Shown: positions 1 through 58,158, counted from the first letter of the stretch. The stretch is 58,158 nt of DNA from an uncultured Gemmatimonadaceae bacterium (GCA_964416095.1 CAYQCY010000006.1:1-58158), one strand, 5' to 3'. Program-made: numbers and translations. The notes: a model not told the origin generated them from the letters alone.

Positions 1-4
1 GTTG

Positions 5-94
5 GAGCACTGCGAGTTGGAGCACCGCGAGGGGGAGCACGGCGAGTTGGAGCACCGCGAGGGGGAACACGGCGAGGGGGAGCACTGCGAGGGG
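5..94. repeat. 15-bp tandem repeat, 6 copies (GA[G/A]CACNGCGAG[T/G][T/G]G), probably truncated by window start
   Basis: Units gagcactgcgagttg / gagcaccgcgagggg / gagcacggcgagttg / gagcaccgcgagggg / gaacacggcgagggg / gagcactgcgagggg read directly. Confidence 0.9.
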
Positions 95-183
95 GGTGGA
101 GCCGGGGCTTTCTGGGCCTGCCCTTGCCCCTGCTTCTGTCCCCTCTACCTTTTGGCGACGATGTCCCGCACCCCTGACGCAGC

Positions 184-1101
184 ATGACGGACACCGCGCC
201 CGGAGCCGATTCGACGAGAGCGGGCTACGTAGCCCTGGTCGGGTGTCCGAACGTGGGGAAGTCCACGCTCATGAACCGGTTCGCGGGCGAGAAGCTGAGC
301 ATCGTGACGGAGCGGGAGCAGACGACGCGGGAGCGGGTGACGGGGATCGTGACGACGGGGACGACTCAGTTGGTGTTCGTGGACACGCCGGGTCTGCTGG
401 ACCCGCGATACCTGCTGCAGCGTTCGATGCTGGGCGAAGCGCTGCGGGCGGTGGAGGACGCGGACGTCGTGCTGTTGATCCTGGACGCGACGCGGCCCGA
501 GGAGACCCGTCCGGCTGGAGAGGCTCTGGCGCGTTTGTCGGACAGGCGGGACTCGTTGGTGGTGGCGGTGAACAAGGTGGATGCGGCGCCGGCCGGGGCG
601 GTGGATGCGCTGGAGCGGTGGACGCAGGAGACGTTCGGGCTGGATGCGTGCCCGCTGTCGGCGGAGCGCGGGGAGGGGGTGGCGGAGCTGCGCGTGGAGC
701 TGGAGGAGCGGCTGCCGGCGTCGCCGTTCTTCTACCCGCCGGACGAGATCGCGGTGCAGCCGCTGCGCTTCTTCGTGGCGGAGCTGATCCGGGAGACGAT
801 CTTCGAGGAGTACGAGCAGGAGGTGCCGTATTCGACGGTGGTCCGGGTAGAGGAGTATCGGGAGGCGGAGCGGCCGATCTACATCCGGGCAACGGTGTAC
901 GTGGAGCGGAACAGCCAGAAGGGCATCATCATCGGGAAGGGCGGGGAAGCGATCAAGGAGCTCGGCCGCGGGGCCCGGGCGAAGGTGGAGGCGTTCGTGG
1001 GCGAGCGGGTGTACCTGGACCTGTGGGTGAAGGTACTGCCGGGGTGGCGGAAGAAAGCAGCGACGCTGCGGCGTCTGGGATATTCGGTCCCGGACGGTTA
1101 G
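184..1101 (+). CDS. era: GTPase Era
   Basis: [11 protein letters not shown]-loop, QTTR, DTPG, NKVD motifs; C-terminal KH domain ([11 protein letters not shown]). Confidence 0.97.
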
Positions 1102-1160
1102 ACTTCGGATGGCGCGGGCCATCCGGGTGTATTCCCGAACCGATCACCGAGAGGTACGGC

Positions 1161-1331
1161 ATGCTGGACGAGAAGCTGCTGGAGATCCTGGTCTGCCCGA
1201 AGTGCAAGGGCGAGCTGGAGTATCGTGAAGAGGACGGGGAGCTGGTGTGCCATGCCTGCCGGCTGGCCTACGAGGTCCGGGACGACATCCCCATCATGCT
1301 CATCGACGAGGCCAGGCCGACGGACGGGTGA
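1161..1331 (+). CDS. Trm112/YcaR family zinc-binding protein (56 aa)
   Basis: [19 protein letters not shown]...[15 protein letters not shown] signature; GAGG upstream; forms the tail of track ORF 96..1331. Confidence 0.9.
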
Positions 1332-1345
1332 GCGGGCGGTTGTCG

Positions 1346-2326
1346 ATGCTTGCGCGTATCTTGAGCGTTGCGGCGCTGCTCGCCGTAGGGGCGGCGCCCC
1401 TGCTGGGGCAGACGGATCCGACAGACTCGTCGGGGACGGGTGAGTGCTGCCTGGTCCTGCTCATCCCGGTGGGAGCTCGTTCGGTGGCGCTGGGCGGGGC
1501 GCTGACGGCCCGGGGCACGCCGGACGCCGTGTTCCGGAATCCGGCGGGTCTCGCCGCAGTGACGGAGGACGCCTTCCTGGTGCACCACTCGGAGCAGGAG
1601 TTCGCGTCCACGGCCGACGCGTTCACGCTGCTGTTGACACCGGGCGGGATCGGCACGCTCGGCATCTCGTACGAGCTGTTCGACCACGGCGACATCGAGA
1701 CCCGGGACGCGAACAACCAGGCCACCGGCCTCCTGGTGCTGCGGAGCCACCTGCTGGTCGTTTCGTTCGCCACCCGGTTGGGCGGCGGGCTGTCCGCCGG
1801 ACTGAACTACAAGCTGTTCCACGACCGTATCGACTGTAGCGGTGCCTGCCTGGGGCTTGAAGTAGCCGGGACCACGCACGGGGCGGATGCCGGCATCCGC
1901 TACCAGCCGTCGTGGCTGGAAGCGCTGGAGCTGGGCGCGTCGCTGGTGAATGCGGGGTTCGGCCTCCAGGTGGTGAACGCGGAGGAGGCGGACCCGCTGC
2001 CGACGCGGGTCCACCTGGGCGCCGCGTACCAGGTGCTGCACGGGCTGCCGACTTCGGACGCCCTGGCGTTGTGGCTCTCGGCGGAGCTGACCGACGAGTG
2101 GCGCGAGCCCGGTGACCCTACACCCTCCTTCGGTGCCGAGCTCGGGGTGGGCGAGGTGGTGTATCTCAGAGCCGGTTACGTCCCCGGCGAAGGGCTGGGG
2201 AAGGGTGGTGCGGTGGGACTCGGCGTCCGTTACCAGTCATTGACCCTCGGCCTGGGCAAGCCGTTCACGAGCACGCTGGACCCGGAGGCGGAGCCGTTCC
2301 AGGTGACGTTCGGGGTGGCGTTCTGA
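1346..2326 (+). CDS. PorV/PorQ (UPF0164)-like outer-membrane beta-barrel protein
   Basis: Signal peptide; LLIPVGARSVALGGA...FRNPAGLA family motif; amphipathic strands; C-terminal Phe (VTFGVAF). Confidence 0.8.
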   Translation: MLARILSVAALLAVGAAPLLGQTDPTDSSGTGECCLVLLIPVGARSVALGGALTARGTPDAVFRNPAGLAAVTEDAFLVHHSEQEFASTADAFTLLLTPGGIGTLGISYELFDHGDIETRDANNQATGLLVLRSHLLVVSFATRLGGGLSAGLNYKLFHDRIDCSGACLGLEVAGTTHGADAGIRYQPSWLEALELGASLVNAGFGLQVVNAEEADPLPTRVHLGAAYQVLHGLPTSDALALWLSAELTDEWREPGDPTPSFGAELGVGEVVYLRAGYVPGEGLGKGGAVGLGVRYQSLTLGLGKPFTSTLDPEAEPFQVTFGVAF

Positions 2327-2450
2327 TGGGGCTCGTCCTGGTCCCGGCCGCCGAGGCATCGGCGGGTCCGCGCCTGCGCGCCGTCGTGGAGCTTGACGGG
2401 GCGCTCCGCTGGTCCGCCGGGATCGAAATCCCCTGGCACTGAAGGAACCC

Positions 2451-4556
2451 ATGCCCATCTCGCCGGACCGCATCGTGGCCTACCTCCGCCAGGAGGCGGA
2501 CCGACCCCTGAAAGCGAAGGAGCTGGCGAAGGGGCTGGGCGTCTCCTCGCACGACTACGCCGCCTTCCGCGACCAGTTGCGGCGCCTGGAGCGGCAAGGC
2601 GTGCTCTACCGGGCCAAGCAGCAGCGCTACGCGGTGCCGAAACGCCTCAACCTGGCCGTGGGGCGACTGCAGGTGATCCGAAGCGGATCGGCCTTCCTCG
2701 TGCCGGACGACGAGTCACCGGACGTGTTCGTGCCGGCCCAGGAGCTGGGCTCGGCGGTGGACGGCGACCGGGCCGTGGTCCGCGTGGAGCGCCGCAGACG
2801 CGGCGAGCGCCCGGAAGGCACCGTCATCCGGGTGCTGGAGCGGGCCCGGACCAGCGTGGTGGGAGTGTACCACCCGAAGCACAGCTACGGCTTCGTCGTC
2901 CCGGAAGACCTGAAATTGAACCGGGATGTCTTCGTGCCACCGGACGGGGCCGGAGAGGCCCGGGACGGGGACGTGGTGGTGGTGGACATCGAGGACTGGG
3001 GTGACGACAGCCGTGGGCCGGCGGGACGGGTGCGGGAGGTCCTCGGGCATTTCGGCGAGCCCGGCGTGGACGTGCTGGCCGTGATTCACGGCCACGAGCT
3101 GCCGCTGGAGTTCCCGCGTCCGGTGGAGGAGCAGGCCGAGGCCCTGCGGGTCCGGGGGGTGCAGCTCGGCGATGGGGACCGTGTGGACCTGCGCGGCCGC
3201 CTCGTGTTCACCATCGACCCCGAGGACGCCAAGGACCACGACGACGCGCTCTCGGTCCAGTCGCTGGATGATGGCGGCTGGGAGGTCGGCGTGCACATCG
3301 CCGATGTGGCGCACTACGTGGACGAGGGCGGCGCCATCGACGGCGAAGCGCTCGAACGCGGCACCAGCGTCTACCTGGTGGACCGGGTGATCCCCATGTT
3401 GCCGGAGGCGCTGTCGGCGGACCTGTGCTCGCTCCGTCCCCACGAGGACCGCCTCGCCGTGTCGGTGCTGATGCGGCTGGACGGGGATGTGCGGGTGGCC
3501 GAGCATCGGATCGAGCGCACCCTGATCCGGAGCGCGCACCGCCTCTCGTACGACGACGCCCAGGCCGTCCTCGACGGCAACGCGTCCATCGACGACGAGA
3601 CGGATGCCGCCATCCGGACCCTGGGCCATATCAGCGGCCGCCTGAGAGAGCGGCGCCACGGCCGTGGCAGCCTGGACTTCGACCTGCCCCAGGCCCGGGT
3701 GATCCTGAACACGCAGGGAGAGCCCACGGACATCGAACGGGTCCTGCGCCTGGAGAGCCACCGGCTGGTGGAGGACTTCATGCTGCTGGCGAACCACCTG
3801 GTGGCGAAGGAGGCCCTGGCCCGGAAGCTCAGGATCCTGCACCGCGTGCACGAGCCGCCGGACCCGGACCGCATGGATCAGCTCCGGGAGACCCTCGCCG
3901 GGGTAGGCCACCAACTGAAGCCCGGGAAGGTGCAACCGAAGGACCTGCAGTCGATCCTGTCCAGGGCCCGGGGCCGGCCGGAGGAGAACCTGGTGAACAC
4001 GGTCGTGCTGCGCAGCATGAAGCAGGCGCGGTACAGCGAGAAGAGCCTGGGACATTTCGGGCTGGCGACGGAGCACTATACGCACTTCACCTCACCGATC
4101 CGGCGCTACGCCGATCTCATCGTGCACCGGGTCGTGACCGGAGCCATCCTGGATGGCGTCCCGGCCGTCGAGCTGCCGGCTGCCGAGACGCTGGCCGAGC
4201 TGGGCCGCCATTCGAGCGAGCGGGAGAGGGTCGCCGTGAACGCGGAGCGCGACAGCGTGGACCTGAAGAAGGTCGAGTTCATGGAGCGGCACCTGGGCGA
4301 GACCTTCCGGGGCACCGTCAGCGGGGTGAAGGCGTTCGGGTTCTTCGTGCTGCTGGACGAGTTCTTCGTGGAGGGGCTCGTGCACGTGAGCTCGCTGGAG
4401 GACGACTACTACGTCTTCCAGGAGGAGCGGCACGCGCTGACGGGCGAGCATCGCCGCCGCCAGTTCCGTCTGGGCGACCCGGTGCGGGTCCGGGTGGACC
4501 GGGTGGACATCGAGCAAAGGAACATCGATTTCCGCTTCGTCGACCGGGACGACTGA
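2451..4556 (+). CDS. rnr: Ribonuclease R
   Basis: N-terminal HTH and cold-shock domains; RNB catalytic TIDPEDAKDHDDA; HFTSPIRRYADL; C-terminal S1 domain. Confidence 0.97.
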   Translation: MPISPDRIVAYLRQEADRPLKAKELAKGLGVSSHDYAAFRDQLRRLERQGVLYRAKQQRYAVPKRLNLAVGRLQVIRSGSAFLVPDDESPDVFVPAQELGSAVDGDRAVVRVERRRRGERPEGTVIRVLERARTSVVGVYHPKHSYGFVVPEDLKLNRDVFVPPDGAGEARDGDVVVVDIEDWGDDSRGPAGRVREVLGHFGEPGVDVLAVIHGHELPLEFPRPVEEQAEALRVRGVQLGDGDRVDLRGRLVFTIDPEDAKDHDDALSVQSLDDGGWEVGVHIADVAHYVDEGGAIDGEALERGTSVYLVDRVIPMLPEALSADLCSLRPHEDRLAVSVLMRLDGDVRVAEHRIERTLIRSAHRLSYDDAQAVLDGNASIDDETDAAIRTLGHISGRLRERRHGRGSLDFDLPQARVILNTQGEPTDIERVLRLESHRLVEDFMLLANHLVAKEALARKLRILHRVHEPPDPDRMDQLRETLAGVGHQLKPGKVQPKDLQSILSRARGRPEENLVNTVVLRSMKQARYSEKSLGHFGLATEHYTHFTSPIRRYADLIVHRVVTGAILDGVPAVELPAAETLAELGRHSSERERVAVNAERDSVDLKKVEFMERHLGETFRGTVSGVKAFGFFVLLDEFFVEGLVHVSSLEDDYYVFQEERHALTGEHRRRQFRLGDPVRVRVDRVDIEQRNIDFRFVDRDD

Positions 4557-4592
4557 AGCGCCGATCGGGCCGTCATGACGCGGAGATTCCAT

Positions 4593-4621
4593 TTGACATG
4601 CCCTCGGGCGCGCGGTAGCTT
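4593..4621 (+). promoter_or_regulatory. sigma70-type promoter for the GGDEF/zinc-ribbon operon
   Basis: TTGACA-17 bp-TAGCTT in the intergenic gap. Confidence 0.7.
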
Positions 4622-4661
4622 CGGGAGACTTCTCTCCCCTGGAGACTAGACCTTTTCGGCG

Positions 4662-5660
4662 ATGCACTACAAGCCGATCGTGGTGTTCCATTCACCGGAC
4701 GGGCGGACACCGCCTGAATCGCTGCATACCTTTGCGGCGGAACGGGGATTCCGCATCGAAACGCTGCGGTCCACCTCCGAGGTCCTGGCTCTGGTGAACC
4801 GTACGTTCCCCGCGTGCGTCGTCATGGACACGGACTGTCTCACGGAGTGCATGGAGACGTGCGTCGTCCTGAAGGGAGACTCCTTCAGCGCCATCATCCC
4901 CGTCATCTTCATGACGGCCGATGAAGACGAAGATGCGATCCTGGGAGCACTCGACGCCGGGGCCGACGAGATCCTCACCGGCACCATGAGCGAAGCGGAG
5001 TGGCGGAGCCGGCTGGAGGTCACCCTGTCCCGGGCGGACCGGGACGTGAGCGTTCATCCATCCACGCGTCTGCCCGGCACCGCCCAGATCGAGCGCGACA
5101 TGGGGGAGCGCATGCGGAGCGGGCAGACCTTCGCGGTCTGCTACGCGGACCTGGATTATTTCAAGGAGTTCAACGACCGGTACGGGTACAACCGGGGCGA
5201 TGGTGTGATCCTGCTCCTCTCGCGGGTCCTGAGGGACGTGGTCAAGGCGTACTCGCCGGGCGGCTTCATCGGGCACATCGGCGGGGACGACTTCATCTTC
5301 ATCGTGCCGGTGGAGCACATGGACGTCTGCTGCGAGGAGATCCTTGCCATCTTCGACGAGCTGATCCCGTATCAGTACTCGGAGCAGGACCGGCAGAAGC
5401 GATCCTTTCTCGCGAAGGACCGCCGTGGTAACATCCATGATGTGCCGCTCATGAGCCTCTCCGTCGGGGTCGTGACGAACCGGAAACGGAACTTCGTGCA
5501 CACGGCCCGCGTCAGCGAGCTGGCGACGGAGATGAAGTCGTACGCCAAGACTCTGCCCGGCTCCGTGTACGCCGTCGATCGCCGGTCCGACCAGGACCAG
5601 GGCGAGGTGGACGCCGGGGCCGGGACGACCTCGGATCTCGAGACCTCGGCGACGTCATGA
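4662..5660 (+). CDS. Receiver-like domain plus GGDEF domain protein (diguanylate cyclase-like)
   Basis: ALDAGADEIL receiver-like tail; DLDYFKEFNDRYGYNRGD; GHIGGDDF active-site motif. Confidence 0.88.
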   Translation: MHYKPIVVFHSPDGRTPPESLHTFAAERGFRIETLRSTSEVLALVNRTFPACVVMDTDCLTECMETCVVLKGDSFSAIIPVIFMTADEDEDAILGALDAGADEILTGTMSEAEWRSRLEVTLSRADRDVSVHPSTRLPGTAQIERDMGERMRSGQTFAVCYADLDYFKEFNDRYGYNRGDGVILLLSRVLRDVVKAYSPGGFIGHIGGDDFIFIVPVEHMDVCCEEILAIFDELIPYQYSEQDRQKRSFLAKDRRGNIHDVPLMSLSVGVVTNRKRNFVHTARVSELATEMKSYAKTLPGSVYAVDRRSDQDQGEVDAGAGTTSDLETSATS

Positions 5661-6181
5661 ACATACGCTGCCCCGAGTGCGACACCGTCTACCGGGTTGA
5701 CCCGGACCGCCTGCCCGCGGAAGAGGTACGGACGCGCTGCGACAACTGTGGCACGCTGCTGGCCATCGGACGGGGCGGCACGGTCGCGGCGCTCCGGCTG
5801 GAAGCGGCGCGACCGACGGCGGGCCCCGCACCCCACACGCCGCCCCCGGCCACGGACGCCGGTGCAGACGCACCCGCCGGCACCGTGCACGTGCGTGGGG
5901 AAGAGGAGGAGGAGACGGAGACGCCCGTCTTCGGTCCCCAGGACCCGGACACACGGGCCCGGCGCCTGGCCCGGGCGCTCGTTTCGGACATCGTGGTGTA
6001 TCACCCGGAGCGGCGTGAGAAAAGCCTCGAGGCCGGCACGTTGAGGACGGATTTCCGGGAGGAGATCCTGAAGAGCTGGGAGGAGTATGTAGAGCAGGTC
6101 GGTGAGGAGATGGCGAAGAAGACGCCCTTCTTCCGGGACGCCCTGAACGAGATCCTGGCAAAGGGCCAGAAGGTGTTCTAG
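5657..6181 (+). CDS. Zinc-ribbon (MJ0042-type finger) protein with Pro/Ala/Glu linker and RomX-like C-terminal domain
   Basis: CPEC...CDNC at N terminus; C-terminal RLARALVSDIVVY...EEI...Y...V...FFRDALNEI; ATGA overlap with the GGDEF gene. Confidence 0.75.
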   Translation: MNIRCPECDTVYRVDPDRLPAEEVRTRCDNCGTLLAIGRGGTVAALRLEAARPTAGPAPHTPPPATDAGADAPAGTVHVRGEEEEETETPVFGPQDPDTRARRLARALVSDIVVYHPERREKSLEAGTLRTDFREEILKSWEEYVEQVGEEMAKKTPFFRDALNEILAKGQKVF

Positions 6182-6222
6182 CGGTTGCTGGCGGCCGGCG
6201 CCGCGTGTATGTTCTGGAGGTC

Positions 6223-6253
6223 AAAGGGGCCGTCCGAAGGGCGGCCCTTCTTG
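6223..6253 (+). terminator. Probable intrinsic terminator hairpin
   Basis: AGGGGCCGTCC-GAA-GGGCGGCCCTT stem (two G-U pairs) followed by CTTG; lies between the zinc-ribbon gene and prfB. Confidence 0.55.
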
Positions 6254-6272
6254 CTAGGCGGGAGGGACGACG

Positions 6273-7380
6273 ATGGCCAAGGACACGCTGGAAACGCTTT
6301 ACGATCTGCGAGAGCGCCTCGCTGCGCTCGGAGGTTTTCTTTGACGTCGATGCCATGGCCGACCGGGTCGGCGTGCTGGAGCGGCGCATGGCGGAGCCCG
6401 GGTTCTGGGACGACCCGGATGCGGCGCGGGAGATCGTACGGGAGGTCAACGAGCTGAAGGGTTGGCTGGAGCCGTACCGGGAGGCGGATGCCCGGGCGAC
6501 GGAGCTGTCGGAGCTCGCCCACCTCCTCGAGGAGGAGCCGGACCCGGAGATGAGCGAGGAGCTGGACCGGGAGGTGGAGCGCCTCCAGGCCAGCGTGGAG
6601 CGCCTCGAGCTGCGGAACATGCTGCGGGGCGACGACGATGTCCGGGACGCCATCGTGACGATCCACCCCGGGGCCGGGGGGACGGAGTCGCAGGACTGGG
6701 CCGAGATGCTCATGCGCATGTACTCGCGATGGGCGGAACAGCATGACTACGACGTCCAGATGCTGGATCACCAGCCCGGCGAAGAAGCGGGTATCAAGAG
6801 CGTGACGCTGGAGATCACCGGCCAGTACGCCTTTGGCTTCCTGAAAGCGGAGAAGGGCGTGCACCGCCTGGTGCGCATCTCGCCGTTCGACTCGCAGGGA
6901 CGCCGGCACACGTCCTTCGCCAGCGTCTTCGTCTACCCGGTCGTCGACCAGGACATCGAGATCGACATCGAGGAGAAGGACCTGCGGGTGGACACCTTCC
7001 GTGCATCCGGGGCTGGCGGCCAGCACGTGAACAAGACGAGCTCGGCCGTACGCATCACCCATCTACCCACGGGTATCGTGGTCTCCTGTCAGCAGGAGCG
7101 GAGCCAGCACCAGAACCGGGCCGTGGCCATGAAGATGCTGCGGGCGGCGCTGTACGAGCGAGAGCTGGAGGAGCGGGAGGCGAAGCGGCAGGAGACGGAG
7201 GCGGAGAAGACGGAGATCGGCTGGGGGAACCAGATCCGCTCGTACGTGTTCCAGCCCTACACCCAGGTGACGGACCACCGCACCGACTTGAAGATCGGCA
7301 ACGTCCACGCCGTCATGGACGGTGAGCTGGACCCGTTCATCGAAGCCTACCTGAAGGAATACGGCGCCCGGGTGGCGTGA
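6273..7380 (+). CDS. prfB: Peptide chain release factor 2, with programmed +1 frameshift
   Basis: ATG 6273 gives MAKDTLETLYDLRERLAALGGFL, then CTT-TGA-C (6339-6345) with internal SD GGAGG just upstream; the +1 frame has SPF and GGQ motifs. Confidence 0.97.
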
Positions 7381-7387
7381 GGAGCGG

Positions 7388-8911
7388 ATGAAGGAGACAC
7401 GCAACACCGTCGTCCAGGACCGGCAGGAGAAGCTGGAGCGGCTCCGCGCCCGGGGCGTGGGGCCGTACGCGTACCGGTACGCGGTCACGCACACGGCCGC
7501 GGAAGCCCGGGCGCTCCTCCACGCCGCCGAAGAAGACGACGCGTTGGACGAGGAGGGACTCGGGCCGTCCGTCCGGCTGGGCGGGCGGCTCGTCGGCTTC
7601 CGGGCCCACGGCAAGGCGACCTTCGCGGACCTGGCCGACCGGACGGGCAAGATCCAACTGTTCTTCCGCGCGAACGACCTGGGCGAGGACACGTACGGGC
7701 TGCTCGACCTCCTGGACCTCGGCGATTGGCTGGGGGTGGAGGGGCGGGTGCTCCGGACCCGCATGGGAGAGCCCAGCGTCCGCGTCTCGTCGTTCGAGTT
7801 GCTGGCGAAGTCGCTGCGTCCCCTGCCGGTGGGGAAGGAGGAGACGAGCGAGACCGGGGAGCGGATCGTGCACCACGGCTTCGCGGACATCGAGCAGCGC
7901 TACCGCCGCCGCTACGCCGACCTGGCCGTCCACCCGGAGGTGCGGGAGGTCTTCGTGAAGCGGGCCCGGGTGATCGCGGCGCTGCGCCGCTTCCTGGATG
8001 ATCGGGGGTTCGTGGAGGTGGAGACGCCGGTGCTCCAGCCCCTGTACGGCGGGGCCTCGGCGCGGCCGTTCACCACTCACCACAACGCGCTGGACCTGGA
8101 TCTCTACCTGCGCATCGCCGACGAGCTGTATCTCAAGCGGCTCATCGTGGGCGGGCTCGAGCGGGTCTACGAGATCGGCAAGGACTTCCGCAACGAGGGG
8201 ATCGACCGGACGCACAACCCCGAGTTCACCATGCTCGAGTTCTACCAGGCGTTCGCCGACTACGAGGACATGATGACGCTGGTGGAGGAGATGGTGGCGG
8301 AGGTCGCCCGGACGGTCACCGGCAGCACGACGGTGACCTACGGCGATGTCGTCCTCGACCTGGAGCCGCCGTACGAGCGGCTGCCGTACCTGGACGGGCT
8401 GGCCCGGTACGGCGACGTGGACGCGGCGGCCCCGGACGACGTGCTCCGGGAGCGGGCCCGGGCGCTGGGGGCCGACGAGGCGGATGCGCTGAACCGGGCT
8501 CAGCTCCTGGACCTGCTCTTCAAGGAGCTGGTGGAGCCGCACCTGGTGCAGCCGGTCTTCGTCGTGGACTACCCTCGCGAGCTGTCGCCGCTGGCGAAGC
8601 CCAAGCGGGGCGAGCCGACGCTGACGGAACGCTTCGAGCTGATCGTGGTCGGCCGGGAGCTGGCGAACGCGTTCAGCGAGCTCAACGACCCCTTCGACCA
8701 GCGCGACCGGCTGGAGGTCCAGACCCGGCTCCGGGAAGCGGGAGACGAGGAGGCCCAGACGCTGGACGAGGATTTCCTGCGGGCCCTCGAATACGGCATG
8801 CCGCCCACGGGCGGCGTGGGAATCGGCGTGGACCGGCTCGTCATGTTGCTGACGGACCAGGCGTCGATCCGCGATGTGATCCTGTTCCCCACCATGCGGC
8901 CCGAGGGTTGA
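7388..8911 (+). CDS. lysS: Lysine--tRNA ligase (class II)
   Basis: OB anticodon domain; FRNEGIDRTHNPEFTMLEFY; YGMPPTGGVGIGVDRL. Confidence 0.97.
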   Translation: MKETRNTVVQDRQEKLERLRARGVGPYAYRYAVTHTAAEARALLHAAEEDDALDEEGLGPSVRLGGRLVGFRAHGKATFADLADRTGKIQLFFRANDLGEDTYGLLDLLDLGDWLGVEGRVLRTRMGEPSVRVSSFELLAKSLRPLPVGKEETSETGERIVHHGFADIEQRYRRRYADLAVHPEVREVFVKRARVIAALRRFLDDRGFVEVETPVLQPLYGGASARPFTTHHNALDLDLYLRIADELYLKRLIVGGLERVYEIGKDFRNEGIDRTHNPEFTMLEFYQAFADYEDMMTLVEEMVAEVARTVTGSTTVTYGDVVLDLEPPYERLPYLDGLARYGDVDAAAPDDVLRERARALGADEADALNRAQLLDLLFKELVEPHLVQPVFVVDYPRELSPLAKPKRGEPTLTERFELIVVGRELANAFSELNDPFDQRDRLEVQTRLREAGDEEAQTLDEDFLRALEYGMPPTGGVGIGVDRLVMLLTDQASIRDVILFPTMRPEG

Positions 8912-8914
8912 GCG

Positions 8915-10159
8915 GTGGGGCTCGAATGGTTCGTTGCCCGGCGCTACCTGGCGTCCCGGCGGAAGGGCCAGTTCCTCTCGCTCATCACGCTCATCGCCAT
9001 CGGCGGCATCTTCGTGGGCGTCGCCGCGCTGATCACGGTGATCGCCGTGATGACCGGGCTCCAGAACGACCTGCGTCAGAAGATCCTGGGCACGAATCCC
9101 CACATCTACGTCTTCGAGTCGGGTCGAGGGTTCCGGCTGCGGGAGTGGCGGCAGCCGCTGGAGGTGGCCCGGCGGACCGAGGGCGTGGTCGCGGCCGAGC
9201 CGTTCATCATGACCCAGGTCGGGGTGCTGGTGCCCGGCGCGGGCTACGCCCAGGCCGGCTTGCTCTACGGCATCGACGCCGGGTCGGATTCGCCGGCGCT
9301 GACGGAGATCGAGGAGCAGATCCGCTCCGGAGAGCTCGCGCTGGGGCCCACCCGGACCGGCTATCCGCCCATGCTCATGGGCAGCCGCCTGGCCGACCGG
9401 CTGGGCGTGTACGCCGGCGACACCCTGGTGGTGGCGTCGTTCGAGAACGTGAAGACGGGCGCGCTGGGCGAGCCGGTTCCCGCCATGATGAAGTTCGAGC
9501 TCACGGGCCGCTTCACGACGGGCATGTGGGAGTACGACAGCAACAACATGTACACCCGCCTGGAACCGGCCCAGGCGCTACTGGAGTTCGACGACGACGT
9601 GAGCGGCATCGCGGTGAACGTGAGGGACCCGTGGGAAGCGGCCGCGGTGCGGGAAGCCCTCATGGAAGACCTGCCGTACGGGCTCTGGAGCAACGACTGG
9701 ATGGAGCTGAACGCATCCCTCTTCGAGGCGCTCAAGCTCGAGAAGCTGGCCATGGCCGTGATCCTGTTCCTCATCGTGGTGGTGGCAGCCTTCAACATCA
9801 TCAGCACCCTCATCATGGTGGTCACGGACAAGACCCGTGAGATCGGCATCCTGAAGTCCATGGGCATGAGCGCGGGACGCATCCTGAAGGTCTTCATGGT
9901 GCAGGGTCTCGTCATCGGCCTGGTGGGGACGACGCTGGGCAGCGGGGCGGGGCTCGGCCTCGTCTGGCTGCTGGACCGGTACGAGTTCATCACGCTACCC
10001 GGCGATGTCTACTTCATCGACCGGCTGCCGGTGGCGCTGGACCCACTGGACCTGGCTCTCATCATCGTGGTGAGCATCCTCATCGCGTTCGTGGCGACCA
10101 TCTACCCGGCGCGCCAGGCTTCGCGGTTGGAACCGGTGGAGGCGATTCGCCATGAATGA
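8915..10159 (+). CDS. lolC: Lipoprotein-releasing ABC transporter permease LolC/E (LolF-type, single gene)
   Basis: FVARRYL N terminus; VAAFNIISTLIMVVTDKTREIGILKSMG; YPARQAS...EAIRHE. Confidence 0.9.
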   Translation: MGLEWFVARRYLASRRKGQFLSLITLIAIGGIFVGVAALITVIAVMTGLQNDLRQKILGTNPHIYVFESGRGFRLREWRQPLEVARRTEGVVAAEPFIMTQVGVLVPGAGYAQAGLLYGIDAGSDSPALTEIEEQIRSGELALGPTRTGYPPMLMGSRLADRLGVYAGDTLVVASFENVKTGALGEPVPAMMKFELTGRFTTGMWEYDSNNMYTRLEPAQALLEFDDDVSGIAVNVRDPWEAAAVREALMEDLPYGLWSNDWMELNASLFEALKLEKLAMAVILFLIVVVAAFNIISTLIMVVTDKTREIGILKSMGMSAGRILKVFMVQGLVIGLVGTTLGSGAGLGLVWLLDRYEFITLPGDVYFIDRLPVALDPLDLALIIVVSILIAFVATIYPARQASRLEPVEAIRHE

Positions 10160-10892
10160 GGCGCAGGCCCGGCCGGACGCGGCAGGAGTCGGGGAGGGCG
10201 CGGCCACGCCGGCGGTCCGGGCCCGGGAGCTGAGGAAGGTCTACATCGGTGGGGACGGGAGCGAACTCGTCGTCCTCGACGGGGTAGAGGTCGAGGTACG
10301 AAAGGGTGAGGCGGTGGCCGTGGTGGGGGCGAGCGGGGCGGGCAAGTCGACCCTGCTCCATCTCCTGGGAGGGCTGGACCGGCCCACGGGGGGTCGGGTG
10401 GAGGTGGCGGGTCGTCCGCTGGGCGAGCTGCCGGACGCGGCGCTGGCTGCCTTCCGGAATCGACACGTAGGCTTCGTGTTCCAGTTCCACCACCTGCTGA
10501 GGGAGTTCACGGCCGCCGAGAACGTGATGATGCCGATGCTCATCGGAGGTATCGAGGAACCGGAGGCCCGGGCCCGGGCGCTGGACCTGCTGGATCAGGT
10601 GGGCCTGGCGGGCCGCGTGGAGCATCGGCCTCTGGAGCTGAGCGGTGGTGAGCAGCAGCGCGTGGCGGTGGCCCGGGCGCTGGCAAACCGGCCGGCCGTG
10701 GTGCTGGCGGACGAACCCAGCGGCAACCTGGACCACCACACGAGCGAGAGGCTGCACGAGCTGTTCTTCCGGCTGCGCGCCGAGCACGGGGTGTCGCTGG
10801 TGCTGGCGACCCACAACCGGGAACTGGCGGACCGGGCGGACCGGGTGCTGCGCGTCAAGGACGGGATCCTGGAAACCGTGGAATCTGACTGA
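10152..10892 (+). CDS. lolD: Lipoprotein-releasing ABC transporter ATPase
   Basis: GASGAGKST; [10 protein letters not shown] LolD motif; [10 protein letters not shown]; [10 protein letters not shown]. Confidence 0.93.
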
Positions 10893-10897
10893 GCGCC

Positions 10898-11401
10898 ATG
10901 CGTTGCGACCATTGCGGTGAGAACGAGGCGGTGATCCATCTCACGCAGATCGTGAACAACGAGATGAGCACGTTCCACCTCTGCGAGGCCTGCGCCGCGG
11001 CCCAGGGCCTCGAGCCCGATGCCGGGTCCGTGAACGCCCCGCTGACCGACTTCCTGGCGCAGCTCGGCAAAGAGGGCACGACCTCGGTGCCGGCCCAGCC
11101 AGAGCGGTGCTCGTACTGCGGGCTCGTGCTCGACGACTTCAAGAAGACGGGCCGCCTGGGCTGCCCCCACTGCTACGTCACGTTCGAGGTCCACCTGCGC
11201 GGCCTGCTCCGGCGGCTGCACGGCAGCACGCAGCACCTCGGCAAGGTCTACCTGCCGCCGGACCCGACAGAAGCCGACCGGCAGCGTCGGCTGTCGGGTC
11301 TGCGCCGGAAGCTGGACCGGGCCGTGGAAGGCGAGGACTTCGAGCGGGCGGCGGAGCTACGCGACCAGATCCAGGTGCTCGAAGGGGCCGAGGATGCTTG
11401 A
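10898..11401 (+). CDS. mcsA: Protein-arginine kinase activator McsA
   Basis: Four CxxC motifs; GRLGCPHCY; C-terminal UVR motif [13 protein letters not shown]. Confidence 0.92.
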   Translation: MRCDHCGENEAVIHLTQIVNNEMSTFHLCEACAAAQGLEPDAGSVNAPLTDFLAQLGKEGTTSVPAQPERCSYCGLVLDDFKKTGRLGCPHCYVTFEVHLRGLLRRLHGSTQHLGKVYLPPDPTEADRQRRLSGLRRKLDRAVEGEDFERAAELRDQIQVLEGAEDA

Positions 11402-12494
11402 CTTGACCGCCCTGGGCGATTTCGGCCTGAGCTGGCTGGACGCCAGCGGTGCCTACGGCGACATCGTCCTGTCCACCCGCGTGCGCCTGGCCAGGAACCT
11501 CCAGGGCCACGCCTTCGGCCCCCGCATCGGTGAGCACGAACGGCGCGCCGTCTACGACGAGATCATGGCCGTGGTCAACGCGCGGACGGCGCTGCGCGGC
11601 GGTGCCCTGGTGAAGCTGCCGGACACGCCGCACCTGTCGCGGAAGGTCCTGCTGGAGCGTCACCTGATCTCCCGGGAGCTGGCAGGCGCGAACGGCGACG
11701 GGCCGCCCTCGGGCTCGGCGCTGCTCCTCAGCCCCGACGAGCAGGTGGGCGCCCTGTTGAACGAGGAGGATCACCTGCGGCTGCAGAGCCTCCTGTCGGG
11801 GCTTCAGATCCGGGAAGCATACCACATGGTGGATGCGCTGGACGAAGAGCTGGGCAGCGAGCTGCCCATGGCGTTCCACCACGAGTTCGGCTACCTGACG
11901 AGCTGCCCGACGAACGTGGGGACCGGGTTGAGGGCGAGCATCCTGGTGCATTTGCCGGGGCTCGTGCTGACCAAGGAGATCGGCAAAGTGCTCCAGGGGA
12001 TCGGCCAGGTGGGGCTGACCTTCCGCGGCCTGTACGGTGAGGGGTCGGAAGTGGTGGGCAACTTCTTCCAGATCTCGAACCAGACCACGCTGGGCAAGAG
12101 CGAGGAAGACCTGGTCGACCACCTGGAGAAGATCGTGCGCCAGGTCCTGCAGTACGAGGCGCAGGCGCGGAGCGTGCTCATGCGCGAGGCGCCGTCGGTC
12201 ATCGAGGACAAGATATGGCGCGCCTACGGGCTGCTGCGCTACGCTCGATCGCTGTCCTTCGAAGAGGTCATGAATCTGCTCAGCGGCGTCCGCCTCGGCG
12301 TGAGCATGAAACTGCTCCGTGAGCTCAGTGTATACACGCTGAACAAAGTCATGATCTACACCCAGTCGGCCCACCTGGAACAGGCGGCCGGCCGTGCTCT
12401 TTCGGAGCCCGAAGCGGCGCTCCACAGGGCGGGTTACGTACGCCGCGTGCTCGCGGAGGAGGCGGAGCGGGCCGGCGGCTCTTCCGAAGACTGA
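11394..12494 (+). CDS. mcsB: Protein arginine kinase McsB
   Basis: STRVRLARNL, NEEDHLR, GYLTSCPTNVGTGLRAS, QISNQTTLG. Confidence 0.95.
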   Translation: MLDLTALGDFGLSWLDASGAYGDIVLSTRVRLARNLQGHAFGPRIGEHERRAVYDEIMAVVNARTALRGGALVKLPDTPHLSRKVLLERHLISRELAGANGDGPPSGSALLLSPDEQVGALLNEEDHLRLQSLLSGLQIREAYHMVDALDEELGSELPMAFHHEFGYLTSCPTNVGTGLRASILVHLPGLVLTKEIGKVLQGIGQVGLTFRGLYGEGSEVVGNFFQISNQTTLGKSEEDLVDHLEKIVRQVLQYEAQARSVLMREAPSVIEDKIWRAYGLLRYARSLSFEEVMNLLSGVRLGVSMKLLRELSVYTLNKVMIYTQSAHLEQAAGRALSEPEAALHRAGYVRRVLAEEAERAGGSSED

Positions 12495-12534
12495 AGCGAA
12501 CCGGGTCGCACCCAAGCGCGGAAGAGGGCATCGG

Positions 12535-15024
12535 ATGAACTACAACTTCACGGACCGGGTCCGGAAGGTACTGGCGATGGCGCGCGAGGAAGCCATCCGC
12601 CTGCAGCACGACTACGTGGGCACGGAACACATCCTCCTCGGGCTGATCCGTGAGGGTGAGGGTGTTGCGGCGGCGGTGCTGATGAACCTGAACGTGGACC
12701 TCGAGCAGATCCACGAGCGGATCGAGGAGTCGGTGCGGAAGGGGAAGGCCACGATCGCACTGGGCGAGCTGCCGTACACGTCGCGGGCCAAGAAGGTCCT
12801 GGAGTACGCCATGGCCGAGGCCCGTGAGCTGAGCCACTCGTACGTGGGAACGGAGCACCTCCTGTTGGGGTTGCTCCGGGAGGAGAAGGGCATCGCTGCG
12901 CAGGTCCTGAATTCGCTGGGCGTGTCTCTGGAGGAGGCGCGCGCCGAGACGTTGAAGCTGCTGGGGAGCGACATGAATCCGTCGCAACCGACGACGCCGG
13001 GTGGAGGGGGGAGCGGAGGCGGCTCCTCCAGCGCGAAGAGTGAGAAGAAATCGAAGACGCCGGCCCTCGACCATTTCTGCCGCGACCTGACGGAGCTGGC
13101 CAGGAAGGACGAGCTGGATCCGACCATCGGCCGGGGCAAGGAAATCGAGCGGGTGATGGAGGTGCTGTCCCGCCGCAAGAAGAACAATCCAGTCCTCATC
13201 GGCGAGCCGGGCGTGGGCAAGACAGCCATCGTGGAAGGTCTGGCGCAGCTCATCGCGCGGGGCGAGGTGGCGGACAGCCTGAAGGAGCACCGGGTCCTGG
13301 CGTTGGACATGGCGGCGGTCATCGCCGGCACGAAGTACCGCGGCCAGTTCGAGGAGCGACTCAAGGCGATCATGAACGAGATCGCCCAGAACAAGAACAT
13401 CATCCTCTTCATCGACGAGCTGCACACCCTCGTGGGTGCCGGGGCAGCGGAAGGCGCCATCGATGCATCCAACATGTTGAAGCCGGCGCTGGCCCGGGGC
13501 GAGCTACAGTGTGTGGGTGCCTCGACGCTGAACGAGTACCGGAAGTACGTCGAGAAGGACGGCGCGCTGGAGCGGCGCTTCCAGACCGTCATCGTGGATC
13601 CGCCGACGGTGGACGAGACGGTGGAGATCCTGAGGGGGCTGCGGTCCCACTACGAGGAGCATCACCGGGTGGAGATTCCGGACGACTCCCTGGGCGCCTC
13701 GGCGAAGCTGTCGGAGCGCTACATCACGGACCGGTTCCTGCCGGACAAGGCGATCGACGTCATCGACGAGGCGGGCGCACGGGCGCGACTGGCCACCCAG
13801 GTGCCGCCGCCCGAGGTGGCGGACCTGAAGGAAGACCTGAAGGAGCTCGGCGAGAAGAAGGACGAGGCGATCCGCGACCAGGACTTCGAGCGGGCCGCCG
13901 AGCTGCGGGACCGGGAGCGGGAGCTGCACGCCGATATCCGTGCCAAGCAGGAGGCCTGGGAGGAGGAGCGGAAGTCGCACCGTCCGGTCATCGGCGTGGA
14001 GGAGATCGCCTTCATCGTGAGCCGGTGGACGGGGATCCCGGTGACGCGGCTGCGGGAGGCCGAGACACAACGGCTGGTCCACATGGAAGACGAGGTGCAC
14101 AAGCGAGTCGTGGGCCAGGACGAGGCCATCGCGGCCATCAGCCGGGCCATCCGGCGGAGCCGCGCCGGGCTGAAGAACCCGAACCGTCCCATCGGCAGCT
14201 TCATCTTCTCCGGCCCCACGGGCGTGGGGAAGACGGAGCTGGCCCGGGCGCTGGCCGAGTTCTTGTTCGCGGACCGGGAGGCGCTCATCCGCGTGGACAT
14301 GAGCGAGTACATGGAGAAGTTCTCCGTGTCCCGGCTCATCGGCGCGCCCCCGGGCTACGTCGGCTACGAGGACTCGGGCACCCTGACCAAGGCCGTGCGG
14401 CGTCGGCCCTACTCGGTCGTCCTGCTGGACGAGATCGAGAAGGCGCACCCGGACGTGTTCAACATCCTGCTGCAAGTGCTGGACGAGGGTCACCTGACGG
14501 ACAACTACGGCCGGCAGATCGACTTCAAGAACACGGTCCTCATCATGACGTCCAACCTGGGCGCCCGTGACATCAGCAAGGGGAAGGCATCCCTCGGCTT
14601 CCACGACCCGGACGCCGAGACCAGCTACGATCTCATGCAGAAGAAGGTCACGGAAGAGATCGAGCGGGCGTTCAACCCCGAGTTCCTGAACCGGATCGAC
14701 GACACGATCGTCTTCCATGCGCTGGACCGGGCACAGATCGGGCAGATCGTCTACATCATGCTCCAGGAGGTGGAGGAGCGCCTGGCCGAGGAGGAGCTCA
14801 CGTTGAGCCTGACGGACGAGGCCGTGAAGTTCCTGGTGGACCGGGGCTACGATGAGAAGTTCGGTGCCCGGCCCCTGCGACGGGCGATCCAGCGGTACCT
14901 CGAGGATCCGCTCTCCGAGAAGATCCTGGTCTCGGAGTTCTCCGCAGGCGACGAGATCGAGGTCGACGTGGCGCCGGATGGCGAAGGGCTGGAGTTCAGG
15001 GTCCCCTCTTCCACGACGACATGA
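12535..15024 (+). CDS. clpC: ATP-dependent Clp protease ATP-binding subunit ClpC
   Basis: Two Clp-N repeats (GTEHILLGL / GTEHLLLGL); two AAA modules ([16 protein letters not shown]); UVR middle domain; LGF ClpP-docking loop. Confidence 0.96.
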
Positions 15025-17468
15025 CGCTCGACTCCCCGACACGGATCCGTTCGGCAGCGCTGGCCGTGCTGGTCGCGCTGCCGTCCGTGTTCCACGGCGA
15101 GGCGCGGGGGCAGGAACCGGCCATGGAGGCCGGGCAGGAGGTCGTGGTGGCCGCCGTCGAGGTGCGGGGCAACGATCGGCAGCCTGCCGAGTTCGTGGAG
15201 GCAGAGGCGGGGATCCGGCCCGGTGCCCGTATCCGGTACGCGGACATCCAGGACGCCATCCACCGCTTGTGGCGCACGGGGCAGTACGCGGACGTCCGGG
15301 TCTACGCCGCGCCCGTGTCTTCGGCGCAGGACAGCGCCGACGTGATCATCGAGGTCGAGGAGCGGCCCTTCGTGGCCTTCATCGACTTCGAGGGGCTCAA
15401 GCACGTGAGCGGCCGGACGGTGCGCGACACGGTGGGACTGCGCTCCGGGGCTCCCTTGAATCCGTCCCGGGTCACGGAAGCGGAACAGATGATCCGGGAG
15501 CTGCTGGCCGACGAGGGGATCCGTGCGCGGCGGGTCGAGCACGAGGTCGAGCCGATCCCGGATTTCCCCGGGGAGTACCGGCTCGTGTTCCGGGTGGAGG
15601 AGGGGGCCCGCGTCGCCATCGCGGACATCGAGTTCGAAGACAACGAGGTCTTCACCGACGAGGAGCTGGAGGGCGTCATCGCGACGCGGCGGGAAGGGTT
15701 CCTCTGGTTCCGCACGGGCACCTTCGACGAGACCGTTCTGCGGCAGGACCTCCGGCAGAACCTGCCGTCCTTCTACGGTGAGAACGGGTACCTGGACTTC
15801 GTCGTGGAGGGGGACAGCCTGGTGGTGGATCCCCGCACCGGGAAGGGCCGGCTGATCGTCGCGGTGAGCGAGGGGTCCCAGTACCGGCTGCTGGAGTTCG
15901 AGATCCGCGGGAACCGGCGCTTCTCCACGGAAGACCTGCGGGCGTACTTCGAGACGTCACGGGGCGGCCTGCTCCAGAGCTTCGGCATCGGGCGGAGCAG
16001 CGGCCAGGATGCGGAAGACCAGCCGGTGTTCGACCTGGACAACTTCGAGGCCGCGACGGAGGACATCCGGCAGCTCTACCGCAACAACGGCTATCTGTAC
16101 GCCCAGGTGAGTCCGTATGTGGAGCGAACCCACACAGACGAAGGCGAGGCCGCCGTGCGGGTGGGCTGGGACGTGCGGGAAGGCGAGCCCGCCTTCATCA
16201 ACCGGGTCTCGATCCGGGGCAACACCTTCACGCACGAGGACGTGATCCGGGACCGGATCATGCTCGTGCCGGGGGACATCTACAACGAAGAGCTGCTCAT
16301 CCAGAGCTACCGCAGCATCATGGGGCTCGGTTTCTTCGAGTCACCGCTCCCGTTGCCGCAGATCGACCAGAAGCGGAACGGCGATGTGAACGTGACGTTC
16401 GAGGTGGAGGAGAAGCAGACGGGCAGCATCAACTTCGGCACATCGGTGGGCGGATTCGGCGGTCTCGCCGGGTTCATCGGCTACGACCAGCCGAATCTCT
16501 TCGGCCAGGCGAAGGCGGGCCACCTGCGGGGCGAATGGGGACGCTACACCCAGAACTTCGAGGCGTCCTACACCGATCCGGCCATCCGGGGCTCCCGCAT
16601 CAGCGGTTCCGTCTCCCTGTTCAGCACCCGGGACAACCGGTTCTTCCGGTTCTCGGAAGGCCAGCGGCGCAGGACCGGGGCATCGCTGCAGATGGGACTG
16701 CCGTTCCCCCTGGACAGGCGCTTCACCCGGGCCTTCATCGGGTACTCCCTGTCCCGCACGACGTACGAGCGGTTCCAGGGTGTCGACCCGACCTCGATCT
16801 TCGGGCTGCCGCCGGCCGTCCAGAGCCGGATCTCCATCGGGCTGAGGCGAAACACCCTGGACAGCCCGCTGTTTCCGACGGTGGGGTCACGCCAGGAGCT
16901 TGTGGCGGAGCTCAACGGTGGACCGCTGGGCGGCGACGGAAACTTCCAGAAGTACACGGCGTCCGGCAGCTGGTACGTGCCGGTGGGCTCGTTCGGCAGC
17001 GGGCAGCCCGGCGTGAGGCCCGTGCGCATGACCCTGGGGCTCACGGCGGACGCGGGCGCCATCACCGGCAACGTCGACCTGTTCCCCTTCGAGAGCTTCT
17101 GGATGGGCGGCGTCCTGTTCGGCAACTCGCTCCGCGGGTATGAAGAGACGTCGATTACGCCGTTCGGCTACTTCGATCGGAGCGACGACCGGGTGGCGCT
17201 GCGGGACCGGCTGGGGAAGGCCTTCTTCCGACTCTCCAGCGAGTGGGCCATCCGCTTGAACGACAACATCTCGTTGCAGGTTTTCGGGGATGCCGGTAGC
17301 CTGTGGCAGGACGTGAGCGACGTGAACACGACGCGCCTGTTCCGAGGCGCCGGCGTGGGCATCACCCTGGTGACCCCGTTCGGACCGCTGGGCCTGGACT
17401 ACGCATACGGGTTCGACAAGCCGGACCCCGGATGGCAGCTGCACTTCAAGTTCGGGCCGGGGATCTGA
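15021..17468 (+). CDS. bamA: Outer membrane protein assembly factor BamA
   Basis: Signal peptide; POTRA repeats; TGSINFG barrel start; LRGY loop motif; TPFGPLGLDYAYG. Confidence 0.95.
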   Translation: MTLDSPTRIRSAALAVLVALPSVFHGEARGQEPAMEAGQEVVVAAVEVRGNDRQPAEFVEAEAGIRPGARIRYADIQDAIHRLWRTGQYADVRVYAAPVSSAQDSADVIIEVEERPFVAFIDFEGLKHVSGRTVRDTVGLRSGAPLNPSRVTEAEQMIRELLADEGIRARRVEHEVEPIPDFPGEYRLVFRVEEGARVAIADIEFEDNEVFTDEELEGVIATRREGFLWFRTGTFDETVLRQDLRQNLPSFYGENGYLDFVVEGDSLVVDPRTGKGRLIVAVSEGSQYRLLEFEIRGNRRFSTEDLRAYFETSRGGLLQSFGIGRSSGQDAEDQPVFDLDNFEAATEDIRQLYRNNGYLYAQVSPYVERTHTDEGEAAVRVGWDVREGEPAFINRVSIRGNTFTHEDVIRDRIMLVPGDIYNEELLIQSYRSIMGLGFFESPLPLPQIDQKRNGDVNVTFEVEEKQTGSINFGTSVGGFGGLAGFIGYDQPNLFGQAKAGHLRGEWGRYTQNFEASYTDPAIRGSRISGSVSLFSTRDNRFFRFSEGQRRRTGASLQMGLPFPLDRRFTRAFIGYSLSRTTYERFQGVDPTSIFGLPPAVQSRISIGLRRNTLDSPLFPTVGSRQELVAELNGGPLGGDGNFQKYTASGSWYVPVGSFGSGQPGVRPVRMTLGLTADAGAITGNVDLFPFESFWMGGVLFGNSLRGYEETSITPFGYFDRSDDRVALRDRLGKAFFRLSSEWAIRLNDNISLQVFGDAGSLWQDVSDVNTTRLFRGAGVGITLVTPFGPLGLDYAYGFDKPDPGWQLHFKFGPGI

Positions 17469-17488
17469 TTCTTCCACCACGTGAGAGC

Positions 17489-18019
17489 ATGAGACATCGT
17501 TTTCAGACGACCTGGATCGCCGCCTGCCTCATCGCCGTCGCCGGACCGGCGACGGCGCAGGTGCAGGGGAAGATCGGCTACATCGACTCCCAGCGGATCA
17601 TCGCGCAGGCACCCGGCGCCGACTCGGCGCGTCAGGCGTTCGAGCAGGACATGGCGCGCTACCGCGAGCAGCTGGCCCCGCTGCAGGAGGAGCTCCAGCA
17701 GATGATCGCCGAGTACGAGCAGCAGCAGGCGGTCATGACGCCGGAGCGGCGCCAGGCCCGGGAGGAGGAGATCCGGGCCAAGCAGACGGAGTACCAGCAG
17801 ATGACGCAGCAGCTCGAGCAGCAGGCCCAGGCCCGGCAGCAGGAGCTCATGGCGCCCATCATGGAGAAGATCGAGCGGGTCCTGGAGGCCATCCGGACGG
17901 ATCAGGGCTACATCATGATCTTCGACGCGGCTTCCTCGGGCCTCATCGCCGCGGACCCGTCGCTGGACCTGACGCCCGAGGTGCTGCGGCGGCTCCAGGC
18001 CCTGGCATCGTCCGGCTGA
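17489..18019 (+). CDS. skp: Skp/OmpH periplasmic chaperone
   Basis: Signal peptide; [11 protein letters not shown]; long coiled coil; DLTPEVL; located after bamA. Confidence 0.92.
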
Positions 18020-18059
18020 GCCGGGATTGGCGCGAGGCCCGGGCATGGAGCGCCACGTG

Positions 18060-19085
18060 ATGCGGGCGTCGGAGATGGCCCGGCTGCTCGACGCCCGGCT
18101 GGACGGGGGGGGCGATCCCGAACTCACCGGGGTGGCCCCCCTCGACCGTGCGGGGCCCGCGGACCTCGGACTTCTTGCAGCACGGAAGTATCTCTCCTAC
18201 GTTCCGCCGTCCCGCGCCGGAGCGCTGCTCGTATCGGAGGAGCTGGCCGGCGAGCTGGAAGACGCGCGGCCTCGGATCGTGGTGCCGGACGCCCACGCGG
18301 CGCTGGTGACGCTCCTACCGGAGCTGTACCCGGAGCCCCGCCCGGAGCCCGGCGTGCACCCGACGGCGGTGGTCTCGGACGACGCGGAGCTCGGTGCCGA
18401 TGTCTCCGTGGGACCCCACGTGGTGGTCGGCGGAGGGACGACGGTAGGAGCCCGGGCCCGCATCGGAGCCCACACCGTGGTTGGCGCGGGCTGCGCCGTG
18501 GGCGAGGACGTGGTGCTCCACGCCCATGTGACCCTGTACGATGGCGTGCGGGTCGGCGAACGGTCCATCATCCACAGCGGGGCCCGGATCGGGGTGGACG
18601 GGTTCGGCTACGCCCAGGTGGACGGCGTGCCGCGCAAGATCCCGCAGGTGGGCACCGTCCACATCGGCGCGGACGTGGAGATCGGGGCCAACACGACGGT
18701 GGACCGGGGCTCCATCGGGACCACCGAGATCGGGGACGGGGTCAAGATCGACAATCTGGTCCAGGTCGCCCACAACGTGCGCATCGGGGCGTACACGGTC
18801 ATCGCCGCCCAGAGCGGAATCGCGGGCAGCACGACGCTGGGCACCGGGGTGACGCTGGGTGGCCAGGCCGGGATCCGCGGTCACGTCCACATCGGTGATG
18901 GCGCCCGGATCGCAGCGCAGGCTGGGGTGTTCGGGGACGTGCCGGCGGGTGTCACCTACAGCGGCTACCCGGCTCGACCGCACCGTGAGGCGCTCAGGGC
19001 CCAGGCGGGCACCTTCCGCATCCCGAAGCTGGCGGAGCGCCTGAGACGTCTGGAGCAGCGGCTCGACGACGACGGGGAAGGGTAA
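18060..19085 (+). CDS. lpxD: UDP-3-O-(3-hydroxyacyl)glucosamine N-acyltransferase
   Basis: Hexapeptide repeats; DGFGY; [11 protein letters not shown]; [12 protein letters not shown]; start uncertain (18045, 18057 or 18060). Confidence 0.95.
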
Positions 19086-20369
19086 ATGCCCGGTAAACAG
19101 CAGACCATCGGGGGCGAGACGGAGCTCCAGGGCGTGGGGCTCCACACCGGCGAGCATGCACGGGTCACCCTGAAACCGGCGGAGCCGGACACGGGCATGC
19201 GGTTCGTGCGCGTCGACCTGGCCGACGACCCGGTCATCGTCGTGGACCTGGACCACGTGGAGTCGACGGAGATGGGGACGTCTCTCGGCGCCGGCGAGGT
19301 CAGGGCCCGGACGGTGGAGCACCTGCTGGGCGCGGTGGTGGCGCTGGGCATTGACAACCTGGTGGTGGAGCTCGAGGGGCCGGAGGTGCCCATCCTGGAC
19401 GGCAGCTTTCAGCCGTTCTGCGAAGCGCTCCGGAAGGTGGGTCCCGTGGAGCAGGACCGACCGGCACGGGTCGTGTCGCTGAGCACGCCGTTCGAGCTGG
19501 AAGGCCCGAACGGCGGTCGCTACGTGTACGCTCCATCGGATACGCTGCGCGTATCGGCGACCATCGAATTCGACCATCCCATGATCCGCCGGCAGTACGC
19601 CTCGTTCGAGGCGGATGCGGAGACCTTCGAGGCGGAGCTGGCGCCGGCGCGCACGTTCGGGTTCCTGCAATGGGCCGAGGACCTCCGGGCGAAGGGCCTG
19701 GCCCTGGGCGCGAGCCTCGAGAACACCATCGTGCTGAACGAGGTCGGGCTGGAAGGGGGCGAGCTCCGGTTCAGCGACGAGTTCGTGCGGCACAAGATCG
19801 GCGACATCGTGGGCGATCTGGCCCTCGTCGGCGCTCGCGTCCAGGCTCACATCGTGTCCGACCGCCCGAGCCACGCCGGCAACCTGGCCGCCGCCCGGGA
19901 GCTCGTGAAGCTCGCCCGTCGCCAGAGCGGCGAGCCCATCGTGGACGTGACCAAGATCCTCCAGTACCTGCCGCACCGGTACCCGATGCTGCTCGTGGAC
20001 CGGGTCATCGATTTCGAGGCGGGCCGGCGCATCGTGGGGATCAAGAACGTCACGATCAACGAGCCATTCTTCCAGGGCCACTACCCGGGCCACCCCATCA
20101 TGCCGGGGGTGCTCATCATCGAGGCCATGGCCCAGGTCGGCGGCCTGCTCCTCATGGACACCATCGACGACCCGGAGTCGAAGGTGGTCTACTTCATGAC
20201 CATGGACAACGTGAAGTGGCGTCGTCCCGTCACGCCCGGAGACCAGCTCGTCTTCGAGCTGGAGATGCTCCAGTTCCGGCGGCACACGTGTCGCATCAAG
20301 GGTGTCGCACGCGTGGATGGAAACGTCGTCGCGGAGGCGGAGATGATGGCGCGGATCGTGGACCGCTGA
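19086..20369 (+). CDS. lpxC-fabZ: Bifunctional LpxC deacetylase / FabZ dehydratase
   Basis: GVGLHTG, TVEHLL, HKIGDIVGDL (LpxC); LPHRYPMLLVD, FFQGHYPGHPIMPGVL (FabZ). Confidence 0.96.
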   Translation: MPGKQQTIGGETELQGVGLHTGEHARVTLKPAEPDTGMRFVRVDLADDPVIVVDLDHVESTEMGTSLGAGEVRARTVEHLLGAVVALGIDNLVVELEGPEVPILDGSFQPFCEALRKVGPVEQDRPARVVSLSTPFELEGPNGGRYVYAPSDTLRVSATIEFDHPMIRRQYASFEADAETFEAELAPARTFGFLQWAEDLRAKGLALGASLENTIVLNEVGLEGGELRFSDEFVRHKIGDIVGDLALVGARVQAHIVSDRPSHAGNLAAARELVKLARRQSGEPIVDVTKILQYLPHRYPMLLVDRVIDFEAGRRIVGIKNVTINEPFFQGHYPGHPIMPGVLIIEAMAQVGGLLLMDTIDDPESKVVYFMTMDNVKWRRPVTPGDQLVFELEMLQFRRHTCRIKGVARVDGNVVAEAEMMARIVDR

Positions 20370-21172
20370 TGGACGAGCAACTGCTGGGCTCGGAGCTCGC
20401 CGGGGGCGTCCACCCGACGGCCATGGTGGACGACGGCGCGACCCTGGGCGACGGCGTGGAGGTGGGACCGCACACGATCATCGGGCCCGGCGTGACGGTG
20501 GGCGCGGGCACCCGGATCGGCGCGAACGTCCTCATCGAGCGGCACACGGTCCTCGGCGAGTCGTGCGAAGTCCACCACGGCGCCGTGCTGGGCACGGACC
20601 CCCAGGACCTGAAGTACGAAGGCGAGGACGCGCCGCTGCTGGTGGGCAACCGTACGGTCGTCCGGGAGTACGCCACGCTGAACCGGGGCACACGGGCGGC
20701 GGGTCGCACGGTGGTAGGCGACGATTGCCTGCTCATGGCGTACGTTCACATCGCCCACGACTGCATCCTCGGGGACCACGTGATCCTGGCGAACTCGGTG
20801 AACATGGGCGGCCACGTGGAGATCGGGGACTGGGCCATCGTCGGCGGTCTCACGGCGATTCACCAGTTCGTCCGCATCGGCACGCACGCCTTCGTGGGGG
20901 GCGCGTCGCGCATCCCGAAGGACGTGCCGCCGTACGTGCGGGCGGCGGGCAATCCGCTGGAGCTGTACGGGCTCAACTCGGTGGGGCTTCAGCGGCGGGG
21001 TTTCGACGAGGCGACGCGCCGGGAGCTGAAGCGGGCCTACCGCCTGTTCTACCAGTCGAGCCACAACGTGAGCCAGGCGCTGGCGGCGGCCCGGGAGGAG
21101 CTGGAGATGATCCCCGAAGTGGAGACGTTCCTGGCGTTCTTCGAGGAGAGCGACCGGGGCGTGGCCCTCTGA
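20369..21172 (+). CDS. lpxA: UDP-N-acetylglucosamine O-acyltransferase
   Basis: PQDLKY; LLMAYVHIAHDC; HQFVRIG; GLNSVGLQRRGF; TGATG coupling to lpxC-fabZ. Confidence 0.96.
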   Translation: MDEQLLGSELAGGVHPTAMVDDGATLGDGVEVGPHTIIGPGVTVGAGTRIGANVLIERHTVLGESCEVHHGAVLGTDPQDLKYEGEDAPLLVGNRTVVREYATLNRGTRAAGRTVVGDDCLLMAYVHIAHDCILGDHVILANSVNMGGHVEIGDWAIVGGLTAIHQFVRIGTHAFVGGASRIPKDVPPYVRAAGNPLELYGLNSVGLQRRGFDEATRRELKRAYRLFYQSSHNVSQALAAAREELEMIPEVETFLAFFEESDRGVAL

Positions 21173-21173
21173 C

Positions 21174-22166
21174 ATGTCCCCCCTGGCCGTGGGCGTGGTC
21201 GGTGTGGGGAGCCTGGGGTACCACCACGCCCGTATCCTGCGCGACATTCCCGGCGCCCGGCTCGTGGGGATCCACGATACGGACGCGGCGCGTCTCGCCG
21301 AGGTGGCCCGGGAGCTGTCCGTGGACCCGGTGGATGCCCTGGACCCGCTCCTGGACGATGTCGACGCCATCGTGGTTGCCGTGCCCACCCCCGACCACGA
21401 GGCGGTGGCGGTGGCCGCGGCCGAGCGTGGGGTCCACCTCCTCATCGAGAAACCCATCTCGGAGAGCCTGGAGGCCGCAGACCGGATCCTGGAGGCGGCG
21501 GAGCGGGGTGGGGCGCTGGTCCAGATCGGACACGTAGAGCGATTCAACGGCGCACTGCGTGCCGCCGAGCCGTACCTGGACGAGCCCCTCTTCGTGGAAG
21601 GACACCGGCTGGCCCCGTTCGGGCCCCGGGGTACGGAGGTCGCCGTCGTGCTGGACCTCATGATCCACGACCTGGACCTGCTCCTGAGCCTCATGGCCCG
21701 GCCCGTCACCGGGATCTGGGCCGTCGGCGTGCCGGTCCTGACCCCGAGTCCCGACATCGCCAACGCTCGCCTGGCGTTCGAGGGCGGCGGCGTGGCGAAC
21801 CTCACGGCGAGCCGCGTGTCCCAGGAGCGGGTGCGCAAGTTTCGCTTCTTCCAGCGCTCCGGCTACATCAGCCTGGACCTGGCCGCGGGCACGGGCGAGT
21901 TCCTGCGGCTGCGGCCGGGCCTGACGTTCGAGCCGGGTCAGCCGTTGCCGGCAGAACGTCTGGACGAGGTCGTCGAGCGGATCCCCCTGGCAGGGGATGG
22001 CGCCGAACCGCTGCGCGTCGAGCTGGAAGGATTCGTGGCGGCGATGACCGGGTCGGCGCCGGTCCCCGTGGACGGGGTGGCGGGCCGGCGCGCACTGGCC
22101 GTGGCGCTGGAAATCATCAACCGGATCGACGAGCATGTCGCTGCTACGCATTCGGAAGGAGCGTAA
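21174..22166 (+). CDS. Gfo/Idh/MocA oxidoreductase, GnnA-like (UDP-GlcNAc 3-dehydrogenase candidate)
   Basis: GVGSLG Rossmann motif; EKP; GHVERFN; DLMIHDLD; located between lpxA and lpxB. Confidence 0.8.
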   Translation: MSPLAVGVVGVGSLGYHHARILRDIPGARLVGIHDTDAARLAEVARELSVDPVDALDPLLDDVDAIVVAVPTPDHEAVAVAAAERGVHLLIEKPISESLEAADRILEAAERGGALVQIGHVERFNGALRAAEPYLDEPLFVEGHRLAPFGPRGTEVAVVLDLMIHDLDLLLSLMARPVTGIWAVGVPVLTPSPDIANARLAFEGGGVANLTASRVSQERVRKFRFFQRSGYISLDLAAGTGEFLRLRPGLTFEPGQPLPAERLDEVVERIPLAGDGAEPLRVELEGFVAAMTGSAPVPVDGVAGRRALAVALEIINRIDEHVAATHSEGA

Positions 22167-22269
22167 GGCAGGGACCACGGGCAACGTCCGTCCACCGGCG
22201 TTGTGGAAGCTGGTGGTCGGGCTGGTCCTGGTGGCGCTGCTGATCTGGTACCTCGCCCGGCTCGCATGA
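22135..22269 (+). CDS. Small (44 aa) single-pass membrane protein, not in ORF track
   Basis: MSLLRIRKERKAGTTGNVRPPALWKLVVGLVLVALLIWYLARLA; basic N terminus plus hydrophobic helix; stop overlaps the lpxB start (ATGA). Confidence 0.7.
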   Translation: MSLLRIRKERKAGTTGNVRPPALWKLVVGLVLVALLIWYLARLA

Positions 22270-23408
22270 GCGACAACGGCCCTCACATCTTCCTGTCCGT
22301 GGGCGACCCATCCGCGGACCCCCACGGCGCGGCCGTGGCGGCCGCCTTGCGGGACCGGTTCCCGGGCGCGCGCCTCTACGGCCTCGGCGGACCGCGCATG
22401 GCCGCCGCCGGCGTCGAGGTCATGGACGACTTCGACCGGCTCAACGTCATGGGGTTCGCCGAGGTGGTCCGCCATCTGCCGCACTTCCTCCGGCTCCTGA
22501 GGGACATGGCAGAGGAGCTGGAACGGCGGGCCACGGACCTGTTGATCCCCATCGACTACCCGGGTTTCAACCTGCGCCTTGCCCGGAGTGGCTACCGGGC
22601 CGGCATCCCCGTGCTGTACTACATCGCGCCCCAGGCCTGGGCCTGGCACGGAAGCCGGGCGAGACGGCTGGCCGAGTACGTGGACCGCCTCGCCGTCGTC
22701 TTCCCGTTCGAGGAGGCGTTCTTTCGGGAACGCGGCGCAGCGGCCCGGTTCGTGGGCCACCCCCTGGTGGACCGGCCGCCGGTGGACAGCGACCTGCACT
22801 CCTTCTGTGTCCGACACGGGCTCGACCCGGATGGCCGGCTTCTCGGTCTCTTCCCGGGGTCGCGCGGCCAGGAGGTGGATCGGCACCTGCCGGTTTTCCA
22901 GGACGCGGCGGCGCTGCTCAAGGCACGTCGTCCCGATCTCCAGCCCGTGATCGCCGCGGCCGACGGGGTCGGCCCCGAGCGCTTCGAGAAGGCGATCTGG
23001 CCCGTGGTCCGTGACTCGCGGCGCGTCCTGGCCCACGCCCACGGGGCGCTGGTGAAGTCCGGCACCTCGACCATCGAGGCGGCGCTGGCGGGGGTACCCA
23101 TGGCCGTGGCGTATCGGGCCCACCCCATCACCTTCCGGATCGCACGACGACTGGTGGACGTGGACCACGTGGCCATGGCGAACCTGGTGGCGGGCGAGCG
23201 GCTGGTGCCGGAGCTGCTCCAGGACGACGCAACGGCCGAGGCCCTGGTCGAAGCTCTGTTCCCCTTGTTGGACGCCGGCCCGGAGCGGAACCGGGTGCTG
23301 GAGGGGCTGGATCGGGTACGAGCCGCGCTGCGGCCGGCGGAGGACGGCCGGACCACGGCCGAGCGGGTGGCGGAGCTGGCCGCGGAGCTGCTGGAGGCGT
23401 CGTCGTGA
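22266..23408 (+). CDS. lpxB: Lipid-A-disaccharide synthase
   Basis: VGDPSADPHG; IDYPGFN; YYIAPQAWAW; FVGHPL; PGSR; SGT; VPELLQ. Confidence 0.95.
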   Translation: MSDNGPHIFLSVGDPSADPHGAAVAAALRDRFPGARLYGLGGPRMAAAGVEVMDDFDRLNVMGFAEVVRHLPHFLRLLRDMAEELERRATDLLIPIDYPGFNLRLARSGYRAGIPVLYYIAPQAWAWHGSRARRLAEYVDRLAVVFPFEEAFFRERGAAARFVGHPLVDRPPVDSDLHSFCVRHGLDPDGRLLGLFPGSRGQEVDRHLPVFQDAAALLKARRPDLQPVIAAADGVGPERFEKAIWPVVRDSRRVLAHAHGALVKSGTSTIEAALAGVPMAVAYRAHPITFRIARRLVDVDHVAMANLVAGERLVPELLQDDATAEALVEALFPLLDAGPERNRVLEGLDRVRAALRPAEDGRTTAERVAELAAELLEASS

Positions 23409-24055
23409 CCGGGGAAGGAACGTACCGTGCGGCGGGGTGGGCCGGACACCTGCTCCTGGCCTCGCTCATGAGCACGGCCCGCTGGGACGTCCTGGGACCG
23501 GATGCTTCCCGCGTCCGGGCGGAGGAACGACGTCCCACGGTCTTCGTCGTCTGGCACGGACGCATGATCCCCGCGGCGTACTACCACCGGAACCAGGACA
23601 TGGCGGCGCTCATCAGCCAATCGAAGGACGGGGAGTACATTGCCCGCGTCGTGGAGCACTGGGGCTTCGTGCCGGTGCGGGGCTCCAGCAGCAAGGGGGC
23701 GCGTGCGGGGCTGCGGAACCTCGTGCGCCAGGCCCGGACCCGACCGGTGGTCCTGACCCCGGACGGCCCGCGCGGCCCGCGCCAGACGATGAAGCCGGGG
23801 GCGCTGGCCGTGGCCCAGATGACCGGCCTTCCCATCGTGCCGGTCTCGGCCGGCTGCTCCCGGCCCCTCTGGATCGAGGGCGGCTGGGATCGGTTCCTGG
23901 TGCCCGGTCCGTTCTCTCGGATCGCCGTGGCCTACGGAGCGCCCCGCCGAGTCCCGCGCGAAGCCGGAACGCAGGACGTACAGCGCATCGCGGCCGAGGT
24001 GGAGCGTACGTTGAACGAGATCACGGAGCAGGCGGATGCGGCCGTCGCCGGCTGA
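23405..24055 (+). CDS. DUF374 / LpxJ-like acyltransferase
   Basis: WHGRM, ISQSKDGE, RGSS, TPDGPRGP, WDRFLVP.PFS motifs; sits in the lipid A operon. Confidence 0.82.
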   Translation: MTGEGTYRAAGWAGHLLLASLMSTARWDVLGPDASRVRAEERRPTVFVVWHGRMIPAAYYHRNQDMAALISQSKDGEYIARVVEHWGFVPVRGSSSKGARAGLRNLVRQARTRPVVLTPDGPRGPRQTMKPGALAVAQMTGLPIVPVSAGCSRPLWIEGGWDRFLVPGPFSRIAVAYGAPRRVPREAGTQDVQRIAAEVERTLNEITEQADAAVAG

Positions 24056-25046
24056 CCGGGTCCGTCGCGGCGTGACGGCGCGGTGGGAACGGGGGGAGGG
24101 GTTGGGGCCCGTCGGTTGGGCCCTCGCCCCGGTGGCGTTGCTGTACCGGTTCGCGTCCGGGGCCTACCATGGCCTGTACGACACCGGGATCATCCGGCCC
24201 CGGGCGGTCCCCGTGCCGGTGCTGAGCGTCGGCAACCTGACGGTGGGAGGGGCGGGAAAGACACCGGTGACGCGGTGGCTGGTGGATCGCCTGCGAGAAC
24301 GAGGACGCCGCCCCGCAGTGCTCCACGGCGGATACGAGGAGGACGAGCCGGCACTGCACCGCCGCTGGAACCCGGAGGTGCCGGTGCTCGTAGGCCGGGA
24401 CCGGGTCCGGAACGCGCGCCGTGCCGCGGAGGCGGGAGCGGATGTGGTAGTCCTGGACGATGCGTTCCAGCACCGTCGCCTGGCCCGGGACCTGGATGTG
24501 GCCCTGGTGGCCGCAGAAGGCTGGACCGGGGCGGCGTCCATGCTGCCCCGCGGCCCGTGGCGGGAGCCGCTGAGCGCCCTGGCCCGTGCGGACCTCGTGT
24601 GCATCACCCGGAAGATCGCTTCGGCCGATGCGGCGGCCCGGGCGGCGGACGGCGTCGCACGGCGCGCCGACATGCCGGTGGCCCGTCTCTGGCTCCGGCC
24701 TGGAGGCTGGACGGATGGCCGTGGCGTTCCCCGGCACGGAGAGCCCGGCCAGGCCCTGGGCGTAGCCGGCGTAGCGGGTCCGGCTTCGTTCTTCGTACAG
24801 GCCGAGGACGCGGGAGCGCGCCTCGGGGACACGCTGGCGTATCCGGACCACCACCGGTACGACAGGCGCACCCTTGCCGCGATCCGGGACGCGGCCGGCG
24901 CTGGGCCCGTGGTGACCACGGCCAAGGACGCGGTGAAGCTCGTGGACGGCCTCGATCCGGCCCGCCTCTGGGTCCTGGAGCAGGAGGTGGCGGTGGAGCA
25001 GGGCATGGCGTTCATCGAACAGGCTCTGGACGGGTTGCTGTCATGA
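24036..25046 (+). CDS. lpxK: Tetraacyldisaccharide 4'-kinase
   Basis: VGNLTVGGAGKTP; LDDAFQH; LPRGPWRE; YPDHH; TTAKDAVK; start uncertain. Confidence 0.95.
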   Translation: MRPSPADRVRRGVTARWERGEGLGPVGWALAPVALLYRFASGAYHGLYDTGIIRPRAVPVPVLSVGNLTVGGAGKTPVTRWLVDRLRERGRRPAVLHGGYEEDEPALHRRWNPEVPVLVGRDRVRNARRAAEAGADVVVLDDAFQHRRLARDLDVALVAAEGWTGAASMLPRGPWREPLSALARADLVCITRKIASADAAARAADGVARRADMPVARLWLRPGGWTDGRGVPRHGEPGQALGVAGVAGPASFFVQAEDAGARLGDTLAYPDHHRYDRRTLAAIRDAAGAGPVVTTAKDAVKLVDGLDPARLWVLEQEVAVEQGMAFIEQALDGLLS

Positions 25047-26626
25047 AGACGGTCGAGACGGACGTGCTCGTGGTCGGGAGTGGCATCGCGGGGCTGAGCT
25101 TCGCCCTGAAGGTGGCCGATGCGGCCCGGGTCCGCGTCATCACGAAGAAACAGAAGTCCCACTCCAACACGAACTACGCCCAGGGCGGGATCGCGGCGGT
25201 GATGAGCCCGACGGACAGCTTCGAGGCCCACGTCCGGGACACCCTGGAAGCGGGGGCGGGGTTGTGTCACGAAGACGCCGTTCGGGCGCTGGTCCGTGAA
25301 GGTCCGGACCGGGTGGCGGAGCTCATGGAGTGGGGCGCCAGCTTCTCCAGGGACCCGGACGGCACCCTGTCCCTGGGACGCGAGGGCGGCCACAGCGCCC
25401 GCCGCATCGTCCACGCCGCCGACCTGACGGGTCGCGAGATCGAACGGGCGCTCCTGGACGCTTGCACGGCCGACCCCAACATCGAGATCCACGAGAACCA
25501 CCTGGCCGTGGACCTGGCCGTCGGAGAGGACTTTGAAACGGGATCGAGACGCTGCCTCGGCGCCGTGATCCTGGACCTGGAGCAGGACGAGCTCTACCTC
25601 TGCAGGGCCCCGTTCACCGTCCTGGCCAGCGGAGGCATGGGCCGGGTGTATCGTCATACGACGAACCCGGAGATCGCCACCGGCGACGGGGTGGCCATGG
25701 CGTTCCGGGCCGGCGCGCCTGTGGCCAACCTGGAGTTCGTCCAGTTCCACCCCACCGCGCTGTACCCCGCGGAAGGCCGGGCCGTGCTCATCTCGGAAGC
25801 GGTCCGGGGCGAGGGCGCCGTCCTGCGCACCCTGGGCGACGAGCCAGTGGTACGCCACGCCCGCGGGTCCCTGGCTACCCGGGACATCGTCGCCCGGGAG
25901 ATCGACCGGGTGTTGAAGGAGACGGGTGACCCCCACGTCTGGCTCGACCTCTCGCCGATCCCGGGGGAGACCATCGAGCGGCGCTTTCCTTTCATCGCCG
26001 CCACCTGTGCGGACCGGGGCATCGATGTCTACCGGGAACCGATCCCCGTGGTGCCCGCGGCCCACTACGCATGCGGCGGGGTCGTGACGGACATCCACGG
26101 TCGGACGGGCCTGGACGGGCTGTACGCGGCCGGCGAAGTGGCCTGCACTGGCGTCCACGGGGCCAACCGCCTAGCATCGAACTCGCTCCTCGAGGCCGTG
26201 GTCTACAGCCATCGCGCCGCCGGTGACGTTCGGGAGCGCTTGGATGGCCCGAAGGGGGGAGCTCCGGTCGTCCCCGAGCGGTTCGGCAACGCACCGACCG
26301 ATCTCGATGCCTGGTCCGCCCTCACCCACGAGATCCGGGACCTCATGTGGCAGGACGCCGGTATCGTGCGCAACGATGCCCGCCTCGAGCGCGCGGAGAC
26401 CGAGATGCGCGAGCTGGTTCGCCGGGTACGGGCGCGGGCGCGGGCGGAACGGCCCGGAGAGGTCGCGCTCCAGGGGCTCAACATGACGGAAACGGCGCTG
26501 CTCATCGTCCGGTCCGCCCGGCAACGGACCGAGAGCCGGGGCCTGCACTTCAACGTCGATCACCCCGAGATGGACGAGCGCCAGCGTACAGACACGGTCC
26601 TCACCCGGGACGAGGAGGCTCTGTGA
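25043..26626 (+). CDS. nadB: L-aspartate oxidase
   Basis: GSGIAG; YAQGGIAAV; REGGHS; QFHPT; LISEAVRGEG; HGANRLASNSLLE; ESRGLH. Confidence 0.96.
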   Translation: MKTVETDVLVVGSGIAGLSFALKVADAARVRVITKKQKSHSNTNYAQGGIAAVMSPTDSFEAHVRDTLEAGAGLCHEDAVRALVREGPDRVAELMEWGASFSRDPDGTLSLGREGGHSARRIVHAADLTGREIERALLDACTADPNIEIHENHLAVDLAVGEDFETGSRRCLGAVILDLEQDELYLCRAPFTVLASGGMGRVYRHTTNPEIATGDGVAMAFRAGAPVANLEFVQFHPTALYPAEGRAVLISEAVRGEGAVLRTLGDEPVVRHARGSLATRDIVAREIDRVLKETGDPHVWLDLSPIPGETIERRFPFIAATCADRGIDVYREPIPVVPAAHYACGGVVTDIHGRTGLDGLYAAGEVACTGVHGANRLASNSLLEAVVYSHRAAGDVRERLDGPKGGAPVVPERFGNAPTDLDAWSALTHEIRDLMWQDAGIVRNDARLERAETEMRELVRRVRARARAERPGEVALQGLNMTETALLIVRSARQRTESRGLHFNVDHPEMDERQRTDTVLTRDEEAL

Positions 26627-27087
26627 AGGTGATCCTCGCCGCCGTGGGTCGCCCCGGGCCACCGCTCCGGGACGCCATCACCGAATACGAGACCCGTGCG
26701 GGCCGCTACTGGCCCCTCGAAGTCCTGGAGGTGAAGGAGACGCGGGGCGGAGGCGATGACGCCCGCATCGTCGCCGACGAATCGGAACGTCTCGTGGCCC
26801 GGGTGCCGGACGGGGTCGACCAGGTAGCCCTCACCCGGAAAGGGGATCGGTGGAGCTCGCGGAAGCTCGCCCGGTTCCTCCAGGAGAAGGCCGTCCACGG
26901 TCACCCGGGGGCCGCGTTCCTCATCGGCGGTGCCCTGGGTCTTTCCGAGGAGACGCTGAGCCGGGCTCGGCACCGACTCTCCCTCTCGTCGTTCACCATG
27001 CCCCACGAGCTCGCGCGACTCGTCCTGGCCGAGCAGCTTTACAGGGCCGGCACCATCGTGCGCGGTGAGCCGTACCACAAAGGTTGA
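26623..27087 (+). CDS. rlmH: 23S rRNA m3Psi1915 methyltransferase
   Basis: FLIGGALG; SLSSFTMPHELARLVLAEQLYRA; PYHK; GTG start after GGAGG. Confidence 0.95.
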   Translation: MKVILAAVGRPGPPLRDAITEYETRAGRYWPLEVLEVKETRGGGDDARIVADESERLVARVPDGVDQVALTRKGDRWSSRKLARFLQEKAVHGHPGAAFLIGGALGLSEETLSRARHRLSLSSFTMPHELARLVLAEQLYRAGTIVRGEPYHKG

Positions 27088-28738
27088 CACGCACACCGGG
27101 GAGGATCCCCTGAATCTCGATGTGAAGGTCGGCCGGCTCCCGGGCGCGGGTCTCGTGCAGGACTATCACGCCGGTCACAGCGCCCTGGGTCCGTTCTTCT
27201 TCGGCTTCCCGTGGGACCCCGAAACCTACCGGCGCAAGGCCGACGAGGTTCGCGCACGGTTCGACGCCCGGGACCGGGCATACCTCGCCGAGGCCGTCAC
27301 CCCCTCCAGCGACGTCGCCGCCGACAAGCTCCGGCGCATCGCCGCCGGCGACGGCTTCTTCGTGACGACCGGCCAGCAGACCGGATTCCTCACCGGACCC
27401 CTCTACACCGTGCACAAGACCCTCTCGGCCATCGCCCTGGCCGACGCCCTGGAGGATGTTCTCGAGGTCCCGGTGGCACCCCTCTTCTGGGTCGCGTCCG
27501 ACGACCACGACTGGGACAAGGTGAACCATGTCCAGTTCCTGGATGACGACAACGAGTCGCGCCGCATCGACCTGGGGCCTGCCGCGGACCGGCGCCCATC
27601 CATAGGCCGGCGGACCCTGGGCAGAGAAATCGAAAGAGCTTTAGATCGAGTGGAGGAAGTCCTTCCTCCATCGGAATTTATGCCTGACCTCATGACGTCT
27701 CTCAGGGAGGCGTACCGGCCGGGCAGGACGATGGCGGACGCGTTCCGCACGCTGGTGCTGGACCTGTTCGGGCCATTCGATCTGCTGGTCACGGACGCGC
27801 AGGATCCGGTCGTGCGGGAGGTGGGCGGGGAGGTGGTTCGCCGGGAGTTGAAGGCATCGGAGGATCACGAAGGGGCGCTGGCCGCGCAGACGGCGCGGCT
27901 GGAGGCGGCGGGGTACGAGGCGCAGGTGTCGCTGATCCCGGGCGCGACGAACGTGTTCTACGAGGACGAGCACGGGCGTGAGCGGATCGTGCGGCAGGAC
28001 GGTAGGTACATGCTGCGGGCGTCGCACCGCGGGCTGGAGGAGGACGAGCTGTGGTCGATGTGGGAGGCGGACCACGGCCGGTTCTCGGCGAACGTGCTGC
28101 TGCGTCCGGTGGTGGAGAGCCACGTCTTCCCGACGCTGGCGTACGTGGCGGGGCCCGGGGAGCTCCGGTACCTGGCCCAGGCGGGATGCCTGTTCGAGAG
28201 GCACGGGCTGGCGATGCCGGTGGTGTTCCCGCGCTTCAGCGTGACGGTGGTGGAGTCCAAGGTACAGAAGGTGCTGGACAAGTTCGGTCTGTCGTGGAAC
28301 GCTTTCGACCGACCGGTTCACGAGATCGTGGCCGAATACGTACGGGCCGAGGTGCCGGATGCGGTGTCGGAGGCGTTGTCGGGGCTACGGCGGGACATCC
28401 AGCGGGGACACGATGCGCTGTTCGAGGCGGCGAAGCCCATCGACCCGACGCTGAAGGGGCCGATCTTCCATGCCCGGAACACGGCCTTCCAGGCGCTGGG
28501 CGAGGCGGAGAAGAAGATCAAGCATCACGTGCGGCAGCAGCACGAGATCGGGGTGGAGCAGCTGGAGAAGGCGGCCAGGAACCTCCATCCGGAGAACAAG
28601 CCGCAGGAACGGGTGCTCAACGTGTTCCAGTACCTTTCCCGGTACGGGCGGGAACTGCTTCCGGCGATCCGGAGTCGCATGGAGGTCTCGCTGGCCGGCA
28701 CGGCCGATGGCTGGTCGGGCGTGGACTGTCCGTCGTAG
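27065..28738 (+). CDS. bshC: Bacillithiol biosynthesis cysteine-adding enzyme
   Basis: VTTGQQTG.LTGPLYTVHK; FWVASDDHD; FSANVLLRPV; YVAGPGELRY; PQER; start uncertain (27065, CTG 27110 or GTG 27122). Confidence 0.92.
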   Translation: MSRTTKVDTHTGEDPLNLDVKVGRLPGAGLVQDYHAGHSALGPFFFGFPWDPETYRRKADEVRARFDARDRAYLAEAVTPSSDVAADKLRRIAAGDGFFVTTGQQTGFLTGPLYTVHKTLSAIALADALEDVLEVPVAPLFWVASDDHDWDKVNHVQFLDDDNESRRIDLGPAADRRPSIGRRTLGREIERALDRVEEVLPPSEFMPDLMTSLREAYRPGRTMADAFRTLVLDLFGPFDLLVTDAQDPVVREVGGEVVRRELKASEDHEGALAAQTARLEAAGYEAQVSLIPGATNVFYEDEHGRERIVRQDGRYMLRASHRGLEEDELWSMWEADHGRFSANVLLRPVVESHVFPTLAYVAGPGELRYLAQAGCLFERHGLAMPVVFPRFSVTVVESKVQKVLDKFGLSWNAFDRPVHEIVAEYVRAEVPDAVSEALSGLRRDIQRGHDALFEAAKPIDPTLKGPIFHARNTAFQALGEAEKKIKHHVRQQHEIGVEQLEKAARNLHPENKPQERVLNVFQYLSRYGRELLPAIRSRMEVSLAGTADGWSGVDCPS

Positions 28739-28786
28739 GGGCCTTGCCTTGCTCAGCCCGGGCGCACCGGGGTATGATGGGTCGAC

Positions 28787-29062
28787 ATGTGGTGGATGAT
28801 CATCATCGTACTCGCACTTCTGATCCCGCTGGCGGCGATCTTCCTGGACTCGGAGCTGGGGCGCGCGCTGGCGAATCGGATCGATCGTCGCGGCGCGCGC
28901 CTGGACGAAGGGACCGGTGCGCGACTGAACGTGCTGGAAGGCGAGATGGAGCGGCTCTCGGAGGAAGTGCAGCGCCTCGGCGAGGAGAGCGAGTTCCTGC
29001 ACCGGCTGCTGGAAGGCCGGACCGGCGACGAGGACGCCCTTCCGTCGGGTGATGAGACCTGA
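28787..29062 (+). CDS. Hypothetical protein with N-terminal transmembrane helix and coiled coil
   Basis: MWWMIIIVLALLIPLAAIFL, then a heptad-like acidic helix; fills the gap between bshC and murJ. Confidence 0.75.
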   Translation: MWWMIIIVLALLIPLAAIFLDSELGRALANRIDRRGARLDEGTGARLNVLEGEMERLSEEVQRLGEESEFLHRLLEGRTGDEDALPSGDET

Positions 29063-29069
29063 GCGACGC

Positions 29070-30737
29070 GTGACGGACGAACACGGATCGGCCCGCTCCG
29101 CCCAGAGGGTGGCAGCGGGCATCTTGTTGAGCCGCATCACCGGGCTGGTACGGGACGCGCTCATCGCCACGTTCCTGGGGCGGTCGTATGCCGCGGACGC
29201 GTTCCGGGCGGCGCTGCGCATGCCCAACGTGCTCCAGAACCTGCTGGGTGAAGGGACGTTGAGCGCGTCGTTCATCCCCGTCTACTCGGAGCTGCTGGAA
29301 CAGGGCAGGGAGGAGGAGGCCGGGCGCGTGGCCGGCGCCATCTTCGCGCTCCTCTTCGCGGTGGCCGCCGGGCTGGCGCTCCTGGGGATCCTTCTCGCGC
29401 CCGTGCTGGTCGCCGTCTTCACGCCGGGCTTCGTGGGGGAGCCCACCTACGACCTCACGGTGACGCTGGTGCGAATCATCTTCCCCATGACCGGCGTCCT
29501 GGTCCTGTCCGCGTGGTGTCTGGGCGTGCTGAACAGCCACCGCCGGTTCTTCCTTTCCTACGTTGCGCCCGTGTTCTGGAACGCCGCCATGATCGCCGGG
29601 ATGCTGCTGTACGGCTTCCGGGTCGACCAGCCGTCCCTGGCCGAGGTGCTGGCCTGGTCCGCCCTCGCCGGCGGCGTGCTCCAGTTCGGGGTCCAGCTCC
29701 CGGGCGTGATCCGGCTGGAACGGTCCCTTCGCATCCGGTGGGACCTGAAGCGGGAGGGGGTGCGCACGACGGTGCGAAACGCCGGGCCGGCCATCGCGGG
29801 GCGGGGCGTCGTGCAGATCAGCAGCTGGGTCGATCTCTTCCTGGCGTCCCTCCTCGCCACGGGCGCGGTGGCGACGCTCGGCTACGCGCAGCCGCTCTAC
29901 ATGCTTCCGGTGAGCCTGTTCGGAATGTCGGTGGCCGCCGCCGAGCTGCCGGAGCTGTCGCGCCAGCGGGCGGTGGCCCGGGCGCTGCGGGACCGGGTGA
30001 ATCAGGGGCTGGAGCGCATGGCCTTCTTCATCGTCCCGTCCGTGGTGGCGTTGCTGGCGCTGGGCGATGTGCTGGTGGCGGCGCTGTACGAGCGGCGCGA
30101 ATTCGCCCGACCGGACACGCTCCTCGTGTACGTCGTCCTGGCCGGCTACGCCGTGGGACTCATGGCATCCACGGGGACGCGCCTGTTCTCGTCCGCGTAC
30201 TTCGCCCTCCACGACACGAAGACGCCGGCCCGGACCGCGTTCGTGCGAGTCCTCGTGTCGGCGGCGCTCGGCTTGATCCTCATGGCTCAACTGGGCTCCA
30301 TCTCGACGCCGGCCATCACCCTCGGAGGAGTGCACGTTCCTGCAGCGACCTTCGGCCCGTACGGGTTCGGGCTGTGGTCGGATCCGTCGGTGGCGGGCCA
30401 GGCGCTGGGTCCCCTGGGGCTCTCCCTCGCCGCCGGGATCGCGGCCTGGGTGGAATGGACCATTCTGCGGCGGCGCCTGTCGGCGCGGATCGGCCCCGTG
30501 GCGCCGCCCTCCGGCCCGGTGGCACGGATGGCCGTGGCCGCCATCGCGGCTGCGCTGACCGCCCGGGGGCTCCTGGCGCTGCTCCCGGCCCTGCGGGGCA
30601 TCGGGCTCGGGGTCGGGCTGGACCGGATCGTGGAGGCGCTGGTGGCGGTGGCGGGCTTCGGCGTGGTGTACTACGGTCTCGGGGCGGCCCTGGGCCTGGA
30701 GGAGGCACGGCGTATGCTGCGTCTCTCCGAGCGCTGA
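29070..30737 (+). CDS. murJ: Lipid II flippase MurJ (MviN)
   Basis: SRITGLVRD; ADAF..ALRMPN; GEGTLSASFIP; LPELS; FALHDTKTP. Confidence 0.95.
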   Translation: MTDEHGSARSAQRVAAGILLSRITGLVRDALIATFLGRSYAADAFRAALRMPNVLQNLLGEGTLSASFIPVYSELLEQGREEEAGRVAGAIFALLFAVAAGLALLGILLAPVLVAVFTPGFVGEPTYDLTVTLVRIIFPMTGVLVLSAWCLGVLNSHRRFFLSYVAPVFWNAAMIAGMLLYGFRVDQPSLAEVLAWSALAGGVLQFGVQLPGVIRLERSLRIRWDLKREGVRTTVRNAGPAIAGRGVVQISSWVDLFLASLLATGAVATLGYAQPLYMLPVSLFGMSVAAAELPELSRQRAVARALRDRVNQGLERMAFFIVPSVVALLALGDVLVAALYERREFARPDTLLVYVVLAGYAVGLMASTGTRLFSSAYFALHDTKTPARTAFVRVLVSAALGLILMAQLGSISTPAITLGGVHVPAATFGPYGFGLWSDPSVAGQALGPLGLSLAAGIAAWVEWTILRRRLSARIGPVAPPSGPVARMAVAAIAAALTARGLLALLPALRGIGLGVGLDRIVEALVAVAGFGVVYYGLGAALGLEEARRMLRLSER

Positions 30738-30803
30738 TCGCCGGAACGCGGCGCGCCGCAAGGGTATACGTACGGTGACGATGTCCCACTTCACCTTCAG
30801 CAA

Positions 30804-32636
30804 TTGTTGAACGACACCCTCCGCAAGAAGGTCGAGCACCTGCCCACGGGGCCCGGGATCTACATGTTCCGGGACGCGGCGGGAGAGTTGCTGTACATCG
30901 GAAAGGCGAAATCGTTGCGATCGCGGGTACGCAGCCACTTCAGCCAGGACCCGGCGTCCTCTCTCAAGAACCGGGAAATGATCCGCCGGGTGGCGGACGT
31001 GGAAACCATGGTGGTGGGCTCGGAGGCGGAGGCGCTGCTCCTGGAAGCGAACCTGATCAAGGAGCACGGTCCCCGCTTCAACATCCAGCTCCGGGACGAC
31101 AAGAAGTACCCGTACATCAAGGTGACGGTGCAGGAGCCGTTTCCACGGGTGTACGTCACGCGGAACCTGCGCAACGACGGGGCCCGGTACTTCGGTCCGT
31201 ACACGGAGGTGGGGCTCATGCGCCAGGCGCTCGAGGTCGTGAAGCGAGCGTACACGGTGCGGAGCTGTCGCTACGATCTGCCGGACGAGGCGCCGGACCG
31301 TCCGTGCCTGGACTACCACATCGGCCGATGCAAAGCGCCGTGCGTGGGGCTTCAGGACCGGGCCGACTACCGGGCCATGATCGATGAGATCCTGGAGGTG
31401 TTGAACGGGCGGACCGGCGCGGTGCGGGCGCGTGTGGAGGCAGAGATGGACGAGGCGGCACGGGACCTGGATTTCGAGCGTGCCGCTGCTCGCCGGGACG
31501 TGCTGGCAGGCCTGCGCTCGATCGAGCGGCGCCAACGGGCCATGGATGTCCGCGGCGGCGACCAGGACGTGGTGGGCGTGGCGCAGGACGGGGAGGTGGC
31601 GTGCGCCGTGCTTCTCCGCATCCGCGACGGCAGGCTGCTGGGCCGGGAGGTGGACCAGTTCGAAAACCTTGCCGCGGAGGATCAGGACGCACTTCTTTCG
31701 GCGGTGGCCACCCGATTCTACCTGGGGCGAGGCGAGCACGGCACGGCCGATCTCCCGGCCGAGATCCTGTTCCCGTGGGACTTCGAGGACCGGGATGTGC
31801 TGGAGGGGATGCTGAACGACGCAGCGCGGCGACGCCTCCGGACCCACGTGCCGCAGCGCGGCGACAAGCGGCGGCTCGTGGAGCTGGCGGCCCAGAACGC
31901 CCGCCACATGCTGGAGGAGCGGACGGTCCTGGACGAGGCCACCCGGTCCCGGGCCGACGATGTCCTGTACGAGCTGCAGGAGGCCCTCGAGCTGAAGGTG
32001 GTGCCTCGCATGATCGTCTGCTTCGACATCTCCCACACCCAGGGCGCCGAGCTGGTGGGAAGCGCGGTGGTCTTCGAGAACGGCGAGCCGGACAAGGATG
32101 AGTACCGGCGATTCCGGGTGCGGGGGGACTGGGGCAACGACGACTACCGCTCCATGGCCGAGGTGGTGGGCAGGTACATGCGGCGCCGGCTCGACGAAGA
32201 CCGGCACGTGCCCGAGCTGGCCGTCATCGACGGCGGCAAGGGCCAGCTCTCGGCTGCCGTGGCCGCGGCCCGGGACGCCGGCGCCCGGGACGTAGCCTTC
32301 TGCGCCCTGGCCAAGCGGGAGGAGGAGGTGTTCGTGCCCGGCCGGTCGAGCCCCATCGCGCTGGCCCGGTCGAGCCCCGCGGCACGGCTGCTCCAGCGAG
32401 TGCGGAACGAGGCGCACCGGTTCGCCGTGAGCTACAACCGGACGTTGCGCAAGCGGCGCACGCTGGCCAGCGAGCTTGCGGAGATCCCGGGGATCGGGCC
32501 ACACCGCCAGCAGGCGCTCCTGACCCATTTCGGCAGCGTACGGGCTATCCGGGAGGCGTCTCCGGCCGACATCGCCGCCGTTCCCGGGTTCTCGGACACG
32601 CTGGCCCACAAGATCCTCGAACATCTGGGGGCATGA
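30804..32636 (+). CDS. uvrC: Excinuclease ABC subunit C
   Basis: GIY-YIG domain (PGIY...YIGKAKSLRSRV); CFDISH; IDGGKGQ; RNEAHRFA; HhH repeats. Confidence 0.97.
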   Translation: MLNDTLRKKVEHLPTGPGIYMFRDAAGELLYIGKAKSLRSRVRSHFSQDPASSLKNREMIRRVADVETMVVGSEAEALLLEANLIKEHGPRFNIQLRDDKKYPYIKVTVQEPFPRVYVTRNLRNDGARYFGPYTEVGLMRQALEVVKRAYTVRSCRYDLPDEAPDRPCLDYHIGRCKAPCVGLQDRADYRAMIDEILEVLNGRTGAVRARVEAEMDEAARDLDFERAAARRDVLAGLRSIERRQRAMDVRGGDQDVVGVAQDGEVACAVLLRIRDGRLLGREVDQFENLAAEDQDALLSAVATRFYLGRGEHGTADLPAEILFPWDFEDRDVLEGMLNDAARRRLRTHVPQRGDKRRLVELAAQNARHMLEERTVLDEATRSRADDVLYELQEALELKVVPRMIVCFDISHTQGAELVGSAVVFENGEPDKDEYRRFRVRGDWGNDDYRSMAEVVGRYMRRRLDEDRHVPELAVIDGGKGQLSAAVAAARDAGARDVAFCALAKREEEVFVPGRSSPIALARSSPAARLLQRVRNEAHRFAVSYNRTLRKRRTLASELAEIPGIGPHRQQALLTHFGSVRAIREASPADIAAVPGFSDTLAHKILEHLGA

Positions 32637-34099
32637 CGGTCCGGACACGGTTCGCTCCGAGCCCCACCGGCACGCTCCACGTGGGCAACGCACGCATCGC
32701 CGTGCTCAACTGGCTCTTCGCCCGGCACCACGACGGCGCCTTCGTCCTCCGAGTCGAGGACACGGACGTGGAACGCAACGTAGAGGGCGCCGAAGAGGCC
32801 ATCTTCCAGGACCTGCGCTGGCTCGGCCTGGACTGGGACGAAGGGCCCGACGTGGGTGGTTCCTTCGGCCCGTATCGCCAGAGCCGGCGCCTGGAGCTGT
32901 ATCAGGACTCGGCGTACGGGCTCGTGGATGACAACCTCGCCTATCCTTGCTACTGCACGCGGAACGAGCTGGAGAAACGGCGACGGCAAGCCCTGGCGGA
33001 GGGCCGACCGCCCCACTACGACGGGACCTGCCGCACCCTCACGCGCCTGGCCAGAGCCCGGCTCCAGGCCGAGGGACGGAAGGCCGCCATCCGCTTCCGC
33101 GTCGAGGAAGGTGCCCCTGTCGTCGTGCGGGACGCGGTGCGCGGCGAGGTCCGCTTCGACCGGTCCGAGATCGGCGATTTCGTCATCCTGCGCTCCGACG
33201 GCGTGCCCACGTACAACTTCGCCGTCGTGGTCGACGACGCGGCCATGCGGATCAGCCACGTCATCCGGGGGGCCGGACACCTGTCGAACACCCCGCGCCA
33301 GGCCCTGGTCTTCGATGCCCTGGGCAAGGCCAGGCCCATCTTCGTTCACGTGCCCACCGTGCTGGGACCCGACCGACGCAAGCTGTCCAAACGGCACGGC
33401 GCCCCGGGCCTCGCCGCGTACAGGACCGAGGGGTACCACCCCGACGCGCTGGTCAACTACCTGTCCCTGCTGGCGTGGTCCAGCCCGTCCGGGGACGAGT
33501 TCCTGGAGCGCGACCGGCTGATCCGGGAGATCGGCCTCGACCGCATCGGGGCCGCCGACGTGGTCTTCGACCCGGACAAGCTGCGATGGCTCTCCGGGCG
33601 CCATATCAGCGCCATGCCCCTGGAGGGTGACACCCTGGACGACCCGGACGGCCTCACCGGCGCGCTCCTGCCCTTCATGACACCGGAAACCCGGAACGCC
33701 CTGGGCGACCAGCTACCCGTGGCGATCGGCGCCGTGCGCAGCCACCTCACCACGTTCTCCGAGATCGAGTCCCTGCTGCACCCGTTCCTCCCCGGCGACG
33801 GGAAGCGTCGCACGGCCCGTCGCGCCCTGGCCGCCGATGACGAGGCCCGTCCCGTCCTCCACGCCGTGCGAGAAGCCCTCGCCGGACTCGATGACTGGAG
33901 CCCGACCACCATCAAGGGCGCCATCCGAGCCGCCGGCGTCGAGGCCGGAGCCCGGGGTCCGGCCCTGTACGTGCCGGTCCGACGCGCCGTGACCGGGGAG
34001 GAGCACGGACCACCCCTCGACGCTATCCTCGCCGTCCAGGGGCGCGAGGCCGTCCTGGACGCCTTGCGTGAAGCCCTCCCGGCGGACGGTCCGGAATGA
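32633..34099 (+). CDS. gltX: Glutamate--tRNA ligase
   Basis: RTRFAPSPTG.LHVGN; LRVEDTD; KLSKR; anticodon-binding C-terminal domain. Confidence 0.93.
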   Translation: MTVRTRFAPSPTGTLHVGNARIAVLNWLFARHHDGAFVLRVEDTDVERNVEGAEEAIFQDLRWLGLDWDEGPDVGGSFGPYRQSRRLELYQDSAYGLVDDNLAYPCYCTRNELEKRRRQALAEGRPPHYDGTCRTLTRLARARLQAEGRKAAIRFRVEEGAPVVVRDAVRGEVRFDRSEIGDFVILRSDGVPTYNFAVVVDDAAMRISHVIRGAGHLSNTPRQALVFDALGKARPIFVHVPTVLGPDRRKLSKRHGAPGLAAYRTEGYHPDALVNYLSLLAWSSPSGDEFLERDRLIREIGLDRIGAADVVFDPDKLRWLSGRHISAMPLEGDTLDDPDGLTGALLPFMTPETRNALGDQLPVAIGAVRSHLTTFSEIESLLHPFLPGDGKRRTARRALAADDEARPVLHAVREALAGLDDWSPTTIKGAIRAAGVEAGARGPALYVPVRRAVTGEEHGPPLDAILAVQGREAVLDALREALPADGPE

Positions 34100-34125
34100 C
34101 GCGTGGACGGAGGCCGCACGGCGGT

Positions 34126-34154
34126 TTGACGATCTGCGGGGGGCGGGGTAACTT
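34126..34154 (+). promoter_or_regulatory. sigma70-type promoter for larC
   Basis: TTGACG-17 bp-TAACTT. Confidence 0.6.
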
Positions 34155-34181
34155 TAATGTTCACATGCATCGGACGGCAGC

Positions 34182-35348
34182 ATGCACGGGCTGATCTTCG
34201 ACCCGTTCGCCGGGATCAGCGGGGACATGACCCTGGGCGCGCTCGTCGACCTGTCGGGCCGGGACGACTGGCTGCGGGACACGGCGGCGGCCACGGGGCT
34301 GAAGGTGGACGTCACGGTAGACGCCGTCAAACGGTGCGGCATTGCCGGTCACCAGGTCCGGTTCGAGGTTCCCGAGGGGCAACCGGAGCGGCACCTGGCG
34401 GACGTCCTGGAGATCATCGACGGGACGGGTGCGCCTGAAGCGGTGCGGGCGCTGGCCGGGCGAATCTTCGAGCGGCTGGCGGAGGCGGAAGGCGCGGTTC
34501 ACGGAGTGGATCCGGGGACCGTGCATTTCCACGAAGTCGGGGCGGTGGATTCGATCCTGGACGTGCTGTGCGTGGTGGCGGGGCTGCGGGAGCTGGGGTA
34601 CGACGCGCTGTACACCCGTCCCGTGACGGTGGGACGGGGCACCGTGGAGATGGCACACGGCCGTTACCCGTTGCCGGCACCGGCGACGGCGCGCCTGCTG
34701 GAGGGGTTGGAGGTGCGGGACCCGGGGTTCGAGGGCGAGTGCACGACGCCTACGGGTGCGGCGTTGCTGGCGACACTGACGGGTGGGGCCCGTGCGCCGG
34801 TGGAGGTGATGCTGGGTCGGAGCGGGTACGGCGCCGGCCAGCGGGACCCGGCGGACCGGCCGAATTGCCTGCGTCTGCTGGAATGCGAGGCGGCACCGAG
34901 CGCCGAGCCGCTGGTCATGGTGCAGACGGACGTGGATGACATGCCGGCGGAGTACGCCGTTGCGGTGCAGGAAGCGGCCATGGCGGCCGGTGCGGTGGAC
35001 GCCGTGGTGGCGCCGGTGGGTATGAAGAAGGGGCGGCAGGGTCTCCGACTGGAGGCGCTGGCGCCGTTGGGTGCGCTGGATGCGGTGCTGGGCGCGGTCT
35101 TTGCGTCCTCGAGCACCATCGGGGTGCGGTACTGGCCCGTACAGCGTGTCGCGTTGCCGCGGGAAGAGGAGGTGGTGTGGTGGCGCGGGCAGGAGATCCG
35201 GTGCAAGCGGGTTCGCCTCCGAGACGGCAGGGAACGCGTGAAGCCGGACTACGAGGACGTGGTAAGGGCGGCGCGGGCCCTCGGGCTGGCGCCGTACGAG
35301 ACTCGCCTGGCGCTGGAGCGGGAGCTGTCCGGGGCCCGGGCGGACTAG
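34182..35348 (+). CDS. larC: LarC (DUF111) nickel insertion protein
   Basis: GISGDMTLGALVD; HFHEVGAVDSI; PAPAT; TPTGAA; GYGAG; MKKGR; TIGVR; KPDYED. Confidence 0.92.
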   Translation: MHGLIFDPFAGISGDMTLGALVDLSGRDDWLRDTAAATGLKVDVTVDAVKRCGIAGHQVRFEVPEGQPERHLADVLEIIDGTGAPEAVRALAGRIFERLAEAEGAVHGVDPGTVHFHEVGAVDSILDVLCVVAGLRELGYDALYTRPVTVGRGTVEMAHGRYPLPAPATARLLEGLEVRDPGFEGECTTPTGAALLATLTGGARAPVEVMLGRSGYGAGQRDPADRPNCLRLLECEAAPSAEPLVMVQTDVDDMPAEYAVAVQEAAMAAGAVDAVVAPVGMKKGRQGLRLEALAPLGALDAVLGAVFASSSTIGVRYWPVQRVALPREEEVVWWRGQEIRCKRVRLRDGRERVKPDYEDVVRAARALGLAPYETRLALERELSGARAD

Positions 35349-35388
35349 CGAGAGCAACGGGATCATTCCCCACATCCATGGAGGACGG

Positions 35389-36876
35389 ATGAACCGGATT
35401 GGCGCGGGCATCCTTGTCGCCCTGACCGTCGGCGTTGCGGGGTGCGCGACGGCGGGCGGTGGCGGCACGACCGAAGAGGGGTACGTCCGGCCGAGCGACA
35501 ACACCGAGACGCGGACGGCGGCGCTCTTCCTGGCACGTGCGGTGCCGGCGGAGGGCGAGGAGGCCACGCAGCTGTACCAGCAGGCGCTCGAGGCATCGCT
35601 TGCGGCCATCGAGGCGGACCCGGAGAACCCGAAGGGGTACTACCTGGCCGGGCAGGCGAGCGCGGGGGTCGGCGAGTTCATCGCGGCGGACACCCTCTTC
35701 GACAAGGCGGAGGAGCTCTACCCGCCGTACGAGGAGCAGACCGAGATCGACCGGGAGCAGGCGTGGATCATGGCCTACAACGGCGGCGTCGAGGCGGTCA
35801 ACGCCGGCGACGTGGACCGCGCGGGCGAGCTGTTCGCGGCGGCGGATCGCCTGTACCGGGGTCGTCCGGAAGCCCTGATGAACCTGGCGTGGGTCCATCT
35901 GCAGAACGACGACCAGGACGCGGCCGTGGAGGCGTACGAGCAGGCGCTCATGATCATGCAGAGCCCTGCCCGGGACTCGTTGGACGAAGAGCAACTGGCC
36001 CAGTGGCAGGACTCGGAGCAGCTGGCCACGAACAACATGACCCAGCTCCTGGCCCGGTCGGGCCAGTACGAGCGGGCCGCCGAGGTGCTGCGGAATTACC
36101 TGGAGTACAATCCGGGCGACATCAGCTTCCAGATCAACCTGGCCGAGATGCTGAGCCGGTCCGGCAGCACGGCGGAGGCGGAGGAGATCTACAACCGGTT
36201 GCTGGGACGGGAGGACCTGGGATTCGACGAGTATTTCCAGATCGGGATCGGCTTCTTCAACGCGGAGCGGTACGGGCAGGCGGCCGACGCCTTCGCCCAC
36301 GCCACGGAGCTGAACCTGTACAGCCGCGATGCCTGGTACAACCTGGTGCAGGGCCGGTATTCGGAGGCCCAGGAGCTGGAGAGCGACAAGGAGGAGGAGG
36401 GCGCGGACGCCGAGGCCATCAACCAGCGGTTGACCGACGCGTACCGGCAGATCGTGGACGGGGGGTACCGGGTCCTGGACTTCGACCCGGCGAACCGCAA
36501 CATCCTGACGTTCATCGCCCGGGCGTACCGGGGTCTGGCGGATCTCACCGGCCAGGAGAGCTCGGAGGAGCTGGCCCAGAACGTCCGGGAGGTGCTGCGC
36601 CGGTACGAGAACGCGGTCATCGAGATGATCGACATCCGGACCCAGGGCGGCGTGGACAACCCGCCGGTCCAGGTCCGGGGCACGTTCCAGAACATCGCGC
36701 TGGACGAGGGCACCGCGGTGCGGATCAACTTCACGCTCCTCAGCGACCAGGGGGAGGACGTCGGCTCGACGACCATCGAGGTGACGGCCCCGGCGAAGGA
36801 TTCCCAGCGTAGCTTCTCGGGCACGCTCGAGCCTACTGCGGATTTCGACGGTTGGAAGTACGAAGTGATGCGGTAA
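35389..36876 (+). CDS. TPR-repeat lipoprotein with C-terminal beta-rich domain
   Basis: Lipobox VAGC; multiple TPR-like helical repeats; GGAGG SD. Confidence 0.8.
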   Translation: MNRIGAGILVALTVGVAGCATAGGGGTTEEGYVRPSDNTETRTAALFLARAVPAEGEEATQLYQQALEASLAAIEADPENPKGYYLAGQASAGVGEFIAADTLFDKAEELYPPYEEQTEIDREQAWIMAYNGGVEAVNAGDVDRAGELFAAADRLYRGRPEALMNLAWVHLQNDDQDAAVEAYEQALMIMQSPARDSLDEEQLAQWQDSEQLATNNMTQLLARSGQYERAAEVLRNYLEYNPGDISFQINLAEMLSRSGSTAEAEEIYNRLLGREDLGFDEYFQIGIGFFNAERYGQAADAFAHATELNLYSRDAWYNLVQGRYSEAQELESDKEEEGADAEAINQRLTDAYRQIVDGGYRVLDFDPANRNILTFIARAYRGLADLTGQESSEELAQNVREVLRRYENAVIEMIDIRTQGGVDNPPVQVRGTFQNIALDEGTAVRINFTLLSDQGEDVGSTTIEVTAPAKDSQRSFSGTLEPTADFDGWKYEVMR

Positions 36877-36903
36877 GCACGGGTGGAGGCCGCCCGCGAC
36901 CAC

Positions 36904-36933
36904 GAGGGGGTCGGCCGTACGGTCGACCCCCTC
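36904..36933 (+). terminator. Strong hairpin after the TPR lipoprotein gene (terminator-like, no U-tract)
   Basis: GAGGGGGTCGGCCG-TA-CGGTCGACCCCCTC inverted repeat. Confidence 0.5.
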
Positions 36934-36949
36934 ATCGTGGCAGGCCTGC

Positions 36950-36978
36950 TTGAATGCCCTGGAAGTTCTGGCTATACT
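36950..36978 (+). promoter_or_regulatory. sigma70-type promoter for the DUF512-der operon
   Basis: TTGAAT-17 bp-TATACT. Confidence 0.65.
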
Positions 36979-37036
36979 TGCATTTGCGGGAGTCGAAACG
37001 GGGCGGTCGTGTGGCCGCCCCGCCGTCTTGAGGGCC

Positions 37037-38317
37037 ATGATCACCATTGCGGACATTCAACCCGGGAGCATTGCCGAGGAGCTGGAGCTCCGCATCGGCA
37101 GCCGGATCGTGCGCATCAACGGCGCGCCGGTGCGGGACAGCATCGACTTCCGCTTCATGGAGGTGGACGGTGTCTTGGAGGTGGAGGTCGCGGCGGACGG
37201 TGGCGGCGGCATGGTGTACGACGTCGAGAAGCCCGAGGGCACGGGGCTGGGCGTCGTGCCGGCACCGGACACGGTCCGCGAATGCGCCAACAAGTGCGTC
37301 TTCTGTTTCATCGACGGCAACCCGCCGGGGGTGCGGCAGTCCCTCTACCTTCGAGACGACGACTTCCGGCTGTCCTTCACCTACGGCAGCTACGTCACGC
37401 TGACGAACCTGGGCCCGAAAGGGTTCCAGCGCCTCATCGACCAGCGCCTGTCCCCGCTGTACGTGAGCGTCCACGCCACCGAGCCGGAGGTGCGGGAGCG
37501 CCTGCTGGGCGTGCCCCGGGGCGGGGACATCGTGGAGCGGCTGGAGCGACTGACCGGCGCCGGGATCGAGGTGCACACGCAGGTGGTGGTCTGTCCCGGT
37601 TGGAACGACGGTGTCCGCCTGGACCGGACGCTGGCGGACCTGGAAGCGCTGGGACCCGGAGTCCTGTCCGTCTCCGTGGTACCCGTGGGTCTGACACGCT
37701 ACAACCTGGCCCGGCCGGTCCGGCTGCTCACACGCACGGAAGCGGCGGCGGCGCTGGAGCAGGTGGATGCTGCGCGGAGGCGAGCCCGCCGGGACCGGGG
37801 TATCGGTTGGGCGTACGCCGCCGACGAGCTCTTCCTGGCCGCCGGTCGGGCGGTGCCCGGAGCGGAGTACTACGATGACTGGCCGCTGACCGAGAACGGG
37901 GTCGGCGCGGTGCGGGCGTTCCTCGACGATGCGACGCGGCTGGCGAGGACGCCTTCCGCGCTCCCGCGCCTGGCCGGCCGGAAGGTGGTCATCGTGACCG
38001 GAACGCGCATGGCGCCTGTCATCCGACCCTTCACGGACATGCTGTCCCGGGCCACCGGCGGTGACTTCCAGGTGCTCGCCGTGGAGAACGGCCTGTTCGG
38101 CGAGACGGTGACCACCGCGGGGCTCCTGCCGGGAGCCGACATTGTGGAGACGGTAGGAAGCGCGGGGATTCCGGACGTCCTGCTCGTCCCGGCGGAAGCC
38201 CTGAACGACGACGGGCTCTTCATCGACAGCATGCCGCTGGCCGAGCTCGAGGAGAGGCTGGCTCCGGCCCGGGTCGTCCCGGGCCACGCCCTCACGTCCA
38301 CCCTGAGCGCCCTGTGA
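37037..38317 (+). CDS. DUF512 family protein (PDZ plus radical-SAM-like Fe-S domain)
   Basis: N-terminal PDZ; CANKCVFCF CxxxCxxC; DDDFRLSFTYGSYVTLTN; ENGVG. Confidence 0.88.
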   Translation: MITIADIQPGSIAEELELRIGSRIVRINGAPVRDSIDFRFMEVDGVLEVEVAADGGGGMVYDVEKPEGTGLGVVPAPDTVRECANKCVFCFIDGNPPGVRQSLYLRDDDFRLSFTYGSYVTLTNLGPKGFQRLIDQRLSPLYVSVHATEPEVRERLLGVPRGGDIVERLERLTGAGIEVHTQVVVCPGWNDGVRLDRTLADLEALGPGVLSVSVVPVGLTRYNLARPVRLLTRTEAAAALEQVDAARRRARRDRGIGWAYAADELFLAAGRAVPGAEYYDDWPLTENGVGAVRAFLDDATRLARTPSALPRLAGRKVVIVTGTRMAPVIRPFTDMLSRATGGDFQVLAVENGLFGETVTTAGLLPGADIVETVGSAGIPDVLLVPAEALNDDGLFIDSMPLAELEERLAPARVVPGHALTSTLSAL

Positions 38318-39639
38318 CGCGCCCGCTCCCCGCCGTCGCCATCGTGGGCCGGCCGAATGTGGGGAAGTCGACCCTGTTCAACCGCATCGTCGGAGGCCGG
38401 GTGGCCATCGTGGACGACCGGCCCGGGGTGACCCGCGACCGGAACTTCGCCCGGGCGAGCTGGGCGGGCCGGTCGTTTTTCGTGGTGGACACGGGCGGGC
38501 TCGACGTCATCACCTCGGAACCTCTGGCGGTGGCGATCCGCCGCCAGGTGGAGGCGGCGGTGGACGAGGCGCAGGTCCTGGTGTTCGTGGTGGACGGCCG
38601 GGCTGGTCCCCACCCCCTCGACGAGCGCGTGGCGGACCTGCTCCGGGAAACGGGGCGCCCCGTGGTGCTGGCCGTCAACAAGATGGACCGTCTTCCGGAC
38701 GAGACCGCGCATCACGAGTTCTGGGAGTTCGGCCTCGGCGAGCCGGTCCCGGTGAGCGCCGCGTCGGGGAAGGGGTCCGGAGACCTGCTGGACGCCATCG
38801 TGGCGGAGCTGGGACCGACGCCGGAGCCGGCGGAGGAGGAAGTGCTCAACGTGGCGGTCATCGGCAAGCCGAACGTGGGCAAGTCCAGCTTCATCAACCG
38901 TCTGCTGGGCGAGGAACGACTGGTGGTGAACGAGGAGGCGGGGACCACGCGGGACAGCGTGGACACGCCGTTTCGCTACCACGGTCAAAGCCTGAACTTC
39001 GTGGATACGGCGGGGCTCAGGCGCCAGTCGCGCATCCACGAGAGCCTGGAGTACTACGCGGCGCTACGCACCGAGCGGGCCGTGGAGCGGGCCGACGTGT
39101 GCCTGCTGCTGGTGAACGCCACCGAGCCCGTCCACATCCAGGACCTGAAGATCGCGGAGAAGGCATGGGACGCCGGCTGCGGTCTCATCGTCGTGGCCAA
39201 CAAGTGGGACCTGGTGGAGAAGGAGCAGGACACGGCGGCCGTCTTCGAGCGCGCGTTCCGGGACCGGGCGCCGGACCTGGCCTGGGCACCCCTCGTTTTC
39301 GCATCCGCGCTCACGGGACAGCGGGTGCGGCGCACGCTGGACATGGTGCTGGAGGTCCAGGCAGAACGGCTGCGGCGCATCCCGACCTCGGAGGTCACCA
39401 AAGCGGTGCGTGAACTGGCGGAACGGACCCCCCCGCCGCATTATCGAGGACGCCCGGTACGGTTCCTGTACGCCACGCAGGCCGCCACCGCTCCACCGAC
39501 CTTCGTGTTCTTCGTGAATGCTCGGGACGGGGTCACGAAGAACTACCGACGGTTCCTGCGCAACAGCTTCAGGGAGCGGTGGGGCTTCGTGGGGAGCCCG
39601 ATCCGCTTCCGGTTCCGGAGTCGAAAGGAGCGGCAGTGA
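38314..39639 (+). CDS. der: Ribosome biogenesis GTPase Der (EngA)
   Basis: Two GTPase domains ([19 protein letters not shown]; DTGG / DTAG); KH-like tail. Confidence 0.97.
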   Translation: MTRPLPAVAIVGRPNVGKSTLFNRIVGGRVAIVDDRPGVTRDRNFARASWAGRSFFVVDTGGLDVITSEPLAVAIRRQVEAAVDEAQVLVFVVDGRAGPHPLDERVADLLRETGRPVVLAVNKMDRLPDETAHHEFWEFGLGEPVPVSAASGKGSGDLLDAIVAELGPTPEPAEEEVLNVAVIGKPNVGKSSFINRLLGEERLVVNEEAGTTRDSVDTPFRYHGQSLNFVDTAGLRRQSRIHESLEYYAALRTERAVERADVCLLLVNATEPVHIQDLKIAEKAWDAGCGLIVVANKWDLVEKEQDTAAVFERAFRDRAPDLAWAPLVFASALTGQRVRRTLDMVLEVQAERLRRIPTSEVTKAVRELAERTPPPHYRGRPVRFLYATQAATAPPTFVFFVNARDGVTKNYRRFLRNSFRERWGFVGSPIRFRFRSRKERQ

Positions 39640-40235
39640 CCTGGCTGTTCGTCGCCGCGAGCTACCTCCTCGGAGCCACGCCCTCCAGCTACCTGGCGGG
39701 GCGCGTCGCCCGGGGCATCGACCTGCGGGAGCACGGCAGCGGCAACCTGGGTGCCACCAACGCGTTCCGGGTGCTGGGCTGGAAGCCGGCCCTCCCCGCC
39801 GCCGCCGTCGACATCCTGAAAGGCTGGGTCCCGGTCACCTACTTCCCGCTGTGGGACGGGGCGGACGAGGTCTGGGCACTCGCCTACGGGGCCGCCGCCA
39901 TCGTCGGGCACGTCTACTCCGTCTACGTCGGATTCAAGGGCGGAAAGGGCGTGGCCACCAGCGCCGGCGTGATCCTGGCCCTGGCGCCGTGGGCCGCCCT
40001 GGCGGGCATCGTGGTGTGGGGTGCCCTGGTCGCCACCCTGCGCATCGTGTCCGTGGGCTCCATGGCCGCGGCCATCGCCGTGCCCGTGACCGTCTACCTG
40101 ACGGAAGGGACGGGCCCGGTGCTCTGGCTGGTCGTGGCCCTCGCCGCCTTCGTCCTCTTCGCCCATCGCTCCAACGTCGGCCGCCTGCTGCGCGGCGAGG
40201 AGAACCGATTCGGTACGAAGGGAGAAGCGACATGA
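39636..40235 (+). CDS. plsY: Glycerol-3-phosphate acyltransferase PlsY
   Basis: DLREHGSGNLGATN; FKGGKGVAT; HRSNVGRL. Confidence 0.96.
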   Translation: MTWLFVAASYLLGATPSSYLAGRVARGIDLREHGSGNLGATNAFRVLGWKPALPAAAVDILKGWVPVTYFPLWDGADEVWALAYGAAAIVGHVYSVYVGFKGGKGVATSAGVILALAPWAALAGIVVWGALVATLRIVSVGSMAAAIAVPVTVYLTEGTGPVLWLVVALAAFVLFAHRSNVGRLLRGEENRFGTKGEAT

Positions 40236-41242
40236 CGGACCGTGTTGCGGTGGTGGGCGCCGGCAGCTGGGGCACGACGCTGGCGGATCTCCTGGCCCGG
40301 AAGGCGATGCCGGTCCGGCTCTGGGCGTACGAGACGGAGGTCGCCACCGCGATCAACGGGGAACGTCGCAACACCACGTACCTTCCGGAGATCGAGCTGC
40401 ACGCGGGCGTGGAGGCGACGGCGGACCTGTCCGAAGCACTGACGGACGCCGGCGTCGTGGTCTCCGTGACGCCGTCCCAGCATGTGCGAGCCGTGCTGTC
40501 GGGCGCGGCCGGCCACCTCCGGGACGATGCCACGGTGATCAGCGCATCCAAGGGGATCGAGACGGCGACGCTCCAGACCATGGCGGAGGTGCTGGACGAC
40601 GTGCTGCCGGATCCGGTGAACGGTCACCTGTGCTTCCTGTCGGGGCCCAGCTTCGCCCTGGAAGTCGCGCGGCGGGCGCCCACGGCCGTCACCGTGGCCA
40701 GCCATCACCCACGGCTGGCCCGGGAGGTGCAGGAGCTGTTCCAGACGGACTACTTCCGCGTCTACACCAGCACCGACGTCCCTGGTGTGGAGCTTGGCGG
40801 CGCCCTGAAGAACGTCATCGCTCTGGGGGCCGGCATGGCCACGGGCCTGGGGCTCGGTCACAACACCCTGGCGGCGCTCATCACACGCGGGCTCGCGGAG
40901 ATCACCCGGCTGGGCGTGGCCATGGGCGCCAACCCCATCACCTTCGCCGGGCTCGCCGGCATGGGCGACCTGCTCCTGACGTGCACCGGCGGCCTGAGCC
41001 GGAACCGGCGGGTCGGGGAGGAGCTGGGCCGGGGCCGCACGCTGGACGAGGTCCTGGGCGAGATGCGGATGGTGGCGGAGGGCGTGGAGACGGCCCGGGC
41101 GACCCGGGAACTGGCCCGCAGGACCGGCGTGGAGATGCCCATCGCGGAGGAAGTCTACGCCGTGCTGTTCGAGGACCGGTCGCCCGAGACGGCGGTCCGG
41201 AACCTCATGACCCGTGAACCGAAGCCCGAGGTCTGGCAATGA
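40232..41242 (+). CDS. gpsA: NAD(P)H-dependent glycerol-3-phosphate dehydrogenase
   Basis: GAGSWG; SGPSFA; GGALKNVIA; GMGDLLLTC; SRN. Confidence 0.96.
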   Translation: MTDRVAVVGAGSWGTTLADLLARKAMPVRLWAYETEVATAINGERRNTTYLPEIELHAGVEATADLSEALTDAGVVVSVTPSQHVRAVLSGAAGHLRDDATVISASKGIETATLQTMAEVLDDVLPDPVNGHLCFLSGPSFALEVARRAPTAVTVASHHPRLAREVQELFQTDYFRVYTSTDVPGVELGGALKNVIALGAGMATGLGLGHNTLAALITRGLAEITRLGVAMGANPITFAGLAGMGDLLLTCTGGLSRNRRVGEELGRGRTLDEVLGEMRMVAEGVETARATRELARRTGVEMPIAEEVYAVLFEDRSPETAVRNLMTREPKPEVWQ

Positions 41243-41601
41243 CGGACCGGCGGATCGCAAGGAAGGAGTACTACTCCATCGGCGAGGTGTGCGAACTGGT
41301 GGATCTCAAGCCCCACGTACTCCGGTACTGGGAGACCCAGTTCCCCGTGCTGAACCCGTCCAAGAACCGGTCCGGCAACCGGGTCTATCAGCGGAAGGAG
41401 ATCAAGCTCATCCTTCTGGTACGGAAGCTCCTGTACGAGGAGAAGTACACCATCGAGGGCGCCCGACAGCGGCTGGAGGCGATGCGCAGGGAAGGGGACA
41501 GGTCGGAAAGCGCGCAGGATGCCCTGGAGGACGCCACGGTGCAGATGCTCAGGGACGAGCTCCGCCAGATCCGGGCCCTGGTGGACCCCGAGGGGGAGTG
41601 A
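41239..41601 (+). CDS. MerR-family HTH transcriptional regulator
   Basis: YYSIGEVCE...HVLRYWETQF...GNRVY...YTIEGA. Confidence 0.9.
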   Translation: MTDRRIARKEYYSIGEVCELVDLKPHVLRYWETQFPVLNPSKNRSGNRVYQRKEIKLILLVRKLLYEEKYTIEGARQRLEAMRREGDRSESAQDALEDATVQMLRDELRQIRALVDPEGE

Positions 41602-42350
41602 TGCGCTTCCTCCTCACCAACGACGACGGCTACCTGGCCCTCGGCCTGGGCTCCCTGGCCCGGGCGGTATCGGGGCTCGGGGCGGTGGACATCGTGGCTC
41701 CGGACCGGGAGCAGAGCGCCACCAGCCACTCCCTCACCATGCATCACCCGCTCAGGGTGCGGGACGTGCGTCCCGGCACCAAGACGGTGGACGGCACCCC
41801 GACGGATTGCGTCGCGCTGGCGCTGGGCGAGCTGTTGGCCGAGCGGCCGGACGTGGTGCTGTCCGGGGTGAACCACGGCGCCAACCTGGGCGATGACGTG
41901 CTGTACTCGGGCACGGTAGCGGCCGCCATGGAAGCGACCATCCTGGGCGTGCCCGCCATCGCCATCTCGTACGTGGGGCGGGACCCGGAGTCCATCGAGG
42001 CCTGGGAGCCGTTGCTGACCCGACTCCTGAGGCGGCTGGTGCGGCCGGACGGCTTTCCGGACCAGACGTTGCTGAACGTGAACCTGCCGGAGGTGGCGCC
42101 GGGGGACGTGGCGGGGATCCGGGTGACGACGCTGGGCCGGCGCACGTACGAGGGGTCCGTCACCCGGGACACCGATCCCAGCGGCCGGGAGTACTACTGG
42201 ATCGGGGGCGGCGAGAGCAAGTGGTGGGGGAGCGACAGGTCCGACTTCAGGGCCATCCGCGACCGTTGCATCTCCGTGACGCCGCTGCACCTGGACCTGA
42301 CGAATTACGAGCTGCTGAAGGAGATCGAGGCGTGGGAGCTGGCCGTTTGA
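41601..42350 (+). CDS. surE: 5'/3'-nucleotidase SurE
   Basis: LLTNDDG; GTPTDCV; SGVNHGANLG; YSGTVAAA; ISVTPL. Confidence 0.96.
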   Translation: MRFLLTNDDGYLALGLGSLARAVSGLGAVDIVAPDREQSATSHSLTMHHPLRVRDVRPGTKTVDGTPTDCVALALGELLAERPDVVLSGVNHGANLGDDVLYSGTVAAAMEATILGVPAIAISYVGRDPESIEAWEPLLTRLLRRLVRPDGFPDQTLLNVNLPEVAPGDVAGIRVTTLGRRTYEGSVTRDTDPSGREYYWIGGGESKWWGSDRSDFRAIRDRCISVTPLHLDLTNYELLKEIEAWELAV

Positions 42351-42997
42351 GCGACCGTTATCAGCGGCAACGCCTCCAACTGGTCGACGTGGTCCGGGAC
42401 CAGGGGATCGAGGACATGGACGTGCTGCGGGCCGTGGCGGAGGTGCCGCGGCACCGGTTCGTGCCGGAATCCGTCCGCCACCGGGCCTACGAGGACCGGG
42501 CGCTGCCCATCGGCTTCGGCCAGACCATCTCCCAGCCGTCGCTCCAGGCGCTCTACCTGGACACGCTCCGCCTCGCACCCAGCGATGCCGTGCTGGAGGT
42601 GGGCACGGGGAGCGGGTACCAGACGGCGCTCATCGCGGAGCTGGTCGAACGGGTGTACTCCATCGAGCGCGTACGCGAGCTCGCCGAGCGGGCCCGGGCG
42701 ATCCTGGACGAGCTGGGGTACAGCAACATCGCCATCATGACCGGTGACGGGAGCGTAGGCTGGTCCCGGTACGCGCCTTACGACGCCATCCTGGTAGCGG
42801 CGGCCTCGCCGTCGGTGCCCCAGGCGCTGGTGGACCAGCTTGCGCCGGGCGGCAAGCTGCTGGTCCCGGTGGGGGACCGGGTCATGCAGGACCTCATGCT
42901 CCTACACAAGAAGGAGAGCGGCGAGCTGGAGGAGCGCACCATCACACAATGCGTCTTCGTGCCCCTGGTGGGGCGGTACGGGTGGAGGGAATCATGA
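42347..42997 (+). CDS. pcm: Protein-L-isoaspartate O-methyltransferase
   Basis: VPRHRFV; GQTISQP; VLEVGTGSGYQ; APYDAI; FVPL; start 42347 (TTG) or 42332 (GTG). Confidence 0.95.
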   Translation: MSDRYQRQRLQLVDVVRDQGIEDMDVLRAVAEVPRHRFVPESVRHRAYEDRALPIGFGQTISQPSLQALYLDTLRLAPSDAVLEVGTGSGYQTALIAELVERVYSIERVRELAERARAILDELGYSNIAIMTGDGSVGWSRYAPYDAILVAAASPSVPQALVDQLAPGGKLLVPVGDRVMQDLMLLHKKESGELEERTITQCVFVPLVGRYGWRES

Positions 42998-43656
42998 CGG
43001 AACGACAGGGGACGGAGGCACCGGGACACCTCCCGGGCCCGACGGAGCCGGCCGCGGCCCGCGTCGGGCCCGTACGACGGCTGTACGACTGGGTTCTCTC
43101 GTGGGCGGATCGTCCGGGCGGCGCCTGGGCGCTGGGCGGCCTGGCGTTTGCCGAATCGTCGTTCTTCCCCGTACCCCCCGACCCGTTGCTCATCGCGCTG
43201 GGCCTCGGCAAGCCGCGCCGTGCCCTCAGCTTCGCGGCGATCTGCACCGCGGGCTCCGTGGTCGGCGGCATCGCCGGCTACGCCATCGGCTGGGCCGTGT
43301 GGGCCGCCGTCGGTGACTTCTTCTTCACCTACGTCCCGGGCGTGACGCCCGAGGCGTTCGAACGCGTGCGCGTTCTCTACGATCGCTACGACTTCTGGGC
43401 CATCTTCACCGCCGGGCTCACGCCCATCCCGTACAAGGTGTTCACCCTCTCCTCGGGCGTCTTCAGCATCACCTTCCCCGTCTTCCTCGTGGCCAGCGTG
43501 CTGAGCCGCGGCGCCCGCTTCTTCGTCGTGGCCGGCCTCATCTACGTCTTCGGACCGAGCATCCAGGGGTTCATAGACCGGTACTTCGACCTGCTGGCCT
43601 GGCTCTTCCTGGTCCTCCTGGTGGGCGGCTTCCTGGTCATCGAATTCGTGCTGTGA
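42994..43656 (+). CDS. YqaA / DedA (VTT domain) membrane protein
   Basis: FAESSFFPVPPD; AGLTPIPYKVF; SRGARF. Confidence 0.9.
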   Translation: MTERQGTEAPGHLPGPTEPAAARVGPVRRLYDWVLSWADRPGGAWALGGLAFAESSFFPVPPDPLLIALGLGKPRRALSFAAICTAGSVVGGIAGYAIGWAVWAAVGDFFFTYVPGVTPEAFERVRVLYDRYDFWAIFTAGLTPIPYKVFTLSSGVFSITFPVFLVASVLSRGARFFVVAGLIYVFGPSIQGFIDRYFDLLAWLFLVLLVGGFLVIEFVL

Positions 43657-44040
43657 TGGGTCGCGGGACGGGACTTCTTCCGCAACGCCGGCCGTACCCG
43701 CAACCTGGGGCTGGAGGTCGCCGCCGCCCACCGCAGCGGCGGGTTGGCCCTGGACACGGCGGACCGTTATCCGGTGGACGACGCGAACAGCGCCTTTAAC
43801 CCACCGGAGGCCGCGGGGCCGTGGGTTCCGGGCTTCCACGGCTACACCGTCCTCGCGGCCCGGGTGGGAACCCGTCTGAGCCTGTCGGGCCTCGCCGTGG
43901 AACCCTTCCTGGCCGTGGAAAACGCCCTCGACGCCCGCTACGCCAGCTCCGCCGCCGTCAACGCCTTCTCGGTGGACGCTACTACGAGCCAGCCCCCGGA
44001 CGGAGCTTCCTGGCGGGGCTGCGCGTGGCGCTGCGGGAAG
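43657..44040 (+). pseudogene. C-terminal remnant of a YncD/PqqU-like TonB-dependent receptor
   Basis: GRDFFRNAGRTRNLGLE...VDDANS...FLAVENALDARYASS..VNAF, then after a 2-nt shift near 43969 GGRYYEPAPGRSFLAGLRV; no start, signal peptide or plug domain. Confidence 0.75.
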
Positions 44041-44135
44041 GGGACCGTCGAGGCCGTCGCTCTTTCGCAACCCCGCGCCGGACTTTATCTTGCGCCCAAC
44101 CTCCCCACGTTCCCGAACCGAGCCAGGAGCCGCCG

Positions 44136-44684
44136 ATGCAGGGCGAACACGATGCGATGGGGCGGGAGTCCGACGAGCTCGCACGCCCCACCTCGACATG
44201 GGACGATGCCGGAGCCGAGGAGGCTGCGGAAGGGGAGAGACCGCTCCCGCCGTTCTTCGCCGGGGACGAGACCGAAGCGCCGGCCAGGGAAGAACCCGTG
44301 CCCGAGGTCGCCGAGCCGGAGCGGGATGCGCCCGGCATCGGGACGGCACCGGAAGCGGCTCCGGAGCACGCCGAGCCGGCGGAGACGGAAGCGTTCCCGT
44401 TCGAGCAGCCCGTCGAAGAGGCAAGCCCGGACACGGATGAAGACTTCCCGGTAGAAGCGTTCGACGTGCCGGAGTTCCGCAGCGAGGAGCCGGCCGAGGC
44501 GGCTCCCGCGACGACGCCGGACATGGGCGCTGCCGACGCCGTGGCCGATCGGCTGGAGGCGCTGGCGAACCGTCTGCGCGCAGAAGGACCCGGCGCCCTG
44601 TCCCGCGAGGTGGAGATGGGCGACCGCTTCGACGCCCTGCTCGCAGGGATGGTCGCCGGCTACCTGGCCGCGCGGGAGGGCTGA
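44136..44684 (+). CDS. Hypothetical acidic Pro/Glu/Ala-rich protein with helical C terminus
   Basis: AGGAG SD at 44125-44129; low-complexity region followed by ADAVADRLEALANRLR...FDALLAGMVAGYL. Confidence 0.7.
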   Translation: MQGEHDAMGRESDELARPTSTWDDAGAEEAAEGERPLPPFFAGDETEAPAREEPVPEVAEPERDAPGIGTAPEAAPEHAEPAETEAFPFEQPVEEASPDTDEDFPVEAFDVPEFRSEEPAEAAPATTPDMGAADAVADRLEALANRLRAEGPGALSREVEMGDRFDALLAGMVAGYLAAREG

Positions 44685-44730
44685 CGGCCTACCGGTTCAG
44701 GGGCGTTTCGCCTATCTTCCAAGCGACCAC

Positions 44731-44806
44731 GCCCCCGTAGCTCAGGCGGATAGAGCGGCGGTTTCCTAAACCGCGACAGCCGTAGGTTCGAATCCTACCG
44801 GGGGCG
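44731..44806 (+). tRNA. tRNA-Arg(CCT)
   Basis: Acceptor GCCCCCG/CGGGGGC; D arm GCTC/GAGC; anticodon stem GCGGT/ACCGC with loop TTCCTAA; T arm GTAGG-TTCGAAT-CCTAC; CCA not encoded. Confidence 0.95.
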
Positions 44807-44814
44807 CTTTTCGA

Positions 44815-44845
44815 AAACGGCCGTGCCGACGGCCGTTTGTCTGTT
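44815..44845 (+). terminator. Terminator hairpin after the tRNA
   Basis: AAACGGCCGT-GCCG-ACGGCCGTTT followed by GTCTGTT. Confidence 0.7.
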
Positions 44846-44857
44846 AGCGTCTCGTTC

Positions 44858-44887
44858 TTGACAGGCGGCGTACGGCGGATTCATTCT
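44858..44887 (+). promoter_or_regulatory. sigma70-type promoter candidate
   Basis: TTGACA-18 bp-CATTCT upstream of the 44973 gene. Confidence 0.5.
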
Positions 44888-44972
44888 AGGGCGACTCGCG
44901 GCGGCGACCTCGGCCGGCGCGCTCTCCCGACCCTGGCCTCGAGTTACATCCGCTCCGATGGAGGAGAATTTC

Positions 44973-46094
44973 ATGCGACGGTTCATCGCGGTAACGATCG
45001 CCCTGCTCGGGGCGACGGCGCCGTTGTCGGCACAGGGCTCCCTGCTGGACCAGTGCGGCGCCCTCCCCGTGCCGGCAGCGCTGAACGACCCGGCCATCCC
45101 GCAATCCGCACGGGACGCCGTCATGGAGCAGTTCGGCTTCCTCTGCGCCCAGGTGGCCAACTCGGTGGAGAACGTGCAGCCGTCCATCGGCATCGCGTTC
45201 TCCGGCGCCAACCCGACCATCGGCACGGCCACGACCATCGGTCGCCGGCTCGGTCTGTTCCCGCGGATCAGCGTGTCCGCTCGTCTCAACGCCGCGTTCG
45301 TGGACGTGCCGGACATCTTCGACGACTTCTCGCCGACGCTGGACGGCAGCTCCATTGATGCCACGGTGCCCGCCCTGGGTACCGTGGGCCTGCCCGTGGC
45401 GTCCCTGCAGGCGGACGTGGCCCTGGGCCTCTTCAACGGCATCGACGTCGGCCCCATCGGCGGCTTCGGATCCCTAGACCTGCTCGGCAGCGTCTCCTTC
45501 ATCCCCGCCGTGGACGAGATCAACATCGAGGAGACCATCTTCAACTTCGGCGGCGGCGCACGCCTCGGCCTCATCCGCCAGGGACTCCTCATGCCCGGCG
45601 TCTCCGTCACCGGACAATACCGCATGATGGGCGAACAGACCTTCGGCGACGTCGACGGCACGGTCCCCGCCGAATTCAGCAGTGACCTGCAGGTCATAAG
45701 CCTCCGGGCCATGGCCAGCAAGGGCCTGCTCATGCTCGACGTGGCCGCCGGCGGCGGGTACGACATCTACAAGAGCGACGTCTCCATGGCCTGGCAGCTC
45801 ACCTGCGCCACCACCGAGTGCCAGGACGTGGACCCCACGGACCCCGCCGGCATCACCCTGCCGGGCAGCGTCTCCGGAACCGTCGAGACCGCCGCCTGGA
45901 ACGTCTTCGCCAACGCCGGCATCAGCCTCCTCATCGTCAACATCGTCGCCGAGGTGGGCTACCAGAAAGCCACCGAGATCATCGGCAGCGATGACCTCAG
46001 CACCATCGGCCTGCCCTCCGACCAGGAGCTCACCACCGAGGCCCTGGAGGGCGGCCGGTTCTTCGGCAGCGTAGGCGCCCGCATCACCTTCTGA
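44973..46094 (+). CDS. Secreted / outer-membrane beta-barrel-like protein of unknown function
   Basis: GGAGGA SD; signal peptide (APLSA-Q); alternating amphipathic strands; C-terminal VGARITF; two Cys pairs. Confidence 0.75.
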   Translation: MRRFIAVTIALLGATAPLSAQGSLLDQCGALPVPAALNDPAIPQSARDAVMEQFGFLCAQVANSVENVQPSIGIAFSGANPTIGTATTIGRRLGLFPRISVSARLNAAFVDVPDIFDDFSPTLDGSSIDATVPALGTVGLPVASLQADVALGLFNGIDVGPIGGFGSLDLLGSVSFIPAVDEINIEETIFNFGGGARLGLIRQGLLMPGVSVTGQYRMMGEQTFGDVDGTVPAEFSSDLQVISLRAMASKGLLMLDVAAGGGYDIYKSDVSMAWQLTCATTECQDVDPTDPAGITLPGSVSGTVETAAWNVFANAGISLLIVNIVAEVGYQKATEIIGSDDLSTIGLPSDQELTTEALEGGRFFGSVGARITF

Positions 46095-46124
46095 AGCGGG
46101 CTCGCCCGCGGCCGCAGAGCCCCC

Positions 46125-46164
46125 GAAGGGCCGGCGGCGCCCGATCCGGCGCCGCCGGCCCTTC
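46125..46164. terminator. 17-bp perfect GC-rich hairpin downstream of the barrel gene
   Basis: GAAGGGCCGGCGGCGCC-CGATCC-GGCGCCGCCGGCCCTTC; no U-tract. Confidence 0.55.
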
Positions 46165-46428
46165 CCGCGTGTAGGGAAGTCCCTTGAGCTCCGTCCCTTG
46201 TAGGGGATTCCCCCATACCCGGTTCGGCCTTTGCCCGTACCGCGATTCCGCGTTCCCCTGACAGACGCCGGCACGGATGCGGGTATACTTGGGACAGGCT
46301 GACCCGGGGCGGCGCGGGCGAGGCCGACGCACGGCGGCGACGGCCGGGTGGACGGGACAGGATGACCCGGCCGAAGAGGGGGAAGGGAACGGGACGGGGA
46401 TGTCGGCGTATCCATGGGCGGCACCCCG

Positions 46429-46457
46429 TTGAAGCGAAGGGGTAGTCGGGGTACTAT
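46429..46457 (+). promoter_or_regulatory. sigma70-type promoter for the ccm operon
   Basis: TTGAAG-17 bp-TACTAT. Confidence 0.55.
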
Positions 46458-46509
46458 TGGACACCGTTTTTCGGGACCCCGGCGCGTGACTGAGCCAAGG
46501 AACGGTCTG

Positions 46510-47232
46510 TTGACGGAGAGTACGAAGCCCGCGGTAGCGGTGGAGAAGGTCGCCCGGCGATTCGGTCGTCGGTGGGCGCTTCGTGGTGTGACGCTGCGTG
46601 TGGATCCGGGTGAGATCGTGGCGCTTGCGGGCCACAATGGGAGCGGGAAGACGACGCTGCTGCGGGTCATCTCCACGGCGTTGCGGCCGTCGCGGGGTGG
46701 CGGGGCGGTGTTCGGCGCGGACGTGGTGAAGGAGGCGGATGCGGTGCGGGAGTCCGTGGGAGTGCTGAGCCACACCGCGGGCAACTACGGGGACCTGACG
46801 GCACGGGAGAACCTGGAGTTCTCGTTGCGCATGGTGGGAGAACGTCCGGAGCGTGGGCGGGTGATGGCGGCGCTGGAGGACGTGGGGCTGAGGCGGGAGG
46901 CGAATGTGCGGGCGCGGACGTTCTCGTCCGGTATGATGCGGCGCCTGGCGCTGGCCCGGTTGATCCTGAGGCCGCCGCGCCTGCTGCTCCTGGACGAGCC
47001 GTACGCGAGCTTCGACGTGGAGGGAATCGACCGGGTGAACGCCTTCGTGCGGCAGGTGGCGGGGCGGGGTGGGGCGGTGATCGTGGCGACACACGACCTG
47101 GACCGTGCCTCGGCGGTGATGACGCGGGTCGTGGAGCTCGCCCGGGGTCGGCTGGTGAGCGACCGGCCGTACACCGGCGACGGGAAGCCGGCGGAGCTGC
47201 GCAACGCCGGCGTGGTCGTGGGAGGTGGGTGA
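46510..47232 (+). CDS. ccmA: Heme ABC exporter ATP-binding protein
   Basis: GHNGSGKTT; FSSGMMRR; LLLDEP; first gene of the ccm operon; start uncertain (46486 or 46510). Confidence 0.9.
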   Translation: MTESTKPAVAVEKVARRFGRRWALRGVTLRVDPGEIVALAGHNGSGKTTLLRVISTALRPSRGGGAVFGADVVKEADAVRESVGVLSHTAGNYGDLTARENLEFSLRMVGERPERGRVMAALEDVGLRREANVRARTFSSGMMRRLALARLILRPPRLLLLDEPYASFDVEGIDRVNAFVRQVAGRGGAVIVATHDLDRASAVMTRVVELARGRLVSDRPYTGDGKPAELRNAGVVVGGG

Positions 47233-47923
47233 GGTGGCGTCGTTCGGGACGGAGGTGTATCGCGCCACGGCGGTGGCGTGGAAGGACCTGACCACGGAGC
47301 GACGGACGAAGGCCAACTTCAATGCGGTCGTGTTCCTGGCCGCGCTGATGCTGATCCTCTTCGGCTTCGCGCTGGGTCCGGATGCGGAGGCGCTGCGGTC
47401 GGCCGCGGCGGGCGTGCTCTGGCTCACGGTGCTGTTCAGCGGGGTCCAGGCGTTCCACCGCTCGTACGAGATCGAGCTGGAGAGCGGGGCGCTGGAGGCG
47501 CTCCTCCTCTACCCGGGCTCGCGCAAGTCCATCTTCCTGGGCAAGCTGCTGGCCAACCTGGTCTTCATCCTGCTCGTGGAGGCCGTGGTGGTGCCGGTTT
47601 CCGCCGTGCTGTACGACCTGCCGCTGGCGCAGATCTTCCCCGGCATCCTGCTCGTGCTGTTTCTGGGGACGCTGGGGTTCGTGACGCTGGGCACCTTCTA
47701 CGGCGCCATGGCGAGCCGGCTCCGGGCCCGGGACGTACTGCTGCCGCTGCTGCTGTTCCCCATGCTGATCCCGGTGCTGGTAGGCTCGGTGGAAGCGACG
47801 GCGGCCCTCATGGGTCGGGACGTCATGGGCGAGGCGGCTTCGTGGATCGAGCTTCTGGTGGCGTTCGATGTCATCTTCCTGGTCGCGGCGTTGTTGACCT
47901 TCGAATCCATCGTCGAGGAGTGA
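47225..47923 (+). CDS. ccmB: Heme exporter permease CcmB
   Basis: KDLTTERR; multi-TM; LLPLLLFPMLIPV. Confidence 0.92.
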   Translation: MGEVASFGTEVYRATAVAWKDLTTERRTKANFNAVVFLAALMLILFGFALGPDAEALRSAAAGVLWLTVLFSGVQAFHRSYEIELESGALEALLLYPGSRKSIFLGKLLANLVFILLVEAVVVPVSAVLYDLPLAQIFPGILLVLFLGTLGFVTLGTFYGAMASRLRARDVLLPLLLFPMLIPVLVGSVEATAALMGRDVMGEAASWIELLVAFDVIFLVAALLTFESIVEE

Positions 47924-47924
47924 G

Positions 47925-48668
47925 ATGAGGCAGGAACCCGATACGGCGTACGGGGAGGCCCGGGTCGTCCCGAGACGGCCGGGCTGGCTCTGGCCGGTCA
48001 CGGTCCTGGGAGTGGTGGCGCTGGTGGCGACCCAGGCCCACGGCTTCACGACGTCGCCGGACCGGGACATGGGGCACCTGGTCAAGATCCTGTTCGTGCA
48101 CGTGCCCACGGCCATCATGGCCTTCATGGCGGTGCTGATCATGTTCGTGGCCAGCATCCTGTACCTGTGGAAGCGGCGGGAGGTCCATGATCTGGTCGGT
48201 GCGGCGGCCGCGGAGGTGGGTGCGATCCTGACGGCGCTGACGCTGGTGCAGGGCTCGATCTGGGGTCGGCCGACCTGGGGCATCTGGTGGACGTGGGACG
48301 CACGGCTGACGTCCACGGCGGTGCTGCTGGTGATCCTGGTGGGCTACCTGGCGCTGCGCTCGTTCACGGACGAGCCGGGACGGCGGGCCCGGTGGAGCGC
48401 CGCGGTGGCGATTCTGGGCGCCATCAACACGGTCATCGTGTACTGGTCCGTGGAGTGGTGGCGGACGCTGCACCAGCCGCATTCGAGCCCCATGACCGTG
48501 GACCCGGAATACTCGCTGGGGCTCAGGCTGAACATGCTGTCGTTCCTGGTCGTGCTCGTGGCGGCGGTGGCGTGGCGCTACCGGGCGAGCCGTCTCGAGC
48601 TGGCGGTGGACGAGCTCCGTGAGGAATCGGCTCTGAGTGAAGGAGAGGGCTATGGCCCAGGTGTCTGA
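47925..48668 (+). CDS. ccmC: Cytochrome c biogenesis protein CcmC
   Basis: HVP; WWD motif GSIWGRPTWGIWWTWDARLTS; WWRTLHQ. Confidence 0.95.
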   Translation: MRQEPDTAYGEARVVPRRPGWLWPVTVLGVVALVATQAHGFTTSPDRDMGHLVKILFVHVPTAIMAFMAVLIMFVASILYLWKRREVHDLVGAAAAEVGAILTALTLVQGSIWGRPTWGIWWTWDARLTSTAVLLVILVGYLALRSFTDEPGRRARWSAAVAILGAINTVIVYWSVEWWRTLHQPHSSPMTVDPEYSLGLRLNMLSFLVVLVAAVAWRYRASRLELAVDELREESALSEGEGYGPGV

Positions 48669-48804
48669 ATGGGACTTCATCGTGGCCGCGTACGCAGTCA
48701 CGTGGGTGGTGGTGATCGGGTACGCGATCGTGCTGGCGGGGAAAGTCCGCCGGGCGAAGCGTGAGTTCGAGGACGAGCTGGGGGACCGGGAGGTGGAGTC
48801 GTGA
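48652..48804 (+). CDS. ccmD: CcmD small membrane protein (50 aa; not in ORF track)
   Basis: MAQVSEWDFIVAAYAVTWVVVIGYAIVLAGKVRRAKRE...; AAY motif, TM helix and basic tail; lies between ccmC and ccmE. Confidence 0.8.
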   Translation: MAQVSEWDFIVAAYAVTWVVVIGYAIVLAGKVRRAKREFEDELGDREVES

Positions 48805-49244
48805 AGCGACGCGGACTGTTGATCGCCGGCGTGGTGGTGATCCTCTCGGGGTTCGGCTACCTCATGTACGGCGGGATCGGCGAGAACCTGGTGTACTTCC
48901 TGACGCCCAGCGAGCTCCTGGCGAAGGGGACCGACGCCGTGGATGCTCCCGTACGCCTGGGCGGGATGGTGAAGCCGGGCTCGGTGGAGTGGAACGCGGA
49001 GGAGCTGGACCTGCGGTTCGTGCTGACGGACGGGGCCGAGCAGGTGCCGGTGCACGCCACGGGCGCGCCGCCCACCATGTTCCGTGACACCATCGGCGTC
49101 GTGGTGGAGGGCCGGCTGACGGGCAGCGGCGTCTTCGAGTCCACGAACCTGATGGTGAAGCACTCGAACGAGTACCGGGCGCCGGCGGAGGGCGAGAAGC
49201 CGGAGCAGATGTACCGGACCCTCATGGAGGGGGGTTCGGAGTGA
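48801..49244 (+). CDS. ccmE: Heme chaperone CcmE
   Basis: YFLTPSE; VRLGGMV; KHSNEY (HxxxY heme-binding motif). Confidence 0.93.
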   Translation: MKRRGLLIAGVVVILSGFGYLMYGGIGENLVYFLTPSELLAKGTDAVDAPVRLGGMVKPGSVEWNAEELDLRFVLTDGAEQVPVHATGAPPTMFRDTIGVVVEGRLTGSGVFESTNLMVKHSNEYRAPAEGEKPEQMYRTLMEGGSE

Positions 49245-51247
49245 CACGCGTTCTCGGTCTCGGCTCCATCGGTCTCGCACTGGCGCTGGCGGTCTACGGC
49301 ATCGTCGTGACGTACTGGGGTGCGCGCAGGACGCGCCGCGACCTGGTCCGGAGCGGCCAGGCGGCCGTGTACGCCATCTTCGGGCTACTGACGGTGGCGA
49401 ACCTGGCCATGATCTACGCCCTCCTGACCCACGACTTCAGCATCTCGTACGTGGCGCAGGTCGGCAGCCGGGCGACACCACCGTTCTACACCGTCATCTC
49501 CCTGTGGTCGTCGCTGGACGGCTCCATCCTGTTCTGGGGCTGGGTGCTGGCGGGGTACACGGCGGTCGTCGTCTGGCTGCACCGGAACGAGCGGGGAAAC
49601 CTGGTGCCGGCGGCTACGGGCACCATGCTGCTCGTGGGCATCTTCTTCTACATGCTCCTGCTGGGCCCGGCCAACCCGTTCGGCGCGGTCTGGCCGGTCC
49701 CGTCGGACGGCCCCGGTCCGAACCCGCTCCTGCAGAACCACTGGCTCATGGGGGTGCACCCGCCGCTGCTCTACCTGGGCTACGTGGGGATGACGGTGCC
49801 CTTCGGATTCGCCATCGGGGCCTTGCTCACCGGTACCTTCGACGCGCGCTGGCTCCAGATCACGCGCCGCTGGACGCTGGCGAGCTGGGGCTTCCTGTCC
49901 GTGGCCATCGTGGCCGGCATGTGGTGGTCCTACGAGGTCCTGGGCTGGGGCGGATACTGGGCATGGGACCCGGTGGAGAACGCGTCGTTCATGCCGTGGC
50001 TCACCGCCACGGCGTTCCTCCACTCGGCCATGGTGGAAGAGCGCCGCGGCATGCTCAAGACGTGGAACCTGAGCCTCATCATCTCGACCTTCCTGCTGAC
50101 GATCCTGGGCACGTTCCTGACCCGCAGCGGCGTCCTGAACTCGGTCCACGCCTTCACGGAAGGCACCATCGGCTTCTGGTTCCTGGGCTTCATCACCATC
50201 GCGCTCCTGGCGGCCCTGGCGCTCCTGACCGGGCGTGCCGGCGAGCTGAAGAGCGAAGGCCGGCTGCAGTCGCCGACCTCCCGGGAAACGGCGTTCCTGG
50301 TCAACAACCTTCTCTTCACGGCCTTCACCTTCACCGTGCTGCTGGGGACCCTGTTCCCGCTGGTCGCGGAGGCCGCGCGGGGCGTCAAGGTCAGCGTCGG
50401 CGAGCCCTTCTTCAATCGCATGACCGTCCCCATCATGGCGGCCCTCCTGTTCCTCATCGGCGTGGGACCGGTCCTGCCGTGGGGCAAGCCGGACCGTGAC
50501 CGGCTCGTGCGGCGACTCCTCCATCCGACCATCGGCCTGGTGGTCGCCGTCCTCTTGGGTCTGCTGGCGGGGACGCGGAACGTCTGGGCGATTCTGGCCT
50601 TCGGCTTCGCCGGCTTCTCCCTGGTGGCGAACCTGAGCGAGTATGCGGTGGGCGCCCGGGCCCGCATGAAGAAAGGCGAGAACCCCGTCCAGGCGCTGCT
50701 CCGCCTCGTGGACGCGAACCGGCGCCGCTACGGGGGCTACCTGGCCCACATCGGCGTCGTGGCCATGGCGGTGGGGATCGCCGCGTCCTCCACCTTCCGC
50801 TACGAGCACGAGGCCACGCTGGCGCCCGGCGAGTCCATGCGGGTGGAGGAGTACACGGTCCGCCTGGCCGAGATCTGGGGACGGCAGGAGCCGCAGCGCT
50901 TCGCCGTGGGCGCGACGCTGGAGGTCCTGAACGACGGCGCCATCATCGACCGCCTGGAGCCGCGCCTCAACTTCTATCCGACATCGGACCAGCCCATCAC
51001 GACGCCGGCCGTGCGCAGCAGCGCGGCGGAAGACCTGTACCTCACGCTCATGGCGTTCGAGCGGGACGGCTCTTCGGCGACGATCCGGGGTATCGTAGAG
51101 CCGCTGGTGGTCTGGATCTGGATCGGAGGCGCCATCATCGGATTGGGCGCGTTGCTCTCCCTCACCGGCCGCAAGCGGAAGCGCATCCCGAGCCCGCCGA
51201 GACGTCGGCCGGAGCGGGAGACCGCCGCGACCAGCGCAGGATCCTGA
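49241..51247 (+). CDS. ccmF: Cytochrome c heme lyase CcmF
   Basis: GPNPLLQ; HPPLLYLGY; LGWGGYWAWDPVEN; SVHAF. Confidence 0.96.
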   Translation: MTRVLGLGSIGLALALAVYGIVVTYWGARRTRRDLVRSGQAAVYAIFGLLTVANLAMIYALLTHDFSISYVAQVGSRATPPFYTVISLWSSLDGSILFWGWVLAGYTAVVVWLHRNERGNLVPAATGTMLLVGIFFYMLLLGPANPFGAVWPVPSDGPGPNPLLQNHWLMGVHPPLLYLGYVGMTVPFGFAIGALLTGTFDARWLQITRRWTLASWGFLSVAIVAGMWWSYEVLGWGGYWAWDPVENASFMPWLTATAFLHSAMVEERRGMLKTWNLSLIISTFLLTILGTFLTRSGVLNSVHAFTEGTIGFWFLGFITIALLAALALLTGRAGELKSEGRLQSPTSRETAFLVNNLLFTAFTFTVLLGTLFPLVAEAARGVKVSVGEPFFNRMTVPIMAALLFLIGVGPVLPWGKPDRDRLVRRLLHPTIGLVVAVLLGLLAGTRNVWAILAFGFAGFSLVANLSEYAVGARARMKKGENPVQALLRLVDANRRRYGGYLAHIGVVAMAVGIAASSTFRYEHEATLAPGESMRVEEYTVRLAEIWGRQEPQRFAVGATLEVLNDGAIIDRLEPRLNFYPTSDQPITTPAVRSSAAEDLYLTLMAFERDGSSATIRGIVEPLVVWIWIGGAIIGLGALLSLTGRKRKRIPSPPRRRPERETAATSAGS

Positions 51248-51260
51248 GGAGCGAGGACGT

Positions 51261-51857
51261 ATGAACTGGCGACGTTCGCTGATCGGTGTAGGCATCGGGC
51301 TGCCACTGGTAGCGCTGCTCGCCTACGGCATGACGGTGGACCCGAAGGACATTCCTTCGCCGCTTCCGGGCCGGCCGGCCCCGGATTTCGCGCTCCAGGT
51401 GCTGGACGGCGTGGGTGGCATCCCCCAGGGGACGGAGGACTCGGTGCGCCTGACGCAGCACAAGGGCGACGTCGTCGTGGTGAACTTCTGGGCCTCCTGG
51501 TGCCTGTCGTGCCGGTCCGAGCACGCCGTGCTGTCCATGGGCGCCAGGCAGTACGAGGACAGGGGCGTCCATTTCTACGGCATCCTCTACAACGACACCC
51601 CGGAGAACGGCCGTGAGTGGATCCGGCGCATGGGCGGACAGAGCTACCCGGCCCTCCTGGATCCGGGCGCGCGGACGGCCGTGGACTTCGGCCTGTACGG
51701 CGTGCCGGAGACCTTCTTCATCGGTCGGGACGGCAGGGTCGCCCACAAGCAGGTCGGGCCGGTGACGCCGGAGCTGCTGCGGGAGCAGCTCGCGACGCTG
51801 CTGGCCCAGGCGCCGCCGGCCGACGCCGACGTAGACGCCACGAGCGGGGGGGCATGA
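51261..51857 (+). CDS. ccmG: Thiol:disulfide interchange protein CcmG/DsbE (TlpA-like)
   Basis: N-terminal anchor; NFWASWCLSC; YGVPETF. Confidence 0.88.
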   Translation: MNWRRSLIGVGIGLPLVALLAYGMTVDPKDIPSPLPGRPAPDFALQVLDGVGGIPQGTEDSVRLTQHKGDVVVVNFWASWCLSCRSEHAVLSMGARQYEDRGVHFYGILYNDTPENGREWIRRMGGQSYPALLDPGARTAVDFGLYGVPETFFIGRDGRVAHKQVGPVTPELLREQLATLLAQAPPADADVDATSGGA

Positions 51858-52324
51858 TGTCGACTCGTACCCTCTGGGCAATCGTCATGACCCTCCTGCT
51901 GGCGGCATCCGCGTCGGGCCAGCAGGTGGAGGGCCTGTCCCCGGTGGAGGTCCAGACCCAGCAGATCGCATCGGAGCTCCGCTGCCCGGTGTGCCAGGGG
52001 ACCTCCATCAACGACTCGCCGTCCGAGCTCGCGCAGCAGATGAAGGACATCATCCGCGAGCGCCTTGAGGCGGGCCAGACGCCCGAGGAGGTGAAGGCCT
52101 ACTTCGTGGACAAGTACGGCGAATGGGTCCTGCTCCGGCCCGAGGCCCGGGGCTTCAACCTCGTCGTCTACGTCATGCCCGTCCTGGCGCTGCTGGGCGG
52201 CGCTCTCATCGTCTACTCGGTCGTCCGGAAGTGGACCGTGGCCGACGCTCTACCCATCGACGACGACGACGGCGAAGCGGGCGAGCGGGACGTCGTTCTG
52301 AACGCGGGGGCGGCATCGGACTAG
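51854..52324 (+). CDS. ccmH: Cytochrome c biogenesis protein CcmH
   Basis: LRCPVCQG; YFVDKYGEWVL; C-terminal TM helix. Confidence 0.93.
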   Translation: MMSTRTLWAIVMTLLLAASASGQQVEGLSPVEVQTQQIASELRCPVCQGTSINDSPSELAQQMKDIIRERLEAGQTPEEVKAYFVDKYGEWVLLRPEARGFNLVVYVMPVLALLGGALIVYSVVRKWTVADALPIDDDDGEAGERDVVLNAGAASD

Positions 52325-52391
52325 CGCCGGACCGGCTCCGGAACCGCGCCCGTGGCCCTGGAGACCGCTTCGCGAGCGACGAGAGGTAACG

Positions 52392-53225
52392 ATGTATCCC
52401 ACCCTGTTCCGCATCGGCGATTTCGAGGTCACGACCTTCGGCCTCATGATGTTCCTGGCCTTCATCATCGGGGCGTGGGTCCTCAGCAAACAGCTCGAGC
52501 GCCGGGACCTGGACCCGGACCTGGCCTGGGACGTCATCCTCTGGGCCGCCGTAGGCGGGATCCTGGGCGCAAAGCTGTACTACGTCGGCCTGCACTGGGA
52601 ACACCTGGTCGCCGACCCCCTGGGCACCCTCACCAGCAGGGCCGGCCTCGTCTGGTACGGTGGGTTCATCGGCGGCGTCATCGCGTACTTCATCTTCATC
52701 AAGCGCCGCGGTCTGCCCATGGCGAAGATGTTCGACGCCACCGCCCCGGCCCTCGCCATCGCGTACGCCACCGGCCGCGTTGGATGCTTCCTCGTCGGCG
52801 ACGACTACGGGCTCCCCACCGACGCCTGGTACGGCATCGCCTTCCCCGACGGCGCTCCGCCCAGCACCGCCGGCTATTTCCGGTCCCTCGGCGTGGAGAT
52901 CGCCGCCCACATCCCCGACAGCGCCGTCCTGGCCGTCCACCCGACCCAGCTCTACGAGATTTTCCTGGGCCTCGTCATGTTCGCCATCCTCTGGCAGCTC
53001 TCCAAGCGCGTCCTGGCGCCGGGACGCCTCTTCGCCGTCTTCATGGCGCTCTACGGTGTGGAACGCTTCTTCGTCGAGTTCGTCCGCGCCAAGGGCGACC
53101 GCTACGTCTTCGGCCTGTCTACCTCCCAGATCGCCAGCATCATCCTCCTGGGTCTCGCCGCTTTCATCTGGTACCGTACCCGGGACTGGATCGGTGAGGA
53201 CGGCGGGGAAACCGCAACCGCGTGA
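52392..53225 (+). CDS. lgt: Prolipoprotein diacylglyceryl transferase
   Basis: GLVWYGG; GRVGCF; HPTQLYE; RFFVEFVR. Confidence 0.92.
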   Translation: MYPTLFRIGDFEVTTFGLMMFLAFIIGAWVLSKQLERRDLDPDLAWDVILWAAVGGILGAKLYYVGLHWEHLVADPLGTLTSRAGLVWYGGFIGGVIAYFIFIKRRGLPMAKMFDATAPALAIAYATGRVGCFLVGDDYGLPTDAWYGIAFPDGAPPSTAGYFRSLGVEIAAHIPDSAVLAVHPTQLYEIFLGLVMFAILWQLSKRVLAPGRLFAVFMALYGVERFFVEFVRAKGDRYVFGLSTSQIASIILLGLAAFIWYRTRDWIGEDGGETATA

Positions 53226-54121
53226 CCCACAATAGCTTAGCCATCGCCACCCGAAGCGTTGCCGCGGGTGCGATCCTGCTGGCGGCCGGGGCGACGGGCC
53301 AGGTCCCCGAGCCGGAGACGGGACCGCCCCGGGACACGACGCCGGCCGCCATGGGGGAGCCGGCGGAACCGCTCGAGCTGGCGGGCCGGCTCGTGGCGGG
53401 CGGGGGTGCGGTATCGGCGGGATTCGGGACGTTGCAGGAGCAACGGGTGCAGGTTTCGCGGCTGGACGCCCAGGGGGAGGCGCGGGACAGCAGGGTGTTC
53501 CGCCGCGTGTTGACGGCTTCCGGTGGATACGGGGTTGCGGGGTCGGTGACCGCGTGGCTGTCGGAGCGGTGGGGGGTCCGTCTGGAAGGCGCTGTGGGCG
53601 CGGTGGAGGTTGAGGTGGGGTACCCCCTGGCGGGCTGGGACTACATGCAGGAAGCCGACACGGTGGAATCCCGGTCCGGCGGGACGTTCTCGTTCCGGAC
53701 GGGTACGGCGTCCCTCCTCTTCGGGCTACCCGTCTCGCACCCTTTCTACACCCCGTACGCTCTGCTGGGAGCCGGCGTGACGGATTACGGAACCGATGAA
53801 ACGCTGGCCCCGGGCCTCGCCACGCTGGAAGACGGATCCGGTCTTCTGCTCACGGCGTCGTACGGCCTCGGCGCGTACGTGCCGGTGACGAAGGACCTGC
53901 TCCTGCAACTCGAGGCGGTGCGGCGCACGTCACCGAGCCCGGTGGACGGGGTGGGAACGGGCACGGTCCTGGAGGGCGACAGCGTGCGGGTGGAGTTCGT
54001 GGAGCCGGCGAGCGACGAGAGTGACCCGACCCTGAACACGGTGGCCGGATGGCACGTGAGCGTGGGCCTCTCCTACCGGCTGCCGTTCCGGCGCGGTCAG
54101 CGGCGGGACGAGGAAGGGTAG
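53222..54121 (+). CDS. Hypothetical outer-membrane beta-barrel-like protein
   Basis: Signal-like N terminus; PYALLGAG and VSVGLSYR strand motifs typical of small barrels. Confidence 0.6.
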   Translation: MTHNSLAIATRSVAAGAILLAAGATGQVPEPETGPPRDTTPAAMGEPAEPLELAGRLVAGGGAVSAGFGTLQEQRVQVSRLDAQGEARDSRVFRRVLTASGGYGVAGSVTAWLSERWGVRLEGAVGAVEVEVGYPLAGWDYMQEADTVESRSGGTFSFRTGTASLLFGLPVSHPFYTPYALLGAGVTDYGTDETLAPGLATLEDGSGLLLTASYGLGAYVPVTKDLLLQLEAVRRTSPSPVDGVGTGTVLEGDSVRVEFVEPASDESDPTLNTVAGWHVSVGLSYRLPFRRGQRRDEEG

Positions 54122-55887
54122 GGCTGGACGCTCAGGAGCCGGGACGAGGTGCGTCGGGTCCCCAGGACCAGGTCCTGGACCGTCATCTCGAGGCGATAGA
54201 GGCCGGGCTCCACGTTTCCGACACCCAGGTCCAGCGCCAGGATAACGGGCTCGCCGGCCACCCCGTCGCCGGTCCAGGTGACGCGAGGTATCGTGGGGCG
54301 GCCGCCCAGGCCCAGGCGTCGCCCGATCCAGCGGGCAACGCGGGTGGCGAGCCCGGGCCGGTCTTCCCGGTGAAGCGCCACGTCGATGCTGTAGCGGGTG
54401 CGTCCGCCCTCCCCGGGCGCGAGCCAGTGGGCCTCGGCATAAAGTCCCACCGCCTCGCCCCGGTGCACCTCGGGGCTCGACAGCGGGCTCAGGCGAAGCT
54501 CCGACCGGTCGCGGGGCAGGGGACGGTCCCGGAACGACCGGGCCAGCACGATGTCGGACAGAGCCAGGACCCCGGGGGAGTAAGGCTCGGCGTCCACGGC
54601 GTACCGGGCCCGCGCCGCCATGCCGGAGACGGAATCCCGGACCTCCAGACTGTAAACGTAGCGCCCCGGAGCCACCGTCACCTCGTCGGTCAAGCGGAGG
54701 AGCCCCCCGTTGGTGCGGTGCACGGCACGGTCCTCATGGACCGTCGTGGCCGCCGTGTCCAGCAGGAACACGCCCGCCCGGGCCGTGCGAACGGACCCGC
54801 GCAGCGTGTCCAGCGCCATCTCCGCCTCCAGCCTCAGCACCACGCTGTCGCCGGCAGGGAACCGCGTCACCTGGTGCGGCAGCTCCAGCATGCGCAGCAC
54901 CGTCCCCGGGGCGTAGCTGGACCGGGCCCGCACCTCTTCCAGCGGCCTCCGGGCACCGGGCTCGGGCAGCTCCGGGAACCCTTCCACCGAGAGGTCCGCC
55001 CGGGCATACGCCAACGATTCCGGGTGGTACCGCTCCAGGATCCGCGTCTCGCCGAGGCCGAGTCCCGCGATGCGCTCCCGGGTCACAGGGACCCCGTAAC
55101 GGATCGTCAGCTCGTCCAGGTCGCTGCCCCAGGACACGGCGCCCACCACCCGCGGCGCCTTCGCCAGCAACCTGGCCCAGACGTGGCGCGCCACGTGGGC
55201 GTTCCACCGCTCGTTGCCCGGCGTCACGAAGAGGGGATCGGCCAGGCGCCAGAACCGCTCCCGGTACCGGGCCCGGGCCGCCGGCTCCATCTCGTCCACC
55301 CGGTCCCGCTCGGCCCCCGTCAGCAACGGCCCCAGCGACAGGATCCGGTCCCGCTCCTCTGCCGGCATCCGAGCCAGCGCATCGCCGAAGGACCGGGACG
55401 CCTCCGCATCCTCTCCGTCCGCATGGAGGGCGAACCCCACCAGCAGAGGGCCCCATACGCTGTCCGCCGAGGCCCACGCGAACGCCCGGGCCGCCGGCAC
55501 CGCCTCCCCGGACCGCCCGTCCTCCACCAGGTACCGCACCAGCGGACCCGCCGCCTCCACATCCCCCGGCACCAGCGCGAAGAGCCGTCGGAATACGTCG
55601 ATGGCCTCCTTTCGCGCCTCCACGATCCGGATGTGCTCCGCCGGCGGTCGCCACGGCGTCGGCTCCGGATCCTCCTCGCTGAACCGGAGACAGAACCGCC
55701 CCACGATCTCGTCGCAATCGCTCCCCCAGCCGCCGCTCAGGGTCCGGGGCGCCAGCGTGCGCAGCAGACGCTCGTACCGGTACTCCTTCTGACGGGCCAG
55801 ACGTCGCAGCGCGTCCAGCGAATCGGCCTGCGCGGGCACGGGGGCCACGACCTGGAGGCCCAGGGTCAGGAGCACGAGCAGATGCAT
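54097..55887 (-). CDS. GWxTD-domain-like secreted protein
   Basis: Signal peptide; RERFWRLADP...NE...H.AR and WGSD....IRYG.P (divergent GWxTD motif); Ig-like C-terminal folds (PGRYVYSLEVRD, PGLYRLEMTVQD). Confidence 0.7.
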   Translation of the reverse strand: MHLLVLLTLGLQVVAPVPAQADSLDALRRLARQKEYRYERLLRTLAPRTLSGGWGSDCDEIVGRFCLRFSEEDPEPTPWRPPAEHIRIVEARKEAIDVFRRLFALVPGDVEAAGPLVRYLVEDGRSGEAVPAARAFAWASADSVWGPLLVGFALHADGEDAEASRSFGDALARMPAEERDRILSLGPLLTGAERDRVDEMEPAARARYRERFWRLADPLFVTPGNERWNAHVARHVWARLLAKAPRVVGAVSWGSDLDELTIRYGVPVTRERIAGLGLGETRILERYHPESLAYARADLSVEGFPELPEPGARRPLEEVRARSSYAPGTVLRMLELPHQVTRFPAGDSVVLRLEAEMALDTLRGSVRTARAGVFLLDTAATTVHEDRAVHRTNGGLLRLTDEVTVAPGRYVYSLEVRDSVSGMAARARYAVDAEPYSPGVLALSDIVLARSFRDRPLPRDRSELRLSPLSSPEVHRGEAVGLYAEAHWLAPGEGGRTRYSIDVALHREDRPGLATRVARWIGRRLGLGGRPTIPRVTWTGDGVAGEPVILALDLGVGNVEPGLYRLEMTVQDLVLGTRRTSSRLLSVQPYPSSSRR

Positions 55888-56032
55888 CACACGTCAGGAA
55901 TCGAGCTTCGTCCCGAAGAGAAGGGAAGGCCATCGCACGGCCCGGATCGCCCTTTTGCCATCCTACTCATAACGCTTCGTCACGTTCCCGGTCCACACCC
56001 GGCCGCCGGCGCCCAGGAGGGCCGCCACGCTG

Positions 56033-56061
56033 TTGACGGCCTCTCGGACCGCCGCTAACTT
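56033..56061 (+). promoter_or_regulatory. sigma70-type promoter
   Basis: TTGACG-17 bp-TAACTT, the same hexamers as the larC promoter. Confidence 0.6.
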
Positions 56062-56155
56062 CCCGGCCGCATCCGAACCCCGACCCGAAACCGCCCGTGG
56101 GCACGCAGGTGCGCCGGCGGTCCGCGTTCGTTTTCCCCGACGTCGACACAGCGCC

Positions 56156-56860
56156 ATGGCCAAGGACAACCCGCAGAAGCCACGCGGGCGAAAGAAGGAA
56201 GAACCCGAGGACGCGTTTCTCGCAACCGTCCTCGGGATCGTCGAGTGGGGCAAACGCCATGCCCGCGCGCTCTCCATCGCCGGCGCCGCCCTCGTCATCG
56301 CGGTCGCGGCCGTCCTGTATTATGTAAATTACCAGCAAACCCTCGAGGCGCGGGCCGCCACACGGCTCACCGAGCTGCGTCAGGTGGGGCAGAGCGGGAA
56401 CCGGCCGCTGGCGATCCGGGACCTGGAGAGCTTCATCTCCCGGTTCTCCGGAACGGACGCCGTGGACGAGGCGCGGCTGATCCTGGCGTCGCTGCAACTC
56501 CAGGAGGGGCAGGCCGAGGCGGCGGCGAGCACGATCCGGAGCCTGGCGGAGCCTGGGAGGCCCATCGGTACGAACGCCGCGTTCCTGCTGGCCGCGGCCC
56601 GGGAGCAGCAAGGCCAGGGGGACCATGCCGTGAGCACGTACCTGGAGATCGCCGAAGACGCCCGCTTCGCCTTCGAGCGAAGGCGGGCGCTGGAGGCCGC
56701 GGCGCGGCTGCGGCTGCAGCAGGGAAGCCCGGAAGCGGCGGCGGACCTGCTCCAGCGCCTGGTGAACGACCTGCCGGACGACGACCCGGAACGGGGCTAC
56801 TACGAGATGCTCCTGGCCGAGGCCCGTGCCGCGACGGAGGCCTCGCCCCAGAGCGGCTGA
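56156..56860 (+). CDS. YfgM-like membrane-anchored TPR protein
   Basis: Charged N terminus, single TM helix, then helical TPR-like repeats. Confidence 0.75.
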   Translation: MAKDNPQKPRGRKKEEPEDAFLATVLGIVEWGKRHARALSIAGAALVIAVAAVLYYVNYQQTLEARAATRLTELRQVGQSGNRPLAIRDLESFISRFSGTDAVDEARLILASLQLQEGQAEAAASTIRSLAEPGRPIGTNAAFLLAAAREQQGQGDHAVSTYLEIAEDARFAFERRRALEAAARLRLQQGSPEAAADLLQRLVNDLPDDDPERGYYEMLLAEARAATEASPQSG

Positions 56861-56908
56861 CGACGAGCCGCCCCGCTCCTTGCCGGTCCGACCCGCGGGA
56901 GCGGAGTC

Positions 56909-57799
56909 TCAGGCGAGGCCCAACTCCTTCTTCATCTCATCGGTGAGGGACTGGCGCAGCGGGTCGCGGCCCGACCACGGGTCGGACCGGAGCGACCCCA
57001 GGCGCCTCAACGTGTTGGACACGTCGTAGCCAGCCGGGTCCAGCCCGGACGTTACCTCGTCCCAGCGCAGCGGCACGGCCACCGGCGCACCGTGACGGGC
57101 CCGGGTGGAGTAGGGCGCCACGGCCGTGGCGTTTACCGCGTTTCGCAGGTAGTCCACGTAGATGCGGCCTTCCCGCTCCTCCTTGCTGCTCTTCACGACG
57201 TACCGTTCCGGCTCCTCCTCGGCCATTACCTCGGCCACGGCACGGGCAAACGAACGCACCGCGTCCCAACCGTCCCGCCGTTGCAGGGGCACGTGGATGT
57301 GCAGCCCTTTTCCACCCGTCGTCTTCGCGAAGGACCGGAGACCCAGCGACTTCAGTCGCTCCCGGACGTGCCGTGCCGCCTCCGCCAGCGCGCCGGGCTC
57401 CACTCCGGGACCCGGGTCCAGGTCGAAAAGCATGCGGTCCGGCCTCTCCAGATCGTCCCTCCGGGCGTTCCAGACGTGAATCTCCAGCACGCCCATCTGG
57501 ACCAAAGAGATCAACCCCTCGACGTCATCCACCACCAGGTACTCCTCGTCCTCGCCCGCCACCGACACCCGACGCACCGCCTCCGGAAACCCTTCCATCG
57601 GGTGCTTCTGGTAGAAACACTCCGAGTCCTGACCCTCCGGGCACCGTACCAGCGTCAGCGGCCGACCCTCCAGGTGGGGAACGATCCACTCCGCCACGTC
57701 CCGGTAGTACGACGCCAGGTCGGTCTTCGTCAGTCCCTGGTCCCCGTACAGCACCCGGTCCGGGTGCGTCAACTCCACGCCCGCGATCCGCAAGGCCAT
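56909..57799 (-). CDS. Stand-alone LigD polymerase (primase-polymerase) domain protein of NHEJ
   Basis: LTHPDRVLY; RPLTLVRCPEG; FYQKH; FDLDP; KTTGGKGLH; YVDYLRN; APYSTRAR; VAVPLRWDE. Confidence 0.9.
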   Translation of the reverse strand: MALRIAGVELTHPDRVLYGDQGLTKTDLASYYRDVAEWIVPHLEGRPLTLVRCPEGQDSECFYQKHPMEGFPEAVRRVSVAGEDEEYLVVDDVEGLISLVQMGVLEIHVWNARRDDLERPDRMLFDLDPGPGVEPGALAEAARHVRERLKSLGLRSFAKTTGGKGLHIHVPLQRRDGWDAVRSFARAVAEVMAEEEPERYVVKSSKEEREGRIYVDYLRNAVNATAVAPYSTRARHGAPVAVPLRWDEVTSGLDPAGYDVSNTLRRLGSLRSDPWSGRDPLRQSLTDEMKKELGLA

Positions 57800-57899
57800 G
57801 ACCCTCCGTTCCTCTGGTCGCCCCTCCAGCCTCTCCACGCGCTTCTCCGAACGTTGCAAAGGCCGAGCCAGGGCCATGATGACCACCCCGGCCGCATCG

Positions 57900-57927
57900 T
57901 GTGCGTATAATATACATTATGTAAACT
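57900..57927 (+). other. dif: dif-like XerC/XerD recombination site
   Basis: TGTGCGTATAA-TATACA-TTATGTAAACT: 11-6-11 layout; left arm resembles the E. coli XerC arm (GGTGCGCATAA), right arm matches the B. subtilis dif arm (TTATGTAAACT) as recalled; AT-rich island in 70% GC DNA. Confidence 0.85.
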
Positions 57928-57999
57928 CACGCCGACCACCGATCACCACGCTCTCCCTTTTGAGGACCCGTGGCGGCTGTTCAGCGTTCCGGGGATCAC

Positions 58000-58158
58000 A
58001 CGCGAAGCCGCGAAGGGTGCGAAGCCGCGAAGGGCTTTCTTCGGGGGTCATTCGACATTCGAGGTGGTGCGATCTCCCGGGATGCAGTAGTTCGGCGGGA
58101 GCGCGTTCCGGGGGTCAAAACGTTCTTCGCGGCTTGATGGTTCTTCGCGGCTTCGCGT
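58000..58158. repeat. REP/MITE-like element with 16-bp perfect terminal inverted repeats and internal partial duplicates
   Basis: ACGCGAAGCCGCGAAG (58000-58015) and CTTCGCGGCTTCGCGT (58143-58158); inner copies GCGAAGCCGCGAAG (58019-58032) and CTTCGCGGCTT (58125-58135). Confidence 0.75.

Follow-up and report, generated by a model that had tools for sequence, protein, structure and literature searches.

Silent codon positions in an uncultured Gemmatimonadota bacterium flip from C-rich to G-rich at about 100 gaps between transcription units. The pattern is real and apparently undescribed so far, and it tracks gene direction rather than hidden replication origins. As its cause we tentatively favor selection on transcript composition, probably through Rho. 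We analyzed a stretch of 58,158 nt (the window) together with the ~3.75 Mb genome to which it belongs, a metagenome bin of 219 scaffolds.

Skew switches in the window

Fifty-four genes were called in the window with a simple in-house caller, and Pfam confirmed the strand of 47. The initial annotation had proposed four C-to-G switches from hand counts of C and G. All ten counts were exact on recount, and sliding skew at four-fold degenerate sites, run on the window and the genome, found C-to-G switches at all four points. Four-fold skew on the + strand rose from −0.30 to +0.73 at 27.6 kb, −0.31 to +0.63 at 34.1 kb, −0.71 to +0.69 at 46.2 kb, and −0.50 to +0.36 at 53.2 kb, with weaker steps at ~40.0, 43.7, and 56.0 kb. 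Raw GC skew in 600-nt windows moved likewise, from −0.109 to +0.225 (27.0–28.2 kb), −0.110 to +0.261 (33.3–35.1 kb), −0.121 to +0.286 (45.6–47.1 kb), and −0.143 to +0.184 (52.5–54.0 kb), so that its magnitude was 0.2–0.29 in the G-rich flanks (G arms) and 0.11–0.14 in the C-rich flanks (C arms). Codon positions 1 and 2 hardly moved across these switches. Both window ends had the same polarity, as previously noted, with four-fold skew of +0.84 at the start and −0.54 at the end. The features are as follows, with four-fold skew given for each arm.

1–105, no strand: tandem array with a 15-nt period (GCGAG-N10 type), 6.1 copies, at the contig start in the centre gap upstream of era
184–1500, + strand: G arm of era and the following genes, +0.53 to +0.84 (era by Pfam MMR_HSR1 and KH_2)
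25800–27619, + strand: C arm of the nadB 3′ part, rlmH, and the bshC 5′ third, −0.12 to −0.30 (Pfam)
27620–27700, + strand: AT-rich rare-codon run inside bshC, centre of the intragenic switch, GC 0.43 in 60 nt
27701–28900, + strand: G arm of the bshC 3′ two thirds, +0.56 to +0.73
32700–34099, + strand: C arm of gltX, −0.17 to −0.31 (Pfam)
34100–34181, no strand: centre gap between gltX and larC; TTGACG, 17 nt, TAACTT looks promoter-like by eye and is absent from the consensus-scan list
34182–35400, + strand: G arm of larC, +0.50 to +0.63 (Pfam)
43657–44135, no strand: weak centre gap, skew −0.31 to +0.16
45000–46094, + strand: C arm, a gene without a Pfam family, −0.14 to −0.71
46095–46485, no strand: centre gap upstream of ccmA; by eye, the stop codon is followed at once by a GC-rich hairpin that lacks a T tract
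46486–48900, + strand: G arm of ccmA, ccmB, ccmC, and ccmE, +0.27 to +0.69 (Pfam)
52200–53221, + strand: C arm of lgt, −0.26 to −0.50 (Pfam)
53222–54100, + strand: G arm, a gene with a signal-peptide-like N-terminus (by eye), +0.25 to +0.36
54097–55890, − strand: gene with a coding strand increasingly G-rich toward its 5′ end (+ strand −0.12 to −0.54)
55891–56155, no strand: centre gap between divergent genes (gene calls, skew)
56156–56860, + strand: weak G arm, +0.08 to +0.35
56909–57886, − strand: LigD primase-polymerase domain gene, coding strand G-rich toward the 5′ end (+ strand −0.35 to −0.54; Pfam)
57887–58158, no strand: centre gap at the window end, containing an AT-rich patch (57902, GC 0.45) and a direct repeat of 17 nt (58002–58034); the scaffold continues as a run of Ns

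The gap at 46095–46485 was alone among the gaps in having, by eye, a C-rich left and a G-rich right part. No gap exists at the 53.2 kb centre, as the gene starting at 53222 overlaps the lgt stop codon. In a relative (G004), the coding strand at the orthologous era end is G-rich as well, and this locus likewise lies at a contig end.

Genome-wide recurrence

Jump size (D) was obtained across the whole genome by comparing four-fold-site skew over 150 sites per side. C-to-G jumps numbered 184, 105, and 61 at D of at least 0.6, 0.8, and 1.0, and G-to-C jumps 52, 7, and 1. The switches are thus recurrent and polar as first proposed, C to G being the only abrupt direction, and they are strand-symmetric. 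Skew in the arms decayed to ~0.2 within 1.4–1.6 kb of the centre. Across all coding strands, the four-fold bases were G 338,366, C 311,367, A 22,757, and T 27,023, with a GC skew of only +0.04 and T exceeding A.

On contigs >20 kb, 70 upward and 4 downward jumps had D of at least 0.8. Exchanging third bases between codons of the same family across each contig, with proteins kept (10 shuffles), left none in either direction, and the pattern thus survived the codon-shuffled controls that had been set as its refutation. Shuffling within genes (n = 10, same contigs and threshold) retained 48.4 upward and 1.6 downward jumps. Since most jumps outlast this treatment, a jump is mostly a difference between neighboring genes to which gradients within genes are added.

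Link to transcription units

The initial annotation described the switches as independent of gene direction and beyond explanation by transcription. The former stands only insofar as flanking genes are found in all four orientations; the latter we could not uphold, as centres sit at gaps and the gradient follows gene runs. Of the 105 centres with D of at least 0.8, 92 adjoined a non-coding gap that was 60 nt or longer (median 205 nt), and the median distance from centre to gene start was 68 nt vs 347 nt for random positions. Among 517 unselected co-directional gene runs, the 5′ 700 nt of the coding strand were G-richer than the 3′ 700 nt in 402, with a skew difference above +0.5 in 84 and below −0.5 in 3. 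The origin-like symmetry arises because a gradient polar to transcription units is viewed on one strand. The proposed linkage of the switches to sites was borne out: the right arm exceeded 0.3 with a probability of 0.61 if the left arm was below −0.4 and 0.09 otherwise.

Gaps of at least 150 nt had D > 0.6 in 10% of (+,+), 16% of (−,−), 18% of divergent, and 11% of convergent cases, and D < −0.6 in at most 1%. Mean D was +0.17 to +0.21 at these gaps and +0.53 to +0.66 at the AT-richest patches. Ribosomal-protein, rpoBC, and groESL operons had the skew. The 3′ end of the spc-type ribosomal-protein operon drops to −0.56 and the next operon begins directly at +0.77, while skew declines from +0.42 to −0.46 along rplK to rpoC before rpsL begins at +0.6. 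The strongest 20 centres adjoin TetR, two MarR, and PadR regulators, histidine kinases, a sigma factor, and transporters.

Nucleotide signature and confinement to open reading frames

T goes with G and A with C: AT skew went from +0.3 to −0.3 across centres at four-fold sites that had not been used in picking the centres. Two-fold sites and Leu first positions shifted in the same direction, codon position 1 shifted weakly, and E/D, K/N, M/I, and V/I usage shifted too, which points to a force on nucleotides in open reading frames and not to tRNA choice. At two-fold sites, T/C odds were 1.78× and A/G odds 0.82× background in G arms, and A/G odds were 1.72× and T/C odds 0.80× background in C arms. 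The G/C odds at four-fold sites shifted ~4.4-fold in G arms and ~2.7-fold in C arms. Log-odds add up roughly as they would under nucleotide preference, while pure transition asymmetry would give a ratio near 1. Part of the four-fold T/A effect is due to GGT and CGT alone. At third positions, GC skew was +0.34 in G arms and −0.36 in C arms, and AT skew −0.32 and +0.16; subtracting C-arm from G-arm GC skew gave 0.71 for position 3, 0.08 for position 1, and 0.04 for position 2. Val, Cys, and Gly were up in G arms and Pro, Thr, His, and Gln in C arms, with Trp contrary.

The excess of G over C and T over A occupied synonymous sites in the 5′ parts of units, reversed in their 3′ parts, and was absent from the non-coding DNA of arms and gap flanks. 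Gap flanks had skews of −0.01 (42 gaps) and +0.05, and non-coding DNA within the arms −0.04 and +0.07 vs −0.45 and +0.47 at four-fold sites over the same spans. A process radiating from a site in the DNA (a nick, resection, or a local replication start), as the initial annotation envisaged, predicts that skew peaks where the DNA beside centres is least constrained. That DNA is unskewed, which argues against such a process.

AT-rich centres and the bshC switch

A flip within one gene is real in bshC and rare elsewhere, with ~3 or 4 of the 105 centres truly intragenic. The bshC flip lies at a conserved AT-rich rare-codon run. The A/T-rich third-base run occupies the same alignment columns in this genome (G000) and in G004, G012, and G007 and is absent from G002 and G019. 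The bshC of G004, a separately assembled member of another genus, has the same switch polarity. That centres are AT-richer held strongly at 27.62 kb (GC 0.43 over 60 nt) and 57.90 kb (0.45), moderately at 34.15 kb (0.52), and weakly at the remainder (0.55–0.63 vs a window median of 0.70). The A+T share of four-fold sites rose from 0.065 to 0.119 at centres. Intergenic 80-nt patches with GC < 0.5 had D > 0.6 in 43% of cases and D < −0.6 in none, compared with 2.9% and 0.7% of random positions, and AT-rich patches foretold jumps in a graded manner. Motif discovery at centres found no 7–10 nt k-mer common to more than a few, promoter-like words aside. Genome-wide, 64 loci carry the 15-nt array type, roughly half of which lie where contigs end; by BLAST, 15-nt arrays were present at 7 of the 105 centres.

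Distribution among relatives

The asymmetry was present in five sampled genomes of one family (weakly in one), recurring in G004, G009, and G012, and absent in three of the sister family. Conservation at orthologous junctions, which had been suggested as a check, was weak, with Spearman coefficients of 0.17–0.36 in four relatives and D of at least 0.3 in a relative at 4 of 9 strong G000 junctions. Two Rho_RNA_bind matches over the cut-off were found in G000 and likewise in G004, G012, G019, and G021; the sister family carries the same two Rho genes without the asymmetry. Uracil-DNA glycosylase (UDG) and RNase HI were found among trait-bearing and trait-lacking genomes alike.

Alternative explanations

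Strand-asymmetric mutation tied to transcription is possible, though we consider it unlikely. On each side of promoter regions that fire bidirectionally, the non-template strand, exposed within transcription bubbles or within R-loops formed by untranslated RNA, would lose cytosine: deamination would convert C to T, and removal of the uracil followed by bypass would convert C to G. Some adenine would be lost too, leaving the exposed strand G+T-rich for ~1 kb. Such chemistry agrees with the joint G and T excess at sites not used for picking centres, the concordant two-fold, Leu, position 1, and amino acid shifts, the raised A+T share at centres, the graded effect of AT-rich patches, and the coupling of left and right arms. 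Ribosomal-protein operons are also G-rich across 9 kb, as it would have them, and divergent start sites would have no skew in the gap DNA between them if it is untranscribed. However, C-rich 3′ ends, which occur in highly expressed operons and in both genes of convergent pairs, would require antisense to exceed sense transcription, and this is implausible at the 3′ ends of ribosomal-protein and rpoC operons. On its way to the upstream gene, the antisense RNA would also have to traverse the gap flank that is unskewed (−0.01). Consensus promoter matches on the antisense strand were not enriched, with none in 24 high-D (+,+) gaps. Transitions are shifted only ~1.75-fold (C to T) and 1.2-fold (A to G) vs 3- to 4-fold for G/C odds, so a special excess of C-to-G transversions must be assumed. 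The strongest centres adjoin regulators and transporters, not the most expressed genes, and UDG and RNase HI do not separate genomes with and without the trait.

Recurrent breaks, nicks, or local synthesis at the gaps, as proposed in the initial annotation and suggested for GRINS, would have the outward-made strand gain G and T through a biased repair polymerase or biased gene-conversion correction; we regard this as improbable. The polarity is exactly that of outward synthesis on both strands, and the correlated GC and TA skews, third-position maximum, kb scale, and sign change on one strand agree with the published GRINS description, as do amino acid shifts for seven of the eight residues named there (Trp is contrary). 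Contigs break at centres (27% of left ends exceed +0.3 vs 7.8% of interior windows), repeat arrays lie at centres, and the strongest centres adjoin accessory-type genes. Yet synthesis or resection from a gap must cross the non-coding DNA by centres and in arms, which is unskewed, and the arms are not repeats, a second copy (at least 80% identity over at least 300 nt) being found for 1 of 201. The G-rich part reaches 3–9 kb in long operons and scales with the unit rather than having a fixed tract length. Centres share no sequence motif, and flank polarity is the same whichever way the 15-nt arrays are oriented, with a mean D of 0.41 that is of the order of other long or AT-rich gaps.

Although the genome is a 219-scaffold bin with genes from a simple caller and the source-run contigs abut near 46.1 kb (within the gap, at 46112–46141), an artefact of assembly, binning, or gene calling is very hard to credit, since the skew is already in raw base counts without any gene calls, reading frames are open with strands confirmed by Pfam, the 53.2 kb centre is bridged by independent contigs (47634–54300 in the source run, 52.85–53.3 kb in two other runs) that speak against chimeras, and the bshC switch and the asymmetry recur in other genera and genomes.

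Comparison with described systems

Like the initial annotation, we found no named system for such switches. Replication origins and mammalian N-shaped skew domains have an abrupt upward jump, a gradual return, and a G+T-rich strand 3′ of the jump. The jump shape is the same here, with each strand G+T-rich 3′ of it, but there are 105–184 jumps with arms of 1–3 kb, placed at gene starts and ends and absent from non-coding DNA. A chromosomal or plasmid replication origin was rejected (105 jumps with D of at least 0.8 in ~3.75 Mb, no whole-replichore skew, no repeats shared by more than a few centres among 7–10 nt k-mers, promoter-like words aside), and replichore skew does not explain the switches, as first stated. 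Francino and Ochman reportedly described a transcription-associated asymmetry in bacteria, an excess of G+T on the coding strand. Unit starts and ribosomal-protein operons here have that G and T excess, but with a four-fold amplitude of up to 0.8, sign reversal at unit ends, and no clear scaling with expected expression.

The 5′/3′ gene skew of fungi is also a gene-polar gradient with a sign change at four-fold sites and in amino acids that is tied to the phase of transcription. The fungal coding strand is C-biased 5′ and G-biased 3′, the reverse of most gene runs here, and its skew reportedly reaches promoters and 3′ UTRs, unlike the unskewed non-coding DNA of this genome. GRINS, as described, combine intense correlated GC and TA skews, a third-position maximum, both signs within ~1 kb of one strand, and shifted amino acid usage. 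These skew, third-position, and residue traits occur here, Trp usage excepted. GRINS are, however, duplicated regions >500 bp with >80% identity tied to gene conversion, while the switches here lie at gaps among single-copy housekeeping and accessory genes, with the single duplicated arm counted in a draft assembly that can collapse repeats.

The purine bias of Rho avoidance (Nat Microbiol 2026, PMC13323073) resembles our pattern in that a coding-strand nucleotide bias shapes codon usage, is explained by Rho loading, and leaves antisense RNA Rho-sensitive by complementarity. That bias sets purines against pyrimidines, uniformly along genes and genome-wide; here G+T is set against C+A, the sign reverses from unit start to unit end, and the effect is strong at only a subset of boundaries. 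Rho is encoded here, and the coding strand is not A+G-rich throughout; in the arms, G goes with T rather than A.

Proposed selection on transcript composition

We infer selection rather than mutation, and Rho as the probable reader. Under this reading, the jumps would be boundaries of a sawtooth in the changeable sites of open reading frames, with RNA leaving an inter-unit gap being C-poor and G-rich over its first 1–3 kb and RNA heading into a gap being G-poor and C-rich over its last 1–1.5 kb. Such a sawtooth puts a C-rich to G-rich change on one DNA strand at each boundary, whatever the gene orientation. All gap orientations would then follow one transcript rule, and convergent pairs with two C-rich 3′ ends would need no promoter. 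Insulation and weak translation are a plausible fit to the genes at the strongest 20 centres. Hairpin-plus-T-tract terminators were not enriched in the window (20 found vs 15.6 expected). In Bacilli, both codon usage and the nucleotide bias of the coding strand have been shown to be driven by Rho avoidance (PMC13323073).

Several observations argue against Rho. A C-rich zone of 1–2.5 kb inside last genes is poor terminator design: coupled translation denies it to Rho, and with translation uncoupled, Rho would cut the last gene short. Nor were the 100 nt immediately 3′ of C-arm stop codons C-rich. Rho prefers pyrimidines, and the pairing of A with C and T with G in the arms runs against that preference. 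The sister family has both Rho genes without the asymmetry, the bshC switch leaves the 5′ part of a single gene C-rich, and conservation at orthologous junctions is weak.

If transcript composition is nevertheless under selection through Rho, which loads on naked RNA that is C-rich and G-poor, unit starts would be kept Rho-resistant, along the whole length in long or weakly translated units. The antisense of unit starts would be kept Rho-sensitive, as would unit ends, and control regions in this bacterium would thus be shielded on both sides from incoming transcription.

Genomic setting of the window

The source bin comprised 3.75 Mb in 219 scaffolds at 70% G+C. Our own gene caller, based on codon log-odds trained on long ORFs, predicted 3212 genes genome-wide (90% coding) and 54 in the window, where all genes from 184 to 54121 were on the + strand. 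Such an extended stretch of co-oriented genes matches the region of high strand bias in Gemmatimonadota chromosomes described in the available part of PMC11237797, which treats skew at chromosome scale only. Pfam assigned 47/54 window genes, an ordinary housekeeping set: in the first half era, rnr, prfB-type, lysS, lolC/D-type, mcsB, clpC, bamA, ompH, lpxD/C/A/B/K, and nadB, and in the rest rlmH, bshC, murJ, uvrC, gltX, larC, der, plsY, gpsA, surE, pcm, ccmA-H, lgt, and a LigD primase-polymerase domain. Genes for a mcsA-like UVR-motif protein, a mcsB-type ATP:guanido phosphotransferase, and clpC (10898-15024) directly preceded bamA, ompH, and the lpx genes, so that an outer-membrane lineage has a protein-arginine-kinase quality-control module (mcsA/mcsB/clpC type) of the kind known from Bacillus. 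The window ClpC was 77-81% identical to ClpC of Gemmatimonadaceae, Gemmatimonadales, and Longimicrobium bins. Window DNA was matched in microbial-mat metagenome runs, with no RNA run listed among the matches, and among the contigs of four metagenome runs 467 places differed from the window, most of the 40 listed coming from diverged relatives. A Rfam scan of the window returned one match only, the tRNA-Arg(CCT) at 44731-44807. Many contigs from other organisms in the four runs aligned to this tRNA alone, creating loose ends and a peak in depth at 44.72-44.78 kb.

Skew jumps at four-fold sites

Sliding GC skew at four-fold sites confirmed the four + strand switches from C-rich to G-rich that the initial annotation had picked out by eye, and its ten hand counts of C and G were all exact on recount. 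Smaller steps occurred near 40.0, 43.7, and 56.0 kb, and the skew was +0.84 at the start of the window and -0.54 at its end. Codon positions 1 and 2 were nearly flat across the jumps.

Steps in four-fold-site GC skew on the + strand of the window
27.6 kb (inside bshC): -0.30 to +0.73
34.1 kb: -0.31 to +0.63
46.2 kb: -0.71 to +0.69
53.2 kb: -0.50 to +0.36

We called jumps genome-wide by comparing 150 four-fold sites per side, with D the step in skew between the two sides. C-to-G (up) jumps numbered 184, 105, and 61 at D ≥0.6, ≥0.8, and ≥1.0, and G-to-C (down) jumps 52, 7, and 1. On contigs >20 kb, 70 up and 4 down jumps were observed at D ≥0.8; ten shuffles in which codons of one family exchanged third bases inside each contig gave 0 up and 0 down, so the clustering survived full control for amino-acid sequence. 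Ten within-gene shuffles of the same contigs gave 48.4 up and 1.6 down at that threshold. The jumps are therefore mostly differences between neighboring genes, with within-gene gradients added on top. Assembly chimeras were ruled out by independent contigs crossing the 53.2-kb centre and by recurrence of the bshC switch in other genera, and we give an artefact of any kind almost no weight.

A sawtooth along transcription units

The pattern is a sawtooth that is polar along transcription units. We compared the first and last 700 nt of 517 co-directional gene runs (gaps <100 nt, length ≥1.5 kb) with no selection on skew, and the coding strand was G-richer in the first part in 402 (mean difference +0.24). 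The 5'-minus-3' difference was >+0.5 in 84 runs and <-0.5 in 3. In long runs the G-rich part exceeded 3 kb and the C-rich part was the last 1-1.5 kb. Coding-strand skew in the ribosomal-protein cluster was +0.2 to +0.48 for 9 kb and -0.56 over the last genes, then +0.77 at the next operon; it dropped from +0.42 to -0.46 between rplK and rpoC, after which rpsL began at about +0.6, and from +0.64 to about 0 across groES-groEL. Because the coding strand is G-rich at the 5' end and C-rich at the 3' end, tail-to-head, head-to-head, and tail-to-tail boundaries all read C to G on the + strand. This accounts for abrupt jumps being confined to the origin-like direction. The strand symmetry seen in the initial annotation was real, but the independence from gene direction claimed with it was not. 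A general within-gene ramp was rejected as an explanation: at short-gap junctions gene 5' ends averaged +0.04 and 3' ends +0.09.

Anatomy of a centre

Over the 105 centres (C-to-G switch points with D ≥0.8), mean four-fold GC skew went from -0.58 in the left (C) arm to +0.57 in the right (G) arm and was down to about 0.2 by 1.4-1.6 kb on either side. AT skew, which was not used in picking centres, went from about +0.3 to -0.3, T following G, and the A+T share of four-fold sites rose at centres from 0.065 to 0.119. The median distance to the nearest gene start was 68 nt (347 nt for random positions), and 92/105 centres had non-coding DNA of ≥60 nt (median 205 nt) next to them; about three or four were truly intragenic. 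Flanking genes were divergent at 28 centres, (-,-) at 25, (+,+) at 24, and convergent at nine, and the remaining 19 had non-coding DNA at one orientation test point. Among all gaps ≥150 nt, D exceeded 0.6 in 10-18% of each orientation class and was below -0.6 in at most 1%. The two arms at a gap are coupled: of 71 gaps whose left arm was below -0.4, 61% had a right arm >+0.3, compared with 9% of the 199 whose left arm lay between -0.2 and 0.

AT-rich 80-nt patches predicted jumps in a graded manner, with D >0.6 at 43% of intergenic patches with GC <0.5, but such a patch was present at only 26% of centres. The sole further 60-nt patch with GC ≤0.48 in the window, at the mcsB/clpC junction (12299-12370), had a small upward four-fold step (+0.05 to +0.31). 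Motif discovery at the centres found no shared element, and only promoter-like words were enriched (CTTGACA in 9 vs 1.1 expected; TTGACGG in 17 vs 5.3 expected). A sigma-70 consensus match of at least 9/12 on either strand occurred in 24% of gaps with D ≥0.9 vs 7-8% of low-D gaps. These matches ran in the sense direction and so gave no sign of bidirectional consensus promoters. A consensus scan of the window thirds found 0, 1, and 0 promoter-like sites. Hairpin-plus-T terminators were not enriched in the window (20 vs 15.6 expected). Immediately past the stop codon of the gene whose end is at 46094, a 14-bp G+C-rich hairpin lacking a T tract (46095-46180) is a possible terminator or RNA-end protector of a form that the consensus scan does not count. 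tRNA genes were rejected as centres, with a mean D of +0.12 at the 16 loci with both flanks; the window tRNA-Arg is not a centre.

Repeats at gaps and contig ends

Tandem arrays of strictly 15-nt period, built on a GCGAG core, lay in intergenic DNA at window positions 1-105 and at 64 loci across the source genome (e.g., contigs C15:12170-12306 and C1:70383-70680). Their units include GCGAGTTGGAGCACT or GCGAGGAGGATGAAG, and they occur in either orientation, sometimes as inverted pairs about a central stretch. At roughly half of the 64 loci a contig end lay no more than about 100 nt away, which indicates that the arrays break the assembly. A second repeat type was present at the end of the window (57970-58158), with a 17-nt direct repeat at 58002-58034 (GCGAAGCCGCGAAGGGT) and inverted CTTCGCGGCTTCGCG-like copies at 58.12-58.16 kb. 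The gap that holds it resembles one on contig C77 of the same genome, and an N run comes next in the scaffold.

Nucleotide basis of the shift

The arms differed at two-fold sites and at the first position of Leu codons, as listed below. Codon position 1 shifted weakly in the same direction as position 3, and residue pairs differing by G/C or A/G (E/D, K/N, M/I, V/I) tracked the arm, with Ile at 3.0% in G arms vs 4.8% in C arms.

Base choice in G arms, C arms, and elsewhere
T/(C+T), two-fold sites: 0.148, 0.0725, 0.089
A/(A+G), two-fold sites: 0.0875, 0.1665, 0.104
TTG/(TTG+CTG), Leu first position: 0.128, 0.051, 0.056

The main effect is that C is avoided on the strand leaving a centre and G on the strand arriving. 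A tRNA-pool explanation was rejected: G- and T-ending codons rose jointly, as did C- and A-ending codons, cutting across the codon pairs that share a tRNA, and the Leu first position moved too. The shift acts on nucleotides and not on tRNA choice. Two-fold-site odds were about 1.75 and 1.2 (product about 2.2), and four-fold G/C odds shifted about 4.4-fold and 2.7-fold, the order expected under nucleotide preference. Transition asymmetry alone would keep G/C near 1 unless C-to-G transversions were specially frequent.

Non-coding DNA did not carry the skew, and this is the decisive negative result. A process radiating from a point in a gap should be strongest at the gap flanks, but in the 42 centre gaps ≥250 nt the skew was -0.01 in the 100 nt by the left gene and +0.05 in the 100 nt by the right gene, the right flank exceeding the left in 24/42. 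Within the arms, non-coding DNA summed to about 4,300 and 5,800 nt and had skews of -0.04 and +0.07 vs -0.45 and +0.47 at four-fold sites of the same spans, weak evidence because these spacers are short and partly constrained.

Conservation in relatives

Same-family genomes shared the excess of up jumps, weakly in G014, in 100-200 kb sampled per genome, and in the sister family the skewness of D was about 0. None of our conclusions draws on G015, G016, G018, or G020, which are marked unpublished.

Up/down jumps in relatives, with the threshold D and the skewness of D
G004, same family: 8/0, D 0.6, skewness 0.99
G009, same family: 6/2, D 0.6, skewness 1.40
G012, same family: 6/1, D 0.6, skewness 0.49
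G014, same family: 1/0, D 0.6, skewness 0.44
G019, sister family: 5/8, D 0.5, skewness about 0
G021, sister family: 3/4, D 0.5, skewness about 0
G025, sister family: 0/0, D 0.5, skewness about 0

Conservation of centres at orthologous junctions, a check suggested in the initial annotation, was weak. Among the four relatives of the same family, Spearman correlations with the source genome were 0.29, 0.18, 0.36, and 0.17; sister-family genomes gave 0.24, -0.40, and -0.30. Few strong junctions were syntenic with relatives. G004, the closest genome compared, belongs to another genus (BshC 58% identical) and carried the bshC-internal switch as well as the G-rich era end at a contig end. The bshC switch was strong in the source genome and G004, moderate in G012, weak in another genome, G007, and absent from G002 and G019. 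It is located on a run of about 20 successive rare A/T-ending codons (27620-27700; AGA, GAA, GCT, TTA, GAT, CGA, CTT, CCT, CCA, TTT); four-fold sites across the genome are 93% G+C. This codon run was at the same alignment columns in the source genome, G004, G012, and G007, four genera, despite differing amino acids; it was weak in G014 and absent from G002 and G019. An internal promoter is one possible role for it, and some other signal acting at the DNA or RNA level is another. A single-protein search of genome contigs for BshC relatives gave no match. The ClpC neighborhoods of 28 high-GC genomes contained one up and one down jump, with none in the eight Gemmatimonadota loci; this survey says little, since the orthologous region of the source genome also has no jump. 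Gene loss was rejected as a cause, as UDG, RNase HI, and Rho were present in all five genomes checked, with or without the trait. The source genome has two genes with a Rho RNA-binding domain (C26:11817-12038 and C13:23298-23513), as does each of the other four Gemmatimonadales genomes screened.

Possible causes

We rank Rho-type selection first, followed by transcription-linked cytosine loss, a site-anchored DNA process, and artefact, and leave the remaining probability to causes we have not thought of. Our leading reading, held tentatively, is that transcript composition may be under selection, most likely via Rho. Such selection would account for the C-rich ends of convergent pairs and highly expressed operons. 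It would also explain why the skew is confined to ORFs, why arms are coupled where units truly meet, and which gene types occur at the strongest centres (TetR, MarR, PadR, kinases, a sigma factor, and transporters). Rho-shaped composition has a precedent in Bacilli in the accessible text of PMC13323073. The weak points of the selection reading are that A, rather than U, accompanies C, that a kb-long Rho-sensitive stretch within the last genes is costly, that 3' flanks are not C-rich, and that the same Rho genes occur in the sister family.

A second reading, in which the non-template strand of divergent transcripts suffers transcription-linked cytosine loss, seems unlikely, though a serious contender: it explains the G+T signature and the tie to AT-rich patches, but requires more antisense than sense transcription at operon ends and predicts skew in the gap flank crossed by antisense RNA. 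More doubtful is a repair, recombination, or replication process anchored at sites, as proposed in the initial annotation and discussed for GRINS, a known class of duplicated, skewed regions. It has the right polarity and a signature like that in the available portion of PMC8256042, but the absence of skew from non-coding DNA contradicts it, and the arms are not repeats (a second copy for 1/201). Least probable among these processes, and a long shot, is that centres are true miniature origins of strand asymmetry, where one strand is repeatedly displaced or newly synthesized on each side, for example by R-loop-primed or break-induced synthesis beginning at easily melted gaps. The gaps would then lack skew because non-coding DNA turns over fast, perhaps through the 15-nt arrays and other repeats.

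Relation to known skews and implications

We class the pattern with transcription-linked strand composition. Origin switches and mammalian N-domains are alike in shape only. GRINS have the same signature, but their defining repeat criterion failed here; the Rho-avoidance bias of Bacilli coding strands has the same logic, but its purine axis and uniformity were not found. The fungal 5'/3' skew, as presented in the accessible part of PMC3315797, is mirrored here with opposite polarity. A full-text literature search, covering PMC8256042 and PMC11237797 apart from their supplements, found no operon-scale, sign-switching synonymous skew in bacteria.

If selection maintains the sawtooth, the silent sites of this lineage punctuate its transcription units, DNA alone would suffice to map operon starts and ends in uncultured Gemmatimonadota, and the recent idea of Rho-shaped coding-strand composition would extend from uniform to position-dependent bias. 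If mutation is the cause, the sawtooth points to roughly a hundred sites in each genome at which one strand is unusually exposed and would provide a link to the unexplained GRINS skews. Either way, analyses of codon usage, GC skew, and gene inversion are biased in these genomes.
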